A stretch of DNA of 64,000 bases from a virus, in IMG/VR virus record IMGVR_UViG_3300045581_000334, positions 1 through 64,000 of that record. One strand, 5' to 3'. Position 1 is the first letter of the stretch, and each line of letters opens with the position of its first letter. The notes below the pieces were generated by a model that was not told the origin of the DNA, did not search any database, and saw nothing but the letters and a program-made list of their open reading frames with translations. The translations under genes and the position numbers were made by a program. Positions 1 through 64,000 of the stretch are shown here, one piece after another.

Positions 1-26
1 TGTACATGTAGATGTACAAATGACAT
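1..26 (-). CDS. dnaE: 5' end of a probable DNA polymerase III alpha (DnaE/PHP domain), running off the window
   Basis: ATG at 26 reads MSFVHLHV(H/Q), the typical DnaE N-terminus. It has an AAGGCGGAG RBS-like sequence upstream and follows helicase, primase and SSB. Only 8 full codons are visible. Confidence 0.6.
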
Positions 27-46
27 TAACTCTCCGCCTTTCTAAA

Positions 47-715
47 TTACCAGCTTACATCTTGAGATGTAGACTCTGGCTCCTCGGTTCCGCCTTCTCC
101 GTTGAAGAAAGCTTCTTGATCTGCATACTTCATATCACGAACTGCAGTCTCTTCCAATTTGTACAGTTCCAGGGACGAACCGTCAAATGGAGTCTCATCT
201 TTTGCAAGTGGAATTATAGTGTAACTAGTATCTGTTTTTGTACCAGTTCTCTTAATTCTCCACATTAGATTTGTAATTGAGCCCATTTCTCCAGCATACT
301 CAATTAGTGTAGGGGTTACTGTTTTACCACTTGACCCCTGAGAAAGAATTGCAACATAAGGATCTGTCTTCCCATCATCAACTAATACATTGATGTAAAG
401 GCGTGAACGGCCTTTCCAGCCTGCCTTGTAATCTTTTCTGTGTTGCTCGCAACCCCAGCACTTACCTTGGTCTTGCATAGTGCATAGAAGTTTTCTGCGA
501 TAATCTTTTGGATTTGTATGTTCTACTGCAATAAATCCCAGACCGAATTTATCATTATATGTTGGCGAGTCTGGATCTAATTCCTGGAGAAATCTAATCT
601 TAACGCTTTCTCCGTCTTCAAGCTTTACCCAACGTGCCTTGCTTCCTTCGCCACCTGTTGGTTGTGGCTTGTCTAGTGCTTTGTTTAAGTCTTTTAGACC
701 TTTTACTATACCCAT
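47..715 (-). CDS. ssb: Single-stranded DNA-binding protein (gp32-like)
   Basis: WVKLEDGESVKIRFL N-terminal motif, H/C-CxxC possible Zn ligands, acidic C-terminal tail (EEPESTSQDVSW), AGGAG RBS, replication context. Confidence 0.75.
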   Translation of the reverse strand: MGIVKGLKDLNKALDKPQPTGGEGSKARWVKLEDGESVKIRFLQELDPDSPTYNDKFGLGFIAVEHTNPKDYRRKLLCTMQDQGKCWGCEQHRKDYKAGWKGRSRLYINVLVDDGKTDPYVAILSQGSSGKTVTPTLIEYAGEMGSITNLMWRIKRTGTKTDTSYTIIPLAKDETPFDGSSLELYKLEETAVRDMKYADQEAFFNGEGGTEEPESTSQDVSW

Positions 716-769
716 TTTATATCTCCTTAATATATTTGACGGTATATATCCGTCTGTCTTTCCATTATA

Positions 770-1819
770 TCATGGGTTCCAAGATCGGTATTCGAAATCG
801 GAAACTGCGTTATTTATGCATGCCTTTATATCTTCATCTGACATATCGCCTGCGTCTTTTGCGCCATTAGGATATATCTTACCATATGAATGCGAAGCCC
901 ACAAGATGTTTTTATTTTTTAATTTTGAAGCAATTGATACTCCTAATTCTCTACCAGCTTGATCTGAATCTGTCATTAATATAATTGTATTAAAGTATCT
1001 ATTTAATAACTTAATATTGTCATGTGATATGTGTCCACCTAAAGTTGCTACAACATTTGGAAACCCAGCCTGATGTATTCTAATTGCATCAAATGTAGAC
1101 TCAACAATAATAACCTTCTCGCCAATACGCTTGGCCCTGTGAATGTTAAACATGGTTTTACTTCGTGGCAAGTTGTTACTATTCTTAAACTTTTTTTCTG
1201 ATATAGACCTGCCAACTAAACCGACTGGAGTTCCATCTGGACTATGCACTGGCACAATAACCATTCCGAGGTTAGATGAGTATCCTAATTTAAAATAATG
1301 CATAGAATCTAAATTAATTCCTCTGTGCTCAAAATACTCCTGTGCATGTTTGTTTTTCCCTAAGTTATTATAAAGATCATCTAATGTTTGTTGCGAAAAT
1401 TCTACAAAGTCTGGCTTATCCTCAAACATAGACTTTAGTTCTTCATCAAAATTTTCTACAGACTCAGCCTGCTTTGATTCAATATATCTCAGCGCTTGGT
1501 ATTCATTTTTACCTAATGATTCTTTTACAAGGTCCATTATTGTTCCAGCTTTGCCACATGAAGGATTAAAACAGATATACGCACCCTTAGTTCGGCTTAT
1601 ACTAAAACTTGGAGTATGCCTATTTGAATGAAATGGGCAATAAGAAAGAAAGTCATTGGATGTTTCTCCAGCAATATCTATACCCAAACTTTTAATTACT
1701 GATTTGATATGGGCTGGCGTATATTCCGTTTGATTTGTTTGTTTTGGGATATACCCTCTAATTGCCATGACTTCTTCTTTCCTACATAAACTCCATGGAT
1801 AGTCATTAAGAATTTCCAT
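770..1819 (-). CDS. dnaG: DNA primase (CHC2 zinc finger + TOPRIM); true start may be the ATG at 1768 (MAIRGY)
   Basis: CPFH..C..C zinc finger, IVES.FDA, DSDQAG TOPRIM motif, KD.GD. Confidence 0.92.
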   Translation of the reverse strand: MEILNDYPWSLCRKEEVMAIRGYIPKQTNQTEYTPAHIKSVIKSLGIDIAGETSNDFLSYCPFHSNRHTPSFSISRTKGAYICFNPSCGKAGTIMDLVKESLGKNEYQALRYIESKQAESVENFDEELKSMFEDKPDFVEFSQQTLDDLYNNLGKNKHAQEYFEHRGINLDSMHYFKLGYSSNLGMVIVPVHSPDGTPVGLVGRSISEKKFKNSNNLPRSKTMFNIHRAKRIGEKVIIVESTFDAIRIHQAGFPNVVATLGGHISHDNIKLLNRYFNTIILMTDSDQAGRELGVSIASKLKNKNILWASHSYGKIYPNGAKDAGDMSDEDIKACINNAVSDFEYRSWNP

Positions 1820-1995
1820 GTCTCGCCCGTGAATTCTACCGAAAATGCTGGGTCTATGTCAAGTACCCTTACGTATCCAGCATCACGCATCTGACTAGTT
1901 AATAGATTTTCATACTGATTTCTGATTCTAATAATATCAGAATCATCAATAAACTCTACCTCAACTTGAAATCGTTTTATTTGTTTGTGAGTCAT
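1696..1995 (-). CDS. Hypothetical protein between helicase and primase
   Basis: 99-aa ORF overlapping both neighbours in operon fashion. Confidence 0.7.
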   Translation of the reverse strand: MTHKQIKRFQVEVEFIDDSDIIRIRNQYENLLTSQMRDAGYVRVLDIDPAFSVEFTGETWKFLMTIHGVYVGKKKSWQLEGISQNKQIKRNIRQPISNQ

Positions 1996-3226
1996 TATTT
2001 AATTCTGGTAAATTTTCGTAGATAGGCTTAATAATTCCACGATTAATATCCCAATCAAGGAAGAACCTAAAGTCATGTCCATGACGATTCTTTCTAGAAA
2101 CTACCTCAATCATATCTGTATTAGCATGCTTATGAATAGCAATAGCCATATCAGCATCATACTCAATAGCCTTGGACCAAGCTACCTGGCTCATCATAGG
2201 AGGCTCATCCTGATCTGATATGTCATCTGCAGTTGCAGCAGTAATATCTATAATTGGAATATTGTTTGCTACTGCTAGCAACTTAAAGTCTCGTGATATA
2301 TTTCTATTTCTTTCAACTTCTGAATTGCTGCGTTTATTATCATTAAATAGTTGATGATAATCAAGAATAACTAAATCTGGTTTGTGTTGGTCAATCTTTC
2401 CTTGAATTGTGGCAGGTGTGACTTCTGCTGTGCCCTCATTAGAAACAAGAATAAAGCTGTTCTTGCCTTCCGTCTTTTTTTGTCCCCATGATTTGAAATC
2501 ATCTAAATTAATATCTCCTTTTGAAAAATCGCTTGCACGGAATAATCCAGAACCAAGCATAGTATAAATTCGGTCACGCATATTCTCTGGAGCCATCTCC
2601 AAGGATACTATCATCGGCTTAAAGCCTTGTTCCCAGGCCTTACAGGCTAAGTATGAGGTAAACCATGTCTTTCCTCTTCCTGGCCATCCTATGGCCACTA
2701 TAAGGTGTCCTGGAGCCATTCCTGTAGGGTATGCCTTGTCTATAGCCTCAAAGCCAGTAAGAATTCCTGGGCTTCCACCCATAACCGTAGATCTATCTTT
2801 TACAGATTGATAATGTCTCTCTGCAGATTCAATGTCAGTAACATCTACGTCTCTTACATTGTTTGTATATCTACTAAGGGTTGCTAACTGACTTTGCATT
2901 ACTCCAAGAACTCTAGAGGGAGCATCTTCTTTTAATGAAGATCCTGCCTGTAACATAATTGTTTTTAGCTTAGCAGAAACAAATTCATTCTTAAGTTTAT
3001 CTAAATAATATCCTGTCTCAGCCTTAGTTTGTACTGGCTCAAAATCTTTAAACTTATCTTGTAGAATTCCTACTTCTGGAACAGCCCTAAACTTATAATA
3101 ATAACTCTTTAAGCCCTCCCATATATCTTTATGAGAGGTAAATAAATCATCAGCATTGTCGGCAAGAAGTGTGCTTATGTCTTTATTCTTACATACTGCA
3201 GAAATTAATTCAGCTTCGGTATTCAC
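1961..3226 (-). CDS. dnaB: Replicative DNA helicase, DnaB family
   Basis: Walker A GWPGRGKT, SLEM, Walker B ILDY, IEYDAD, KNRHG. Confidence 0.93.
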   Translation of the reverse strand: MNTEAELISAVCKNKDISTLLADNADDLFTSHKDIWEGLKSYYYKFRAVPEVGILQDKFKDFEPVQTKAETGYYLDKLKNEFVSAKLKTIMLQAGSSLKEDAPSRVLGVMQSQLATLSRYTNNVRDVDVTDIESAERHYQSVKDRSTVMGGSPGILTGFEAIDKAYPTGMAPGHLIVAIGWPGRGKTWFTSYLACKAWEQGFKPMIVSLEMAPENMRDRIYTMLGSGLFRASDFSKGDINLDDFKSWGQKKTEGKNSFILVSNEGTAEVTPATIQGKIDQHKPDLVILDYHQLFNDNKRSNSEVERNRNISRDFKLLAVANNIPIIDITAATADDISDQDEPPMMSQVAWSKAIEYDADMAIAIHKHANTDMIEVVSRKNRHGHDFRFFLDWDINRGIIKPIYENLPELNNDSQTNKTISS

Positions 3227-3537
3227 TCTTCTTCAACCAGTTTCTTTGTCTGTTCAAGTAGCCGTGCCCTGTTGGCAACGTCTTTATTTATTTGTATCAT
3301 CATGTCTTCAAGTCTATCAAAATTATTATAAAAGAAATTTAAAGGATGACCACTTTTACCTGTACGGAAATAATAGTTTAAAACATCCTTAGCCTGCTCA
3401 AACCCTATGCTGTCTAATACATCCTGCATGGCCCACTTTTCTTTATACTTATTTATTCTAGGCTTCTTTCCATACTTTTGCTCATAAAGTGCCATGTAAA
3501 TAGTAAGCAATATATACGGCTCTTTATTTGCTGCCAT
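3223..3537 (-). CDS. Hypothetical protein (possible helicase accessory)
   Basis: 104-aa ORF coupled to dnaB by a 4-nt overlap. Confidence 0.7.
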   Translation of the reverse strand: MAANKEPYILLTIYMALYEQKYGKKPRINKYKEKWAMQDVLDSIGFEQAKDVLNYYFRTGKSGHPLNFFYNNFDRLEDMMIQINKDVANRARLLEQTKKLVEEE

Positions 3538-3733
3538 TTAACTCATCTTCTACTTCCTGAGTTTTTGCTATTAATTTACTCTCAACAAATTTATAAACCC
3601 TGTCTGTTGCAGCATCAACTGTCTCATTATCTCGCACAAAATCATCTACGCCTATTCCAATTTTAATACTTTCAAAGTTCCCAAGATTTCTTGTGAATGA
3701 TAGATCTACACGAACCTGAGTTCTATCTGCCAT
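3524..3733 (-). CDS. Small phage protein with RNLGNFES motif
   Basis: 69 aa, overlaps both neighbours. Confidence 0.7.
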   Translation of the reverse strand: MADRTQVRVDLSFTRNLGNFESIKIGIGVDDFVRDNETVDAATDRVYKFVESKLIAKTQEVEDELNGSK

Positions 3734-3840
3734 TAGTGTTCCGCCTTTCGGTGTCTACTCAAAGTGTCGTGGCCAAAAATGCCCCAACGTAATTCTATTT
3801 CTTTCTTGCATATCTCGCAGACTACAACCCTGCTAGACAT
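3733..3840 (-). CDS. 35-aa C2H2 zinc-finger-like microprotein (not in ORF track)
   Basis: Hand translation MSSRVVVCEICKKEIELRWGIFGHDTLSRHRKAEH*; TAATG stop/start overlaps at both ends. Confidence 0.75.
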   Translation of the reverse strand: MSSRVVVCEICKKEIELRWGIFGHDTLSRHRKAEH

Positions 3841-4322
3841 TAATCCGCCTTCCATACTGGTACGAAGTTACCTTCAGTGGTCTTAGTATACAATATAGTG
3901 TTGTGTTTGAGAAGTGCTCTTAATTCATTTTTTGACGGCATATTTTTAGAATAACCTGATTCTAAAATAAACTGATGTATGTCCATTATGTCCGATTCAC
4001 TATACATAAACTTATACCAATCACTTTCAGGGTTTCCAATCGGATATACCTTTTGCGGATATTTTATTTTTCCCTCCAAAATATAATCCTCAATCGTAAT
4101 CTTATGTTTATTTAGTAATTGAGCTACTTGTTTAGTTGAATAAGCATTTTCCATATTCTTAACTACTTGAGAATAAGAATACAGTACACGCTTTTTATCT
4201 GGATAGCACCAAGCAATTAATTCATCTTTTGCTCTAGAATAATTTAATACTTTGTGTATTTTATTATTTAAGAAGAAATAGCTAAATCTTTTAGTTTGTT
4301 TTTTTCTGCTTGCTCTAACCAT
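3840..4322 (-). CDS. HTH (MerR/excisionase-like) DNA-binding protein
   Basis: YSTKQVAQLLNKHKITIEDYILEGKI helix-turn-helix pattern. Confidence 0.65.
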   Translation of the reverse strand: MVRASRKKQTKRFSYFFLNNKIHKVLNYSRAKDELIAWCYPDKKRVLYSYSQVVKNMENAYSTKQVAQLLNKHKITIEDYILEGKIKYPQKVYPIGNPESDWYKFMYSESDIMDIHQFILESGYSKNMPSKNELRALLKHNTILYTKTTEGNFVPVWKAD

Positions 4323-4456
4323 CGTCCTAGTGAACTTGTGTCCTTGTTAATCATCCACCGTTTCCCACACATTATGCAAAACAGCTCTACATGTAGTTTT
4401 TGTGAAAAAACCCTGTCGACAAAAACTCTACCCTTACACTTACCACATTTCATCAT
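4268..4456 (-). CDS. Zinc-ribbon protein
   Basis: CGKC...CIMCG. Confidence 0.7.
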   Translation of the reverse strand: MMKCGKCKGRVFVDRVFSQKLHVELFCIMCGKRWMINKDTSSLGRWLEQAEKNKLKDLAISS

Positions 4457-5259
4457 AATTTAAAAACCTTTCCATCAACTACACATGAGTAGTCTGGTGA
4501 AATTTGAACTAGCTGTATATGCGGATACTTTCCATTTTCAATATGTGCAACAGCAAATCCTTTTTGCCAATCATGATGCTGCATATATTTCATTCCAGAA
4601 CTCTTTTCATCACACATATGTCCAATTTCAAACCCACGAATTGTTTCCCCCTTGCCTTTATTTCTCAACTCATATGTTTGAAAATGTGAAGCAAGTCTAT
4701 GGGAATGTCCACGAATCAATGAAACCTGTAATGAATTCATGTCTGATCTTACTGCTCCAGCATCTGCAATAGATATACCGTGGTGCACATGTATGTCCCC
4801 GTATCTCTTTTTAGGAAGTTCATTATAATAAATATATCCATAACCTAATGAATCAAGATTCCATAAAGCCTCTGGTGTAACTATATTAATAAAATCTGGA
4901 AGCTTTGCATCTATATAATTAAATACACGTATGTCATGATTTCCTAATGCTGTAAATAATTCTGCATTTGGGCCAGCAATTTCTCTGTTCCTTGCATAAA
5001 ATTCTCGTGCACCTTTTGCCTCATGCTGCATTAGCGGAACAATTGCTGCTCCATTTTGATCTTTATACATTTTAAGAAACTCTGCAGATCTACCTTCAGT
5101 ATATTTACTGTAGCAAGCCTGATCATCAGTATCTCCAAGAATATCAACCACGTCTGGCTTGAACCACTCCATGACCTTAAACCAAAGCTCTATGGCTTTG
5201 TCATCTTGATACGGAAATTGTTGGTCGGATGAAAGCATCCATCTTAAATCATTTGTCAT
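4453..5259 (-). CDS. Calcineurin-like metallophosphoesterase
   Basis: SD-x-Q (variant DxH), GDTDD, GNHD, HHG and GHSH motifs in the expected order. Confidence 0.88.
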   Translation of the reverse strand: MTNDLRWMLSSDQQFPYQDDKAIELWFKVMEWFKPDVVDILGDTDDQACYSKYTEGRSAEFLKMYKDQNGAAIVPLMQHEAKGAREFYARNREIAGPNAELFTALGNHDIRVFNYIDAKLPDFINIVTPEALWNLDSLGYGYIYYNELPKKRYGDIHVHHGISIADAGAVRSDMNSLQVSLIRGHSHRLASHFQTYELRNKGKGETIRGFEIGHMCDEKSSGMKYMQHHDWQKGFAVAHIENGKYPHIQLVQISPDYSCVVDGKVFKL

Positions 5260-5306
5260 TAAACACCTAGGTATGAACGCAAATACTTTATATTAGCGTA
5301 AAGAGA

Positions 5307-5334
5307 ATTGTAACATTAATTTCTAAACTGTCAA
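5307..5334 (-). promoter_or_regulatory. Sigma70/SigA-type promoter for the replication block
   Basis: TTGACA (5334-5329), 16-nt spacer, TGn-TACAAT (5312-5307), in an intergenic gap. Confidence 0.7.
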
Positions 5335-5337
5335 TAC

Positions 5338-5778
5338 CTATTCTTCTACTTTATATTTAGCAGAACTAATCCAATTTACTCTAAGCAATGGGAAGGGTGC
5401 TGGGGCCTTTGTGTTACCGTCCTTATACCAAACTTGAATTTTTGGTTCAAACTCTCCTTGTACTGAAACTCTAATATCATTTGCCCCAGGATTATTTAGT
5501 TTTGGAGTGCATACAGTAACTGGGTCTTCGTATTTTGAAGAGTCCCAAGTAAAACCACAGGATATTTCGTATCCGTCTGCTTTGCCGCTTGTAAGATTTT
5601 TAAATTCTACAAAACCTGATCTGTGATGAAAAGTAAAGTTTTTTGTGGAACCATTAATTGTTGTGCTAATTAAGTTGTATGCATTTCCAGCGGTAGCACG
5701 TATTTCATTTACCTGCTGCTGTAAAGCTCTTAACTTTTGTGGATCTACTGGTTCTCCATCGGCAAAAACATCTGACAC
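5338..5778 (-). CDS. Hypothetical protein (possibly structural)
   Basis: 146 aa, GTG start with AGGAG RBS. Confidence 0.7.
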   Translation of the reverse strand: MSDVFADGEPVDPQKLRALQQQVNEIRATAGNAYNLISTTINGSTKNFTFHHRSGFVEFKNLTSGKADGYEISCGFTWDSSKYEDPVTVCTPKLNNPGANDIRVSVQGEFEPKIQVWYKDGNTKAPAPFPLLRVNWISSAKYKVEE

Positions 5779-5779
5779 T

Positions 5780-5950
5780 TTATTCTCCTAGTTTTTCATC
5801 TAAAGATTTATTATATTCTTCTTTAGCCTTTTCTTTCTGTGACAATTCAGTTAATTCTGCTCTAAGCAAAGCTATCTGAGTTTCATAATTTGCCACAAGC
5901 TGGCCTACTCTTTCTTGCAGAGCAGCAACAACTAATTCTAAATTTGGCAT
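5780..5950 (-). CDS. 56-aa coiled-coil protein (not in ORF track)
   Basis: MPNLELVVAALQERVGQLVANYETQIALLRAELTELSQKEKAKEEYNKSLDEKLGE*; fills the gap exactly; AGGA RBS. Confidence 0.75.
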   Translation of the reverse strand: MPNLELVVAALQERVGQLVANYETQIALLRAELTELSQKEKAKEEYNKSLDEKLGE

Positions 5951-5956
5951 GCTTTC

Positions 5957-6181
5957 CTATTCTGTTAACGAATCGACTCTTGCCATTTCTGCATTTAGAA
6001 CTGACAACTGATTAGCTATTTCTTCTAAAGACTCACTAATCTTTGTTAAAACTTCAGGACCTGGTGTGTCCTTTGCATTTTCTACAAGCTGATCTACCTC
6101 AAGTGAATACTTTGAATATTCTAATCCTTTAAGGCGAGATTCAATTATTCCAATCATTTCTTGTTTTGTTAATATACTCAT
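5957..6181 (-). CDS. Small coiled-coil protein
   Basis: 74 aa, AGGAGG RBS, own TGCTATAAT promoter at 6198-6206. Confidence 0.75.
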   Translation of the reverse strand: MSILTKQEMIGIIESRLKGLEYSKYSLEVDQLVENAKDTPGPEVLTKISESLEEIANQLSVLNAEMARVDSLTE

Positions 6182-6198
6182 TTTCCCCTCCTTCTATA

Positions 6199-6360
6199 TT
6201 ATAGCATTTCACGTGCTATTGTCCAAGACTCCAGCTCAGAATTAAGAAATTCAATACTTTCTCCAGTATCCTCTTCTGTTCCTACTGAATTAATCCTTCC
6301 CTGTAAGTCTTTTATTCTGCTATCAATTATATACTTCTTATATTCTTTTTCTATATCCAT
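6199..6360 (-). CDS. 53-aa coiled-coil protein (not in ORF track)
   Basis: MDIEKEYKKYIIDSRIKDLQGRINSVGTEEDTGESIEFLNSELESWTIAREML*; overlaps the stop of the upstream gene; weak similarity to 5957..6181 (IIDSRIK vs IIESRLK). Confidence 0.65.
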   Translation of the reverse strand: MDIEKEYKKYIIDSRIKDLQGRINSVGTEEDTGESIEFLNSELESWTIAREML

Positions 6361-9230
6361 GATGACCATGTCCCCCTGTAAGTAGTACCATTTGTTCCCA
6401 GCATTACCACTCTAGCTCTTCCATATCTTGCAGAGCTGCTATATGTAATATCAGAAACCTGCCCGTCAACGCCAGCTTTAAAGGCCCAATTTACTCCACC
6501 AACATTATATGGATATGTAAAGTCTCCAGGATAAGGCCTTGTTCCGCTTGCTAGCAAAGTTCCTCCACCTGCTGTTGTTCTTATTTCAAATTCCATACCA
6601 GTAATTGAAGACACGCTTCCGCTAACTGATGGATAATCACAATACCATCTTAGGAATTGGCTTGTAGCGTTTCTTTGGAATTGTAAAGCTGGAGCTGGAG
6701 CAGAAGGAGTAACAAACGAAGAGAAGAACGGTGGGAAGAACGGTGGGAAGAACGGTGGGAAGAATGGGAAGAATGGCGGAAAGAAAGGTGGGAAGAAAGG
6801 TGGGAAGAATGGTGGGAAGAACGGGAAGAACGGTGGGAAGAACGGTGGGAAGAACGGTGGGAAGAATGGGAAGAATGGCGGAAAGAAAGGTGGGAAGAAC
6901 GGTGCAGGAACGGTAACTGTTACAGCAACAGATCTTGATGGGTCTGAACTTATACCATTGCTAGCTACCACATCACAATATAATGAACTTCCATATATCG
7001 ATGTATAGTTTGACGGAGGCGTATATGTTTGAGCTGTACTTGTAAATGGAGTAGTTATGCTATTAGGAGCTGCTGGATAAATAGAACCTTGGTCAAAATA
7101 TCTCCATTGATAAGTATATGAGCTTGGAGAATTTGTCCAAGATCCATTACTTACAGTATACAGTGTAACACCCTGTACTCCAGTAGTTGGAGTAATAGCT
7201 GGGAGTGCTGTATTTACTGGTTTAGGTAATTGCTGACTTGCAACTATTAATGTTCTAGAATCATCAACTGTATCCTGCGTAGTATTTCTTGTCATAGTAG
7301 AAGTATTTATTAATGTTGAAGTTTGTGCTGTAGACCCAGACCAATTTAGAATTTCTACTCCATTATTATATATTGCAGTAGTAGATGGCTGATTATCGTT
7401 TGATAAATTATTTGCAACAAAATTTATATCTATTCCTCTTGAATCCCAATAAAATTTGGCTTGATAGTCTACAGTTTGATTGGCATCATTATATCTTGCA
7501 CCCTGCCACCGCACATAAAAATTACTTGAATCAGAAAAAGTCCATAATGCTGTTTGTCTAAGATCTTGTAGTAATGGAGCTACGTATAGACCAGTAGATG
7601 GGAATGAATAAGCTCCAGATGGGTCTGAGCTTGATCCTATACCAATGAATCCATTTGTAGAAACGTATATAGTTGTTCCATTTGTAAATGAAGTACCTAT
7701 TGGTAAATTAATTCTTCTTTGTGATCCAGTTGCCTGGTTGTTAACATAAAATGTATAATTTGATGTAGATGTGCCAGAGGTTGCTGTAGGTCTTGCAACT
7801 CCAGAAGATGTTACTGGACTACCAGCAGTACCAGCTCTAGTAGATCCAGTTTGATTAAGTCCAGAATATGCTGTTACACTATTTATAGTAACTGTAGGAT
7901 TAGTCGCTCCAGTAACATCTAATATTTTTACTGGCATTGAATTTGTATTTACCTCAAACCCATCCTGTAATGCTCCTATTGTATAAGATCCAGTAATATT
8001 CCAGCTTTGTGCTCCAGTTGTTGTGCTGACATTTGCCTGATAGCTTCTAGTCTTTCCTCTTGCAACAACGTAAGCACTAACTGCAGAATTATTTGCAGTG
8101 CTAGCTAGTGTTGATTCATAGTCTGCGCTATTTGTAAATAAATTTATAATATCGACAGTTTGATTTCCTGTGGCATTAACTGCACCAGAAACATTAAATG
8201 TATATCCCAATGTGTCATCTGGTATTGCTGAAGCCCATTCAAATAGAATATTATTGGAAGTTGCAGACACCCTAGTTTGTGTTGGTGTATTTGGAGTTGT
8301 AACAGAACTAATATTGCTAATGGTATAAGTAAAAGCATTAGGTGCTGTTCCAACAGTGTTTGTTGTTCTAACAATTGCAGTAACTCCATTAACTAATGAT
8401 TCTAAATCACTTCCAGAATTAAATACTTCTTCCATTGCATATATATAATTTCCAGAATCAGCTGCTTGTGTAACATATGAATACGGACTTGCTGGTGCTG
8501 GAGTTGATGTGCTACTCTGTATTGGAGTTAAAGATTTTAATTGAGACTCAGTTAATCCCGTAGAAGTACTTCTATACCACTTAATTGTTGACCTAGATGC
8601 TTCTGGTTTATACGCATCGGTTATATCCCAACTAGAAGAATAGCTGATTGTATCTCCTACATTAGGGCTTGTGTTATTAAGAGTAGGAGACCCGCCAGTT
8701 GCTAATCTTGGTTTCTGTCTGGCGACATAATATCTTAATGAGTCTGCTGTTCCAGAGTAAGCAGAGTTTGATGCATTAGCCCTGACACGAAATGTTATCC
8801 AGCCACGATCAAAGTTAGCTGCTGTAGTTCCAGTTATAGTAAATGTATTTGTTGATCCGCTTAAAGCAGCATAGGTTTGCTCATAATTTGTAGAAGACCC
8901 AGTTTCATTAGTAAATGCTATCCACTTATAATCATATGAACCTATAGTGTATCCGTTTGGATTCCAATCTCCTCTATCACCTTTATAAGTTGTGCCAACA
9001 CGAAGAACTGTTCCATAAGATATTTCCGAAGTTGTTGTTGTGTTATTAGATATAAATGGATTTGTATTTGGGTACACACCAGATAATGGCCATACTCTAG
9101 TCCATCCAGCATTTATTTTTGAATAAACATATCTTATTGCTGTAGACCATCCAGAATTTGTTTTTGCAAAAATTTTTGTTATAGGTGTAGACCAACCAGT
9201 GTCTTTTTTAACATAAATATCTGATGGCAT
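6351..9230 (-). CDS. Putative tail-tip/adhesin protein with Ig-like domains and a Pro/Phe repeat (PF protein 1)
   Basis: Trp-rich N-terminal triple repeat (IYVKKDTGW / IFAKTNSGW / VYSKINAGW), Ig-like units (PVNTALPAI..GSW..YTYQW), a VSTNG..APLLQDL (NIDO-like) segment, 60-aa PPFF tract. Confidence 0.7.
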   Translation of the reverse strand: MPSDIYVKKDTGWSTPITKIFAKTNSGWSTAIRYVYSKINAGWTRVWPLSGVYPNTNPFISNNTTTTSEISYGTVLRVGTTYKGDRGDWNPNGYTIGSYDYKWIAFTNETGSSTNYEQTYAALSGSTNTFTITGTTAANFDRGWITFRVRANASNSAYSGTADSLRYYVARQKPRLATGGSPTLNNTSPNVGDTISYSSSWDITDAYKPEASRSTIKWYRSTSTGLTESQLKSLTPIQSSTSTPAPASPYSYVTQAADSGNYIYAMEEVFNSGSDLESLVNGVTAIVRTTNTVGTAPNAFTYTISNISSVTTPNTPTQTRVSATSNNILFEWASAIPDDTLGYTFNVSGAVNATGNQTVDIINLFTNSADYESTLASTANNSAVSAYVVARGKTRSYQANVSTTTGAQSWNITGSYTIGALQDGFEVNTNSMPVKILDVTGATNPTVTINSVTAYSGLNQTGSTRAGTAGSPVTSSGVARPTATSGTSTSNYTFYVNNQATGSQRRINLPIGTSFTNGTTIYVSTNGFIGIGSSSDPSGAYSFPSTGLYVAPLLQDLRQTALWTFSDSSNFYVRWQGARYNDANQTVDYQAKFYWDSRGIDINFVANNLSNDNQPSTTAIYNNGVEILNWSGSTAQTSTLINTSTMTRNTTQDTVDDSRTLIVASQQLPKPVNTALPAITPTTGVQGVTLYTVSNGSWTNSPSSYTYQWRYFDQGSIYPAAPNSITTPFTSTAQTYTPPSNYTSIYGSSLYCDVVASNGISSDPSRSVAVTVTVPAPFFPPFFPPFFPFFPPFFPPFFPPFFPFFPPFFPPFFPPFFPPFFPFFPPFFPPFFPPFFSSFVTPSAPAPALQFQRNATSQFLRWYCDYPSVSGSVSSITGMEFEIRTTAGGGTLLASGTRPYPGDFTYPYNVGGVNWAFKAGVDGQVSDITYSSSARYGRARVVMLGTNGTTYRGTWSSWI
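6723..6902 (-). repeat. Coding tandem repeat (PPFF/PFF)n, 60 aa
   Basis: 12-bp and 9-bp units; on the + strand GGGAAGAA(C/T)GG(T/C). Confidence 0.97.
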
Positions 9231-9238
9231 TACTTATC

Positions 9239-12200
9239 CTATATCTGTATCCACACATCGCCTTCAGAACCACCAGATGGCGCTGAACTACTTACTGTAA
9301 TATTTCTAATTGCTCTTGAGTTCCAAGTTGTGTCACCTTGTATGTATGTAGACATTATACCAAATACTGGATTAAGTTTCCCTAAAATTTGAACTTGAGA
9401 TGAAGAAACTCCAGGCTTTAAAGCAATTCCAGATGATCCGCCAGTTGAAATTAATAAAGTTCCTCTAGTAACACCAGACAATTCGTCTGCATGTGCAATA
9501 TATGACTGATATGTAGCACTAGGACTACCACCGCTTCTGGTTAGCTGAATTTGATTTGCGCCAAAAGTAGCTGACACGTTTTCATTCCCGTATCCTCCTG
9601 CTCCTATATTCCTTATTGCATTTATAGTAATAGCTCCTCCAGCATCCCATCCAGTTGAGGTGTCTGTCATAGAGATAGAGGCATTATTTGAAATTGTAGT
9701 TGTTTTTGAACCATTAATAATGGTTATATTTCCAGAAGCGTCAATATCAGTATTTGTTGTATCTAGTGATGTTGCCTTTACATTTCCCTCTATGACAGTA
9801 TTAGAGCCTAAAGTAATTGTATTTGAGCTGGCTGATTTTGTTATTCCAGAAGCTCCACCCAGTCTAAATGAACCATCAGAATTCCAATAATCTCCTCCAT
9901 TAACAATGTTTCCTTTTATTTCCAAAACTCCGTTGTAAGAACTAAACTTCATATAGCTGGTGTCAGTTCCTATATTCATTGCTGGCCATATTTTATTTTG
10001 TCCAACTGGTTTGTGCCAACCTATAAAAAATCCAGGATCTGCATTATTATCATAAGAGCTCTTTGACTTAGTCTGATTATTATTATCTACAAATGAAGAA
10101 TATATATGAGCTCCATCTGTATTAACAATTAAACTTTTAAGTAAGTCTAATTCAACTCCAGACCCCAATCTTTGCTGAAGACTAAGTTTGGCGGCAACAC
10201 CATCAGCTATATCAGGATCTTCAGTTAAATTCCAAGATGCTCCGTCATATATATATAATTTATTTTTGTTGCTTGTATTATACCAAGCGTCCCCAGCAGT
10301 AAAAGATACGCCAGCTGGTGGCGTATAATTTGGTCTTAATGGACTTGTAAGCTGTGTTGCCCTTATTATTATTTTTTTTGAATCTGCCACTAATTTTGCA
10401 CTAGCAGAATCTTGGGCTAACACCCATTTACTTGCAGGCGCAACCTTTGTAGAATCGTATATATAAAGCTTATTACTATCGTTTGTATCAACCCAAGCAT
10501 CTCCAGTTTTATATGTACCGCCAGTTGGTTCGTCATTTTGAGCATAAATTTTAGAGGTATCGTTTAACAAATTACCAAGAGAAGATCCAGACTCTACTGT
10601 AATCTTTCCAGATATTATTGCGCCTGTAGCATACAATTGTCCATCTGCATTTACTTGAAAACCAGCCTGTCCACTTGCAGCATTGTTTGCAACTAAATCT
10701 TGTGGCTCTACAGTTCCTGCCCATAAAACAATATCTGACCCTGCTGTAGCTCTTGGTTTTATTCCAACATATGATCCAGAATTGGTGGCAATAATAGAAG
10801 TGGCAGAGGCATTTGATCCAGACGTTAAAGTTATATTAGTTGAAGAGATTGTATTTGGAGCTACGGTCCAATTTCCTATTTTAGCTCTATCTGTTGTAAA
10901 AGTAGGGGCATTGGCTTCGGCATTTGAAATTATTTGTGTTGTTTCTGCCCCATTTGCATCGTAAGCAAATAATCCTAGGTGATTTAATGTAACTTTATTT
11001 AAAACATTGTCAGCAGTTCTAGCAATAAAAGATCCACCATTATTTATTGTTAAGTTTCCACTTATTTTTCCAGACCTAGCATTAATGTCACCAGTTAAAT
11101 ATAAATCTGTTCCATTGAAATACATGTATTGGGTGTCTGTTCCGACCCTTAGTTGTCCTGTTGTAAGCCAGAAGTTATTCTTGTTCCCAGTTTTATTTAA
11201 AAGTATACCGTGGTATCCAGTTAATGGTGCAGCAGTTAAAGATGGCGTTGTTGTAATACTTGTATTTATTGAGTCTAATATTCCAGTACCAAATTTAAAC
11301 TGATCTCCAGTAGCACCGCCAATAGATATATAGGACTTAAGTCTTGCTAACGATCCTTCAGCTGTGGCAACAGAATCTTGTGCTGTAAAAGTTCCTGCTG
11401 TTGTGTAAGATTGTGTATTATTGAATTGATCAACTGAAGCAACCTGGTAGTAATATGTAGTGTTTGGAATTAATCCTGAAACAGTAAATGAAACCGTGTT
11501 GCCAGTTGCTGGATGGTCAACGTACCCGTATTCATAGATAGGATTTAAAGTTTGAGTAGTCCATCTTACTCTATAGCCCCTACAATCAGGATCACTTGAT
11601 TTGGTGAAAGATATAGTTGCCTGAAGGCTAAATCCAGTTTTATCATTTTCATCAACTGATGCTGTTGCTGAAACATTTGTTGGATTTGTTGGAGGAGTTT
11701 CATCTGTTGGATCTATTTTATCTGGAGTTACTGTAACTGTATTGCTATATCCAGTAAGTCCTCCACGTACTCTAGAAAATCTTGCCCTCACTTGACGAGT
11801 AAGAGAGTTTGTGGTTGGGACATAAACTGGATTTGAAGTAGATGATCCTTGATCTACCCAAGTAGCCCCACTGTTTGTGCTATCCTCTATATATATTCTA
11901 TCAAACTCAGAATTATTTGTGAATGAAACATTATAAGACATAGGGCCTTTTGTTGCTGAAATAACTGGTGGCGTTAGTGGGTCTACATAAGCAGGTACAT
12001 CGTATCCAACAACTGTGCTTGTTTGTAAATTTTTATCTCTTACATAAATAAATGCATCGTAGTCTGTTTGGAATGCAGTTACTTGCCCAAAGATTGCTGC
12101 TAGATCTCCTTCAGGAAATACGACTTTATGTTCTAATGGTGGAATTTTAGTTTTATCAACATCTACATATTTAGTAAGGTCTTCATTGTTAGCCATTATT

Positions 12201-12817
12201 GAAATTGCAAACGAATCTGCTAAATCATTCTTAGGTAAGTTTACATCAAATTTCCAAAATAATACTAAATCTCTTTTAACCCATTCATGTCTAACCTCAT
12301 AGACAGGGCTTGGTTGCTCTAATAATGTTATACAGAATTCATTAGAAAATGGAGATAGTTTTCCTGGAGTGTTTGCTTCAGCTTGTAGCTTTACGCAGTA
12401 TGTAGTTACCTTTGTAGCTGATATCTGTATTGTTCCAGCTGCCGAAAAAGAAGTTCCAAACTGTACGTATTCTTCTCCGAAGTCTCCTCCCTTAATCCAT
12501 ATGTTAACTTGTTTTAACACACCTTCTGGATAGTCAGAGTTTGTAGCGTCTTTACCATTCCATGTTACATAAAGTTTATCAGCAATTGCATCTAAATTGT
12601 TTTCTATAAAGTATGGTGGAGGAAGATCTGGCTCTGGAATTGTTTTAAAATCATATATGCTAGACTCTCCGCTAACACCTAACTCTGCATCTTCATAAAC
12701 CCAGGCAAAAGTTAAACCATAATCCGTATCTGGCACAAACCCAGTAAAAACTAAATCAATATACTTACCATCAGAAGATTTAGTTTGAGTGGGATCTAGG
12801 TCAAAAAAATTAGCCAT
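9239..12817 (-). CDS. Tail fibre / central tail protein with FN3 domains
   Basis: FN3 pattern (PPTNPTNV..YRVRW..VSGLIPNTTYYYQVASVD), GDAW..T..NKLYIYD repeats, C-terminal SSAPSGGSEGDVWIQ. Confidence 0.75.
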   Translation of the reverse strand: MANFFDLDPTQTKSSDGKYIDLVFTGFVPDTDYGLTFAWVYEDAELGVSGESSIYDFKTIPEPDLPPPYFIENNLDAIADKLYVTWNGKDATNSDYPEGVLKQVNIWIKGGDFGEEYVQFGTSFSAAGTIQISATKVTTYCVKLQAEANTPGKLSPFSNEFCITLLEQPSPVYEVRHEWVKRDLVLFWKFDVNLPKNDLADSFAISIMANNEDLTKYVDVDKTKIPPLEHKVVFPEGDLAAIFGQVTAFQTDYDAFIYVRDKNLQTSTVVGYDVPAYVDPLTPPVISATKGPMSYNVSFTNNSEFDRIYIEDSTNSGATWVDQGSSTSNPVYVPTTNSLTRQVRARFSRVRGGLTGYSNTVTVTPDKIDPTDETPPTNPTNVSATASVDENDKTGFSLQATISFTKSSDPDCRGYRVRWTTQTLNPIYEYGYVDHPATGNTVSFTVSGLIPNTTYYYQVASVDQFNNTQSYTTAGTFTAQDSVATAEGSLARLKSYISIGGATGDQFKFGTGILDSINTSITTTPSLTAAPLTGYHGILLNKTGNKNNFWLTTGQLRVGTDTQYMYFNGTDLYLTGDINARSGKISGNLTINNGGSFIARTADNVLNKVTLNHLGLFAYDANGAETTQIISNAEANAPTFTTDRAKIGNWTVAPNTISSTNITLTSGSNASATSIIATNSGSYVGIKPRATAGSDIVLWAGTVEPQDLVANNAASGQAGFQVNADGQLYATGAIISGKITVESGSSLGNLLNDTSKIYAQNDEPTGGTYKTGDAWVDTNDSNKLYIYDSTKVAPASKWVLAQDSASAKLVADSKKIIIRATQLTSPLRPNYTPPAGVSFTAGDAWYNTSNKNKLYIYDGASWNLTEDPDIADGVAAKLSLQQRLGSGVELDLLKSLIVNTDGAHIYSSFVDNNNQTKSKSSYDNNADPGFFIGWHKPVGQNKIWPAMNIGTDTSYMKFSSYNGVLEIKGNIVNGGDYWNSDGSFRLGGASGITKSASSNTITLGSNTVIEGNVKATSLDTTNTDIDASGNITIINGSKTTTISNNASISMTDTSTGWDAGGAITINAIRNIGAGGYGNENVSATFGANQIQLTRSGGSPSATYQSYIAHADELSGVTRGTLLISTGGSSGIALKPGVSSSQVQILGKLNPVFGIMSTYIQGDTTWNSRAIRNITVSSSAPSGGSEGDVWIQI

Positions 12818-12819
12818 TG

Positions 12820-13677
12820 CTATGCACCAAAGTCTAAGTCCAATTTATATTCTATAATTAATTCTCTACCTGCAACCTTTTCTACTTCAGCTATATTAGA
12901 TCTTGCTATCATTCCATATGCTGGATCAAATGTGTCTTCGTCATTAACCCTAAGTCCATCTACGGTAATAGATGTTGCGGAAGTAGTAGGAACCACCACA
13001 ATTCCTAATTTACTAATAGATGATCTTTGTGGATTTCCAACAGCTGTCATATCTGCAAATGCAACATCTTTTATATTCCATCCAACAGAATGCCCTGTAA
13101 AATTAAATTCAAAATAATCAGATTCAGAGCTATACATTCTTACCTTAACTGAAGAAAGATTTGCGTCATTTGCCTTATATGAAAATGATATTGTGTCAAA
13201 ATTGCTGTATCCAGAAATATCAAAGCTTGGAATTATAGCAACATATTCTTGTTGAGATGTACCGTTTGAATCTAAATCTAAAGAGCTATTTCCTACCCTA
13301 TAATCATTTTCATTTAATGTAGGAGATGGGCTCCATTCAAATGAGGATTCAAATGTAGTTATAAATCTATTGTCATATGAGTTATTAGATATTCTTCTAC
13401 CAGGATATAATGCTATCTCATTAATTTTACCCGCCAAATTTGTTGGCAACTTGCTACTATAGATTGCTGTATATGTGTATGGGGTTGTAGATGTATCAAC
13501 ATCTATTCCACCAAACAATACTGGAACACTGTAGAATTCAAATCCTAATCTTGAATTTGTATCGTTTAATGAATACTCAGAATTTGTAGCTATCCCTACA
13601 GACAACACCTTATCAAAGAAGGATCTATTGCCAGCAATATAATCAATTAAAAACCTTTTTCCAAATCTAGTTATCAT
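12820..13677 (-). CDS. Minor tail/baseplate protein
   Basis: Position in tail module; MIT..GK N-terminus and INEIAL motif seen in baseplate/fibre attachment proteins. Confidence 0.6.
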   Translation of the reverse strand: MITRFGKRFLIDYIAGNRSFFDKVLSVGIATNSEYSLNDTNSRLGFEFYSVPVLFGGIDVDTSTTPYTYTAIYSSKLPTNLAGKINEIALYPGRRISNNSYDNRFITTFESSFEWSPSPTLNENDYRVGNSSLDLDSNGTSQQEYVAIIPSFDISGYSNFDTISFSYKANDANLSSVKVRMYSSESDYFEFNFTGHSVGWNIKDVAFADMTAVGNPQRSSISKLGIVVVPTTSATSITVDGLRVNDEDTFDPAYGMIARSNIAEVEKVAGRELIIEYKLDLDFGA

Positions 13678-14033
13678 GCTGTTCCCCCCTGTGAAACTGG
13701 CTTAGTGCTTTTTACCTGAAACTTTTTAACAGGTTCTTCTGTTGATATATAAATTCTCATAGAGACCTTTACTTTTGCAACATTGTTTTCATAATAAATT
13801 TCTTGACTAATTGGCTTTTGAATGTCGTCTAGTTGAGGTCTGTCTTTTGGAGGCGGAGGTGGTGGAGGTGGTGGAGGTGGATTACCCCCTCCAGTAGATC
13901 CAAATGGGGTAACGATTCCAGCCCTTGTTACATCCTTAACATCTGCCAACCATACTTTATTTAAATAGTATTTATCAATATCATCACCTATGATAGGCGT
14001 TGATATTCCAGGAACACTATTTTTTTCTGCCAT
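13674..14033 (-). CDS. Hypothetical tail-module protein with an 11-Pro run
   Basis: 119 aa; P11 at 13848-13880; leaderless promoter upstream. Confidence 0.7.
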   Translation of the reverse strand: MAEKNSVPGISTPIIGDDIDKYYLNKVWLADVKDVTRAGIVTPFGSTGGGNPPPPPPPPPPPKDRPQLDDIQKPISQEIYYENNVAKVKVSMRIYISTEEPVKKFQVKSTKPVSQGGTA

Positions 14034-14056
14034 TTATTTATTATACCATTTGAGTA

Positions 14057-17000
14057 TTAAATAGCTCTACAGCTAATACTCGTAGTAACCCCCTCTAAAA
14101 ATCCTAATCTTACTCCAGTAACAATATATTTTTTATCTGTATGAGATAAATCTTGAAGCGGGTAGTGTACTCCAATTATGTCTCCTGGCTCAATAAGTGG
14201 GTTTCCAAACACTTCCATCTCAACACTTCTTCCTTTATTTAATTGTGTTGAAACAATCCAGTCAGCTAATCTTTTCGCATCAGTTTGAGATTGTATCCAG
14301 CTTGAGTCAAACTGTACTGGATATTTTTTAGCTCTGCTATCTGGGTTGTCTGTTGAATATTCAACGACTCCGCCATCCATAATTGGTGTTCCAATAACTT
14401 GAAATGTATTATATTCTCCATCATGCAGGTTTACAGTTCCAGAAGTATTATTCATAACTAACATTTCTGCAGTAAACGGCTGAAGTTTATCTGCCATTAT
14501 TGTTACATTTTTATTTTGTCCTCTTGATAAGTATAATGGGATTGCTGGATTTGCACTGTCGTATCTGACTTTTATTTTTTTAATTTGTCTTACAACTGAT
14601 CCAAATTCTACAAGGGTTCCGTTTCTAGATTCTCTTGTTTCTCCTGAACTATATATCAAATCGCCAAACAATAGGGATATTGTGTCGTCTGAAAATACTC
14701 CGTTATACTGATAAGATCCTTTTGAATTTAAAGTAGCATAATCCATTGTTGAAGTAGCATCTTTTTCTTTTATGTCCATGCCATATACATAATCATAATA
14801 AACTATTCCTTGACCACATAAAAGTCCGACCTTATTTGAAGGAGCCAGAGGCTGGCCATACTTTGCCGCATCATCATCTTCACAATCTATTCTAAATCCA
14901 TTAATAAAAATAGTTAGTGTGTTTTTTATTAATACATTAGAACTATTATATGTGGACTTTATTAATACATCTAGATTATAAGACTGAGCTGCATAGACTC
15001 CAGCAAATTCACTGGCTGCAGAAGTTTGAGATGTTTTTAACTCTCTAGTAACTCCACTAACATTAGTTTTTAAAATTTTAATGTCTTTTGCAGATTTAGC
15101 TCCAGCTGTAGTGGAAATAATAATGTGGTACCCTTTCTTGCCAGTATCTCCAGCAAAAACAGTAATACCTCCTACTTGATCAGTTGAATATGAATCTTGA
15201 AGTCCAGTATCAAATTCATTGTCAAAAAACATTCTGGTTCCCATAGAAAAACAACCTGGCTTATTTGTAATATTCATTCCGTTAAAAGGTATTACTCCAG
15301 AAGTATAATGAGTTTTGCTTTTATCAAAATTTGTAATTGGCAAGAAAGCCTTACCTATCTTTGGAGCCTTTGCTTCCCACGAGTTCTTAGCAGAATTATA
15401 TAGGCTGGTTAAGCTTCCTTTAAAGGGCGGTTCATTGGCTACAGTTAAGTCTACTGGTCCATATGTAGGAACACCATAACTAGAAATTACTTCATGTGAC
15501 TTGGCGCTTGTTCCTAAAGCACCTCTCTTTTTAATTTTATACCTTCCTGTTGGCTTAAAGGTATTTATATTTTGTGCATCTGTCACAGCTAGAGAATAGT
15601 GTTTCCAAAAATCTGAAGAATCTTTAACCACTACTGTTGCTCTTGTAGAATCAGATTGTTTATAATAAGAAAATTCAATGCCTTCGTATTCTATAATTTC
15701 AGTATTTATTAAAAGATATCCTGAAAAGTCTGGAACAATTAAATACTCATCTATTAGCTGATCAACGCTTTGTAGATTAAGAGAAATAAAGTCAGCTTCA
15801 GATGCCGTTAAATTTTGAGACAATGTTCCAGCTGCTAGTGCATCGTCTGATGATATCCAGACAGGTGCAGCATTATTGGCAACATATCCACTGGTTCCAG
15901 GGGCTGACCACAAAACCTTTACGGAATTTCCAGCAACCTTTTCTTTTTTATTTAACCTAATAATATTTGGTATGTAGGAAACTGATCCCCCAGACGATAT
16001 GTCTTCATTGGTAAAAATCCAATCTTGAACTCTGGTTGGACTGTATATTGAATCTCTTGTATAAATTTGTAAAGTATCATTATTGTCTACAAACATATTT
16101 ATCTGTGCGTCTCTACATAATGCCTGTAATGATTCCCACACAGTTTCCCCATCTTTTGTCCAAAAATATCTAATCGTAGGAACTGATGTGTCATTTTCAA
16201 TAATATTAATATTATAGTTTGTAAATCCAATTGACTCTAATACTCTTCTTATGATTGCAGTTACTGGAGTATCTTCAACTAATAATAGTGGGGCAATAGT
16301 GTCTTGTAATATTTTACTTGAATCAAGGCATCTTATTGAAGCCGATCCAAATTCAGACAACGACCAATCTACCATATAATATTTACCCTGTGGGATTTTA
16401 ACATCATTGGTTCCATCGTTAACAACAATATATGGCTCAACAATTGCATTTTTGTCAAGGTATATCTTAGATGAGTCAAAGGATTGGTTTCTATTATATT
16501 CTGTTATTGTGTTGTCCGCCTCATTAAATTTTGTTATATTAATGCTTAATAAATTTGATGTTAAGCTTCCGACTGGCAAAATAGAATCATCATCTATAGT
16601 TGTCTGTTTTTCAATATCAAAATTTTGAATGTCTGAACTTATATCTATTACCCATCTAGGACTAAACTCGATAACTCCTATAAATTTACCAGTGTTAGAA
16701 TTACTAGCAGTAAGGTTTATTTTTTTAAATGATTGAGTACTTGTGTAAGAAGTTGGTGGAGTTTTTGACCAAGTGGTTCCATTATAATATATTGCAGCTT
16801 GTCCATTTTGCAAATCAGACGAGCTTCCAGTAACAGATATTGTGGTGTTATCAGATTTAGTTGCAGTAATTGTCCAACTAGTTGGCGTATCATGACCCGT
16901 TTCAAATCTTGCAATAATTTTGTTACAGGGAAATAGTTTTACAGCAGGAGTTTCTTGATTATCAAAATATTCTATGTCTATATTTATGGGAGCATTCTTT

Positions 17001-17371
17001 GGCCCCACCCAATATTTATAAGATGAGTCTGGTCCTGGATAATATAATCTTGGCTTAGTTGGCATTCCAATAGATCTTGGGCTCTCAAAAGAATTCTTTG
17101 GGGTGTCTGTTTGATCTCCATAAGGAGACAATTGAGAAGTATAAATATAATATTTAATTCCTGGTCTTAATGGCCTGTTAGCCGAGTATATTGTATCTAT
17201 TGGAAATAAATTTTTAAATGCATTAGATAGCGCATGGTCTGTTCCGTTAGATTTGGCTACAATTTTATCTATCATTAAATTTAAATTATATTCAATGGTT
17301 CCGCCCGTTGAAACTTGAATTGAATTATTCTTTTTAAATAAATTCTGAATTGTACTTGAGGCGGTTATCAT
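14057..17371 (-). CDS. Minor tail (hub/Tal-like) protein
   Basis: 1104 aa, second gene after the tape measure; C-terminal WIQS..DA..LA..GNPLIEPGDII..YIVT pattern of tail hub proteins. Confidence 0.7.
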   Translation of the reverse strand: MITASSTIQNLFKKNNSIQVSTGGTIEYNLNLMIDKIVAKSNGTDHALSNAFKNLFPIDTIYSANRPLRPGIKYYIYTSQLSPYGDQTDTPKNSFESPRSIGMPTKPRLYYPGPDSSYKYWVGPKNAPINIDIEYFDNQETPAVKLFPCNKIIARFETGHDTPTSWTITATKSDNTTISVTGSSSDLQNGQAAIYYNGTTWSKTPPTSYTSTQSFKKINLTASNSNTGKFIGVIEFSPRWVIDISSDIQNFDIEKQTTIDDDSILPVGSLTSNLLSINITKFNEADNTITEYNRNQSFDSSKIYLDKNAIVEPYIVVNDGTNDVKIPQGKYYMVDWSLSEFGSASIRCLDSSKILQDTIAPLLLVEDTPVTAIIRRVLESIGFTNYNINIIENDTSVPTIRYFWTKDGETVWESLQALCRDAQINMFVDNNDTLQIYTRDSIYSPTRVQDWIFTNEDISSGGSVSYIPNIIRLNKKEKVAGNSVKVLWSAPGTSGYVANNAAPVWISSDDALAAGTLSQNLTASEADFISLNLQSVDQLIDEYLIVPDFSGYLLINTEIIEYEGIEFSYYKQSDSTRATVVVKDSSDFWKHYSLAVTDAQNINTFKPTGRYKIKKRGALGTSAKSHEVISSYGVPTYGPVDLTVANEPPFKGSLTSLYNSAKNSWEAKAPKIGKAFLPITNFDKSKTHYTSGVIPFNGMNITNKPGCFSMGTRMFFDNEFDTGLQDSYSTDQVGGITVFAGDTGKKGYHIIISTTAGAKSAKDIKILKTNVSGVTRELKTSQTSAASEFAGVYAAQSYNLDVLIKSTYNSSNVLIKNTLTIFINGFRIDCEDDDAAKYGQPLAPSNKVGLLCGQGIVYYDYVYGMDIKEKDATSTMDYATLNSKGSYQYNGVFSDDTISLLFGDLIYSSGETRESRNGTLVEFGSVVRQIKKIKVRYDSANPAIPLYLSRGQNKNVTIMADKLQPFTAEMLVMNNTSGTVNLHDGEYNTFQVIGTPIMDGGVVEYSTDNPDSRAKKYPVQFDSSWIQSQTDAKRLADWIVSTQLNKGRSVEMEVFGNPLIEPGDIIGVHYPLQDLSHTDKKYIVTGVRLGFLEGVTTSISCRAI

Positions 17372-17946
17372 ACCTGCTCCAATGAAATATTAACGCTCCA
17401 ATATGGCTGAAGACCTCTTTTAACTAGAGTGCAATCAAAGCCACTAAATACTACTGTGTATATATTTGAAGTAGAAGAGTTTGCTGCAGAAGCTGATTCC
17501 GATGTATTTATTTTAATTCTAAATGATGTTCTTCCTGCTAAACTTTCATAGAATGTTTTTAGGTCTTCCGCTCCCCAAGCTCCGTCTACTGTTTCATTTC
17601 TAAACGAAGGCAACATTGACCATGAAGTAGAAAACGTTTTCTTGTCTGCAATAATAAATTCTCTTAATGTTCCATTAGCCATTCTTGTAGACTGCTTAAT
17701 TCTATTTGTGTTGATAGATAAATCTGATCTATTATGTTCTGTTACTCTTCTAAAAGCTAAAGAGTCTTTGTTAGATACAATTAAATTATTTGTAGTAGCT
17801 ACCGAAAGCGGATAAGTTTGGCCTCCAGCTGTTCTATCTGTAGTTTCTCCAGGATATCTAAAAGCAGTTGAGCCTGGAGTCATAAACAGTAGATCTTTTG
17901 CTTCTATGTATAGGACTGAGCCTTTGGGTAAATTTTCAAAACTCAT
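17368..17946 (-). CDS. Distal tail (Dit-like) / minor tail protein
   Basis: Directly after the tape measure; RMANGTLR..K..F..SW..L, ending ISLEQV. Confidence 0.65.
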   Translation of the reverse strand: MSFENLPKGSVLYIEAKDLLFMTPGSTAFRYPGETTDRTAGGQTYPLSVATTNNLIVSNKDSLAFRRVTEHNRSDLSINTNRIKQSTRMANGTLREFIIADKKTFSTSWSMLPSFRNETVDGAWGAEDLKTFYESLAGRTSFRIKINTSESASAANSSTSNIYTVVFSGFDCTLVKRGLQPYWSVNISLEQV

Positions 17947-20900
17947 CTAATCACCTTTACTTGTCCGCCCATTTGCAAGTTTCTATTTGACATAACTGCA
18001 AACACTTCTTGTGCTGCTGCTCTAGCTAATGCTCTTTCATCCATTCCTGGAGCTGCATTAATAACTATATCACCTATTGTAACATTACCCATTACTGGAC
18101 CAGCTGTAGAGTACATTCTTCTTGGAGGGTTTCCAACAGTTCCTCCAGTTGCAAATCTAGGTATTCTTATATCTGTGCCCTTAAACAATCTAAATCCGCC
18201 CATGTATTTAGAATTTTCAGTAAGCTGTGGATTTGCCTTTATAATACTATTTAAGGAAACTCCAAATCTTCTTGCTATTCCAAATAATGTATCTCCTCTG
18301 TTAACAGAGTAATCTTTTGCATTTCCTAAATTATGTGGTGCAAGGTCTCCGCCTACAAGGTCTGTTGTTTTTGTTGCATCTCTATAATCTGGTCTTCCGA
18401 AGCCTCTTGTATATATACCAGCTCTAGGATTATATGGACCAAACTTTCTATTCTTTACTGCAACCATTCCACCATTTGTTTGATTTGACCCTGAAGTATT
18501 TCCTTCAATTGTTCTTATAACATTCTTGCTAACTATTCTAGAAACTAAACCAACATGGTCTGTTATATTTTTATTTCTTCCAAAGTCAAAGAAGACTAAA
18601 TCTCCTGGTTCTGGGTTTTGATATAGCCTCTTCTTGGACCTAAATGATGAGTATCCAGCTGCAGTTCCAACAACATTTGGAATTTTAACTCCAGCTAAAC
18701 TTGATACCCAATTAATAAATCTACCGCACCATAAATCAAAGGATGGGAGTACTCTAGATATTGCTCCTGTAAGAGCTTTAGCCACTGGATTGTTGGTTGC
18801 CTTTTCTATATAACCAATCGCCTTTTCCGCAACTCTGAGCATTGCAGACTTAGTTCCCATTTCTAAATTCATTCCAAATATGTTTTTAAGATCTGGATCT
18901 CCGCCAGCTCCAAATCTACCTACAGGGCCACCATCTTTCATTCTGTTCAAGCGGTCTAAATTTTCATATCCTATGTTGGCAGCAGAGGCAGCATTTATTA
19001 CATACTCTCCATTAGAAAGCATTGCTGGAATAGAATCTGATGTTCCAGTTCCAGGCCCAGTAACTGCTCCACCTGTAACAAAATTCTTTACCCTATTTCC
19101 TTTAGTTTTTAATACATCGCTATAGTCATAAACTTCACCAGTACTTCCTACTGGAGAAGCATATCTTTTACCCTTATAGGTAAATACGTTATAAACTATT
19201 CCGTCTATCTGAACTCTTTCTGGTTGCTTTGCTCCTGCCTCAGCATCTCTAGCAGCAGTATAAAGATCCTTAGATTTAGAGACATCTTTAGGTTTTGTTC
19301 CTGGGTTTACGGTTACTCCAGCAGATCCTGTTGGGGTAAATTGATTGCCCATATCTCTGCTTATGGATTCTGCTAATTGCTTAATAGTCATTCCGCCAGT
19401 AATTAGCATAGCTTGAGATCTCACTAACTCTAAATCTCTATTAAGGACATCCCCCATTTTTCCTTTAGTAAATACACTATTTAACTGTAATCCTGTCTTG
19501 GGATCATATGTTGGGGCTTGAGATACTGAATCAAAATTTAAAGCTTTTCCAGAACTATCAAAGAATTTTCCAAAGGCTTTCTTGATATCTCCAGCAATAT
19601 CAAATCCCTTATTTCCTTTTGTTACAAGGCCAGCTGCCTGTATCTCTTTCACTAAAGACTTTAATTGATTGTCTGTTTGTCTTTGTGCATCTACTCTTAG
19701 TTTAGGATCTTGTATAAATTCATTTGTTTGTTTTTGTAAAAGTAAATCTTTATACTGCTGTGTGTAATTTTGTATTTTAGCCATAGCTTCTTGAGCTCTG
19801 GCAGCTTCAGCTTGAGCATCTTGAAACTCTCTTTGTCTCTTCTTTTCTTCTTCTGCATTTTTCTTTTGTTGATCTTGTAAAGCTTTTTCTTTTCTTGCAG
19901 CGTCTTCTTGAATAGCTAATCTGGCTTGCTCTGCCTGGTATGTCTTTTGTAATTGAATTAAATCTAAACGTGCTCTTTCAGCAGTTTGGAAGTCACCCTT
20001 TGCAATAGCTGCTTGGTAATCTAGTCTTGCTTTTTGTATTTGTAGTTCATACGATTCTCTTTTTTCAGTGGCATCCAAAGCTTTTAATTTCTCATTAGCA
20101 GCTTCTCTAATTAAATCTATTTGCTTCTGAAGTTTCTCATTTTGATCTTCCGCTGCACGTGAAGCTTTTTGTTGAGCTAAAGCGGCCTCTCTTCCAGTCT
20201 TGTCGATTATAGATTGTAAATTTGCCATGGTGAAACCAATTTGTTTAAAGGTTCCATCCATTCCAGAAAGTCCAAGACCAGTACTGAATGCTTTCTTTCC
20301 AGCATCAATTAGTTTATCTTGAGCTGCAGTAAATGCTGTTAAATATCTATCAAGCTGGGCTGCTGTTTCAGAACTTAATCCCTTAAGGTCTACCTGTACA
20401 CCTTTAACATAAAGTCTCCACTTTGCGTATATTCCTGCAATAGTATCGCTTTCTTTAGCAATTGCCTGTAACTCTGATGGAAGTTTTTGGAATGCTTCTA
20501 TTCCTACAACTTGATCAAATCCCTGAGACTTCATCTTATTTGTAACTTCAACTAAGGCTGCATATTCTCCCTTAACTTCTCCAAGAGCATTCTTTTGGCC
20601 AGATATTGAAACTATTGACTTATCAGTTAAATCAATTACAGAACTCATTCCTTCTATAACTTTAGTCTTATACTGATCTACTTCCTTATCTCCAGCCTTA
20701 ATTGTTTGAGATAAATGTTTTACAGAATACTCTGCAGCAGTTGATGAATCTTTTACGCCTGCAAATGCTGAATTAGTCATAACATTTATAGCCAATTTAG
20801 AATTCTTTGATGCTGCTATCATTCCCATTATTTTCTTATTAGCTTCTTCTACGCTCATTCCAGCAGCAATAAATTGAGCTTTTATATTTGTAGCAAGCTC

Positions 20901-23900
20901 TGCAATATTACTTGCATCTGCTCTATCAAATGATGCTACGAACTCTCCCATATTTTCTTTAGCAAATTCTTTAGCCTGCTTTAATTCTTCCATTGACATA
21001 TTTAATCCAGAAATTCCACCCATTCCAGATTTGCCAGCATTTTGTAATTGAGTTTGTCTTTGTGCAATAAGCTTCATCTTATCTGCAAGACTTGTATATT
21101 GAATTCCTGCTTGCTCCGCCGCCTTGGCATTCATTCCAAATCTTAACTGTGCGTCTCTATTCCATTCACGTGTTTTCTTTATAAGTACGCCTATGCCTAC
21201 AGTCAATGCTGCTATTCCAGCTAGCGGACCAACAAATAGAGCTTTAGATAAAACTACACGGAGTACATTCATAACTTTTGCAAACGTGCTTGCAGAAGCT
21301 CCAGCTGATGAGAATGCCCCCTTCATCGCAGTAAGGCCTTTTCCTACTCCAGCAATTCCTTTACCAATTCCAGGCAACATCATTGGCAACATAGATCCGC
21401 CCATCATGACTGCCATACCTAATCCAGTTTGTCCTTTTGCCATTAATGCAGAGCCTGCTGCCATTCCAGCCATGCTTGCGCCCATATTCATTCCCATGCT
21501 TGATCCACCACGAGACATTGCTCCCTGGAATCTTTGCATTGCAGTTGGCGCACTTAATCCAGCAGCTCTTGCTGCAGAAGCGGACATCTGCGTTACTTGT
21601 CCAGTCGCAGAATCTCTTAATGCAATCTGCTCTCTTCTAAATCCTAAAGGTCCAGCTTTTCTAGAAAGAACTTCCTTTCCGTCATGCATACGCATAGCAC
21701 CTTCAGCGCCAACCTGTGGTGTCCAAGCAGTTAAACCTACTGGACCTATATATCTCTGTAAAGCATTTTTAGCTCCAGCTAAATGTTGTAAATGAGGTGG
21801 AAGCATTGATGGGGTAGCATTATAATAACCCATCTTTGCAAAATCATGAGTAGCTCCCCTTCTTAGTATTTGTGTAGTTTTATCAATTCCTCTTTTTATA
21901 ATAGCTGCTGAATCTGTTACATAAGATTTCATTCCGTTAGCGAGTGACACTCCTGCAGATTTAAATGACGCCACTGCATATTTGGCAGAAGCAAGACTTT
22001 GAATTGCTAAAGCATTCATTCCTTGTTTAAGGGCTACGCCAGCATTTTTAATTACAGCCTGCATGTATTGTGCTTGCTGAGCGAGTCTACTTGTGAATGG
22101 GTCTATTAATGAGCTTCTAAGATATGCTCCTGGATTGTAAAAGCTTGTAGTTCCTTGTCTAACTGCTTCTCTACCAAGTCCTGTAGTTAATGCTTGTTGA
22201 CCATAAATTTGATGAGATGCAGCACGAGATCTTTCGGCTTCCATTTCTCTAATTCGTTTTTGACGTTGCTCGGCTTCCCATTTTGCTCTTGCTGCAGGAT
22301 TTCCTGGTCTACCGTAATTGCTTCTTCCAGAAACAATTCTGCCTCCTCCAATTAATCCTCCACGATTAAATGCTGGGTTTGCATGAATTGGTTGATACTT
22401 ACTCCAATTAACATTCATTCCATCTTCAAGTCTTGAAAGCATTGAAATATATGGAGCTCTGTCTGACTCTGGTAAAGAATTTATAAATGCTCTAAGTTTC
22501 GGATGCATTGCTTTCATTGCAGCCTTCATCTTGGCCCCATATTGTCTTGGAGACATTCCTGCTGCAACTGGAGCTGTATTATATGCAAAATCTTTTCTAG
22601 CGCCACCACGAACAGCAAGTAGGTTTATCATTGCCTGCTTTTCCATTGAATTCATTGATGCTGCGTATTCTGTATTCATGGAGGCTCTTGGGAAAACCCC
22701 TGCAGGACCAACGTCAGCTAATACATTTCCAAAAACATTAGACTTTGACAAATCTTTATTTCCAAGCAAGAGGGATGCTATTGTTTGTCTAATCATTTGA
22801 TCTTCTGTAAACTTAGTTCCACCTGCTGCAAATTTTGGATCAAATGGTGACTCCAATCCCAGCAACTTACTCTTTCCGCTTGGGTCATAAGGATTTTTTA
22901 CAGCTCTTACAGTTTGAACTGGAGAGTCTAATCCAAAAACTTCTCTTGACATTCTTGTTCCATACATTTCAGATTTAGCAGTTATTGCATTTGGAACACC
23001 TTTTAAGAAAACTAATTCTCCATTTTCGTTTCTATAAACTCCAGAAACTCCAGGAATAGGATAGCTCTTTCCAGAACTTGGTGCAATTTGATGACTATAT
23101 GGAGTTACAGGAAGGTTAGAGAATTCTCCTAAAGATTTCTTTGAGCTAAGTTGTTTTGATGTGTTTAATACTCTAAGTATTTTTTCTGGAGTTAAAAGAG
23201 GAACAATGTTTCCATAGTTACGTCTTCCACCTGATATTGATCCTCCAGGAATACTACCTCCAGAATTAAATGATGCAAGAACTGGGGTCATAATAGGAGG
23301 TCTTCCTCTTGGAACCATAACCCAACGTTTTCTTTCAGTTATTGCTTGCAACAACATCTTCAAAGACTGCTTCTGTTGTGGTGTCGCCCTAGATGGCAAT
23401 GCCTTTCCAGCTTTTATGTCGGCAAGTTCTTTTTTACTTGGGAATCTATTTCCTGGATCAGACAATGCCACAGCAATGTCATCTAACGTTGTCATTCTAG
23501 ACATTCCAGCTTTCTTAATCATATCTGATAATGATTCCTCAGCGTCTGCCTTTGTTAAGTGTAAAACATCTCCTCTTAGTTTAATTTGATCTAGTCTATT
23601 CATCAAAGAGTTTAGTTCTGAATCAATTACCGCAGCGACTCCCATGTGTCCACGTGTGGCATGCCCTACTTGATCATGTCTCAATAAGTGGCCTCTTGCT
23701 ACACCGACCTTTGTTCCTTGATCATCTCTCATCTCTAAATATGGAACTCCGCCTGTATTTAAAACTTTTGGATCAAATAATTTCATTTGTTTCAATTCAT
23801 TTGAGACATTTGCAAATCTTGGATCATCAGCCATAAATTTCTGCAACATAAATATATGTTTATTTAAAGCTGAACTGCTTGGAGTTCTTGTTGCAGCTCT

Positions 23901-26900
23901 ATTTGGATGACTTAATTTAGGATATTTCTTTTCTAAGTCCTTTACCTGATTAATTCTATGTTTAATAAATGAATCTAGATTACCTCCAGATTTTGTTTTA
24001 GCAGCATTAAAATTATCAAATGCGACTTTTACAGCCTGGTCTTTTGGCATTCCAGCATATTCCATTAATTCTGCAGCATCCAACATAACCATTCTCATTC
24101 TTACAGAATCTTCATAGAAAGGATTTTTTATAAATTTAACTAACTGGCCTAATTGTTTTCTATAGTAAGCAGGAGTTTCTCTATACTTTTCTCCATAGTT
24201 ACCTTTGTTTTTCATTACTTGCCCGCCAAAATTATATCCGTTATTAGCAGCTTCTAGTGCATCATATAACCCTGGAATTCTATTTATCTTTGGGCCAAAG
24301 ACAACTTCTCCTGGAGTAAGAGCTGCTGTTATTTCTCCGCCACCCTCGAATGTATATGGAGCCATAGCAATCAAATCCTTATTTTGTGGATCTAACGAAG
24401 CTCCTTGATTTAGTACATAACCTCCCAATGGGACTGTTCCAAGCCTATCGTCATAATTTATTGAAGTTGATCCAGATACAGTTGTCTTGTTTGGTCCAAA
24501 AGATTCTACCATTCCACCATCATTAAATTTAGGAAGTCTTGTTGTCTGTATGCTGTATGGCGCACCAAATGTTCTTACTCCACGGAGTCTACCAAACTCC
24601 TCCATGACAGCCCTGTTGCCTTCTTTTTTGTATAGATCTCTTAATGTGAATTGTCCATTAGCATCAACTACTGGCTGATTCATCAATGGGGCTTTTGTAA
24701 AATCAATTGTTCTTCCACGAGCTGCGGCAAATGCTCCTAGCTCAGATCTCATTGCAGATTCTAATTGTGCATTTATAGCTATGATTTCTGCTTTAGCTTG
24801 ATCAACAGTCATTTTGCCAGCACGTAATTGTGATACTATTGCTGCAGATTGTGTCGCAGCATTATCTGCTAATCTAGTCGTAATTGGCAGAATATCATCA
24901 AAAGTATCTAGTAGTTCGCTGCTTACTGTACCGCCTAAAGCTATAGTCTTTTTTAATGTTGCCACTTCTGCTTCTGTTTGCATAGCAAGTGTAGATAGTA
25001 GTGCATGATATCTTGCAGCTTCTCCTGAAACTATTCCTGTAGAAACTCCCTTTACTTCTGTTAATCCTGGAATTCCTGGAAGTCTTTCATGCATGTATAT
25101 CTGTGGAGTTCTTCCAATCTTTTGATTAACAGGAATTGCTCCTGGAACTCCGCCTAAAAATGTAGCTGGATTATTTGGGTCTCTTGGATTAATATGAGAC
25201 ATTGCTCTTGTATTTAAATCTCCAGAATATGGATCGTTTGGATCAACAACTCTTCTTCCTCCAGCCATTACTGTTGAGCCAGCTACCGTGGTAACTGCTG
25301 GATTTACTGGGATTGTACCTTTAGCCATTGCTGACTGTAGGTTCATGTAATCTCCAACTAGTTTAGTTAAAGCTCCGTGTAAAACTTCTGCAGCTTTTGC
25401 ATCTGAATAAAAAGCTTTTTCCACCATTTGAGAAGCTTTTTCTGCAGCAATTATTTCTGGAGTAAGCATCTTCCATCCCTTTGATCCTTGGAAGAGTGCT
25501 TTTAATGAAACTATACCCTTAGTTACATAACCAAAGAAGTTAGCTAGCACACCAGTTAACATAATTATTGGACCAATAACTGCCGTAAATCCTCCTAGGT
25601 ATGTGACTGCTTTTTTAATTGGTTCTGGTAAATTAGTAAAGAAATCTAATACTTTAGTAAATGCATTTATAAACTTTGTTGCGACACCTAAGAAGTCTTC
25701 TCCAACATCTGCAAGGCTAGCTCTTAATCCTTCAATAGCTCTTTTATATTTACCAGAAGCAGATTCAGTTACTAATGTTAATTCTCGACCAGCTATTTCT
25801 GCAAGTTGCGATGCGCTTGCATTCATTAAATTCATTACCTGTAATGTTTGGCTACCTTCTTTGCCCAAGTTATTAAACAGTGCAGCCATTCTAGCAAATT
25901 GGAATTTACCAAACATTTGCTCAAGTGCTCTTGCTTTACTTAATGGATCTAATCCGTCTAAAGCTTTTTGTAAACCTACTATCATTCCAGTTGTATTGCC
26001 AACGTTTTGCTGAACTAATCCCATTATGTCTATGCCGAATTCTGACATAACTCCAACTGTTTGCTTTGTCGGATTAATCATGGAGGCAAGACCAGACTTT
26101 AGTGCGTTAGCTGCCTCTGAGGCATTAACTCCACCTTCACGCATGGCAGTCAAATATAATGCTAAATCTTGTACGTCACCGCCTAATTGTTTTACAACGG
26201 TACCAGCTTTTGGAATTGCTTCAACAAGGTCGTTTAGTGTTGTGGATGTCTGGTTTTCTACAGCGTTTAAAAAGTTAATTGATTCAGTTAATTCTTGAGT
26301 GTTTGATTTGAAAGCTGTTTGAATTGCTAATGTAGCCTTCATTGCTTCTGCTCTATCTACTTCACCAAGAACTGCTAGCCTTGTTGTTTCTTTTAATGAA
26401 GATAGTAGCTGTTCGCCTTGCTGCCCAGTTGCTGCAATATCAGCGGCTAATCCAATTGTTTCTTTAAAATTAACTCCCATTGCATTAGACAATTCTTTAG
26501 ATGTATCAACAACATCTTGTCTAATTTTTTTCAAGTCTGCAGAAGCTGTTCCAGCAATATCTCCATAAACCTTAACTAGTCTTGTTAGTTCTTGATCTGC
26601 TTCTCTAAAAGCTCTAGCAGCTTGCGATCCAAACATTGCTAATGGTACTGTTAAACCTACTGTTAACTGACGACCAGCCCATTGAGTATTTTTACCCCAA
26701 TTAATTAAAGATGTGGCACCTTCAGATAATGCACGATTCATTATCTGTAATTCCATTCTGGCCAACTGGGTTCCATTTCTTACGGAATCTAGTCCTCTTG
26801 GAATCATTACATTGTATTGCATTAAACCTTGAGCGTTTCTACCCAGAGGCTGCATTACTGCATTTTGTAACATTACCTGCTCTTGAGCAAGTTCTCTAAT

Positions 26901-27221
26901 TAATCCTTTAGATGTTTTTACATGTGTTCTAAATGTTGAAAAATAATCTCTTAATTTTAATCTACCTGCATCGAGGTTTTTACCAAATTTATCTACATCG
27001 GATTGTAAATTTACAAAGTGGCTTGAATACATTCCGCTTCCGACAAGCGTATCTCTGAACATATTGTTAGCAATTTTTGTTGCGGAAGCAATTGATTTGT
27101 TAGATGTTACTAGTTCTCTTTGAAGTTGTTGTAGACTAGCCGTAGCCCTGTGTACTTCGGACACAAGGCTAGACAAGTCAGCTTTGGCGACTATACTCGT
27201 TACAATTTGTTCGTCTGCCAC
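17943..27221 (-). CDS. Tape measure protein with internal cargo modules and C-terminal CHAP + LysM domains
   Basis: 3092 aa following the tail chaperones; TP901-like helical core, hydrophobic segments, GTSDSIPAMLSNGEYVIN motif, WC..F..W / HVGLV / IEGNT (CHAP), YSVNRGDTLFGIARRFG (LysM). Confidence 0.92.
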   Translation of the reverse strand: MADEQIVTSIVAKADLSSLVSEVHRATASLQQLQRELVTSNKSIASATKIANNMFRDTLVGSGMYSSHFVNLQSDVDKFGKNLDAGRLKLRDYFSTFRTHVKTSKGLIRELAQEQVMLQNAVMQPLGRNAQGLMQYNVMIPRGLDSVRNGTQLARMELQIMNRALSEGATSLINWGKNTQWAGRQLTVGLTVPLAMFGSQAARAFREADQELTRLVKVYGDIAGTASADLKKIRQDVVDTSKELSNAMGVNFKETIGLAADIAATGQQGEQLLSSLKETTRLAVLGEVDRAEAMKATLAIQTAFKSNTQELTESINFLNAVENQTSTTLNDLVEAIPKAGTVVKQLGGDVQDLALYLTAMREGGVNASEAANALKSGLASMINPTKQTVGVMSEFGIDIMGLVQQNVGNTTGMIVGLQKALDGLDPLSKARALEQMFGKFQFARMAALFNNLGKEGSQTLQVMNLMNASASQLAEIAGRELTLVTESASGKYKRAIEGLRASLADVGEDFLGVATKFINAFTKVLDFFTNLPEPIKKAVTYLGGFTAVIGPIIMLTGVLANFFGYVTKGIVSLKALFQGSKGWKMLTPEIIAAEKASQMVEKAFYSDAKAAEVLHGALTKLVGDYMNLQSAMAKGTIPVNPAVTTVAGSTVMAGGRRVVDPNDPYSGDLNTRAMSHINPRDPNNPATFLGGVPGAIPVNQKIGRTPQIYMHERLPGIPGLTEVKGVSTGIVSGEAARYHALLSTLAMQTEAEVATLKKTIALGGTVSSELLDTFDDILPITTRLADNAATQSAAIVSQLRAGKMTVDQAKAEIIAINAQLESAMRSELGAFAAARGRTIDFTKAPLMNQPVVDANGQFTLRDLYKKEGNRAVMEEFGRLRGVRTFGAPYSIQTTRLPKFNDGGMVESFGPNKTTVSGSTSINYDDRLGTVPLGGYVLNQGASLDPQNKDLIAMAPYTFEGGGEITAALTPGEVVFGPKINRIPGLYDALEAANNGYNFGGQVMKNKGNYGEKYRETPAYYRKQLGQLVKFIKNPFYEDSVRMRMVMLDAAELMEYAGMPKDQAVKVAFDNFNAAKTKSGGNLDSFIKHRINQVKDLEKKYPKLSHPNRAATRTPSSSALNKHIFMLQKFMADDPRFANVSNELKQMKLFDPKVLNTGGVPYLEMRDDQGTKVGVARGHLLRHDQVGHATRGHMGVAAVIDSELNSLMNRLDQIKLRGDVLHLTKADAEESLSDMIKKAGMSRMTTLDDIAVALSDPGNRFPSKKELADIKAGKALPSRATPQQKQSLKMLLQAITERKRWVMVPRGRPPIMTPVLASFNSGGSIPGGSISGGRRNYGNIVPLLTPEKILRVLNTSKQLSSKKSLGEFSNLPVTPYSHQIAPSSGKSYPIPGVSGVYRNENGELVFLKGVPNAITAKSEMYGTRMSREVFGLDSPVQTVRAVKNPYDPSGKSKLLGLESPFDPKFAAGGTKFTEDQMIRQTIASLLLGNKDLSKSNVFGNVLADVGPAGVFPRASMNTEYAASMNSMEKQAMINLLAVRGGARKDFAYNTAPVAAGMSPRQYGAKMKAAMKAMHPKLRAFINSLPESDRAPYISMLSRLEDGMNVNWSKYQPIHANPAFNRGGLIGGGRIVSGRSNYGRPGNPAARAKWEAEQRQKRIREMEAERSRAASHQIYGQQALTTGLGREAVRQGTTSFYNPGAYLRSSLIDPFTSRLAQQAQYMQAVIKNAGVALKQGMNALAIQSLASAKYAVASFKSAGVSLANGMKSYVTDSAAIIKRGIDKTTQILRRGATHDFAKMGYYNATPSMLPPHLQHLAGAKNALQRYIGPVGLTAWTPQVGAEGAMRMHDGKEVLSRKAGPLGFRREQIALRDSATGQVTQMSASAARAAGLSAPTAMQRFQGAMSRGGSSMGMNMGASMAGMAAGSALMAKGQTGLGMAVMMGGSMLPMMLPGIGKGIAGVGKGLTAMKGAFSSAGASASTFAKVMNVLRVVLSKALFVGPLAGIAALTVGIGVLIKKTREWNRDAQLRFGMNAKAAEQAGIQYTSLADKMKLIAQRQTQLQNAGKSGMGGISGLNMSMEELKQAKEFAKENMGEFVASFDRADASNIAELATNIKAQFIAAGMSVEEANKKIMGMIAASKNSKLAINVMTNSAFAGVKDSSTAAEYSVKHLSQTIKAGDKEVDQYKTKVIEGMSSVIDLTDKSIVSISGQKNALGEVKGEYAALVEVTNKMKSQGFDQVVGIEAFQKLPSELQAIAKESDTIAGIYAKWRLYVKGVQVDLKGLSSETAAQLDRYLTAFTAAQDKLIDAGKKAFSTGLGLSGMDGTFKQIGFTMANLQSIIDKTGREAALAQQKASRAAEDQNEKLQKQIDLIREAANEKLKALDATEKRESYELQIQKARLDYQAAIAKGDFQTAERARLDLIQLQKTYQAEQARLAIQEDAARKEKALQDQQKKNAEEEKKRQREFQDAQAEAARAQEAMAKIQNYTQQYKDLLLQKQTNEFIQDPKLRVDAQRQTDNQLKSLVKEIQAAGLVTKGNKGFDIAGDIKKAFGKFFDSSGKALNFDSVSQAPTYDPKTGLQLNSVFTKGKMGDVLNRDLELVRSQAMLITGGMTIKQLAESISRDMGNQFTPTGSAGVTVNPGTKPKDVSKSKDLYTAARDAEAGAKQPERVQIDGIVYNVFTYKGKRYASPVGSTGEVYDYSDVLKTKGNRVKNFVTGGAVTGPGTGTSDSIPAMLSNGEYVINAASAANIGYENLDRLNRMKDGGPVGRFGAGGDPDLKNIFGMNLEMGTKSAMLRVAEKAIGYIEKATNNPVAKALTGAISRVLPSFDLWCGRFINWVSSLAGVKIPNVVGTAAGYSSFRSKKRLYQNPEPGDLVFFDFGRNKNITDHVGLVSRIVSKNVIRTIEGNTSGSNQTNGGMVAVKNRKFGPYNPRAGIYTRGFGRPDYRDATKTTDLVGGDLAPHNLGNAKDYSVNRGDTLFGIARRFGVSLNSIIKANPQLTENSKYMGGFRLFKGTDIRIPRFATGGTVGNPPRRMYSTAGPVMGNVTIGDIVINAAPGMDERALARAAAQEVFAVMSNRNLQMGGQVKVIR

Positions 27222-27224
27222 TAA

Positions 27225-27476
27225 TTACTCCTTAGAGTATCCTAACCCCATTCCGATTCCAAAACCTGCATCTTGTGCAAAACTTCCTTGTAGTGAAACG
27301 ACGTCGTCTCCACTAGCTGTTATGCCAAGAGCCCTTCTTTGGATATCATCAAAAGTAGGACCTTCTTTTGTTTCTGCTTCATCATCAATTTGTATTCCTT
27401 TTAATGATGCTGCAAATTTTCGCTGGTTATGCTCCTTCTCGTGCATTGTTTTTAGCGTCTGAAGAAGCTCAGGCAT
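27225..27476 (-). CDS. Tail assembly chaperone, frameshifted (gpGT-like) C-terminal part; frame open back to the slippery site at ~27590
   Basis: The -1 frame from CCCAAAC reads PDSGSGSSWSELDLAALLGEVFLLGHWKNYEELEENLS-MPELLQ without stops. Confidence 0.85.
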   Translation of the reverse strand: MPELLQTLKTMHEKEHNQRKFAASLKGIQIDDEAETKEGPTFDDIQRRALGITASGDDVVSLQGSFAQDAGFGIGMGLGYSKE

Positions 27477-27553
27477 TGATAAATTTTCTTCTAACTCTTC
27501 GTAATTCTTCCAATGCCCCAGAAGAAATACTTCACCTAATAATGCGGCTAGAT

Positions 27554-27886
27554 CTAGTTCTGACCAGCTAGAACCGCTGCCGCTATCAGGTTTGGGTCGT
27601 CCATCTTAATTCCGCCGCAAACTTCAAGGATGCGATTGATTGTTGGAACGTCCAATGCGTCTTCTAATTTTTCTCTATCAGCAGCAAGTTCTGGCAACTG
27701 TGTTTCCAGTGCTACTGCACATGCTTCGACTAGAATTCCTAATGTGACATTTTCATCATTAGAATCTTGTGTCTTTTTTACAACTTCCATAAACTTACGT
27801 AGTTGCTTGATTGATAATGGCTTTAACTTTACCTTAGCGCCATTCTGTAATTCAATTTCTTCTACATCATATACTTTTGTAGCCAA
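27554..27886 (-). CDS. Tail assembly chaperone (gpG-like)
   Basis: Lies between major tail and tape measure; slippery heptamer near its 3' end. Confidence 0.85.
   Translation of the reverse strand: MATKVYDVEEIELQNGAKVKLKPLSIKQLRKFMEVVKKTQDSNDENVTLGILVEACAVALETQLPELAADREKLEDALDVPTINRILEVCGGIKMDDPNLIAAAVLAGQN
27590..27596 (-). other. Programmed -1 frameshift slippery site C CCA AAC
   Basis: X XXY YYZ heptamer in the correct phase (GAC CCA AAC); the -1 frame joins the downstream ORF. Confidence 0.85.
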
Positions 27887-27942
27887 TTTATCCTCCTTTA
27901 GGATTCTAAATTATTATAGCATAAGGAGTATGCAGATACAAT

Positions 27943-27972
27943 AAATAAGCCCCCATTTCTGGGGGCTTATTT
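27943..27972 (-). terminator. Intrinsic terminator after the major tail gene
   Basis: AAATAAGCCCCC-AGAAAT-GGGGGCTTATTT hairpin followed by a T-rich tail. Confidence 0.85.
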
Positions 27973-27993
27973 GTTAATAATTAAAATTAATTA

Positions 27994-28701
27994 TTATGCT
28001 ACTAGTACACGGTCAATAATCTTGCCGTATTCTGTACCAGTTTCATTAGCATCTGGAAGCAGACGGAATGTTACTGGGAATGTAGTTGGAGTCGTACGAG
28101 CAAGTGAGAATTGTGACTGTTGAACAGACAATACTCGACGTGCATAATAAATACGCTCCGATAATGTGCTATTTGCTGTTGGAGCCTGTCCAACTGCAAT
28201 TAACTGACGCTCTGTTGGCGCTTCGCCAAGAGCTCCAGCAACAAGACCAAGAGTGTCTACCTTAGTAGCTCCTGTTCCTGTTGATGTCAAAGAACCTGAT
28301 TGCTGTCCGAAAACAGTTACAACGTTTTCTAGTGTACCTTCGGACATTTCTGTTGCGATCATAACCTCCATCGCTGACTTGAACAGCTTAGCTGTATCAA
28401 GAAGCTGATCTACGGTTACAGAATCATATGTTGGATTATAAGTAATTTGAAGACCATTGTTAGTAAAACCAACGTTACGGTATCCAAATTTACCTGCTTC
28501 CTGATCAACGCCATTTAGAGTAGTCGTGTACGATACTCCTGATGCAAATGCTGGGACGCCTACTGTTCCTGCGCCTGAAGCAATTGCTGAACCTGGTTCT
28601 GCGTTTGTGATGTAGTCTGCATCGTTAATATCAATATTTGATAAGAACAACGGTGACGCACCAACAAGAATATTTTTAGCATTACCTACGGATTGTGCCA
28701 T
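27994..28701 (-). CDS. Major tail (tube) protein
   Basis: Position, strong AGGAGG RBS, own terminator, VGFT..GL.ITY motif. Confidence 0.85.
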   Translation of the reverse strand: MAQSVGNAKNILVGASPLFLSNIDINDADYITNAEPGSAIASGAGTVGVPAFASGVSYTTTLNGVDQEAGKFGYRNVGFTNNGLQITYNPTYDSVTVDQLLDTAKLFKSAMEVMIATEMSEGTLENVVTVFGQQSGSLTSTGTGATKVDTLGLVAGALGEAPTERQLIAVGQAPTANSTLSERIYYARRVLSVQQSQFSLARTTPTTFPVTFRLLPDANETGTEYGKIIDRVLVA

Positions 28702-28806
28702 GAGTTTTTATCCTCCTATTTCATGAAATTAATATATATATATATTTGGCTGGCTAGGCCCTTTCCTCTATGTCTAATTATAGGGTAATAGATAGTCTAA
28801 AGCAAA

Positions 28807-29316
28807 CTAGGCAAACCTGCCATTATTGTCTGTAATCCTTGAATATTTGACCTCTAATATTACGTCCGCCGCAAAGAAGCCCTGTAGCTCCTCGGATGGG
28901 GCTGTTGGAGAAATGTCTGCTATAAATATGCTATGGAATTTAAACTTGTTTGAAAGCTTATCCCAATAATTTACATCCCTAGCTGAATCATCCATTCTTC
29001 TAAATTGGTCTGTCATGAAGTTTCTTATTTCTACTATATCTATAACCTCTGTAGAATATATTGTGAATAAGATTTGCTCACAGCAAATAAGCCAGTTGTT
29101 CTCGTATGATAACCCTATCTTGTCATAGACTATGTGCTTCTTACCGCTCAAAAATTGATTCATCTCTGGAGCCTGCTGAATTGGCAATATTGGGATAATA
29201 GTCTCGTCTAAATTGTCACTATAATAATCATTAGGATTAAATATATTAGCCGCCTTTAGCTTTTCCCATAAAAACTTTCTAAGTTCAAACACTGCGTCTA
29301 GTTTATAGTTAGGCAT
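28807..29316 (-). CDS. Tail terminator/completion protein
   Basis: Synteny (directly before major tail), 169 aa. Confidence 0.6.
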   Translation of the reverse strand: MPNYKLDAVFELRKFLWEKLKAANIFNPNDYYSDNLDETIIPILPIQQAPEMNQFLSGKKHIVYDKIGLSYENNWLICCEQILFTIYSTEVIDIVEIRNFMTDQFRRMDDSARDVNYWDKLSNKFKFHSIFIADISPTAPSEELQGFFAADVILEVKYSRITDNNGRFA

Positions 29317-30100
29317 TAGATACCCCCGTAAAAGCCGCTAGAAGGGCCGCATCAGCCTCGCTGGCAACACTATTAGGTGAGAACTTATACTTAACCGTTT
29401 TAATCTGTACAGGGACCGTCAGAGCCTTTGTCATGGCAGAATTAAACAGTCTTTGAAAGCCAGACTTTTTAATAGACATATTGACTAATTGTCCTGTAAA
29501 AAAATATTTATAAGAAGATAAAAATGAATTTTTAGTTGCTGCTCCACCTGGCTTATTTACTGTAACTGATTGCCCTTTAGGCATAAACACAGTATAACCA
29601 TTTACATCAAAAACTAATCGTTCAGATTTTCTGGGACTAATTACAACTGTTTTGCCCTGCTCCATAATAAAAGCTTTTTTAACAAATACATGTTTATGAT
29701 TTGAATTTTCTGAAGGCACAAAAGATTTTGAATCTAGCAGCTCATAATTTAATTTAAATGATAATCCATCTTGGACCAACTTATTTAACTTAAACAGTCT
29801 TGCTTCTTTTGTTCCAGCCTGATCCCACTCATAAACATGGTGAAAAGATTTTGGATTAGTTCTAGCTTTTGCATCTATGTATTCTCCAAAGTCTTTGTCT
29901 ATCTGCCTAAATAATGTTTTACTGAATGAATTTTGAAATGCTAAATTGGAAGAAAGTTTAGCCAGCACATTTGTTTTATAGAATATGGCAGCAGATATCT
30001 GAGCTACAGTGCTATCTTTTATTGCACCGCTAATTGGCTGTCCAGCCATTAGATTAACTAATCCGCTAGCAGCCTGAAGGGCCATTGCTTCAGAAGCCAA
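29309..30100 (-). CDS. Neck / tail completion protein
   Basis: Synteny within the head-tail module. Confidence 0.55.
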   Translation of the reverse strand: MASEAMALQAASGLVNLMAGQPISGAIKDSTVAQISAAIFYKTNVLAKLSSNLAFQNSFSKTLFRQIDKDFGEYIDAKARTNPKSFHHVYEWDQAGTKEARLFKLNKLVQDGLSFKLNYELLDSKSFVPSENSNHKHVFVKKAFIMEQGKTVVISPRKSERLVFDVNGYTVFMPKGQSVTVNKPGGAATKNSFLSSYKYFFTGQLVNMSIKKSGFQRLFNSAMTKALTVPVQIKTVKYKFSPNSVASEADAALLAAFTGVSNA

Positions 30101-30518
30101 TTTGCTGATTCTCCGATCTTTTTACTGATGAATTGTATCCAATAACTTTTCCAAAAGGATCTGTTATAGGAGTAGTGCCCATTATTTCAAACACTGTTGG
30201 TGTATCATTTGGTGAGTTTATTTCTGTCCATATATAATTGTTGTTAGCATCTCTAATGTTTGTTATTTTTTCTCTCAAGGTTAGTCTTTGTGCAGTTCTA
30301 ATTTGTAAAACCTGATCATTATAATACTTGTTTCCCATAACCTGTTTGTCGCTTGTTCTGGTAGATGATGAGTTACTTATTACTCCCTTTGCGTGACATG
30401 GCAAAGTTTTGTAAAATATCCATTGCTTTTTAATTGCTCCAGTATCTGGATCTTGCTCATCTGTTTGTCTGTAAACATCTAACTTCATAGACAAGACTGC
30501 ATCTACGATTGTGTTCAT
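30090..30518 (-). CDS. Head-closure (stopper) protein
   Basis: D..TG..K.W pattern, size and synteny. Confidence 0.65.
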   Translation of the reverse strand: MNTIVDAVLSMKLDVYRQTDEQDPDTGAIKKQWIFYKTLPCHAKGVISNSSSTRTSDKQVMGNKYYNDQVLQIRTAQRLTLREKITNIRDANNNYIWTEINSPNDTPTVFEIMGTTPITDPFGKVIGYNSSVKRSENQQIGF

Positions 30519-31495
30519 TAGATTATTGCCGCACCAGATAATACGTAGTCTGCCAGTAATTTATCGGCATAAGCATTTCCAGTTCCTCTAAATACATCTA
30601 CATTGTACTCAAAATCCCAATCGAAAGTAGACATATTTTTTATGTAGTTATTCTTCCAGTTAATATCATTTGAGAAATAATCTTTCATAAGCTCTATTCC
30701 AGCAAGCTCTACGCTATCGGGAACCTTTTCCCAACCAAATCTGCCATTAACTTCGTAAGTTGTATCTGATCTAAATACTCCGCTAGAATCATGTATGCTG
30801 GGAGGAACCATACCGTTTGCAGTATAAACAGTATTGTCTAACATAGCAGCACGATTTATTCTTAATCCATATCCTGTTGTAACAATTTCTACATTGTAGT
30901 TCCAATTATTAATACCTTGAATATTATTTACTAGCAATATATCGTTTGCATATAGTTCATGAAGATCATACATTTTTGCTGGCAAGGGGAGTACGTCTGA
31001 GTTGTATCCAGTTATTGAATAAGACTCATCATATAAATAAAACTTTTGATGGGTATATTCCTCTATACGCTTTCTAGCATACTTTTCTGCACGACATAAC
31101 TCTTTATATGATTTATAGTTTGGATCAGAAGGATCTATGCTAATCCCTAAATCTTCTATATGGTTAAAATCCACATATGGAGTTACTACAAAAACCTCAT
31201 CCTCTTTATATACAAATTTTTCTCCAATATAATATTCCCACTTTAATCTCAGTGTTTTATTTCTATTGGTGTGGTTTAACGGTATATAAACAGTATAAGA
31301 CCCAGGATTAGTTTCATCCGCCACCGCCGTCAATGTTTCTAAAAGTGTTGTTGGTGCAATTGGAGGATTTATTGCTGGGTCGTTTGTAACATCGTAAACT
31401 TTTACGATAGGATCATTTTCTGGAACTGCTATATCGCCATTCCAGAATATTTGATGCGTTACTGGAGATTGTGAATTTAATAATATCTCTGCCAT
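30518..31495 (-). CDS. Head-tail adaptor protein
   Basis: A...IEEYT.QKF and G.FGW..VP..V..A motifs; synteny. Confidence 0.7.
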   Translation of the reverse strand: MAEILLNSQSPVTHQIFWNGDIAVPENDPIVKVYDVTNDPAINPPIAPTTLLETLTAVADETNPGSYTVYIPLNHTNRNKTLRLKWEYYIGEKFVYKEDEVFVVTPYVDFNHIEDLGISIDPSDPNYKSYKELCRAEKYARKRIEEYTHQKFYLYDESYSITGYNSDVLPLPAKMYDLHELYANDILLVNNIQGINNWNYNVEIVTTGYGLRINRAAMLDNTVYTANGMVPPSIHDSSGVFRSDTTYEVNGRFGWEKVPDSVELAGIELMKDYFSNDINWKNNYIKNMSTFDWDFEYNVDVFRGTGNAYADKLLADYVLSGAAII

Positions 31496-31504
31496 TTAGC
31501 AGGT

Positions 31505-31903
31505 TTAGTTGTAGTACTCCTGTACCTCTCTTGGCGTAGCCAACCTAAACCCTTCCTCCTTATCAAAAATTTGCTGTGCTTTTTCAGGCTTCATAGCAAC
31601 AAAAGGATGTTCCTTTGTAAACGTATGTCCTGCAATATCATATCTATAATTTGCACGTGTCATTCTAACCAAAACCATGTCGTCTTCTAACTCTTGGTTA
31701 GGGTCAAACTTTGGTAAAACTTCTGGTGCTTCTTCTTTTGAGTCTTCTATGTTTTTTAGTGTGCTTTGATAGACTGACCAAGTTACGCCTTCTTCTGCCA
31801 ATGCGGCAATAATATCTGCTTTATTTTTTAGTCCATCTGTTTCTACGGCAAAATCGCCAGCAATTTGCTTTAGCTCTTTTACCTTCAGTGTGTCAAATGA
31901 CAT
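31505..31903 (-). CDS. Protein with N-terminal Rho-N/HeH-like motif
   Basis: LKVKELKQIA....G..NKADII..L. Confidence 0.65.
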   Translation of the reverse strand: MSFDTLKVKELKQIAGDFAVETDGLKNKADIIAALAEEGVTWSVYQSTLKNIEDSKEEAPEVLPKFDPNQELEDDMVLVRMTRANYRYDIAGHTFTKEHPFVAMKPEKAQQIFDKEEGFRLATPREVQEYYN

Positions 31904-31952
31904 ATTTACTCCTTTGGTATGTAAATAAATTATAGCATTAGTAGGTTAAAAG

Positions 31953-31985
31953 GAAAAGCCCCCAAAAATAATTTGAGGGCTTTTC
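31953..31985 (-). terminator. Intrinsic terminator after the major capsid gene
   Basis: GAAAAGCCCTCAAA-TTATT-TTTGGGGGCTTTTC followed by CTTTT. Confidence 0.85.
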
Positions 31986-32010
31986 AGCAGTTTTAATTCC
32001 TATTTATTAA

Positions 32011-33045
32011 TTAGGAAGCAACTTTAACGTTCTTAACAACAACCCACGCATCTGCCTGCTCGATTTGGCATCCAACACGAGTATACATTGTATATTCGAT
32101 GGAGTCCTTCTTCGGCCAGAAGAAGCGATAAACTGTCACGTCACGCTTAATACCAATAACTACGTTATTTGGGAATGTCAAGTGGACATCTCCGAGATCA
32201 TTGTCAGCACCCTGGGTTTCCTTCAATAGAGGAACTTCGACAATTGGAATACCAAATGCGAATGGAGCTGTGAATCCAGCTGGACCACCAAGACCTGCGG
32301 TCTCACCACGGATAATGCTTGCAGCAATATCTTGTGGGTTGACGTTAGAAATATTCTGTGATGTAGAATATAAATAATCTTGGATCAAGTTAGATCCTGA
32401 CAAGAAGCGAAGATCTGGTCTACGCTGCTTGTACTTACGTGGCATAGCCTTAAGTGCGCTATTGAAGATAGAGCGATCAATGACTGCTCCATCTGCATCA
32501 ACGACATGGCCGTTAGCCTTAGCAATCTTTACAATGCCGTCAAAAGCCTTGTATAGGTTGTCTGAGCTAAGAGCAGTATCTCCATTAAGGACTACGTCCT
32601 CAAGGTCGTTACCTGCCTGTGTTGCCATAAGTCTTGCAATATGATCTTCGAGATCGGCACCTTCAATGTTATCTTCTAGAGACTCTGTTGAAAGCTCCCA
32701 ATCTAAACGAAGCTTCTTTGTTGTGAGAGAAATCTTTGAGAACTGTACGGCAGAATTTGTGCCAGTGTTCTCGGCTTCAGCGGCAAGCTTCATAAGCTTT
32801 TCGCCAACTCCAATACGATCTATCTCAGTGGTATCAGCTCGCATGCGAACTGTACGTGCTAGCTTTCCGACTACTGTTGCATCGAACATGTAATCAAGGA
32901 ATCTTGCGGACTGCTCAGGATTGAGCAAGCCACCCTTACCCTCGGAACCGACATGGATTCCATCGGTGGGGTTAGCTGCTCCAACCATACTACCTGTTAG
33001 GGTTGTATCTGCTGCAGCCGCTTTAGCTAATAGTTCATTACTCAT
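32011..33045 (-). CDS. Major capsid protein (HK97 fold)
   Basis: GGLLNPEQ, ISL..KK, E.LED, LNGD, FGIPIV patterns; follows the protease; strong terminator. Confidence 0.92.
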   Translation of the reverse strand: MSNELLAKAAAADTTLTGSMVGAANPTDGIHVGSEGKGGLLNPEQSARFLDYMFDATVVGKLARTVRMRADTTEIDRIGVGEKLMKLAAEAENTGTNSAVQFSKISLTTKKLRLDWELSTESLEDNIEGADLEDHIARLMATQAGNDLEDVVLNGDTALSSDNLYKAFDGIVKIAKANGHVVDADGAVIDRSIFNSALKAMPRKYKQRRPDLRFLSGSNLIQDYLYSTSQNISNVNPQDIAASIIRGETAGLGGPAGFTAPFAFGIPIVEVPLLKETQGADNDLGDVHLTFPNNVVIGIKRDVTVYRFFWPKKDSIEYTMYTRVGCQIEQADAWVVVKNVKVAS

Positions 33046-33063
33046 TAGTTATTTCACCTACCC

Positions 33064-34482
33064 TTATTTTATCAATTCACTAACGGAACCGAGGAAAGTG
33101 CCGTTCCATTTTGATTTCTTTATTGTTACTTCCTGAGACCCGCCAAGGTCTGAGGACTTCTTAATTGCAGTCTCTGATTCGACTGCGTCTACTCTCTTCT
33201 CAACACCATCAATGGTATTTTTGATCGCATTTACTGCTTCTGAGAGTGCTGTGTGCTTTTCTGCTAATTCTGAAATTCTAGCATCTACGCCCTTGCTGAA
33301 AGTTTCAACTGTTTCTTTAATAGCTGAGACCTGAGCGGCGTTTGCCTCAGAGGCTTTTTCCAAAGTCTCCGAGAAGAACCCCTTAAGGTCGCCTAGCATC
33401 TTTGCAAAATCAGGTTCACTAACTTCAGCTTCTGATACGTCGGCTGCTTTTTCCAGAACTTCGGCAGAAGTGTTTTCTTCTGTAGTATTCTCTACCTCTT
33501 CAGACTTATTCAGATCAGCTGCAGGAGCTTGCGCTACTGGTGCTTCAGGAGCTTGCGCTACTGGTGCTGCTGGTGCTGCTGGTGCTTTTGCTGCTTGTGC
33601 CTTTGCATTTTGTTCTGCAAGTACATCTTTAGCATCACGAGCTTTCTCCAAAGTCTCTTCGGTAGTTGTTGTGGTATCTACGTTATTTTCCACTTCATTA
33701 CCTCCTTCTGCGTTTGCCTGTTTTGCAATTGTTTGTGTATCAGGCAACGTTTGCAATCTTGATTTATATGAATCAAGAATCTTATCTATTTCTTTTGACT
33801 TGTTAGTGTCATTTGATTCCACCCAACCAATAAGTTCTGTCTTCTTACCAGTAACTGGTGAAATATACTCAGACTCTGTTGACATAAATACAGAATCACT
33901 TTCTGCACAATAAAAAATATTCTCCATTTTTACATCTGCAGCAATGCCCTTGAAAATCATTTGACCATTGACTTTTTCAATAGACAATATGTTACAGAGT
34001 TCATTTGCTGGAGAATCAACTATTGATAATTCAACAAGTGAGTAATCTTTAATGAAACGGACGCTTTGTCCTGTAGACTTATTTACTTCCGTATCTGAGT
34101 CTATAATTTTTCCGCCGATTGAAAATCCTGTAAGTGTTCCATCAAGAACTTTTTCCCAAGTATCTTGTGCGCCTTTTGAAATGTATGCATCAACATACAC
34201 TCCGTTATAAAATTCTTTTGTTTTTGGATCATAATAAGTTTCTGGTCTAAAAGATGCAACTTTGCCAACCGCCATCGGCTGATGCATTTCTCTTAGATTT
34301 CCACGGAAGCTTTCAAATGCTTTCATGCTTGCTTCTTGCGTGACCACATCACCAGTCTGATCTAGGTTATCAAGTGTTGCGAAACCTGAGACTGTTCTCT
34401 TTTCTCTGTTGACCTTCGTAAATGGAACTGATAAATTAATAGCATTTCCATTCGAAGACCAATGTGATTTTTCAATGGTCAT
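33064..34482 (-). CDS. Prohead maturation protease with C-terminal scaffold
   Basis: V.GFA..D..GD, REMH, GFSIGG, ELSIVDSPAN; Ala/Pro/Glu-rich linker and coiled coil. Confidence 0.92.
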   Translation of the reverse strand: MTIEKSHWSSNGNAINLSVPFTKVNREKRTVSGFATLDNLDQTGDVVTQEASMKAFESFRGNLREMHQPMAVGKVASFRPETYYDPKTKEFYNGVYVDAYISKGAQDTWEKVLDGTLTGFSIGGKIIDSDTEVNKSTGQSVRFIKDYSLVELSIVDSPANELCNILSIEKVNGQMIFKGIAADVKMENIFYCAESDSVFMSTESEYISPVTGKKTELIGWVESNDTNKSKEIDKILDSYKSRLQTLPDTQTIAKQANAEGGNEVENNVDTTTTTEETLEKARDAKDVLAEQNAKAQAAKAPAAPAAPVAQAPEAPVAQAPAADLNKSEEVENTTEENTSAEVLEKAADVSEAEVSEPDFAKMLGDLKGFFSETLEKASEANAAQVSAIKETVETFSKGVDARISELAEKHTALSEAVNAIKNTIDGVEKRVDAVESETAIKKSSDLGGSQEVTIKKSKWNGTFLGSVSELIK

Positions 34483-34537
34483 ATGTGTATATTATAGGCT
34501 TTTATATATCTAAAGGCAAATAACTAGTTGAGTAGGA

Positions 34538-36118
34538 CTACTCGACTTGTCTGCCGTCGCCCTTTGCGTTCCTGCCCTCCCCTGAATTATCTGGGGAATT
34601 TGCGGCACGTTCTCCGTCCCTAGTTCTGCTTTGCATAGCCTGAGCTTTAATTTCAGCAGCTTTAGCGGCTAAATCGACTACTTCATCTCCGCCTTCTCTT
34701 GGAACCATACCCTTTCTAATTCTAATTTCATTAGGGGTAATTACTTGTAATCTCAAATATCTTTCATCAATCTTAGACTGAGTATCTTCATCGGTCAAGC
34801 TTAATTCATTAAATTTAAGAACTAAGGCATCCGTCATTTCTTGAATAACCTTATTTAATTTCTTTTCAAGAATATCCTGCGCTGGTGCACAAACTTGCTC
34901 TTTAAATGTTTTATCAGCATCTCTAGCATTTGCCAATGATATTCCAGTAGCCGTTCCAACCTTATTAATTGGAACTCTGTGAGCCATTAATATTTCATCT
35001 CTATTTGCTTGGCGATAAACATTAAATGATGACTCTTGTGCTCCCGCCTCAATTGGCTCCATTTTAAATTCAGTTTTAGAATCTGGAGAATCTGGTGGTA
35101 GCGGAATATATAAAGATCTGTGGTTTTTGCCACGAAGACCTACTTGGAAAAACTCTAATAATTTACGCTCAGACTCAGGTGATAATTTAGCACCCTTTAC
35201 AGTAATAATATATCTTGGGACTGCCTTATTCTCAAAATAATCTAAGTTATATTTGCCAGCAAATTCATTACCAGCCATTGCATTCTGTGCGGCAATGATA
35301 TCTGGAATTCCATAATAGTTATTCTTAGGAGTATATTTCTTCAAATGAATAATTTCATTTGGACGGTCTGTCGCCCCTGCAATTGGATTGGGGGTTTCAG
35401 TATCTCCAAAGTTGCGGAAGAATACAGCCTTGCCATACAGCAACTGCACAAAACCGTCTCTGAGGCGTCTTACACGCATTGTCTTTGAAGGGATGTGTCC
35501 GATGTACCCTATCTTTCCAGCAGTCGTTCTACCGACCTCTAGATAGCCATTACCAGTGGCCTCTACGTCAGTATAGAACTTAATTAGGGTCTCTTTAAAT
35601 GTCTCTTCCTCATTACAGTCCTCAAGCCACTGATGTAAATCTTGTTTAATTCTATTTAATTTTCTACGTGCTCTTTCTAATTGCTTCTCATCATCAATTG
35701 AATCTAATAAATCTGTAGTCTTTCTACTTTCAATAAAGTCAAATCCTAGGCCAACGATATTAGAAACCTTAGCATTAATTGCTGCATAATTGTATGGAGA
35801 AATTTCATATATCGTAGATAGATAATCTAAATTATATTCAGGTTGAACAAGATCAAATAATGCGTATCCGCTTACCGCCTGCTGTATCAATAACTGCTGT
35901 GTTCCAGATCCATCTGTACCAACAAACTTTTTCTGAATGTCTCTGCTTGCTTTTCTTCTTAATGCTGGGCTAAGACCAGAGAGCTTTAATATCTCTTCGC
36001 CTTCTAGAGAAAATGGGTCATCATTCTTTTGTGTTATAGTAGAATTAAATCTAACCCAGTCTGCAGCGTTAGATATTTCTACATTGTTTGAAGGTGTGTC
36101 TTCTTCATACTCAATCAT
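34538..36118 (-). CDS. Portal protein
   Basis: GNGYLEV, EIIHLK..YYGIP, YFEN.AVP, I..AHRVP, TPNEIR motifs. Confidence 0.93.
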   Translation of the reverse strand: MIEYEEDTPSNNVEISNAADWVRFNSTITQKNDDPFSLEGEEILKLSGLSPALRRKASRDIQKKFVGTDGSGTQQLLIQQAVSGYALFDLVQPEYNLDYLSTIYEISPYNYAAINAKVSNIVGLGFDFIESRKTTDLLDSIDDEKQLERARRKLNRIKQDLHQWLEDCNEEETFKETLIKFYTDVEATGNGYLEVGRTTAGKIGYIGHIPSKTMRVRRLRDGFVQLLYGKAVFFRNFGDTETPNPIAGATDRPNEIIHLKKYTPKNNYYGIPDIIAAQNAMAGNEFAGKYNLDYFENKAVPRYIITVKGAKLSPESERKLLEFFQVGLRGKNHRSLYIPLPPDSPDSKTEFKMEPIEAGAQESSFNVYRQANRDEILMAHRVPINKVGTATGISLANARDADKTFKEQVCAPAQDILEKKLNKVIQEMTDALVLKFNELSLTDEDTQSKIDERYLRLQVITPNEIRIRKGMVPREGGDEVVDLAAKAAEIKAQAMQSRTRDGERAANSPDNSGEGRNAKGDGRQVE

Positions 36119-36459
36119 TTGTTGCCCTTCCTCAATTTAGCCATTTCATCTTTGTGAACACCTATATCCAGAGGATCTGGAGTAAGCCCCCATCTCAGTC
36201 TTTGTTTTTGATACTCAAACTCTTCATCATCAATTTGTCTGCTTCCTTCAAGGAACTTCGGGTTGCCCTCCGAAATTCCATATCCTCTTACCGCCTTGGC
36301 TAATAAATTTATTCTATCTCTGTTATCTTTCATGGAGGCTATAGAAAGAAAGTTGCCTTCGTCATCGCCGATCCATCGACCATCAGGCATTTCCCAGACA
36401 TATACTCCAAGCCTGGTTTCATTTTCTTTAAATTTAGCGTTTGTCTTTTTAATATCCAT
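36115..36459 (-). CDS. Hypothetical protein preceding the portal
   Basis: 114 aa, coupled to the portal gene. Confidence 0.75.
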   Translation of the reverse strand: MDIKKTNAKFKENETRLGVYVWEMPDGRWIGDDEGNFLSIASMKDNRDRINLLAKAVRGYGISEGNPKFLEGSRQIDDEEFEYQKQRLRWGLTPDPLDIGVHKDEMAKLRKGNK

Positions 36460-36522
36460 AGGTAATTATTTTACCACTTTCAATGCCTCAAGTCCAGCTT
36501 TTTGTCAACTTAAATGACAAAA

Positions 36523-38286
36523 CTATGCGTTATCTAAAACCACCCAGTCAAAATCATAGGTCTTAGGGCCAAGATCTGTCAGTGTGAAGGCAGAATCATC
36601 TGCTACCAACACCTCATCCCCTATATAGAAATTATAATTAGTTAAATGATTTACATTTGGGTCTTCATAAATTGCTATTATGTTATATAGATTATTTGGC
36701 AAGGACCCAGACCTGACACCATTATCTGACTTTGTATTAAACCAAATCTGACCAGTTATGGCTGAGGGTGTTTTGATCATAATATAATTTGGCTCTCCTA
36801 TATTTATATACTGTGATATATTTGTAATAGAAGAAACGTCTTGTCCATTTATGTATAGCCCTGATATATTTGATTTGGATAATACTCCTCCTGCCGCCCA
36901 AGACAAGCTATACTCCTGTCCGCCAGTTTCATTATAAAATAGATATCCAGATGATAAAGATTCTGGGACAATAAATAGCTCTAAAGATCTTATATCATCT
37001 ATGGTTTCCAAATAGAACCCAGCGCCTAAAGGTCTTATGCCGTTGTCATAGTTTCTCGATATTATCTGATACTCTCTGTTTGAAAAATCTACATCCCAAT
37101 TAGATCCAGAAGAAGGTTGAGATACCGAAATAAATGATCTTCCGTTATGAGAAAATAATTTTTTGTCTTCATAAAGATATGCGCCCATATAGTATATTTC
37201 TGGAACATGTGTGTTTATATCATGTGTTTCAAACACTACCTTAAAGTATATTTGTTTTTCATTTAAGAATGTTTCGCCTAATTCTATACCTGGTATTACA
37301 GATCCGTTGGTGCATTCTTCCCATACTGTATTTTCACCATCATAATCTAATGAAGAATACACAGAAATACCTTCAGTTCCAAACCATTCTATTTTTGAAG
37401 AAACATAGTCTTTATATGGAAGTGGAGCAATCGAAGTTTCGAAGTAATATCCTGAAGCTCCCTTTAAATACAGACTATTTTTTTCTCTTCTAAAACCAAT
37501 ATTGTCATTTTCAAAAAGTGTAAATGGTATATAAGCTGGCCAGGAAAATTGATCTGGCTGGTCTTGATGCTGTAGGGTAGATTTAAATAGTTGTCCAAAA
37601 TTACTTTTAACTATTTGAACATTTGTGTTTATTGGAATATGTTGATAATGAGATTGTATTTTGTTAATATTAAGAGCATACCTGTATATTGCTGGAGCAT
37701 CTATTAAAAAATATTCTGATGTGTTTGCTGGGCCGCTTTCGATCTCAAGAGACGGATTTGTAAATGTCACACCTCCTACATATTTAGATGCAACTAATTC
37801 TGAATCAACATATAGCTTAAGAGAATTTATTTCATATACTGCAACAACATGAAATGCTTTATCCCTATATGGAACGCCGTAATCTACTCTTTCATTTTCT
37901 AACTTAAATACAATGTTTCCTTTTTCCCAATATATTCCTACCCCATTTTGATCCGCAAATATAGGAGTTAATGTAGTAATGTTTTTAGGATGAAACCAAA
38001 TTTCTAATGAGAAATCATTATCTTCTGTTTTTTCAATTCCAAATCCGCCTACTCCAGTTTGACCAGAAAAATCTTTTGTTATTGGAAAAGATATTGTATT
38101 TGTGTTTGTTATTTTATTAGAATGTGCCCCATTTGGCACTAAAGGAATATCTACTAGGTTTATAGTTCCAGAGTACGTAGCATTGTTTCCACATCCAGAG
38201 GAATCGTAAGCTATGGTTCCAGACGACTCATCCAGCTTCCAAAATCCGACTGGAGAATCTTTTAATATCGCACTATAGTATGACAT
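36523..38286 (-). CDS. LamG/concanavalin-A-like domain virion protein
   Basis: P.GFWKLDE..G..AYDSSG.GN, FSLEIW, HVVAVY..LYVD, IY.YAL...I..HY. Confidence 0.8.
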   Translation of the reverse strand: MSYYSAILKDSPVGFWKLDESSGTIAYDSSGCGNNATYSGTINLVDIPLVPNGAHSNKITNTNTISFPITKDFSGQTGVGGFGIEKTEDNDFSLEIWFHPKNITTLTPIFADQNGVGIYWEKGNIVFKLENERVDYGVPYRDKAFHVVAVYEINSLKLYVDSELVASKYVGGVTFTNPSLEIESGPANTSEYFLIDAPAIYRYALNINKIQSHYQHIPINTNVQIVKSNFGQLFKSTLQHQDQPDQFSWPAYIPFTLFENDNIGFRREKNSLYLKGASGYYFETSIAPLPYKDYVSSKIEWFGTEGISVYSSLDYDGENTVWEECTNGSVIPGIELGETFLNEKQIYFKVVFETHDINTHVPEIYYMGAYLYEDKKLFSHNGRSFISVSQPSSGSNWDVDFSNREYQIISRNYDNGIRPLGAGFYLETIDDIRSLELFIVPESLSSGYLFYNETGGQEYSLSWAAGGVLSKSNISGLYINGQDVSSITNISQYINIGEPNYIMIKTPSAITGQIWFNTKSDNGVRSGSLPNNLYNIIAIYEDPNVNHLTNYNFYIGDEVLVADDSAFTLTDLGPKTYDFDWVVLDNA

Positions 38287-38298
38287 GATTTTATTATA

Positions 38299-38865
38299 TC
38301 AGGCAAACAGTTCTGGGTTTAGTTTAGTAGGAAGCTCTGTTGTGCCTCTAACAAATACAGTGGTGAAATATCTTATATCGTCACTTAGGACGGGAAGTGA
38401 GCCGTGAACTATATGTCCTCCATGTATAAATAGCGAATTAGCTTTTGGCTTTATGGTAATTCCTAGATCAGGGTAGTCCAATTCTCCACCCTCATAGTCA
38501 TCATTAAAATATAAACACAATCCATACCCAATATAATAGTCTATATCAGTTCTCCACTGATCAGCATGATGCTGTATAAAATCTCCCTTTTTATACCTTT
38601 GTAAAATCATACCAGTAGGATAATACGAATAAGATTCAAATAAGGATTCCATTTTTTTATTTGCTCTTGAGAATACATTTTCTTCTTCAAAGACTATCTG
38701 TTTGCCAAACCAGAAATCGGGAATTTGATTTTTAACTCTCATCTCTTCATTATTCCAGTCTTCTTCAGAAAAACTGTTTATAATTTTTTTTACTTCTTCA
38801 AATTCTGAGTCTGTTAGGAAATTTTCTACCTCATAAACATCATCGTATATCTTGTTTATCTTCAT
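38299..38865 (-). CDS. 2OG-Fe(II) oxygenase, prolyl-4-hydroxylase-like (#7)
   Basis: HAD, YFNDDYEGGEL, distal H (VHG), R(Y). Confidence 0.9.
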   Translation of the reverse strand: MKINKIYDDVYEVENFLTDSEFEEVKKIINSFSEEDWNNEEMRVKNQIPDFWFGKQIVFEEENVFSRANKKMESLFESYSYYPTGMILQRYKKGDFIQHHADQWRTDIDYYIGYGLCLYFNDDYEGGELDYPDLGITIKPKANSLFIHGGHIVHGSLPVLSDDIRYFTTVFVRGTTELPTKLNPELFA

Positions 38866-38871
38866 AAATTC

Positions 38872-39540
38872 CTAATTATATTTATTATTATTTATGTGAC
38901 TTATCTCTATATGGTTTATATTTACATGACTAGGTAAAGATCCTACCCATCTAATTGTTTCAGCCATATCTGCAGCAGTTAAAGCGTTATCCTTTTTCTC
39001 TAACTGTGTGTCTATTGTTCCTGGGCACACTTCCGTAACCTTAATTCCATATGCTGGGAATTCCATTCTCATAGTGTCTATTAATCCCATTTCTCCACGT
39101 TTAGCATTTGAATAATTTCCGCTTCCACGGTATGGTACTTTTCCACACAAGGAAGTGACAAAAACAATAGTCGGAGATTCAGAATTTTTCATTGCTGGTA
39201 CAAACAATTGAGACAAATACATTGGTCCAGAAACATTGATATCATACGCTCTTCTAAAGTTTTCCATAGTTTCGTTTATTAGATATGTTGGCCCTGCTCC
39301 ACCGCCAGCATTATTTACTAATAGATCTAAAGTTATATCTTTATATTTATCGTAGAATGCCTTGATGGCTTTTTCATCAGTAATGTCTAAGCTGTATGTC
39401 TCTATGTTGTCAGAAGCAATCTCTGCCAACTTAGATAAATTACGTGACACAGCAATAACTTTGTACCCATTTTGGGATAAAACTTTTACTGTTTCGTAAC
39501 CTACGCCCTTGCTAGCTCCAGTAACTATGGCGGTTTTCAT
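38872..39540 (-). CDS. Short-chain dehydrogenase/reductase
   Basis: TGASKGVG, NNAG, catalytic YSNAK. Confidence 0.92.
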   Translation of the reverse strand: MKTAIVTGASKGVGYETVKVLSQNGYKVIAVSRNLSKLAEIASDNIETYSLDITDEKAIKAFYDKYKDITLDLLVNNAGGGAGPTYLINETMENFRRAYDINVSGPMYLSQLFVPAMKNSESPTIVFVTSLCGKVPYRGSGNYSNAKRGEMGLIDTMRMEFPAYGIKVTEVCPGTIDTQLEKKDNALTAADMAETIRWVGSLPSHVNINHIEISHINNNKYN

Positions 39541-39542
39541 AT

Positions 39543-40241
39543 TTACATCGTTGGATTATTTACTGGCTCCATGGTTCTATACCAATGAAGTGGTACCATA
39601 TACTTAAATCCGCTCTTAACTAAGTGTGCGGTGTGATGATATGGTGGAGATGATGGGAATATAATAACGCTCCCTGCCTCTGGCTTAATGGCTATAGTAA
39701 CTCTGTTTCCATCTTTTGCTACGGCAAAATCTTCTTCTGGCTTGCCCTGTATGATTGGTGCGTCTGGAGATTCAATGGTAAATGAAAGTTCTCCACCCTC
39801 GTAATCATCGTTTAAATAAAACACAAGTGAGTACTTTAATCTAGTGTCTCCTTCTTGCTGATCAAAGTGTGCTCCCATGTAGGTTCCTGGGCTATACTTC
39901 TTAATATCAAATAATGGGAAATTGATGGGAGTTTCGTTGTCTCCGTGAGCTTCCGCATAATCTTTACAAACGGCATAGAAGGCATCCATGATGGTGTTAT
40001 AAATGTATCCAGCCTTATTGTCTGTTGTTTTAATTACTCTCTCTTCATCAGATGGGTTTACAGTTTTTTGAGCTCCGTAAAGATACATCTCTCCACTACA
40101 GGCTGTCCACTCATTCCATTTAGTAACTGAATTACCCCATTCCTCATTTTCTGTGGAATCAATCATCTCCACAAACTTTTTTGGATCTGGTATTACGTTC
40201 TTGTAATAGTAAACATTTTCTTCTAATATTTCTTTTTCCAT
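39543..40241 (-). CDS. 2OG-Fe(II) oxygenase, P4H-like (#6)
   Basis: HFD, YLNDDYEGGEL, FPS..PY.H, K(Y). Confidence 0.9.
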   Translation of the reverse strand: MEKEILEENVYYYKNVIPDPKKFVEMIDSTENEEWGNSVTKWNEWTACSGEMYLYGAQKTVNPSDEERVIKTTDNKAGYIYNTIMDAFYAVCKDYAEAHGDNETPINFPLFDIKKYSPGTYMGAHFDQQEGDTRLKYSLVFYLNDDYEGGELSFTIESPDAPIIQGKPEEDFAVAKDGNRVTIAIKPEAGSVIIFPSSPPYHHTAHLVKSGFKYMVPLHWYRTMEPVNNPTM

Positions 40242-40242
40242 G

Positions 40243-40986
40243 TCAATCTCCTATTTTATATTTCTTACCATTTGGATCAATCTTATAACCTTCTTTAAGA
40301 AGATCTTGCCACTCCGCCTTTTCTACTGCTTGCTGATCTCTAATCTTCTGCATTTCTTCTGCCCAAGCATCTCTGACTTCTTGTGGATAATCTGATTCTT
40401 CTCTATCGTCCCAGAAAGACCCTAGAGTGTATCTAACTCCTGAAGTTATCATACTTACTTCATGCATGTTATTAAATCCGCCATCAAATGCAGCTAACAA
40501 TCCAGTCTTAGGCTGTATGCTAATATCTTGTGATGGAAACTTAAGCATACCACCCTCAAAATTATCATTCAAATATAAGAAGGCTGCGTATCTACTTCTT
40601 GCAAATGGCCCAGTGTTTCCTTTTTCATCTGTGTTGTCTGAATGTATTCTTGCATATGCTCCAGGCTCCCACTTTTGAGTATGGTATCCAATTTGAACTA
40701 CCTTTTTAGGATCTAGTCCATGAACTGAAGCAACAGCATCTATAATTCCAGATCTAATTTGAGAAAATATGTCTGACTCCAAGCCAAACTCTTCTATCTC
40801 TGGATCTCCATCTTGTGGCAAAACCGATGAGTAAGATTCATAAAAAGAAATTGGAGTCCATGATAGTTTTTCTGTTTCAGCCTGCTTGTCTAAAACTTTT
40901 ATTAAAGCAGCGCACTGCTCTTCAGTTAAAAAGTTTTCATAAAGGACTATGTCCTTAGTCAATCTATTTTGATTATTTAAATTCAT
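40243..40986 (-). CDS. 2OG-Fe(II) oxygenase, P4H-like (#5)
   Basis: HSD, YLNDNFEGG, HEV, RYT. Confidence 0.9.
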   Translation of the reverse strand: MNLNNQNRLTKDIVLYENFLTEEQCAALIKVLDKQAETEKLSWTPISFYESYSSVLPQDGDPEIEEFGLESDIFSQIRSGIIDAVASVHGLDPKKVVQIGYHTQKWEPGAYARIHSDNTDEKGNTGPFARSRYAAFLYLNDNFEGGMLKFPSQDISIQPKTGLLAAFDGGFNNMHEVSMITSGVRYTLGSFWDDREESDYPQEVRDAWAEEMQKIRDQQAVEKAEWQDLLKEGYKIDPNGKKYKIGD

Positions 40987-41894
40987 TTTATCCTCACTAA
41001 TCCATCTAGGTTTTTCTTTTGTACCTTTTCCTGGTACTCTGCCATTATTTCACCTTGCATTGATATCCACTTATCTCTGCCATACTTCTCTTCATTCTCA
41101 AACCATTCTTTATCGCCAAGGTCATACTTTTGCCAATACATTCTAGTAAAAAGTTTTTCTCCGTTTAAGTTATTTGTAACTCCGTGTAGGTATACCTTTC
41201 CATCTTCTGTAAGAATTTCTGGGTGCCCTGAAGGAAAAACTAAAAAATCTCCAGCTTTAGGCTTGTAAGAAAATATTTTATTATTAATAATAAATTCAAC
41301 TTCTCCGCCATCATAGTCGTCGTTTAGGTATGTAGTAGTTGTAATTGCAAATTTATATCCTGGGGTCTTAATAGGCTCTCTAATAAAGTCAGAATGATAA
41401 TTCATTGCCAATGGGTGTCCTTTTCCTGCATCATCAAAATACTTGCATAGGCTTGGACCAGTCCATCTCCAGGTGCTTATCTCAGAAACTACAGATTGCT
41501 CAGAGTTATAAGTTTCTGAGTACAAGGAGTTTACTGGATTAGAGACATGAGTAGGATCAACATCTAGGTTAAACCTATTAATAAAATCATTATTTACTTT
41601 ATGAAAACCTTTAACTAGCTCACAAATAAAATATTTTTGATCTCTTCCCTTATCGGTTGTAGGCTCTTCATGATCCCAGGCAAACTTCATTTCTCTATCG
41701 GATTTGTTAAAATTTATTCCGAACTTTTCTACTTTTTCTCCAAATTCGTACCATGGTTTCCAGTCTTCAAATATTCCTGTTTCTGAACTTCCAATATCTT
41801 TAGCTATCCTATACATCTTGTCAACATCTTCTAATACGCCGTTATAAACTATAATATATGGATATATTTCTTCGCTATACATTCTTATCTCCAT
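40983..41894 (-). CDS. 2OG-Fe(II) oxygenase, P4H-like (#4)
   Basis: HSD, YLNDDYDGGE, LHGV. Confidence 0.88.
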   Translation of the reverse strand: MEIRMYSEEIYPYIIVYNGVLEDVDKMYRIAKDIGSSETGIFEDWKPWYEFGEKVEKFGINFNKSDREMKFAWDHEEPTTDKGRDQKYFICELVKGFHKVNNDFINRFNLDVDPTHVSNPVNSLYSETYNSEQSVVSEISTWRWTGPSLCKYFDDAGKGHPLAMNYHSDFIREPIKTPGYKFAITTTTYLNDDYDGGEVEFIINNKIFSYKPKAGDFLVFPSGHPEILTEDGKVYLHGVTNNLNGEKLFTRMYWQKYDLGDKEWFENEEKYGRDKWISMQGEIMAEYQEKVQKKNLDGLVRIK

Positions 41895-42603
41895 CTATTA
41901 AAACCCTATAGTACTTCTTATCAGGTTCTGGCTTAACTTCTCCAGTATGTTCTAATATAGTCCAAAAGAATGGAACTGTATATCTTATGCTACCTTTTAT
42001 TTCTGTTACACCGTGAATATAATTCATATCTCCAGGGAAAAAGTAGGCAGCACCTCTTTTAGGCTTAAATTGAATTCCTTGATTAGGGAAATATAACTCT
42101 CCGCCTTCATAATCATCATTTAAATAAAACAAGCTAGCTAAATCATACCATGGAAAATCATTGGACAATCCAGCATCTGGCCCTTCATGTAATTCTTTGT
42201 CTGCGTGTGGTCTTTGGAATTGACCAGGTAGCCACCTAACGATTGTCTGCCCAGTTGGCTGAGCTTTTACCTTATAAAAATCTTCTATGATTGGCTGTAG
42301 TCTTTGAAAGAGTCCAACTATAACTGGAACAATGTTTGGATCATTTTTGTTTAAAGATGGAGCACTACAAACTCTGTCTTTCCAATAACTTGAATCATAT
42401 ATAACTGTTCCATTTTCATTTACATGATCTTCTGTGTAGTCCCAAATTGTAATCTTTTTAGCAGCTGACTCAAGGAAGTTTATCTCATCTTCAGTCATAA
42501 AATTTTCTAGTTCAACAATCATATCCTTGCTGTACCCAAAAAATCCAGATGGGGTTATTGATTTCGGTGCGTGTAAGTGTATGTCTTTGTTTACAATTTC
42601 CAT
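41875..42603 (-). CDS. 2OG-Fe(II) oxygenase, P4H-like (#3)
   Basis: HAD, YLNDDYEGGEL, HGV, RYT. Confidence 0.9.
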   Translation of the reverse strand: MEIVNKDIHLHAPKSITPSGFFGYSKDMIVELENFMTEDEINFLESAAKKITIWDYTEDHVNENGTVIYDSSYWKDRVCSAPSLNKNDPNIVPVIVGLFQRLQPIIEDFYKVKAQPTGQTIVRWLPGQFQRPHADKELHEGPDAGLSNDFPWYDLASLFYLNDDYEGGELYFPNQGIQFKPKRGAAYFFPGDMNYIHGVTEIKGSIRYTVPFFWTILEHTGEVKPEPDKKYYRVLIDGDKNV

Positions 42604-42609
42604 ACTTAA

Positions 42610-43329
42610 TTATACCATTCCATTAGAAGCAGTATTATCATTTACAGATAACCTCAAAGTCTTAGTTTCATGAGAACCTAAAGAATTACCGTTCTCATCT
42701 ACAGCGTCTCTATACCAATCCGTCCAGTTTCCAGAAGAATTTATAACCTGTGCGGCTTCTCCATAAGACATATTAGCATTGTGTCTAGACCTGTCATCAT
42801 CTCTATACTGAACGATCTCTATAACTGAATTGTTTAAGTTACTCAAAGATATTGGAATTATTGTAGCTATTGGAGTACCAGCCTTGATTACAGTTTCTAC
42901 ATTTGCCTTTTTAGCTTTGATTGCTAAAGGCAATGGATTATCATAAAAAGATGTGCTCATTAAATTAGACATTGTTTCAAAATCTTCATTAAAATAATTT
43001 ACTGGATTTATTGTCCATATACTAACATCTGGGTCTGTCCTAAAAACCATACCTGTATTTAGACTTATTGTAGACTGTCCTCGTCCAGAGTAAGCATCAG
43101 CAGGTTTAGTTATCTTTACATGCTGGTCTGTCTGATCATTTATTCCATCCCAAGTAAAAATTATATCTTCTGTGCAGGATAAGTTCCATCCTACTACGTT
43201 GGCCTGTGTTACTGGAAAACATCTGTAGGCATGCTTTTCTGAGGTAACATCCATCCATTCTCTTTTAATAGACATTGGATCTATTTTAAACTTACACCCT
43301 TGCATTTTTTCTACCGATATATTAATCAT
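42610..43329 (-). CDS. DUF6065-like protein
   Basis: R.WMD....HAYRCFP...AN..GW and GTPIA.IIP motifs. Confidence 0.65.
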   Translation of the reverse strand: MINISVEKMQGCKFKIDPMSIKREWMDVTSEKHAYRCFPVTQANVVGWNLSCTEDIIFTWDGINDQTDQHVKITKPADAYSGRGQSTISLNTGMVFRTDPDVSIWTINPVNYFNEDFETMSNLMSTSFYDNPLPLAIKAKKANVETVIKAGTPIATIIPISLSNLNNSVIEIVQYRDDDRSRHNANMSYGEAAQVINSSGNWTDWYRDAVDENGNSLGSHETKTLRLSVNDNTASNGMV

Positions 43330-44012
43330 TATTCATTATCCCACTTTGGATCATACATATCTGGCGTATGATATTTTTTGCTATAATCAAGCATTGTAAC
43401 TATTGAATGTTTAGTTCCACTAGTTACTGGCATAGCTCTATGAGGATACATAAAATTAGAAGGAAATATATACAGGTCTCCAGCTTTTGGCTTTATGTTT
43501 AAACCCTGAAGTCTAAAAAATAGCTCTCCGCCTTCGTAATCATCGTTTGGGTATGCTACAAGTGACACAGTACAGTTATAAGAATATCCATGATCATGAT
43601 GTTCTTGAAAGTGTTGGCCTGGTCCATATTTAATAAAATTAAAAGCTTCCCAATATTTTAATGGCATAATGTTAAACATTCTACGATAATCTTCAACTGC
43701 AGGATTTTGGGCATCATACACATCTTGCCACAAAGACTGTAGCTTTAATGATTCTTCGCTTTTATCTGCCTCTATGTCTGTTTTTTTAAACTTAAAATCT
43801 ACACAATCTCTATAGTCTGGCATAAGTTGTTGGTATCCAACATAAGCTGGATTCCAGTGGTATCTTTTGCCATCTGGAGATAATTGTCCCCATGGGGCAA
43901 CCTCTCCCAATACGCTGTCAAGTCTGTTTATAACATCAATTTCTGGTTTTATAACGTCTCTATAAACAACAATTCCTGTAGCCACTTCTTCTTTGCTAGA
44001 CCATGTTTGCAT
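43329..44012 (-). CDS. 2OG-Fe(II) oxygenase, P4H-like (#2)
   Basis: HHD, YPNDDYEGGEL, FPSNFMYPH; close paralogue of 44773..45483 (EAFNF.KY..G.HF..H.DHG..YNCTVS). Confidence 0.9.
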   Translation of the reverse strand: MQTWSSKEEVATGIVVYRDVIKPEIDVINRLDSVLGEVAPWGQLSPDGKRYHWNPAYVGYQQLMPDYRDCVDFKFKKTDIEADKSEESLKLQSLWQDVYDAQNPAVEDYRRMFNIMPLKYWEAFNFIKYGPGQHFQEHHDHGYSYNCTVSLVAYPNDDYEGGELFFRLQGLNIKPKAGDLYIFPSNFMYPHRAMPVTSGTKHSIVTMLDYSKKYHTPDMYDPKWDNE

Positions 44013-44773
44013 TACTTGTACTCTCTTCTTGACCAGACATTCTTTATGTATACCCCACCGTCGGGAACCCTATACTTTTTCATGTTGTCATTCATTTTAG
44101 CATAAATGTCATTTTGAGACAATAGCTCTATTTCACTTTCCCAATCTTCTCTTTTAAATGGGATAATTTGCATATATGGGGTTCCAGCTTTAATTGTGCC
44201 TTCATATCCATCAACAACAAAAAATGGGAATGTTCCAGACAAATGAACTTTATCGTTATCTACAATCCCAGTAGTATTTAAAAATGGAAGATCGAATCTA
44301 TTCATTGGTGTCATATATATACAGCTGTATCCTTCTGGAACCTCTAGACCCCAATCTGGCTGCCAAGCAAAGTGATACTTGTAGTAACCCTTTGGGTGCT
44401 CAAACTGTGGCATGGGTGGCCTTCTTGATACGAAGTCTCTGCAGTTTAATTCTGAAACCTTGACATCAATATTTCCCTGACTGTCTTTAAAAAATGTTAT
44501 GTCGCATGGTGTTTTTAAAACGTAACCTGTTGAGAACCCATCCATAATTGCTGGGCAAGCTTTCCAAGTTGGGATCTTGCCATAATCATCCTTAGTTCCT
44601 TCTTTTGGAAATGGACAAACCGCTTTAGGAGCTTTAAAATAATCTCCGTTTGGCATCTTAGCAAATCTGTCTGCCTCCTTGTACCACTTTGGCATCACGG
44701 AGTGTGTTGTGGCAGGAGTTGACTTGCTATCTTTTTTTAACCAGGGCCTGAATGACCTAAAAATTATTTTCAT
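44012..44773 (-). CDS. 'KxCP' family protein (DUF6065-related)
   Basis: P.WYK, TWKACP..D....GY, PMNRFDLPF....GIVD.D, GTP..QIIPF.RE.W. Confidence 0.7.
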   Translation of the reverse strand: MKIIFRSFRPWLKKDSKSTPATTHSVMPKWYKEADRFAKMPNGDYFKAPKAVCPFPKEGTKDDYGKIPTWKACPAIMDGFSTGYVLKTPCDITFFKDSQGNIDVKVSELNCRDFVSRRPPMPQFEHPKGYYKYHFAWQPDWGLEVPEGYSCIYMTPMNRFDLPFLNTTGIVDNDKVHLSGTFPFFVVDGYEGTIKAGTPYMQIIPFKREDWESEIELLSQNDIYAKMNDNMKKYRVPDGGVYIKNVWSRREYK

Positions 44774-45483
44774 TACTTATGACCGATTTCATTAATGTCT
44801 GTCATAATAACAACACAATACTTAGTTCCCTCTTTCATTGGCAATGACGCATGTTCATAAATATAGTTTGATGGGAATATTGCAATATCTCCAACTTTTG
44901 GGGTATGAATATGATTATCTAATCTTGGAAATTGTATCTCTCCACCCTCGTAGTCATCGTTAATATAAATTACTGCAGATACAGTACAATTATATGCTGG
45001 CCCATGGTCGGCATGAATTCTAAAATGCTTACCTTCTCCTTCATACTTTACAAAGTTAAATGCTTCATAATATACAACATTTATCCCCCAGTATCTTGCG
45101 TAATCATCAATACAAAATTTTAACTTCTCATAAATTTCATTATGTAAATCAATTAATGGAGCATTAAATTCATTTTTAGGGCCAAGGTTTTCTGGCTTAA
45201 ATTTAAAATCTACGCAGTCCCTTGCCTTTTTAATCGGAACTACAGAATTTGTTACTTGAGCCTCTGACCATCTATATCTGGCCCCATTAGTTAAGTTGTC
45301 TTCAAGTATCTTTATATATCTTTCTGCGTCCTCTTTTGAAAAAGTATTATGATAAATGTTTAGACCTAATCCTGGATTAGTAGTTGTAATAGTACTGTTA
45401 ACTCTTCTTTCTGGCAGCCTATTAGAAGCTGTCTCAGATCTATCTTTATTAAACCAGTGGTCTTGTGGGTCTTGATAATTCAT
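44773..45483 (-). CDS. 2OG-Fe(II) oxygenase, P4H-like (#1); start placed at the ATG at 45483
   Basis: HAD, YINDDYEGGEI, FPSNYIYEH; AGGA RBS before MNYQD; a promoter -10 abuts the track's GTG start. Confidence 0.9.
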   Translation of the reverse strand: MNYQDPQDHWFNKDRSETASNRLPERRVNSTITTTNPGLGLNIYHNTFSKEDAERYIKILEDNLTNGARYRWSEAQVTNSVVPIKKARDCVDFKFKPENLGPKNEFNAPLIDLHNEIYEKLKFCIDDYARYWGINVVYYEAFNFVKYEGEGKHFRIHADHGPAYNCTVSAVIYINDDYEGGEIQFPRLDNHIHTPKVGDIAIFPSNYIYEHASLPMKEGTKYCVVIMTDINEIGHK

Positions 45484-45540
45484 TGTTTTTCCTACCTTTA
45501 CAAACACATTGTATCATAATAAATATTTTATTATGTTTAA

Positions 45541-46587
45541 TCAGGAAACTCTTGTTCCTGATTCTTTTACTGACTGACTAGAAACTATTATAAACTTACA
45601 ATTCTCACGAAAATCTTTTAGGTTGTGAGATCCGCAATACGACATTCCGCTTGTCAAGTTATTAATCATTTGATTAATTGTATCCTCAACACTGCCTCTT
45701 TTTTCTACTTTGCCATGAACACCCTCTACATGCAAACGACTTGCATCTTCTGGCTTTTTATCCATTAAATCTAGTTGTAAGCTAAGAGATGCCGTTCCTC
45801 TAAATTCATTACTTGCACATTCTTCATGACCCGCAAACATGGATCCCATCATTACTGCACTTGCGCCTGCGGCTAAAGCTTTTACAATGTCGCCAGTTTG
45901 CTTTACTGCGCCATCTGAAATCAATCCGTTTATTTCATTTGATTTAATATTGTTATAAACATCCATAACTGACGCAAGAACTGGAACTCCAAATCCAGTA
46001 GCAAATCTGGTATTGCATGCTGCTCCGCCACCGATACCTACTCGTACTGAATCTGCTCCAGAATTCATTAAATCATCATATGCTTCATAGGAAGAAACAT
46101 TTCCAATCATTATATGAGTGTCATTTGGAACAGATGATCTAAGTTGTTTTACAGCATTTATACAAATATCTGTGTGGGCAAATGCCGTATCTATTAGTAA
46201 TGTTTTTATGTTATGAGATAAAATATTATTAATAAAATCAGAATTGTTTGCCTCTTCAATATTTACAGAGAATCCTAATTTATTGTTTGATGGCAACAAC
46301 CTAGACAATTCTTTTAGCTGACTAAATCTATTTGCAGAATTCTGCCACCTATTTATAAACCCCATCCCGCCTCTATTAATTATTTTATAAATCATTTCAT
46401 TGGTACTTATAAAATCCATTGGTGCCATTAAAAATGGAATATCTAAATTAATATGCGCTGCTGGGTTATTTGGATTTCCTAATTTTGTTTTAACATCAAC
46501 ACTAGACCTACTAACAACACTTGATTTTTTAGGAACAAGTAAGACGTCGTCAAAACAAACGCTGTTAGTAGCAGTGTCTAGATGCAT
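45541..46587 (-). CDS. IMP dehydrogenase / GMP reductase family enzyme (no CBS domains)
   Basis: FDDVLLVP, APMD, GNV, VGIGGGAACNTR (catalytic Cys), DIVKALAAGA..VM.GS, EGV. Confidence 0.9.
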   Translation of the reverse strand: MHLDTATNSVCFDDVLLVPKKSSVVSRSSVDVKTKLGNPNNPAAHINLDIPFLMAPMDFISTNEMIYKIINRGGMGFINRWQNSANRFSQLKELSRLLPSNNKLGFSVNIEEANNSDFINNILSHNIKTLLIDTAFAHTDICINAVKQLRSSVPNDTHIMIGNVSSYEAYDDLMNSGADSVRVGIGGGAACNTRFATGFGVPVLASVMDVYNNIKSNEINGLISDGAVKQTGDIVKALAAGASAVMMGSMFAGHEECASNEFRGTASLSLQLDLMDKKPEDASRLHVEGVHGKVEKRGSVEDTINQMINNLTSGMSYCGSHNLKDFRENCKFIIVSSQSVKESGTRVS

Positions 46588-46588
46588 C

Positions 46589-47059
46589 TTAGTCTTTTAA
46601 AGATTTCCAAGGGTTTGGAGGTAGTTTTAAACTTGATTCCAGAAACCAATTCCATTCTTGATGCTTAGATAACCTTTGAGATAAATGTTGAACAAGTCCG
46701 TGCTCACCAAATCTGATTGCGGTTGATATTAATATTTTTATTTCTTCAATCATTTTTTTATTTATTGGAACTAAATGAACAGCCATTTCGACTCCACAAT
46801 AAGTGTCTGGCTTTACATTTCCCAAGGTCTGGTATTCGGCATACTGTTCTAAAGTATATAATGCTTCTATGTTTAACTTCCTTAACCAATTGGAAGTTTC
46901 ATCTACTGCCTTTTCTGAATCTTCATAAATATCTCTATATACAATTCTAGATTGTCTCATCAAAACCGACTCTGTGTTCCAAACAAATCCCCGAACAAGA
47001 TTTGTGAACACAATAGAGTTAGCCTGAAATGTTTTTAATGGCTTGCTTAATTCATCCAC
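46589..47059 (-). CDS. Dps/ferritin-like protein with degenerate ferroxidase site
   Basis: WN, Y......D.....R.L and H....WFL spacing of Dps; size 156 aa. Confidence 0.6.
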   Translation of the reverse strand: MDELSKPLKTFQANSIVFTNLVRGFVWNTESVLMRQSRIVYRDIYEDSEKAVDETSNWLRKLNIEALYTLEQYAEYQTLGNVKPDTYCGVEMAVHLVPINKKMIEEIKILISTAIRFGEHGLVQHLSQRLSKHQEWNWFLESSLKLPPNPWKSLKD

Positions 47060-47092
47060 TATTAATTACCCTTCTAATAATAAGAGGTTATA

Positions 47093-47121
47093 ATAATAAC
47101 ACATTAAAAAAAATGTGTCAA
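47093..47121 (-). promoter_or_regulatory. Sigma70/SigA-type promoter for the Dps-like gene
   Basis: TTGACA, 17-nt spacer, TGT-TATTAT. Confidence 0.7.
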
Positions 47122-47123
47122 TA

Positions 47124-47666
47124 CTAGATGTTTAAAAACTGACTAATTTTATTTATTAAATCTGGATCGTCGTAATCAATTTTAATAAAATTAGGATTGC
47201 TTGACAGATTACTGTTAATGCTGCTAACGTGAGCATCATATATTGTAGAAAGCTCTTCATTCGTTAGATCAAGCATATTTGTTTTGCCTGTTTGCTGATA
47301 AAAGTTGCAGAAAAATTCTTCAAATAAATAATCAGGCACATGGCTAACATAAAGGTCTTTTACATAATTCATTTTTTCAAGCCAAGCTTCTTTGCTTATA
47401 TCAATAAAAATAAACTTAGTATTATTATCTTTTTCAAAAGCATACTGGTGTATAAAAGAAGATGGGAATTCTATAAAAGCATCAACATTTGCGTATTTAG
47501 AATCAAAGTATTCTTTTGCACCATTGATATTTTCTTCATATTTACCTAAAGAGGTTTGATAACCTATTCCTTTAAAAAAATATTCATAGCTTATATTCTT
47601 AAGAGAAAAAAGAGATGCAATCTCTTCTCCTCTGGACATGTTTAATGACACTACGCAAATTTTCAT
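47124..47666 (-). CDS. Sulfotransferase-like (P-loop) protein, degenerate
   Basis: MKI.VV.L, DAF.E.P and KFI.......W..M layout of small sulfotransferases; the KTGT/RTGT loop is not conserved. Confidence 0.45.
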   Translation of the reverse strand: MKICVVSLNMSRGEEIASLFSLKNISYEYFFKGIGYQTSLGKYEENINGAKEYFDSKYANVDAFIEFPSSFIHQYAFEKDNNTKFIFIDISKEAWLEKMNYVKDLYVSHVPDYLFEEFFCNFYQQTGKTNMLDLTNEELSTIYDAHVSSINSNLSSNPNFIKIDYDDPDLINKISQFLNI

Positions 47667-47764
47667 GTATCTATTATATCATTTTCATTATTATTGTCAA
47701 CTGAATCTGTGGGTCTATCATTACCTAATCCGACGTGATCAGCGCATCCACACATCCAACACAT
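47663..47764 (-). CDS. 33-aa CxxCGC peptide (not in ORF track)
   Basis: MCWMCGCADHVGLGNDRPTDSVDNNNENDIIDT*; ATG immediately follows the upstream stop and the TGA overlaps the next ATG (ATGA). Confidence 0.65.
   Translation of the reverse strand: MCWMCGCADHVGLGNDRPTDSVDNNNENDIIDT
47673..47700 (-). promoter_or_regulatory. Leaderless SigA-type promoter
   Basis: TTGACA, 16-nt spacer, TGA-TATAAT, 6 nt, ATG at 47666. Confidence 0.75.
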
Positions 47765-48823
47765 TTATCCAACCACCTTTTCTATGGAATATTTTATATC
47801 ATTCCATATATCTTCCATGTCTTCACACCCTACAGACAGTCTAATCAGGTTGTGGGGGACCAGGGGACTCTCTAGTGGCCAACGCCTTCTTCTTTCCCAC
47901 AAAGACTCTACGCTTCCAAGGCTTGTAGCATATCCTATTAGTTTTGAAGAATAACATATCTCATCAACTTCGATTTCTGTTGCATCAATTTCAAAAGATA
48001 CGACTCCTCCAAATCCAGGATAATATACTTTGTTAACTTTAGGATGGTTTTGTAGTCTCCAAACCAATCCTCTTGCGTTATTCTCAGACTTTTTAAATCT
48101 TAAAGGGAAAGTTCTTATGCCTCTCAAAGAAAGCCAGGATTCAAATGGTGCTGCTATAGTTCCGTTTATTTTTCTTTCAAACTCTATCTTCTCAAAAAGG
48201 TCATTGTTATTTGTAGATATAGATCCAATTAATACGTCGCTATGACCCGATAAATATTTTGTAACGGAATGTAATGAAATATCTGCACCCAGTTTAAGTG
48301 GCTGCTGATTAATTGGTGTCGCAAATGTATTATCCACTACAACAATAATATTTGATTGTTTAGCGCAATTTATTAAAGTTTCTAATTCTGCAATATCTAA
48401 CATTGGGTTTGTAGGAGATTCTATCCACAACATATATGCACCTGCAAGATTTTCTATAACTTCTTCTGTATTTGCTATATCTACAAATCTTGCAATTATT
48501 TTATTTTCATCATTTAGTTTTTTTAATGTGGCGTTTACTCCAGCATAACCTTGGTTTGATGCAACCACAATATTTCCAACTGGTACCGTTGATAAAATAG
48601 AACTCACTGCAGACATCCCAGAGCTAAAAGCTAATGTCTTTCCGCCCTCTAAAGATGATATTGCATTTTCTAAATCTTTACAGTTTTCATTTCCATATCT
48701 TGCATAGCCAATATCTCCTCCAGCATAATATGTAGAGTTAAGAGATATTGGAGTATTGAATGGACCATCTGGACTTCTATCTGGTCTTCCAGAATGTATA
48801 GATCTAGTATTAAATCCTGTCAT
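47765..48823 (-). CDS. PLP-dependent cystathionine gamma-synthase/lyase family enzyme
   Basis: YARYGN, FSSGMSA, ESPTNP, DNTFATP, HSVTKYLSGHSD, SLG.VESL, RLSVG.E. Confidence 0.95.
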   Translation of the reverse strand: MTGFNTRSIHSGRPDRSPDGPFNTPISLNSTYYAGGDIGYARYGNENCKDLENAISSLEGGKTLAFSSGMSAVSSILSTVPVGNIVVASNQGYAGVNATLKKLNDENKIIARFVDIANTEEVIENLAGAYMLWIESPTNPMLDIAELETLINCAKQSNIIVVVDNTFATPINQQPLKLGADISLHSVTKYLSGHSDVLIGSISTNNNDLFEKIEFERKINGTIAAPFESWLSLRGIRTFPLRFKKSENNARGLVWRLQNHPKVNKVYYPGFGGVVSFEIDATEIEVDEICYSSKLIGYATSLGSVESLWERRRRWPLESPLVPHNLIRLSVGCEDMEDIWNDIKYSIEKVVG

Positions 48824-48824
48824 T

Positions 48825-49823
48825 TTATCCCCATATCGCTGCCGAGCATTTTGTACACATGTCTGAATACGACTTAAGTATCATATCAGATCTTTCTTTA
48901 CTATTCCAAATATCTTTTAGGCTAGTAGAATTTACGTTTCCATATACAGTTTCAAAATCATAGTCTGCACAACAAATAAACAGATCTCCGTTTGGATTTA
49001 TGTGTACCCACTCATTTGTCCTGCTTCTTATTTCTATTCCGCCATTACACCCTATAACCTTTTTATTATCAGACTTTAAATATTTATCAATGGCAAACCT
49101 TTGCGTAAGTATTCCATATTTTTCTAAGTGTGCAGCTCTGTCATATAAATGATGAGAGGTGCTAATATCTAAACCTGGAAACATTATTTTAAACTGTTCT
49201 GCATCTCTTGCCAACTCTCCGTTATCATCATCTAGGTCTACTTTTGGCGCATTGCTTAAAAGGTCTAACCATCCACCATTTTTTGTTAGAGATGAATTAT
49301 TTACCCCATTTACCATAAGGTGCAAATAAGGATTAAAAAGACCACTATTCTTTTTTTCATTTAAATATTTAACATTAGACACAACTTTATCAAAAAGTTT
49401 TATGTTCATATTAACGTATCTAGACCATCTTTCTGGTTCGGAAGCTGGTATGTTTAACAAGATTCCGTTAATAACGTCTTGATACTCTATAAGTAAATCA
49501 ACTTTTTTCGGAGTTAACGCTACCCCGTTTGTTAAAATATTTGTTTTAAATCCATACTTTTTATAAACCTGCAGCATTTCTTCAAGGTGCTTATAAAGTA
49601 AAACTTCATTATAATTTGCAGAGTATGCTAAGTTTAAATTTGGATCTACAAAGTCTCCCTTGCCTTCTGTCAACTGTCTCAATATATTATCTAATTCAGA
49701 TATCTCCATGTCTCTTATTGCTGATTTAGGGTTTCCCGCATAAGAAACTGGGCAGAACCAACAGCCAGCATTACAAAGTCCATTGACATCAATTTGAACT
49801 GCTTTAATCATATAATTATTCAT
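48825..49823 (-). CDS. Radical SAM enzyme with C-terminal SPASM/Twitch domain; start placed at the ATG at 49823
   Basis: CNAGCWFC; C-terminal C...I.PNG....CC.D.....GN.....L.DIW......C.KC. Confidence 0.88.
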   Translation of the reverse strand: MNNYMIKAVQIDVNGLCNAGCWFCPVSYAGNPKSAIRDMEISELDNILRQLTEGKGDFVDPNLNLAYSANYNEVLLYKHLEEMLQVYKKYGFKTNILTNGVALTPKKVDLLIEYQDVINGILLNIPASEPERWSRYVNMNIKLFDKVVSNVKYLNEKKNSGLFNPYLHLMVNGVNNSSLTKNGGWLDLLSNAPKVDLDDDNGELARDAEQFKIMFPGLDISTSHHLYDRAAHLEKYGILTQRFAIDKYLKSDNKKVIGCNGGIEIRSRTNEWVHINPNGDLFICCADYDFETVYGNVNSTSLKDIWNSKERSDMILKSYSDMCTKCSAAIWG

Positions 49824-50421
49824 ACTGTTTTCTATCCCAATAATATTTTTTATAAAAATTATTTTCTTTATATTTATTATTTCTAGTATCACATTCTTCT
49901 AAAAGATTTTCATTTAATTCCATTGTCCATTGTTCTCTCATAAAAGGAATTATTTGAAATATAGGAGTTCCAGCTTTAATTATTCCTTCGAACCCCTCTT
50001 TTATAAAAAATGGAAGATTTCCTTTTGGCATTATAGAGTCTGAATCTACAATAGCCGACAAGGTTGTAAATGGCAAATCGTATCTGTTTATTGGATGACA
50101 AATTAATATACTATAATCTTTAGGAGTTTTTATAATGTACGGATTTTTCCATAAAAATTGTCTGCTATCATGATTAAATGGTATTGGCATATTTCCAATA
50201 CTGCTACTATCACGCAATCCAATAACATCTAAATCATTGTTTAAATCTATGTCTTGTTTTAAAACCATAGAGTATCCAGAAATAAATCCATCTATAAAAG
50301 GCATGCAATGTTTTAGCATTAATGAACTTGGTTCATCTTTATACCATTGTGGTATTATTTTTTTTGCAGGTACAAGACTCATCTTTGTCTCATTTTCTTG
50401 ACAGTAAAATTCAAGCTGCAT
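49816..50421 (-). CDS. 'KxCxP' family protein, paralogue of 44012..44773
   Basis: IPQWYK, LKHCMPFID...GY, HPINRYDLPF....IVDSD, GTPIFQIIPF.REQW. Confidence 0.75.
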   Translation of the reverse strand: MQLEFYCQENETKMSLVPAKKIIPQWYKDEPSSLMLKHCMPFIDGFISGYSMVLKQDIDLNNDLDVIGLRDSSSIGNMPIPFNHDSRQFLWKNPYIIKTPKDYSILICHPINRYDLPFTTLSAIVDSDSIMPKGNLPFFIKEGFEGIIKAGTPIFQIIPFMREQWTMELNENLLEECDTRNNKYKENNFYKKYYWDRKQYE

Positions 50422-50428
50422 GTTAAGA

Positions 50429-51052
50429 TTATATCTTATAGACTAATGCTTGTCCAGTAGGTAATTCTAAAATATTATCTACTCCAAAGAAATCATTCAT
50501 TGCTTTTCGTGCTCCTGGGGTTTTATCTGATCCATAATCGTCACATATCAATACCCCGCCTTTAATTAGTCTTGGCCAAAAATATTCTATAGAATTTTTG
50601 GTGGGGTCATATAAATCAACATCTATATTAACATAGGAATATTGTTCATCATTAAGTTTATCAAATACCTCTGGGATCCAGCCTTTATATAAATCTACAT
50701 TATCAAAGTTTTTTAATATTTTCTCTGCAAATGATATACTTATAGATAATTTTTTAGACTTAAAATAATCGCTATCATATTCACCAGGTTCTGAGACACC
50801 CTCAAAAGAATCTACCCCTATGAATTTGTTTTTACAAAGATCCGCTACAAAAAACATAGACATTCCAGCATAAACACCGCACTCAGCAAAATTTCCTTTG
50901 TCTTTTTGCTGAGTGGCTAGTTGTCTTAATATGTATAATCTGGCATATAAAGAATTATTAATTTCATTATTTATTCCTGCTAGAATGTTAAATTGATTAA
51001 ACAATGAAACAAACTTAGCATCTTGTTGCCAAGATGAGATATATGAATCCAC
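50429..51052 (-). CDS. TylF/MycF-type SAM-dependent O-methyltransferase
   Basis: ECGVY.G, DSFEG, KGW, IDVDLY, GG.LI.DDY. Confidence 0.88.
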   Translation of the reverse strand: MDSYISSWQQDAKFVSLFNQFNILAGINNEINNSLYARLYILRQLATQQKDKGNFAECGVYAGMSMFFVADLCKNKFIGVDSFEGVSEPGEYDSDYFKSKKLSISISFAEKILKNFDNVDLYKGWIPEVFDKLNDEQYSYVNIDVDLYDPTKNSIEYFWPRLIKGGVLICDDYGSDKTPGARKAMNDFFGVDNILELPTGQALVYKI

Positions 51053-51053
51053 G

Positions 51054-52532
51054 TTACGAAATTACTAAATAATTTCCAACTAGGAACCAAGCATGTGGGG
51101 CTGTTCTAATTTCATAAACATCTCCCTCATCAAGTATTTCAATCTTTTCAACTGGAACATATGAAACCTTTCCAGAGTTGCTATCAATATTTACAAGAAT
51201 ATCTCCTACAACAATATCTTTAGGTTCTTTAGTACCAATTCCAACTTCATTTTTAATAAAGATTGGCTGATATGGTGAGAATAAATTTTCACCATCATTT
51301 AATTTAATTAACTGCTTTTGGCTTAACTCGCTCTTAACAACTTCTGTTTCAATAAATTCAACATTATCAGATATTGACACGTTGTTTAGTGTATCAGAAT
51401 TTGTTAAATAACTTGGGTCAACTGTAAGCAAAATATCTCCTACCTTAATGTCTTCAGCATTAACATATCCATTGCTGGTAAGGATTTTAGATTTTGCATA
51501 GACACACTTATATCCCTTAGAGAAAGTTGGGAAGTATGGTGGGAAGAATGGGAAGAATGGGAAGTACGGGAAGAAAGGTGGGAAGAATGGGAAGAATGGG
51601 AAGTACGGGAAGAACGGTGGGAAGAATGGGAAGAATGGGAAGTACGGGAAGAACGGTGGGAAGAATGGGAAGAATGGGAAGTACGGGAAGAACGGTGGGA
51701 AGAATGGGAAGAATGGGAAGAATGGGAAGAACGGTGGGAAGAATGGGAAGAATGGGAAGAACGGGAAGAACGGTGGGAAGAATGGTGGGAAGAACGGGAA
51801 GAACGGTGGGAAGAATGGGAAGAACGGTGGGAAGAATGGTGGGAAGAACGGTGGGAAGAACGGGAAAAACGGTGGGAAGAACGGTGGGAAGAACGGTGGG
51901 AAGAACGGTGGAAAGAACGGTGGGAAGAACGGAGCTAAAGTTGTTATGCTGCTAGTTGTTGCTCCAGCAGAAGGCCCATTAGCGTTTGTTGCGGTAACAG
52001 TATAAGTTTGCGAAGTTCCTGCGGTATCTGAAATTACTACTGATGTTGCTGAGGCTGACAAGTCTCCTGAAGAAGATCCATCGCTACCAGTAACATTGTG
52101 TTTAGTTATTGCTTTTCCTCCGTTTGCCCCAATAGTCCAGCTAATTGTATTTTGATTAATTCCAGCTGTAGCAGTAACTGATTGTGGAGACTGAGGAACT
52201 GTAGTAATTGGAACAGATGAACTTGTTGTAGGAGAAGAAGATCCAGCATTATTTGATGCAACTACGGTGAATGTATAACTACCTGCAGATAAGCCAGTAA
52301 ATGTATAAGATGTATTAGTGGTTGTTTGGCTTGATGATGCAGGAGTTGTAGTAATTGTATAAAGAGTTGCTGGTGGAGATGCTGCTGGCAAAGACCAGCT
52401 TAAAGAAGCGGCTCCATTTCCGTATGGTCTACCTGTTCCTACGTCGGAAGCAGATAATCCAGTTACAGCATTTGGCTCTAAGAAATTATCTTGAGCTGAA
52501 GACTTTCTTCCTCTTCTTTTACTTGATGCCAT
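51054..52532 (-). CDS. FN3-FN3-(Pro/Phe repeat)-Hint domain protein (PF protein 2)
   Basis: Two FN3-like units, a 137-aa PF tract, then CVYAKSKILTSNG..IKVGD...VYEI....WFLVGNYLV (Hint blocks A, F and G-like). Confidence 0.8.
   Translation of the reverse strand: MASSKRRGRKSSAQDNFLEPNAVTGLSASDVGTGRPYGNGAASLSWSLPAASPPATLYTITTTPASSSQTTTNTSYTFTGLSAGSYTFTVVASNNAGSSSPTTSSSVPITTVPQSPQSVTATAGINQNTISWTIGANGGKAITKHNVTGSDGSSSGDLSASATSVVISDTAGTSQTYTVTATNANGPSAGATTSSITTLAPFFPPFFPPFFPPFFPPFFPPFFPFFPPFFPPFFPPFFPFFPPFFPFFPPFFPPFFPFFPFFPFFPPFFPFFPFFPFFPPFFPYFPFFPFFPPFFPYFPFFPFFPPFFPYFPFFPFFPPFFPYFPFFPFFPPYFPTFSKGYKCVYAKSKILTSNGYVNAEDIKVGDILLTVDPSYLTNSDTLNNVSISDNVEFIETEVVKSELSQKQLIKLNDGENLFSPYQPIFIKNEVGIGTKEPKDIVVGDILVNIDSNSGKVSYVPVEKIEILDEGDVYEIRTAPHAWFLVGNYLVIS
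51522..51932 (-). repeat. Coding tandem repeat (PPFF/PFF/PYF)n, 137 aa, with a higher-order 39-bp unit PYFPFFPFFPPFF
   Basis: Direct reading of the sequence. Confidence 0.97.
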
Positions 52533-52558
52533 CTTCTTCTCCTTTTATATTAATTCTA

Positions 52559-55500
52559 TTAGGCTGACAAATCTCCAGCTAGCAACCAAGTATTTGTTGC
52601 TACTTTTGTTAATGTTGCCGATGAATAAGTTGTTCTTAACTTTAGCCCTGGTGTAGCTAGAATTGAAACTGTACCGTCTGCGGCTGCAAAACTTGCACCC
52701 GTTCCTGCAGATTGATAAAAATCAATTGAAGTTCCTACTGGGTAGGCTGTTGTTGAATTTGTTGGTACTGTTATTACATATGTTCCAGATACTGGTATTA
52801 ATTGATCTCTTAATGAGAGTCCTCCAGTTGACAAATTGTATGCTGCTGAAATTGTTGTACCAATTGTAGTAAGTGAAGGAACGCCTTGTTTTGTCTGAGT
52901 TCCATCAGTAAATACTACGCCTGCAACTTCAACGTTATTTACTGCAAGATTGTCTAGAGATCCCTGTCCAAAATTTACAGTTGTTGCTGGCTCATCTGCT
53001 ACATCCTTGAAAATCTTCCACTTGGAATCAGAAACGTCTCTTACAATACCTGCGTGTTTTGCTGTGCCGTCTGTATATGCTACAACAAGACCAAGGTCTA
53101 CGGTATTTGCCGCATTTTGATGAGCAAGCTGAACCATGTTATCTTCAATAACAATAGATGTTGAGCTTGCATTAAATGTTGTACCATTTACTGTTAAATT
53201 TCCGTCAACAGTCATATTGCCGTCAACTTCTAGGTTTCCAGTAAATGTTTGATTAGCAGCATTCTTATATGCTAATTGTGATGTATCAGAAATTCCGTGT
53301 ACTGATGTTGTTGCTGAAGTATGAGATGTTACAGTAGAAGAAGCAGCCTTAGCATCAATCTGTGTTTGTACTGCTGAGGTTACTCCATCTAAATATCCTA
53401 TTTCAGTTGAGCTAACATTTCCAACAGATGTTGTGGACGGAAGTACTACCGTACCAGTAAATGTTGGAGAAGCGATTGGTGCATAAGTTGAAGCAGCTGT
53501 TGCTGATGCAAGCTTAGTGTCAATCTGTGCCTGAATTCCAGAAGTCACTCCATCTAGATATCCAATTTCTGTTGAGCTAACATTTCCAATTGCTGTGGTG
53601 CCAGGAAGTGTTACCGTACCAGTAAATGTTGGGCCAGAAGAAGGAGCCTTGGATCCAAGATCTGATACCAGGTTGGCAATCTTAGACTGTTCAATTTCTG
53701 CTGAAGCATTAATATCAGCATTTACAATTGTTCCATTTGCAATCTTTGCAGAAGTTACTGCTCCGTCATTAATTTTTTCAGTTGTTACAGCCAAGTCATT
53801 GATCTTGGCAGTTTCTACTGCCGAAGATGCTAATTGTGCTGCAGCAACTGCTGAGTCTGCAATTTTATCAGATGTTACCGCATCATTTGCAATTTTAGCT
53901 GTTGTAACATTTAAATCTGTAATTTTTACAGTAGTTACAGAATCTGCAGCAAGTTTATCTACTGTCACAGAAGTGTCTGCAATTTTTGCTGTAGATACAG
54001 AACCTGCAGCAAGCTTATCGCTGGTTACAGATAAATCATTTATCTTTCCTGTAGTTACAGCCAAATCAACAATTTTTGCTGTAGAAACTGTATTGTCTGT
54101 TGGAGTTCTGGTATCAGACAAACGAGCATCATCTGTATACACAAGATTTGCTGTATTTGTTATACCATGTATGCTGGTTGTATCATCAGCATGTGATGTT
54201 AAAGCTGTCCCAGCAGTTGTTTCTGCAGCAGATTGAGCTGCTGATGCAGCATTATCTGCATAAGACTTGGTTGCCAAATCTGCAGTATTTGAAATACCAT
54301 GTACGCTAGTTGTGTCTGCGCTGTGATTGCTTAATTCTGTTGCTGCAACTGTGCCAACATTATCTGCATAAGCTTTTGTTGCAAGAAGAGAAGTATCTGC
54401 TATTCCGTGAACATTATAAATAGTATTATTATGTCCAGTTAAATTAGACGATGCAGTATTCCCATATCCTTCTATTAAATTATCTACATATGCTTTATTG
54501 GTAGCATGCAAAGCTCCTACTGGATCGCCGCTTAGTGTTAAAGCTCCAGTCATCGTATCCCCAGCCTTAGAAACCTTAGTTCCAATGCTGTTGCTTACAG
54601 TAGTCGCAAAACTTGGATCGTCTCCAAGTGCTGCTGCCAACTCATTAAGAGTATTTAATGCAGCTGGTGAAGAATCTACTAAATCTGCAACCTTTTGGTC
54701 AGCGTATGCCTTAGCATCCACCTCAGCTTGATCTGCGTAAGCTTCATAAGCATTAGTAATTGCTGTTTCACGACCAGCAACATAAGCTTCATAAGCAGTG
54801 GTGATTGCTGTCTCACGAGCATCAGTGTAAGCTTTAGCATCTACTTCAGCTTGATCTGCGTAAGCTTGATAAGCGGTGGTAATTAACCCTTCACGTGTAT
54901 CTGTATAAGCTTTAGCATCTCCTTCTGCCTGATCTGCATAAGCTTCATAAGCAGTGGTGATTGCTGTCTCACGAGCATCAGTGTAAGCTTTAGCATCTAC
55001 TTCAGCTTGATCTGCGTAAGCTTTTGTAGCAAGGTCAGCTGTATTTGCTATACCATGTACGTTAGTTGAATCATTTTCGTGATTCGAAAGATTTGTTGCA
55101 ACAGTTGTAAAGAATGTAGGGTCATCTCCAATTGCTGCTGCTAATTCATTTAAGGTATTTAATGCACCTGGTGCTCCATCTAGCATGGCAGTTACTGCCG
55201 CATTTACTGCGTCATTAATTGCTTGAGTTGCTGTTAGCTCTTTCCAGTTTGCATTTGTGCTTGCAGGGGTTGATTGAAGCACATATGATGTTCCATTGTC
55301 TGACTGAATTGCAATATCGCCTGGTTCAACAGTAAGGGCAAGACGAGCTGCTTGGTCTGCAACAGAATGAACTGTAATTTTTGCAAGTGGCGGCAAGTTC
55401 TGAGCTTTAATGTAGCCACTGGCATCTAATTGTGGCACTCCGTCTGGCTGGCCATAATCATCTGTAGTTAATGGTGTACCATCATTATTGACGATAGCAT

Positions 55501-55651
55501 AATCTAGATTTCTCCAGTTAGTTGAGCCATCACCAATCTTAATTCTATTTGTGTCTGTTTCAATAGCAAGCTCGCCTGCTGCTAATTGTGGATTTGCGTC
55601 ATACCAATCTTGGTACTCGCCTCGTCTAAGTTGAATTCTTACTGTTGCCAT
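52559..55651 (-). CDS. Long fibre protein with Mtd-N-like N-terminus
   Basis: IQLRRG...W...NP.LA.GE...ETDT...KIGDG...W..L; two LNTLNELAAA.GDDP.F motifs; VT..KI.D repeats; C-terminal PGLKLR..SSATL.K...N.W...GDL. Confidence 0.8.
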   Translation of the reverse strand: MATVRIQLRRGEYQDWYDANPQLAAGELAIETDTNRIKIGDGSTNWRNLDYAIVNNDGTPLTTDDYGQPDGVPQLDASGYIKAQNLPPLAKITVHSVADQAARLALTVEPGDIAIQSDNGTSYVLQSTPASTNANWKELTATQAINDAVNAAVTAMLDGAPGALNTLNELAAAIGDDPTFFTTVATNLSNHENDSTNVHGIANTADLATKAYADQAEVDAKAYTDARETAITTAYEAYADQAEGDAKAYTDTREGLITTAYQAYADQAEVDAKAYTDARETAITTAYEAYVAGRETAITNAYEAYADQAEVDAKAYADQKVADLVDSSPAALNTLNELAAALGDDPSFATTVSNSIGTKVSKAGDTMTGALTLSGDPVGALHATNKAYVDNLIEGYGNTASSNLTGHNNTIYNVHGIADTSLLATKAYADNVGTVAATELSNHSADTTSVHGISNTADLATKSYADNAASAAQSAAETTAGTALTSHADDTTSIHGITNTANLVYTDDARLSDTRTPTDNTVSTAKIVDLAVTTGKINDLSVTSDKLAAGSVSTAKIADTSVTVDKLAADSVTTVKITDLNVTTAKIANDAVTSDKIADSAVAAAQLASSAVETAKINDLAVTTEKINDGAVTSAKIANGTIVNADINASAEIEQSKIANLVSDLGSKAPSSGPTFTGTVTLPGTTAIGNVSSTEIGYLDGVTSGIQAQIDTKLASATAASTYAPIASPTFTGTVVLPSTTSVGNVSSTEIGYLDGVTSAVQTQIDAKAASSTVTSHTSATTSVHGISDTSQLAYKNAANQTFTGNLEVDGNMTVDGNLTVNGTTFNASSTSIVIEDNMVQLAHQNAANTVDLGLVVAYTDGTAKHAGIVRDVSDSKWKIFKDVADEPATTVNFGQGSLDNLAVNNVEVAGVVFTDGTQTKQGVPSLTTIGTTISAAYNLSTGGLSLRDQLIPVSGTYVITVPTNSTTAYPVGTSIDFYQSAGTGASFAAADGTVSILATPGLKLRTTYSSATLTKVATNTWLLAGDLSA
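54750..55030 (-). repeat. Intragenic direct repeats encoding AYADQAEVDAKAYTD.RE..ITTAY
   Basis: About 4 near-identical copies at DNA level. Confidence 0.85.
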
Positions 55652-55697
55652 TTTATTTTATACCCCTATATTAGAATTATACCACTTGCTTATTTTA

Positions 55698-56018
55698 CTA
55701 GGAAATGACTCCTGAATCAAACGTAAGAGCAAATGATGTACTGCTTGGGGAACCGCCATCGGCATATTTCGTAGCCTCAGTCACTACCCCGTCTCCACCA
55801 ACTGAATATATTGGTGAACCATTATAATCAATAGCCAAGCCAATATCATTGAATCCTATATCATTTGAGTCTGATATATCAATCCATTGACCATTAACCT
55901 GAATTCTTAATTTATTATTATCTGTATTAAATACTAGGGGTACTGAACCTAGTGTAACCTGTCCAGACTGGACTACTAGATTATTCTTAACCTTAAAATC
56001 TCTATTTGTTGTTGCCAC
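55698..56018 (-). CDS. Small virion/fibre adaptor-like protein
   Basis: N-terminus MATTNRDFKVKNNL resembles that of 56086..57696; C-terminal DGG motif. Confidence 0.6.
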   Translation of the reverse strand: MATTNRDFKVKNNLVVQSGQVTLGSVPLVFNTDNNKLRIQVNGQWIDISDSNDIGFNDIGLAIDYNGSPIYSVGGDGVVTEATKYADGGSPSSTSFALTFDSGVIS

Positions 56019-56042
56019 GAGTTCAATATCCCCCGAATTTTA

Positions 56043-56067
56043 GGTGGGGGATTTTGTGTCCCCCACC
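56043..56067 (-). terminator. GC-rich hairpin (terminator or RNA-stabilising element)
   Basis: GGTGGGGGA-CACAAAA-TCCCCCACC; no clear U-tract. Confidence 0.6.
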
Positions 56068-56085
56068 AATTTAATTATTTAGTTG

Positions 56086-57696
56086 TTATGCTATTAATGT
56101 TCCAGCAATTGTTACAGTGCTGTTGTTATTTAGAGTTGTTACTCTAATTCTAAAATGAGTTCCATCATGATCTGCTGTAATTGTTGACAAAGATCCGTTT
56201 GTTCCAACAACTCCATATTCTGTCATATGAACATTATTGCTTGTATCTGAAGTTACAAGGATTTCAGATAACTCTGTGTGGGTACCATTTGCAATTTTAA
56301 CGGTGAATTTACCGCTCTTATAAGCTGTATGGTTCCATTGATAAGCAGTTACTGTACTAGCTGTAGGTACAGAGACTGTGGCTGCAACATTTTTAGCAAC
56401 ACCATTAAAGTCAATTGCTGCATATACTGGTTCTGCTACTGCATTACCAGCAAGTATTGCTCCGTCTGTATAAGAATTTGCTGAAGCAACTGCATCAGAT
56501 TCTGCTTGATCTACATACTGCTTTGTAGCTGCCTCAAGAGCATTTACTGGATCTGCATGTAGTACCAGAGCGCCAGTCATTGTTCCGCCAGCTGTTGCTA
56601 GCTTAGTTGCAATGCTGTTTGCTACTGTAGTAAAGTAATTTGCATCATCATTAATTGCTGCTGCAATTTCATTTAATGTATCAAGAAGTGCTGGGGCACC
56701 ATCTACAAGAGCTGAAATTTGGCTGCTAACCCATGTCTTATCAGCAGTAACTGTTGTATCAATTGAGAATTCACCAGTTCCTGAATTGTATGATAAACCA
56801 TTACCAGCATTTACTGATCCACGAGCACGAGTATCTGTATAGTAAAGATTGGATGCACCCTCTTCAATATCATCTGTGTCTAAGGCATTTATTGCGCTAT
56901 CTGTATAAGAAGCAGCGTTTCCTTCAGCTGTAGATGCTGCGCCATATGCATCATATGTATTTGCAGATACATTAATAATTCCGTCTGCGGCATTATATGT
57001 TATTCCAGTTCCTGCAGATACTGCATTTCTTGCACGACCATTTGTAAAGTATAAATTAGATGAACCTTCTTCAATGTCATCTGAATCTAAAGCATCTACT
57101 ACTGTACTTACTGCATTATCGGCGTAGGTTTTTGTAGCAATTGTATTATCTACAGAAATTACACCTGTTGAGTTGTCATAGCTAATTCCTGTTCCGCCAG
57201 AAACTGCTTGACGAGCTCTTGTGTCAGTAAAGTATAAATTAGATGTTCCCTCTGCTAAATCATCAGTATCAGAATCTGCTACTCCGTTTTCAGCAGTAAT
57301 TGTAAGACCAGCACCAGTGCCAGTAATTGTAATATTTGTTAAGTTAGCATTTGTTAATAAATCTGCTGCAGAAGTTTTAGCACGAGCATCCGTAAAATAT
57401 TGATTTGTACCTTCTGCTAAATCACCAGTATCATGATTTGAAATATCTGAAACTGTACCTGTTACGTTACCAGTTAGATTTGCTGTAATTGTTCCAGCTG
57501 AAAAATTACCAGAACCGTCACGCTTAACAACCTTGTTAGCTTCATTTGCGGAGGTTGCGGTACCGCCAATAAGATCGATAATATAATTTTGATCATCGGT
57601 CTTCTTTGTTAATATATCAAAACCGCCTACGGTAGCGCTACTTCCTTCAACTACCAGGCCATTTTTTACTCTAAAATTTTTATTTACTGTTGCCAC
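56086..57696 (-). CDS. Fibre/decoration protein with D(T/S)xD(L/I)xEG..N(L/Q)Y(F/Y)T..RA repeats
   Basis: Four such repeats, an LDTLNEIAAAI motif, C-terminal beta domain. Confidence 0.7.
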   Translation of the reverse strand: MATVNKNFRVKNGLVVEGSSATVGGFDILTKKTDDQNYIIDLIGGTATSANEANKVVKRDGSGNFSAGTITANLTGNVTGTVSDISNHDTGDLAEGTNQYFTDARAKTSAADLLTNANLTNITITGTGAGLTITAENGVADSDTDDLAEGTSNLYFTDTRARQAVSGGTGISYDNSTGVISVDNTIATKTYADNAVSTVVDALDSDDIEEGSSNLYFTNGRARNAVSAGTGITYNAADGIINVSANTYDAYGAASTAEGNAASYTDSAINALDTDDIEEGASNLYYTDTRARGSVNAGNGLSYNSGTGEFSIDTTVTADKTWVSSQISALVDGAPALLDTLNEIAAAINDDANYFTTVANSIATKLATAGGTMTGALVLHADPVNALEAATKQYVDQAESDAVASANSYTDGAILAGNAVAEPVYAAIDFNGVAKNVAATVSVPTASTVTAYQWNHTAYKSGKFTVKIANGTHTELSEILVTSDTSNNVHMTEYGVVGTNGSLSTITADHDGTHFRIRVTTLNNNSTVTIAGTLIA

Positions 57697-57713
57697 TCTG
57701 ACAACCCCCTTAT

Positions 57714-58265
57714 TTAAGCCTTAAGCGCAGTCCGCACAAATCTGGCTGTAACAGCCGAAGTTGTGGGGGTCACGCATAAACTAATTATACCTGAATTTAC
57801 TTCAAATGTGATGTCAGCTAAACTATTTGAAGTATTTGATATGATGTTGGATTCTGATACATTAATATCAGTTCCATCATTCAATAGCAGGTAGTCAGAT
57901 GAAACATATTCACTACCTTTTGTTATTTGTAAGCTGTATTTAATTGTTCTATAAAGGCTAGCAGACCAATTATCTATAGCTGTTTTGTTTTCTATTCCAG
58001 TTATAGTTAAATCGTTATTGCCTTCCAGCCCTAATAATTCTAAAGTCGCATCTGATTGATTGTCTAAATCAAAAAGTTGTGACTCTAAAGATGATATTTT
58101 ATAGTCTAAAGATGTAGTTACATTTGAGCCATCTACTCCAACTTTAGCTTGTAATGCTTCTAACGCATCGTTTACATTTCCATGCAAAGCGGCATGGCCT
58201 GCCATGCTGTCTGTGCCTTGTGGATTATTTAAATTATCTAAACTTGCTGGAAAATTAGTTGCCAA
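57714..58265 (-). CDS. Virion structural protein
   Basis: MATNFP.SLD....H...NDA..ALQ.KVG N-terminus; C-terminal domain resembles that of 56086..57696. Confidence 0.6.
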   Translation of the reverse strand: MATNFPASLDNLNNPQGTDSMAGHAALHGNVNDALEALQAKVGVDGSNVTTSLDYKISSLESQLFDLDNQSDATLELLGLEGNNDLTITGIENKTAIDNWSASLYRTIKYSLQITKGSEYVSSDYLLLNDGTDINVSESNIISNTSNSLADITFEVNSGIISLCVTPTTSAVTARFVRTALKA

Positions 58266-58584
58266 CTTGGCCTCCGTCTAGCAACGTCAAGTTTGCAAAA
58301 CTTGGATCGCTATATACTGAATCTGGATCACCGCCATCAAGTCCAATTATAACAGGAATTGTTTCATCTACAGACTCAATGTTGTTGATATCATATGTAA
58401 AATTAATTGTTTCTTGTATATCTATAGTATGAACGTCTCCGTCATAACTATGGGTATGCATGTAAAATGGAGCAGGCTGTTTGTCCATAGACAGCTCCCA
58501 AACTTGCCCGTTCCATTTCCATGAAACATTGCCACTTGTATGCTTTTGGTTAAGTGTTGGATTTAAAGGAAAAATTGTGGGCAT
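58255..58584 (-). CDS. Small virion protein
   Basis: FP.NP..NQ......W.WNG..W N-terminus; two LDGG motifs. Confidence 0.6.
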   Translation of the reverse strand: MPTIFPLNPTLNQKHTSGNVSWKWNGQVWELSMDKQPAPFYMHTHSYDGDVHTIDIQETINFTYDINNIESVDETIPVIIGLDGGDPDSVYSDPSFANLTLLDGGQVGN

Positions 58585-58611
58585 CTTCTAATTATACCTC
58601 TAAATATATTA

Positions 58612-58899
58612 TTACCACTTATTAAGTGGACATTTTGCATCTTTTAATTTAGTTTTTAAAAACATAAAGCATCCACATTGCTTACAGGTAGATGTTTCTT
58701 TTATTAATTCAGGGCAAGAAAGGCATGTATTAAATCTTTGTGACGACTCTTCTTCTGAAGATGTAGAAACTGATGGGTCAACTTTATGCCAGGGCATACC
58801 GTAATTATTAGATAAATTTAAAGCCTCTAAATCTTTTTCTATTTCATCAGGCTTTTTAGGCTCTAAAAAATACTCAGATAGATCTATACTGTTTTCCAT
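58612..58899 (-). CDS. Cys-rich metal-binding protein (DUF6171-like)
   Basis: R...C..CP......C.QCGCFM..K......CP..KW. Confidence 0.75.
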   Translation of the reverse strand: MENSIDLSEYFLEPKKPDEIEKDLEALNLSNNYGMPWHKVDPSVSTSSEEESSQRFNTCLSCPELIKETSTCKQCGCFMFLKTKLKDAKCPLNKW

Positions 58900-58927
58900 A
58901 ATTAAATTATATCATTCTGTAATATGT

Positions 58928-59692
58928 CTAGCAAGGGTAGTTTCCTCCTCCGCCTCCGCAAGATCTGACATCTGAAGTTATGCATGACCCAAATCCTATA
59001 AATGTAGGAGAGGAACATATTTGATATGTTCCATCTGAACAAAGTTTCCTGGTTCCCTCATAAATTCCTTGATATGAGTCCTCGCCATTACATGTAGGAA
59101 TAATAACTTGATATGGCTCGCAATTTCCACAACTAAAAGATTGGAATGATGGTGGGAAGAATGGCGGGAAGAATGGGAATGATGGTGGGAAGAATGGCGG
59201 GAAGAATGGGAATGATGGTGGGAAGAATGGCGGGAAGAATGGGAATGATGGTGGGAAGAATGGCGGGAAGAATGGGAATGATGGTGGGAAGAATGGTGGG
59301 AAGAATGGGAATGATGGTGGGAAGAATGGCGGGAAGAACGGTGCAAAGTAAGGTGGGAAGAACGGCGGGAAGAATGGGAAGTACGGCGGGAAGAACGGTG
59401 GGAAGAACGGGAAGAATGGGAAGAACGGTGGGAAGAACGGCGGGAAGAATGGAGGCGCTACATATCTATAATAGACAAAAGGAACAGTATCTCCCAATAA
59501 AGAAACTGAGTTTTCTGAAACTCCTTGACTTTGAATTAAATTATCAAGATTAATATTTGCAGTATCTATATATGATTCTGTATAATTTAACCCTAAAGAA
59601 TTTAAATCGTTTTTAGCTTGAGACCTAGATTTTCCAGATAAATTTGGAACATTTCTTTTTCTTCTTCCGTGTCTACCAAATAGACTAAACAT
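58928..59692 (-). CDS. PASTA-(Pro/Phe repeat)-Cys-rich protein (PF protein 3)
   Basis: VPNLSGKS..QA...L...GL........I.SQ.......G..V (PASTA), a 104-aa PF tract, and an 8-Cys C-terminal tail. Confidence 0.75.
   Translation of the reverse strand: MFSLFGRHGRRKRNVPNLSGKSRSQAKNDLNSLGLNYTESYIDTANINLDNLIQSQGVSENSVSLLGDTVPFVYYRYVAPPFFPPFFPPFFPFFPFFPPFFPPYFPFFPPFFPPYFAPFFPPFFPPSFPFFPPFFPPSFPFFPPFFPPSFPFFPPFFPPSFPFFPPFFPPSFPFFPPFFPPSFQSFSCGNCEPYQVIIPTCNGEDSYQGIYEGTRKLCSDGTYQICSSPTFIGFGSCITSDVRSCGGGGGNYPC
59144..59455 (-). repeat. Coding tandem repeat (PPFF/PFF/PPSF)n, 104 aa, with a higher-order 33-bp unit PFFPPFFPPSF
   Basis: Direct reading of the sequence. Confidence 0.97.
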
Positions 59693-59693
59693 A

Positions 59694-61685
59694 TCATACG
59701 CTCAAATCGCCCATGGCGACCCAAGAATTTAATGCTCTTTTCACCAGGGTTGCTGAACTCCATTTAGCTCTCAATTTCAATCCAGGAGTTGCGTCTATGG
59801 TAAATCCAGATCCTCTAAGAGTAACCTGAGAATCACCTGTTTGTAATATATTAACCGTAAACCCTACTGCAAATGAAGATGAGTCTACTATGTCTAAAAA
59901 TCCTCCGCCAGACATTTCAATAAGTTTTCCTAAATCTCCAGGAACAACAATATAGGTTGCTGCCTGTGGATTTCTTACTGTAAGCTTATCAAGCTTAGTG
60001 TCAAGTGCTGTTTGTGTGGCAGTTGAAACTGGTTTGTTAGCATCAGATGTATTGTCTACATTTTCAAGACCAACCATTGATTTTGTAATTCCAGAAACTG
60101 TACCAGTAAAGGTCGGAGAAGATAGTGGAGCATAAGTAGCAATTGCGTTGGATTGAGTCAAGTATGTAGAAGAAGCTAAAGAAGAATCTAATTTATTTCC
60201 TATAGCATTACTTATTGTTGTAGCGTAATTAGGATCATCTCCTAATGCTGCCGCCAACTCATTAAGAGTATTTAAAGTTTCTGGAGCGGAGTCTACAAGA
60301 TTAGATATTGCAGTATTGACATAAGTTTCAGTAGCATATCCAGTCAAGCTAGGTATTACTGGCTTATCCGTTAAATCATTATAGCTAGTTATAATCTCTG
60401 TATCTCTTGCAATTGAATCTGGAATTTGAATGTCTGGTATCTTTGCGTTTCCGTCTAATGTTGCAACTCCATCTTGAACTCCTCTTTGGGATAATGGAAT
60501 AAACTCACCAGTTGTATTAGACAAGTTAAATGCTAAGTCGTCTAATTGTTCTTGAACTGAACTTGTTGTGCCGCTTAGTCTTTCTACATCTATAGATGTT
60601 AAATTAGCAGAAGGTAGAGTGTGCCACTCTGTATCATAATCGATTGCAGAAGATTTTATTAAAAATTGTCCAGCAGTTCCACCTTCTGATACGCCTGGTC
60701 CAGATTCACCTTGAATGCCTTGTGGGCCTTGTAAACCTTGCTCACCCTGAATTCCTTGTGGCCCTTGTAATCCTTGCTCACCCTGAATTCCTTGTTGACC
60801 TTGAATACCTTGTGGACCAGGTTCGCCTTGCTCTCCTTGAATACCTTGTGGACCCTGGTCTCCTTGTGGACCCTGAATTCCTTGTAATCCTTGTGGTCCA
60901 ATTTCTCCTTGTATCCCTTGAGGTCCCTGTGGGCCAACTTCACCCTGAATACCTTGTTCTCCTTGGATTCCTTGCGGTCCTTGAGGTCCTTGTGGTCCAA
61001 CAATTTGTCCAACATTATTCCATAGAGATCCGTCCCAAACATAAAGATCTCCGTTATCTTGATTAATATAACTATCACCAATTACATTACCTGTATTAGG
61101 TAAAGAGGTTTCATTAGTTACAGATCCCTTTAATACTATAGATGTTCCAGCAGAGCCTTGTATTCCTTGCTCTCCCTGAATTCCTTGTGGTCCTTGAGGT
61201 CCCTGTGGGCCAACTTCACCCTGAATACCTTGTGGGCCCTGAATGCCTTGTGGACCAGATTCACCTTGTTCGCCTTGAATTCCTTGCGGTCCTTGAATTC
61301 CTTGTAATCCTTGTGGTCCCTGTAAACCTTGTTCACCTTGTGGCCCCTGCGGTCCTGGTATTCCTTGAGTGCCACCTGCTGGTCCCGCTGGACCTGCTGG
61401 GCCTTCTGGACCAAGGGAAACTTCTACCCAGTATGTGCCATCATAAACATAAAGTTTAGCGTCATCATTGTCGTACCAGATTTTTCCTTCATAAGATATT
61501 TCTGGAGATGGCAGTGTTGAACTTACATGTGCAAATGCTTGTGCACCTAAATCCTGCCATTGATTTCCTGAGTAATATCTTGCTTTTTGAGATACTGTAT
61601 TAAAATACAGATCTCCCTCAGAGGCAGATAAAGGGTCAAACTCTAGTCCAGATAAGTTTAATGGGACTTTAAATTTACGAGCCAC
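59694..61685 (-). CDS. Collagen-like fibre protein
   Basis: Two (G-X-Q)n tracts, LNTLNELAAALGDDPNY, VGL.NVDNTSDANKPVS, and a C-terminal PGLKLR..SSATL.K...N.W...GDL domain. Confidence 0.85.
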   Translation of the reverse strand: MARKFKVPLNLSGLEFDPLSASEGDLYFNTVSQKARYYSGNQWQDLGAQAFAHVSSTLPSPEISYEGKIWYDNDDAKLYVYDGTYWVEVSLGPEGPAGPAGPAGGTQGIPGPQGPQGEQGLQGPQGLQGIQGPQGIQGEQGESGPQGIQGPQGIQGEVGPQGPQGPQGIQGEQGIQGSAGTSIVLKGSVTNETSLPNTGNVIGDSYINQDNGDLYVWDGSLWNNVGQIVGPQGPQGPQGIQGEQGIQGEVGPQGPQGIQGEIGPQGLQGIQGPQGDQGPQGIQGEQGEPGPQGIQGQQGIQGEQGLQGPQGIQGEQGLQGPQGIQGESGPGVSEGGTAGQFLIKSSAIDYDTEWHTLPSANLTSIDVERLSGTTSSVQEQLDDLAFNLSNTTGEFIPLSQRGVQDGVATLDGNAKIPDIQIPDSIARDTEIITSYNDLTDKPVIPSLTGYATETYVNTAISNLVDSAPETLNTLNELAAALGDDPNYATTISNAIGNKLDSSLASSTYLTQSNAIATYAPLSSPTFTGTVSGITKSMVGLENVDNTSDANKPVSTATQTALDTKLDKLTVRNPQAATYIVVPGDLGKLIEMSGGGFLDIVDSSSFAVGFTVNILQTGDSQVTLRGSGFTIDATPGLKLRAKWSSATLVKRALNSWVAMGDLSV
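60690..61410 (-). repeat. Collagen-like GPQ/GIQ/GEQ repeats (two tracts)
   Basis: 9-bp periodic units. Confidence 0.92.
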
Positions 61686-61695
61686 TATTAAACTC

Positions 61696-63150
61696 CTATC
61701 CGATTACTACTACTCTATACTCTCCAGCTGAAGGTGCTACAGCAAATTTAATAGTTACCGCCGACGTTGAAGTGTGTTCAACATCTGCTTCTATTTGGGC
61801 ATATGGAGAAGCAACCTCATAAATTTGAACAACAACATCTTTTGTGCCGAGGTTGTGTGTTACTGTATATGTTGTAGCTGATGTGCTAAGTGTTTCTTTA
61901 TATTTTCTTGTTATCTCGTGATAGTTTGTTCCATCATTTGATAATGTCCACTGATCAGATGTTTCATTCCAAAGGATCTGTACATCGTCTTCTGTGCCTC
62001 TATGAACCTTTATGCCTGCATCTACAGAGGGAGCCTGAGTATGAGGCATATCGCTATTCAAATTAATTATATTGTCTGATATATTAACCTGAGTAGTATT
62101 TACAGAGTTAATAGAGCCTGTTACATTTAAGCTTCCATTAACTTGAAGGTTTCCGCCTATTGTTGTATCTCCAGTAACGTCTAACCCACCATTTAGGTCA
62201 GTAGATCCTGTTACTTCAAGATTGGATACTGCAGTAACTTCACCATTAAATGTGGCTGTGCCATCAACAACAATAGACGAATTGAATGTGGCTGCACCAG
62301 TTACGTCTAAAGTGCTTGCAAAGTCTGCTGCTCCTGTAACATCTAATGTTCCAGAAACATCTGAGTTTCCATTTAAATCGAGATTTCCATTAATTTGAAC
62401 ATCATCATTAAATGTTGATGTTGAGTTGGCTGTAAATATTCCATTAACAGTAGAAGTAGAATTTGCTGTTACTGCACCATCAAATTGAGATGATCCATCT
62501 ACCTCTAAAGTAGAATCAAGTTTTACAGCTCCACCAACATCTAAAGTACCTGTTGTTATGTCAACATTTCCATTTAATGATGTATTTCCAGAAACTGTAA
62601 GTGTATTATTTAGTGTTGTTGCGCCATCAACATCTAGTGTTGATTGTAATTCTGTTGCACCATCAACATGTAATGTGCTATTTAAGTTTGCAGAACCATT
62701 TAATGTAGTTCCACCCGTAACTTCTAAAGTTCCGCCAATGTCTACATTGCCAGTTGTGTCTAATGTATCAGCATCAATATTTGTTACATTAAGTTGCGAT
62801 GGAAGAGAAAGGGTTGCATCTCCATTAGCAGCTTTTGTAACAGTAATTTGATTTGCTGTGCCAATAATATCGGCAACATCATGCTTATGATCAGCATGTG
62901 CAACATAAGGTGAAGATCCATGACTTACAGAATCTCCAAATTTTATTCTAGTTGTATAATTACTATCTCCAAAATCACCAGAGGCTGTTAGCCATTCTGT
63001 TCCATTCCAAAAATATAAAAGATTATCGTTTGAGTTATAATAAATTTGACCAGTAACTGGATTGCTTGGTGCAGTTCCTAAGTTCTGGATTCTGGCATTG
63101 AGTAGTTCATTCTTATTTAGGTCAATGCTAACCAAAAATTTTCTTGCCAT
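61696..63150 (-). CDS. Fibre protein with beta-helix/solenoid repeats
   Basis: 12-aa periodic TL.V.G....(N/S) repeats; C-terminal THNLG domain. Confidence 0.75.
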
Positions 63151-63162
63151 TTTTCACTCCCT

Positions 63163-63597
63163 TTAAGACAGATGTGCTGTCCCTGAAAACGGCTGTGCCA
63201 TTATCAGTGTAATTGTATTAAGACTATTATAGTCTATTCCCGTTTCTAATATGTCGCCAGAGCTAGACTTAACTGTTACATTTGGGTGGAACCCTAAATT
63301 ATGGGATATAGCTATTTTATAAACATCCCCATCTAACACCAATTGAGCCATTTCCCATGAGGCTGTCAAGGATATCTGCTTATCTAAAATAAAGCTATTA
63401 GATATATTCCAAGTATTTGTAGAAGAATCTTTAGGACCCCAGAATCTAGTAGTGGTTTTATCAAAATAGAAGTCTCCAGGAACCCCAAGAGAATTGGATG
63501 GGTTTCCCTCTCCGCTAATAATTGTTCGTCCTGGTGCACCAGAAGCCCTGACAACTACTAAGGGGTTATCTTCGTTTACTATTAACCGTGTTCCCAT
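63163..63597 (-). CDS. Small virion protein
   Basis: G.G.P....G..GDFY.D....FWGPK and SHNLG motifs. Confidence 0.65.
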   Translation of the reverse strand: MGTRLIVNEDNPLVVVRASGAPGRTIISGEGNPSNSLGVPGDFYFDKTTTRFWGPKDSSTNTWNISNSFILDKQISLTASWEMAQLVLDGDVYKIAISHNLGFHPNVTVKSSSGDILETGIDYNSLNTITLIMAQPFSGTAHLS

Positions 63598-63941
63598 TAA
63601 ATTGTCACCGCTCTATTTAAAGTCATATATCCTTCTAAAAGTCTTGTCTTATTTACACTTGGGTCAATTAAAATTAAATCATATGCTGATTTTGGATAAA
63701 ACATTTTATTAGTTCTGTCTGCTGATATAGAAATTGAAAGTTTTCCTTCTGTAGGGCTTATTGTTATTCCGTCGGATTCTGTTAATGTAAAAGCTATTTT
63801 TTTTCCACCCTGAGTATCTCTTACCTGCATTTTTGCTGTATGAAAATTAAGCTGTATCGGGTTCTCATCTTCATCAAGATATTGAACCTCAAAATTAAAA
63901 GTTGCATTTTGATCAACTTGAAAATTTTTCTGTGCAGCCAT
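63597..63941 (-). CDS. Virion structural protein (BppU-N-like adaptor)
   Basis: DQ.ATF......AKMQVR......G.......YDL......R.LEG pattern. Confidence 0.6.
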   Translation of the reverse strand: MAAQKNFQVDQNATFNFEVQYLDEDENPIQLNFHTAKMQVRDTQGGKKIAFTLTESDGITISPTEGKLSISISADRTNKMFYPKSAYDLILIDPSVNKTRLLEGYMTLNRAVTI

Positions 63942-63963
63942 TTAGTACCCCTAAAATAGGAAA

Positions 63964-63992
63964 ACTCCCATGCTCAATTTTAGCATAGGAGT
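63964..63992 (-). terminator. Hairpin with T-tract that also contains a TGCTAAAAT -10-like element
   Basis: ACTCCTATGCT-AAAATTG-AGCATGGGAGT followed by TTTCCTATTTT. Confidence 0.55.
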
Positions 63993-64000
63993 AATCCTAA

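Follow-up and report, generated by a model that had tools for sequence, protein, structure and literature searches.

A Pro/Phe polymer gene paired with a P4H-type oxygenase operon in freshwater phages

The window, a stretch of 64,000 nucleotides from an uncultured, siphovirus-like lake phage, holds one copy of a module that is widespread in freshwater phages. In this module, the gene for a protein with a long Pro/Phe (PF) tract (51054-52532) is the last of a tail-fibre gene block and is followed downstream, on the same strand, by an operon of P4H-type oxygenases. This pairing of polymer gene and hydroxylase operon is seen again in hundreds of phage fragments, so that phage oxygenase arrays, a puzzle since 2010, now have in the polymer a first concrete substrate candidate. 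Judging from gene neighbourhood, we lean modestly towards the view that the operon enzymes modify the polymer after translation. A functional link of this kind had been suggested by the first-pass annotation and is supported by our analysis, whereas its RiPP-like alternative and its inclusion of a neighbouring set of tailoring enzymes have little in their favour.

Proteins bearing Pro/Phe tracts

Three proteins with PPFF/PFF tracts had been reported in this DNA as otherwise unlike one another, and both statements hold: their translations contain tracts of 61, 138 and 104 residues, and no significant mutual similarity is found under low-complexity masking. The tracts are tandem arrays in the DNA (39 nt x 9.5 for the 138-residue tract, 33 nt x 8.9 for the 104-residue one, 45/57 nt x 3.5 for the 61-residue one). 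A codon pattern for PPFFPPFFP was matched at 16 places on the record's minus strand, and the reversed control pattern at one.

The polymer protein adjacent to the cassette (P0001, 492 aa; 51054..52532, minus strand) is composed of an N-terminal motif, two FN3 domains (Pfam fn3, E = 3e-09), the tract and a C-terminal Hint domain. The motif, basic residues followed by SAQDNFLEP, is kept in 30 homologues. The PPFF/PFF/PYF tract (aa 200-337, 138 aa; P57, F74, Y5) is encoded by a 39-nt tandem repeat at 51522..51935 (minus strand); contigs from all four sequencing runs break there, and two DNA runs show a 266-nt 'goes back' joint, a sign of a variant with a longer tract. In the AF2 model, pLDDT is above 90 at residues 20-200 and 343-492 and only 41-59 in the tract, which has no secondary structure and is thus modelled as non-globular.

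The Hint or bacterial-intein-like (BIL) domain (51057..51506, minus strand) begins at a Lys-Cys junction and ends with VIS. Because His-Asn is missing from its C-terminus, it is expected to cleave at the N-terminal side only. A profile built from six such C-termini matched the BIL domain 2lwy (E = 1.5e-11) as well as inteins, and members of the alignment other than the window copy matched Pfam Intein_splicing, PT-HINT and Hint_2. Some Hint domains in relatives end with HNK and some start with Ser in place of Cys. The C-terminal cap itself varies: other members have a Cys-rich knot, or simply end in Lys. Across relatives, polymer proteins have 250-550 aa and tracts of about 40 to 158 residues, of the PPFF/PFF type in the window and PPGFF[G/A/S] in sister phages.

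The other two proteins are also encoded on the minus strand. The second (254 aa; 58928..59692) has a 104-aa tract (aa 80-183) with six PPSF and two PPYF units, followed by a C-terminal region with nine Cys, and 1 nt separates its gene from the upstream gene (59694-61685), which encodes a collagen-like tail fibre with GPQ/GIQ repeats and matches to tail-fibre and collagen-like minor-tail PHROGs. The third (959 aa; 6351..9230), at the end of a tail gene module, has an internal 61-aa tract (aa 776-836) and an orthologue in locus L011; its neighbours at 12820-13677 and 14057-17371 match tail PHROGs. Directly upstream of P0001, fibre-like genes at 52559-55651 and 56086-57696 (within 52559..57696, minus strand) match PHROG tail and tail-fibre families, with E down to 4e-30. 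The earlier placement of the tracts at fibre tips was drawn from gene position only.

The oxygenase operon and its lineage-specific insert

What had been described as one 13-kb island is a conserved 7.2-kb core (38299-45507) and a 5.5-kb lineage-specific insert (45541-51052), which occupies a variable slot between polymer gene and core. The core genes, all on the minus strand, are tightly packed, with intergenic gaps or overlaps of at most 20 nt. The first is P4H-type 2OG/Fe(II) oxygenase A (44773..45507; PF13640, 42.9 bits; HxD...H...K), with clear orthologues in 110 loci, followed by a DUF6065-like dUTPase-fold cysteine protein of subfamily b (KxCP type; 44012..44773), which matches the family HMM and overlaps both neighbours by 1 nt. 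Paralogue B (43329..44012; PF13640, 53.6 bits) has orthologues in 129 loci and precedes a DUF6065 protein of subfamily a (HAYxCFP motif; 42610..43329; PF19541, 100 bits). Then come paralogues C (41875-42603), D (40983-41894), E (40243-40986) and F (39543-40241), an SDR (short-chain dehydrogenase; 38872-39540) and paralogue G (38299-38865), with C to G assigned by Pfam. The first-pass calls of seven oxygenases and an SDR are thereby confirmed: all seven 2OG-FeII_Oxy_3 genes pass the Pfam cut-off, and the SDR matches with E = 3.7e-43.

Metal- and 2OG-binding residues (HxD...H...K/R) are intact in all seven paralogues. These share 20-41% mutual identity, form one separate orthogroup each and keep the order ABCDE(x)F(G) across loci; they diverged anciently. 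For the core oxygenases, the best matches are to protein hydroxylases rather than to TET/JBP or small-molecule clades. The proteins earlier labelled 'KxCxP' are divergent DUF6065 homologues. DUF6065a is modelled with high confidence (AF2 pLDDT 94.8), and Foldseek matches it to dUTPases (E = 6e-5, TM 0.6-0.7 on target), a fold that points to nucleotide chemistry; Cys37 is invariant among 46 sequences. DUF6065b is homologous to gp43 of Synechococcus phage Syn9 (BLASTP E = 1e-9, hhalign probability 97.4%). In haloarchaeal tailed viruses, a DUF6065b-like gene has thymidylate synthase and DNA polymerase as neighbours, and the annotation shows no oxygenase close by.

The insert, also on the minus strand, encodes a TylF methyltransferase (50429-51052; E = 2.8e-15), a third, divergent DUF6065 homologue (49816-50421), an rSAM-SPASM protein (48825-49892; both domains found, CxxxCxxC motif), a Cys/Met PLP enzyme (47765-48823; E = 1.5e-82), a 33-aa CxxCGC peptide (47663-47764) and a Sulfotransfer_4-like protein (47124-47666), in addition to two genes absent from the first-pass annotation, one weakly ferritin-like (46589-47059) and one IMPDH/GMP-reductase-like (45541-46587; E = 8e-74). 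Domain matches bear out the TylF, rSAM-SPASM and PLP calls, whereas the sulfotransferase-like call is tentative: its Pfam match lies below threshold (E = 0.017), and the only other pointer is a lead from a language model (score 0.91). The CxxCGC peptide is real and under purifying selection, its first 16 codons showing 9 synonymous and 0 non-synonymous differences from the orthologue in locus L128. Among about 200 PF- or DUF6065-seeded loci searched, L128 was the only one in which the whole insert set was found again; one further contig (L131/L098) has just the rSAM. The near-identical record G001 begins inside the PF tract, has its first P4H 6.5 kb on and probably holds the insert set too. 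Being so rare, and seen in only two close relatives, the insert genes are not a general part of the system, as they had been taken to be.

Co-occurrence of polymer and core across viruses

Joint distribution of PF tracts and multi-P4H/DUF6065 islands had been put forward as the way to check the link, and the result was strongly positive in both directions and within one capsid-defined clade. In the forward direction, 119 PF-tract loci from IMG/VR (1.06 Mb) were compared with 119 (PT)n-tract control loci (1.14 Mb). The PF loci gave 329 P4H hits in 87/119 and 117 DUF6065 hits in 68/119, against 9 P4H hits in 7/119 and DUF6065 in 1/119 of the controls (Fisher p = 1e-28 and 4e-25), counts that shared ancestry inflates because the loci are phylogenetically non-independent and come mostly from a few related lake-phage lineages. 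Where a PF locus had no P4H nearby (30 cases), the whole record held P4H genes elsewhere in 18; most of the remaining 12 are short pieces of 4-15 kb.

In the reverse direction, DUF6065a relatives occur in at least 553 viral loci, and among the best 80 of these a PF ORF lies upstream on the same strand, usually at 2.2-3.0 kb, in all 41 loci with at least 4.5 kb of upstream DNA. PF tracts were present in 61/84 DUF6065-seeded loci. Furthermore, capsid-related phages that have P4H clusters without strict PFFPPFFP carry a PPGFF/PPSFF-type polymer directly upstream (10/10), in proteins with the same N-terminal motif and FN3 domains as the PF proteins. The two cassette types are syntenic: the fibre genes come first, the polymer gene next, and after 0-3 small genes the series P4H-D65b-P4H-D65a-P4H x n-SDR-P4H. 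Among 28 long PF records, the capsid protein is 78-89% identical in 7, about 41% identical in 9 and undetectable in 12. Co-occurrence both ways and within a clade speaks for a functional connection of the polymer protein with the oxygenase/DUF6065/SDR core.

Possible substrates and nearest known systems

The sequence data establish the identities and folds of the genes' products, the catalytic residues, the synteny and the co-occurrence; from this neighbourhood we infer an enzyme-substrate relation and its chemistry, a virion location and a role for DUF6065. The oxygenases would hydroxylate the polymer post-translationally, with paralogues differing in the position or carbon targeted within the Pro-Pro-Phe-Phe unit, and the SDR would act further on part of the hydroxyls so formed. 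The tail, extremely hydrophobic and non-globular at first, would thus be converted into a rod or adhesive of hydroxylated polyproline type that sits on a virion appendage, and the Hint domain would self-cleave at the Lys-Cys junction to leave a polymer ending in Lys, like that of Hint-less relatives. The methyltransferase, sulfotransferase-like enzyme and rSAM of the insert may add further decoration in this lineage, which is the weakest part of the proposal. Several points weigh against the polymer as substrate. Known P4Hs target Pro in X-Pro-Gly, Ser-Pro or PAPK contexts, and no P4H is known to accept Pro-Phe; seven enzymes are many for a two-residue polymer; and the Syn9 oxygenase array, in which no Pro/Phe polymer was found when gp33-gp40 were searched, indicates that such an enzyme set can exist without a polymer substrate.

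These phages also have more P4H genes away from any polymer gene (e.g. 68721-68972 of G000), which would suit an operon whose targets are proteins of the host envelope or further proteins of the fibres and virion, such as FN3-rich fibres and the collagen-like fibre, with the polymer gene merely ending the fibre block or serving as an enzyme accessory. The Syn9 array directly follows tail-fibre genes, with no PF polymer found in gp33-gp40, and the window has its collagen-like fibre with GPQ repeats. However, collagen P4Hs hydroxylate Pro at the Y position, whereas the window repeats have Pro at X; collagen-like repeats, the classical P4H substrate, were found in 0/84 DUF6065-seeded loci; and the operon is in every case preceded directly by a polymer protein gene, even where the polymer is of the PPGFF type, and never by another fibre gene. 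Such targets are therefore unlikely.

We consider it distinctly unlikely that the operon makes or alters a small molecule, nucleotide or DNA base, with the polymer functionally unrelated. Iyer et al. 2010 proposed that the tandem dioxygenase array gp41-gp54 of Syn9, which has Trp halogenases, makes a secondary metabolite; they put forward no protein as its substrate (PMC2938197). The dUTPase fold of DUF6065, the thymidylate synthase adjoining its haloviral homologue and the IMPDH/GMP-reductase-like, PLP, methyltransferase and rSAM genes of the insert would fit, but those insert genes are lineage-specific, no NRPS, PKS, ATP-grasp or terpene synthase was found in the core or in families common to PF-seeded loci, the oxygenases lie closest to protein hydroxylases, and the strict two-way adjacency to the polymer gene is left unaccounted for. 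Least probable is a RiPP-like route, in which the polymer protein is a precursor whose tract is modified and cut, with help from Hint, into released Pro-Phe peptides. Although a precursor beside enzymes, an N-terminal motif that could act as recognition leader, a predicted self-cleaving Hint domain and, in this lineage, rSAM-SPASM and CxxCGC genes fit such a route, its precursor would be a protein of full size with two well-folded FN3 domains at the end of a fibre block. In addition, its tract varies in length unlike defined RiPP cores, Hint would cut only at the C-terminal end of the tract, most relatives have neither Hint nor rSAM, and among the core genes there is no sign of a protease or exporter. 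The analogy once drawn with antamanide and cyclolinopeptide found no support.

The module can be set beside several known systems. BIL/Hint domains of variable surface proteins (2lwy) share the C-terminal Hint fold and a Cys start directly after a variable region, but in the window copy what comes before the domain is a Pro/Phe polymer, and the carrier is an FN3 protein of a phage. Among solved structures, P4H-B is matched best by B. anthracis P4H (PDB 5iax/3itq), collagen LH3 and mimivirus L230, in which the Fe-binding HxD...H and the 2OG-binding Lys are aligned; identity is only about 25% over the catalytic core, and these enzymes act on Gly-X-Y collagen repeats, none of which occur beside the cassette. 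As a precedent, the P4H of chlorovirus PBCV-1 reportedly hydroxylates, in vitro, Pro-rich repeat peptides of the same virus. Like the phage of the window, PBCV-1 encodes proline-rich repeat proteins of its own as well as a P4H of the collagen type, but it is a eukaryotic virus with one enzyme in place of a seven-paralogue operon, PAPK-like in place of Pro-Phe repeats, and no DUF6065, SDR or Hint. That P4H work (Eriksson et al. 1999) is cited in PMC9301287.

The first-pass statement that no such system had been described holds only by half: a tandem dioxygenase array that includes a dUTPase-fold cysteine protein has been known from Syn9 since 2010 (PMC2938197), though with no polymer as substrate. 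That array shares with the window its place after tail-fibre genes and gp43, the homologue of the DUF6065-like genes; it differs in having Trp halogenases and a JmjC-type (MINA-clade) member, in lacking an SDR, and in its backbone, a T4-like myovirus of marine cyanobacteria rather than a siphovirus-like lake phage. Among cultured phages, the nearest relatives of P4H-B are cyanomyovirus oxygenases, at 33-37% identity.

Polymer proteins and their genomic setting

All genes of the window lie on the minus strand, and near-identical DNA has turned up in ten or more freshwater metagenome studies. The parent IMG/VR record is 76.7 kb long with an estimated completeness of 64%, and its first 64 kb make up the window. 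In the direction of transcription, a fibre-like gene (61696-63150) is followed by a tail-fibre-like gene with collagen-like repeats (59694-61685), which contains two long (GPQ/GIQ/GEQ)n blocks with Pro at the X position of the triplets. This gene ends 1 nt upstream of PF protein 2 (58928-59692), one of three proteins carrying a tract of PPFF/PFF repeats (PF tract). Two more fibre-like genes (56086-57696 and 52559-55651) lead to PF protein 1 (51054-52532), the polymer protein, which directly precedes an enzyme island (38299-51052). Downstream of the island come a ConA-like lectin-domain protein, the portal, the protease and the major capsid protein. Next is an open reading frame of 3092 aa, a probable tape measure judged only by size and position; minor tail proteins and a 1192-aa gene follow, and PF protein 3 (6351-9230) closes the series. 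With 63% identity to its counterparts in 130-kb Streptomyces siphophages (cluster BE), the capsid protein gives the sole hint of an actinobacterial host, one not relied on here; WhiB was not found in the 76.7-kb record, nor a tRNA in the 64-kb window.

The first-pass annotation had described three proteins that resemble each other only in a Pro/Phe tract, and this description holds. The tracts of PF proteins 1, 2 and 3 span 138, 104 and 61 residues of nearly pure Pro and Phe, with periodic Tyr in the first and Ser in the second, and the remainders of the proteins are unrelated. Because four-residue PPFF units are mixed with three-residue PFF units, there is no strict period of three, and a collagen-like triple helix is rejected; another frame or the opposite strand is rejected as well, since only the PF frame runs on into FN3 and Hint domains. 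At the DNA level, the tracts are young tandem arrays with periods of 39, 33 and 45/57 nt. Short-read assemblies break at such repeats, and the genomes of these phages are therefore systematically split at the polymer gene, a practical matter for virome assembly. Many viral contigs start or end within a PF tract (e.g. G001, a near-identical record, at 1-69; record G060 at 1-300; loci L007, L062 and L146-L148), and window positions 51.5-51.9 kb are a break point of contigs in four sequencing runs. A 266-nt joint that 'goes back' in two DNA runs suggests tract-length variants.

The N-terminal motif of PF protein 1, basic residues followed by SAQDNFLEP, is conserved in dozens of homologues. In the AF2 model, it is followed by two confidently modelled FN3 domains, the tract (pLDDT 41-59, without predicted secondary structure) and a C-terminal domain (residues 343-492, pLDDT 84-96). 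A profile from six such C-termini matches the bacterial intein-like domain 2lwy in the PDB (E = 1.5e-11) as well as inteins, and this match, together with a nucleophilic Cys as first residue at a Lys-Cys junction, marks the domain as Hint. The window protein and that of locus L101 end in VIS and lack the C-terminal His-Asn, so only N-terminal autocleavage is expected for the window Hint; the copies of L034, L048 and L119 end in HNK. The predicted autocleavage would leave a polymer with the end ...KGYK. Sorted by C-terminal cap, 151 distinct polymer proteins comprise 57 with a Cys-rich knot (6-9 Cys in 20-45 residues), 48 with a short end, 20 with another short form, 18 with a longer form containing other domains and 8 with Hint. 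The final residue is Lys in about half of the short-end proteins, and the Hint class would likewise reach a Lys end by predicted cleavage. In several sister phages with PPGFF-type polymer proteins (loci L413, L415, L416 and L418), the Hint-like cap, judged by eye, seems to start with Ser instead of Cys (…KS VGINTLLRTP.G…), which, if right, points to an intermediate of the ester and not the thioester type.

Linkage of the oxygenases to the polymer

A codon-pattern scan of IMG/VR for PPFFPPFFP returned at least 119 stretches. Among the 119 PF matches listed, 329 P4H hits fall in 87 loci and 117 DUF6065 hits in 68 loci, whereas 119 (PT)n control loci of similar total length contain 9 P4H hits, spread over 7 loci, and a single locus with DUF6065 (Fisher p ~1e-28); as the loci belong to related phages, these counts are not independent events. 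Of the 30 PF loci without a local P4H among the matches listed, 18 have one elsewhere on the record. In the reverse direction, the mixed DUF6065 alignment was too divergent as a seed, and the subfamily-a alignment was used. It gave at least 553 relatives, and among the best 80 of these a PF gene lies upstream on the same strand, typically by 2.2-3.0 kb, in 41/41 loci with enough upstream DNA. The co-occurrence of PF tracts with P4H/DUF6065 islands, proposed in the first-pass annotation, is thus borne out from both sides. Collagen substrates were found at 0/84 DUF6065-seeded loci; classical collagen is not the partner of the operon.

In the 28 long PF records compared, identity to the window capsid protein is 78-89% in 7 and about 41% in 9, and in 12 no such protein was detectable. 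A set of 23 long records has a capsid 79-96% identical to the window's, and the strict PF pattern occurs in 3 of them and P4H genes in 16, at first sight a result against the linkage. All ten P4H clusters of this capsid clade that lack the strict pattern have, upstream, a polymer protein with the same N-terminal motif and FN3, built of PPGFF[G/A/S] or PPSFFS and mostly Hint-capped. The operon partner is therefore a family of Pro-Pro-x-Phe-Phe polymers, which the strict pattern under-counts. In the clade records with neither polymer nor P4H, the contigs stop short of the relevant side of the capsid gene. Two cassette architectures exist. In the second (L092 9876-10457 and related loci), the polymer ends in …PPGFK and glutathione-peroxidase-like genes (Pfam GSHPx, E = 3e-11) stand among the oxygenases, where they perhaps handle oxidants from uncoupled turnover.

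The core of the island (38299-45507) reads P4H-A, D65b, P4H-B, D65a, P4H-C, -D, -E, -F, SDR and P4H-G, D65a and D65b being DUF6065 proteins, with gaps or overlaps of at most 20 nt and one-base overlaps among the first four genes. All seven oxygenases match Pfam 2OG-FeII_Oxy_3 (PF13640) at 28.7-53.6 bits (cut-off 27), and alignment places the Fe(II) triad HxD...H and the Lys/Arg that binds the 2OG C5 carboxylate in 7/7; the catalytic residues of paralogue B align with those of B. anthracis P4H. Their closest solved relatives are protein hydroxylases. Mutual identity is 20-41%, each paralogue forms a separate orthogroup (clear orthologues in 66-149 loci for six, in 18 for G), and the order of paralogues is conserved across loci, most commonly as ABCDE-x-F. 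Judged by these orthogroups and this order, the seven paralogues are ancient, each with a conserved role of its own, and did not arise by recent duplication. P4H-type genes also occur away from polymer genes, at 68721-68972 (+) of the parent record, outside the window, and as a second cluster of four at 15-19 kb of the complete 113-kb relative (G046).

Neither the island nor the polymer protein has a match in cultured phages, whether sought as near-identical DNA or as protein; the low-complexity filter masks the tract, so this negative carries little weight. A promoter and terminator scan of 36.5-56 kb gave counts equal to shuffled sequence and is silent on co-transcription either way. Near-identical contigs in two metatranscriptome libraries cover the core, parts of the insert described below and a fibre gene; they are not counted as proof of transcription, because the libraries can contain DNA and contigs cannot show expression.

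DUF6065 proteins and the insert

D65a (42610-43329) matches PF19541 at 100 bits, while D65b (44012-44773) and a third protein (49816-50421) have no Pfam match and join the family through a paralogue HMM and hhalign to gp43 of Synechococcus phage Syn9, which is homologous to the DUF6065 family of the window. The AF2 model of D65a (pLDDT 94.8) has a dUTPase fold (Foldseek to dUTPases, E = 6e-5), and Cys37 is invariant in 46/46 sequences. DUF6065 may accordingly have a nucleotide role, one suggested by this fold and by haloarchaeal tailed viruses, 49 records of which encode a DUF6065b-like protein (25-29% identity). In Halorubrum tailed phage 7 (HRTV-7, L212), the gene (6848-7738) adjoins thymidylate synthase and a family-B DNA polymerase, with no annotated oxygenase within 7 kb, so DUF6065 is not tied to oxygenases everywhere. 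True dUTPases carry five conserved motifs, with the catalytic Asp in motif 3; no obvious dUTPase motif was seen in the family consensus on informal inspection. DUF6065a has no match in cultured phages. Its 8 matches in bacterial and archaeal genomes, mostly lake MAGs, lie on short contigs of unrelated taxa and are read as mis-binned phage DNA in preference to cellular homologues. A literature search on 'DUF6065' returned nothing relevant.

The first-pass annotation had treated the enzyme island as one unit. Its enzyme calls are right, but the island consists of the core and an insert (45541-51052), and two genes at 45541-47059 (-) had been missed: a member of the IMPDH/GMP-reductase family (E = 8e-74), which falls short of all curated NCBIfam cut-offs, and a gene with a weak match to ferritin/Dps (E = 1e-3). 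The full insert gene set recurs only in locus L128 among about 200 loci searched. It is probably also present in G001, judged from spacing, as this record begins within the PF tract and its first P4H lies 6.5 kb further on. Other phages have unrelated small genes or a glutathione-peroxidase-like gene at this position, so the insert is cargo in a variable slot. Its rSAM (PF04055, E = 9e-12; SPASM PF13186, E = 4e-12; CxxxCxxC motif CNAGCWFC) reaches the cut-off of none of the curated NCBIfam subfamilies, and recurs in one other contig (L131), preceded there by a small Cys protein of the DUF6171 family, which carries the motif CKQCGC. The sulfotransferase-like gene scores 15.4 bits against PF17784 Sulfotransfer_4 (E = 0.017), below the cut-off of 22.8, and its nearest language-model clusters (score 0.90-0.91) are 97-99% Sulfotransfer_4. 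The third DUF6065-like gene and the enzymes that act on hydroxyls (an O-methyltransferase and a possible sulfotransferase) would be consistent with additional tailoring of the polymer; that the insert is a small pathway unrelated to it is equally possible.

A gene for a 33-aa CxxCGC peptide (47663-47764, -) sits between those for the PLP enzyme and the sulfotransferase-like protein; the peptide begins MCWMCGCADHVGLGND, and the stop of its gene overlaps the ATG of the next. Compared with the L128 orthologue, the first 16 codons have 9 synonymous and 0 non-synonymous differences, and the acidic C-terminal half varies. Its motif recalls the CKQCGC of the DUF6171 protein in L131. The peptide may be a partner or substrate of the rSAM, and beside this enzyme it forms a separate candidate RiPP precursor. 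The polymer system itself, for which the first-pass annotation had offered a RiPP-like reading as one alternative, does not qualify as a RiPP cluster: the protein proposed as substrate has 492 aa and contains two FN3 domains, and 38299-51052 yielded no family of proteases or transporters. Within the peptide gene and upstream of the sulfotransferase-like gene, 47673-47700 (-) fits the sigma-70 consensus perfectly (TTGACA, 16 nt, TG-TATAAT; 12/12); this may be a chance match, since shuffled sequence has as many promoter-like sites as the region overall.

A proposed pathway and its known relatives

The best-supported reading of these gene neighbourhoods, somewhat more likely than not, is that the oxygenases modify the polymer post-translationally. 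Beyond this, we tentatively propose a dedicated lake-phage pathway in which the poly(Pro-Pro-Phe-Phe) tail of a fibre-region protein becomes heavily hydroxylated. Each of the roughly seven oxygenase paralogues would be responsible for a single position or carbon, a pair of cysteine proteins with dUTPase fold would be a new kind of helper, Hint self-cleavage (or ligation) would free the polymer end, and in the window lineage the polymer would possibly also be O-methylated, sulfated or cross-linked. For all these steps jointly, we put the chance somewhat below even. If true, phages chemically tailor their appendages with multi-enzyme pathways, virions bear a new class of enzymatically tailored protein polymer, and DUF6065 gains its first function. 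Pro-Phe polymers would then join the short list of hydroxyproline-rich structural proteins, which includes collagen, extensins and mussel adhesives. Genes for P4H-type 2OG oxygenases rank with the most frequent 'auxiliary' genes that aquatic phages carry, and their viral use was called cryptic in a 2022 virome paper (PMC9301287); under the proposed pathway, the 'P4H auxiliary metabolic genes' that abound in aquatic viromes would have a structural role, not a metabolic one.

Among the papers searched, none links Pro-Phe polymers with phage oxygenases, and 'PPFF' with phage gave nothing relevant. Two elements are known already: the enzyme array, and the idea that a viral P4H targets Pro-rich repeats encoded by the same virus, the latter reportedly described by Eriksson et al. 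in 1999. The tandem array of Syn9 (gp41-gp54) was published in 2010 (Iyer et al. 2010, PMC2938197), and arrays of this type are still without a substrate. Like the core of the window, the Syn9 array lies downstream of fibre genes, starting directly after the tail-fibre/fibre-assembly genes gp32-gp39 (L332, NC_008296, intervals 10455-10949 and 14055-14843); unlike in the window, no Pro/Phe polymer was found in gp33-gp40, so the enzyme set can exist without one. Just before two Trp halogenases, Syn9 gp40 ends in a short Pro/Trp/Tyr-rich tail, …PCWKRYPGWSGYIPP…, a possible cyanophage equivalent of the polymer tail. Relative to these systems, the window contributes three polymer proteins within a single genome, the form with a Hint cap, a lineage-specific insert with a selected CxxCGC peptide, PPGFF sister polymers within one capsid clade and a direct homology link to Syn9 gp43. 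With an easily synthesised, genetically defined candidate substrate, (PPFF)n or (PPGFF)n, adjoining the enzymes in hundreds of phage fragments, the substrate question of aquatic-phage P4H arrays becomes testable.
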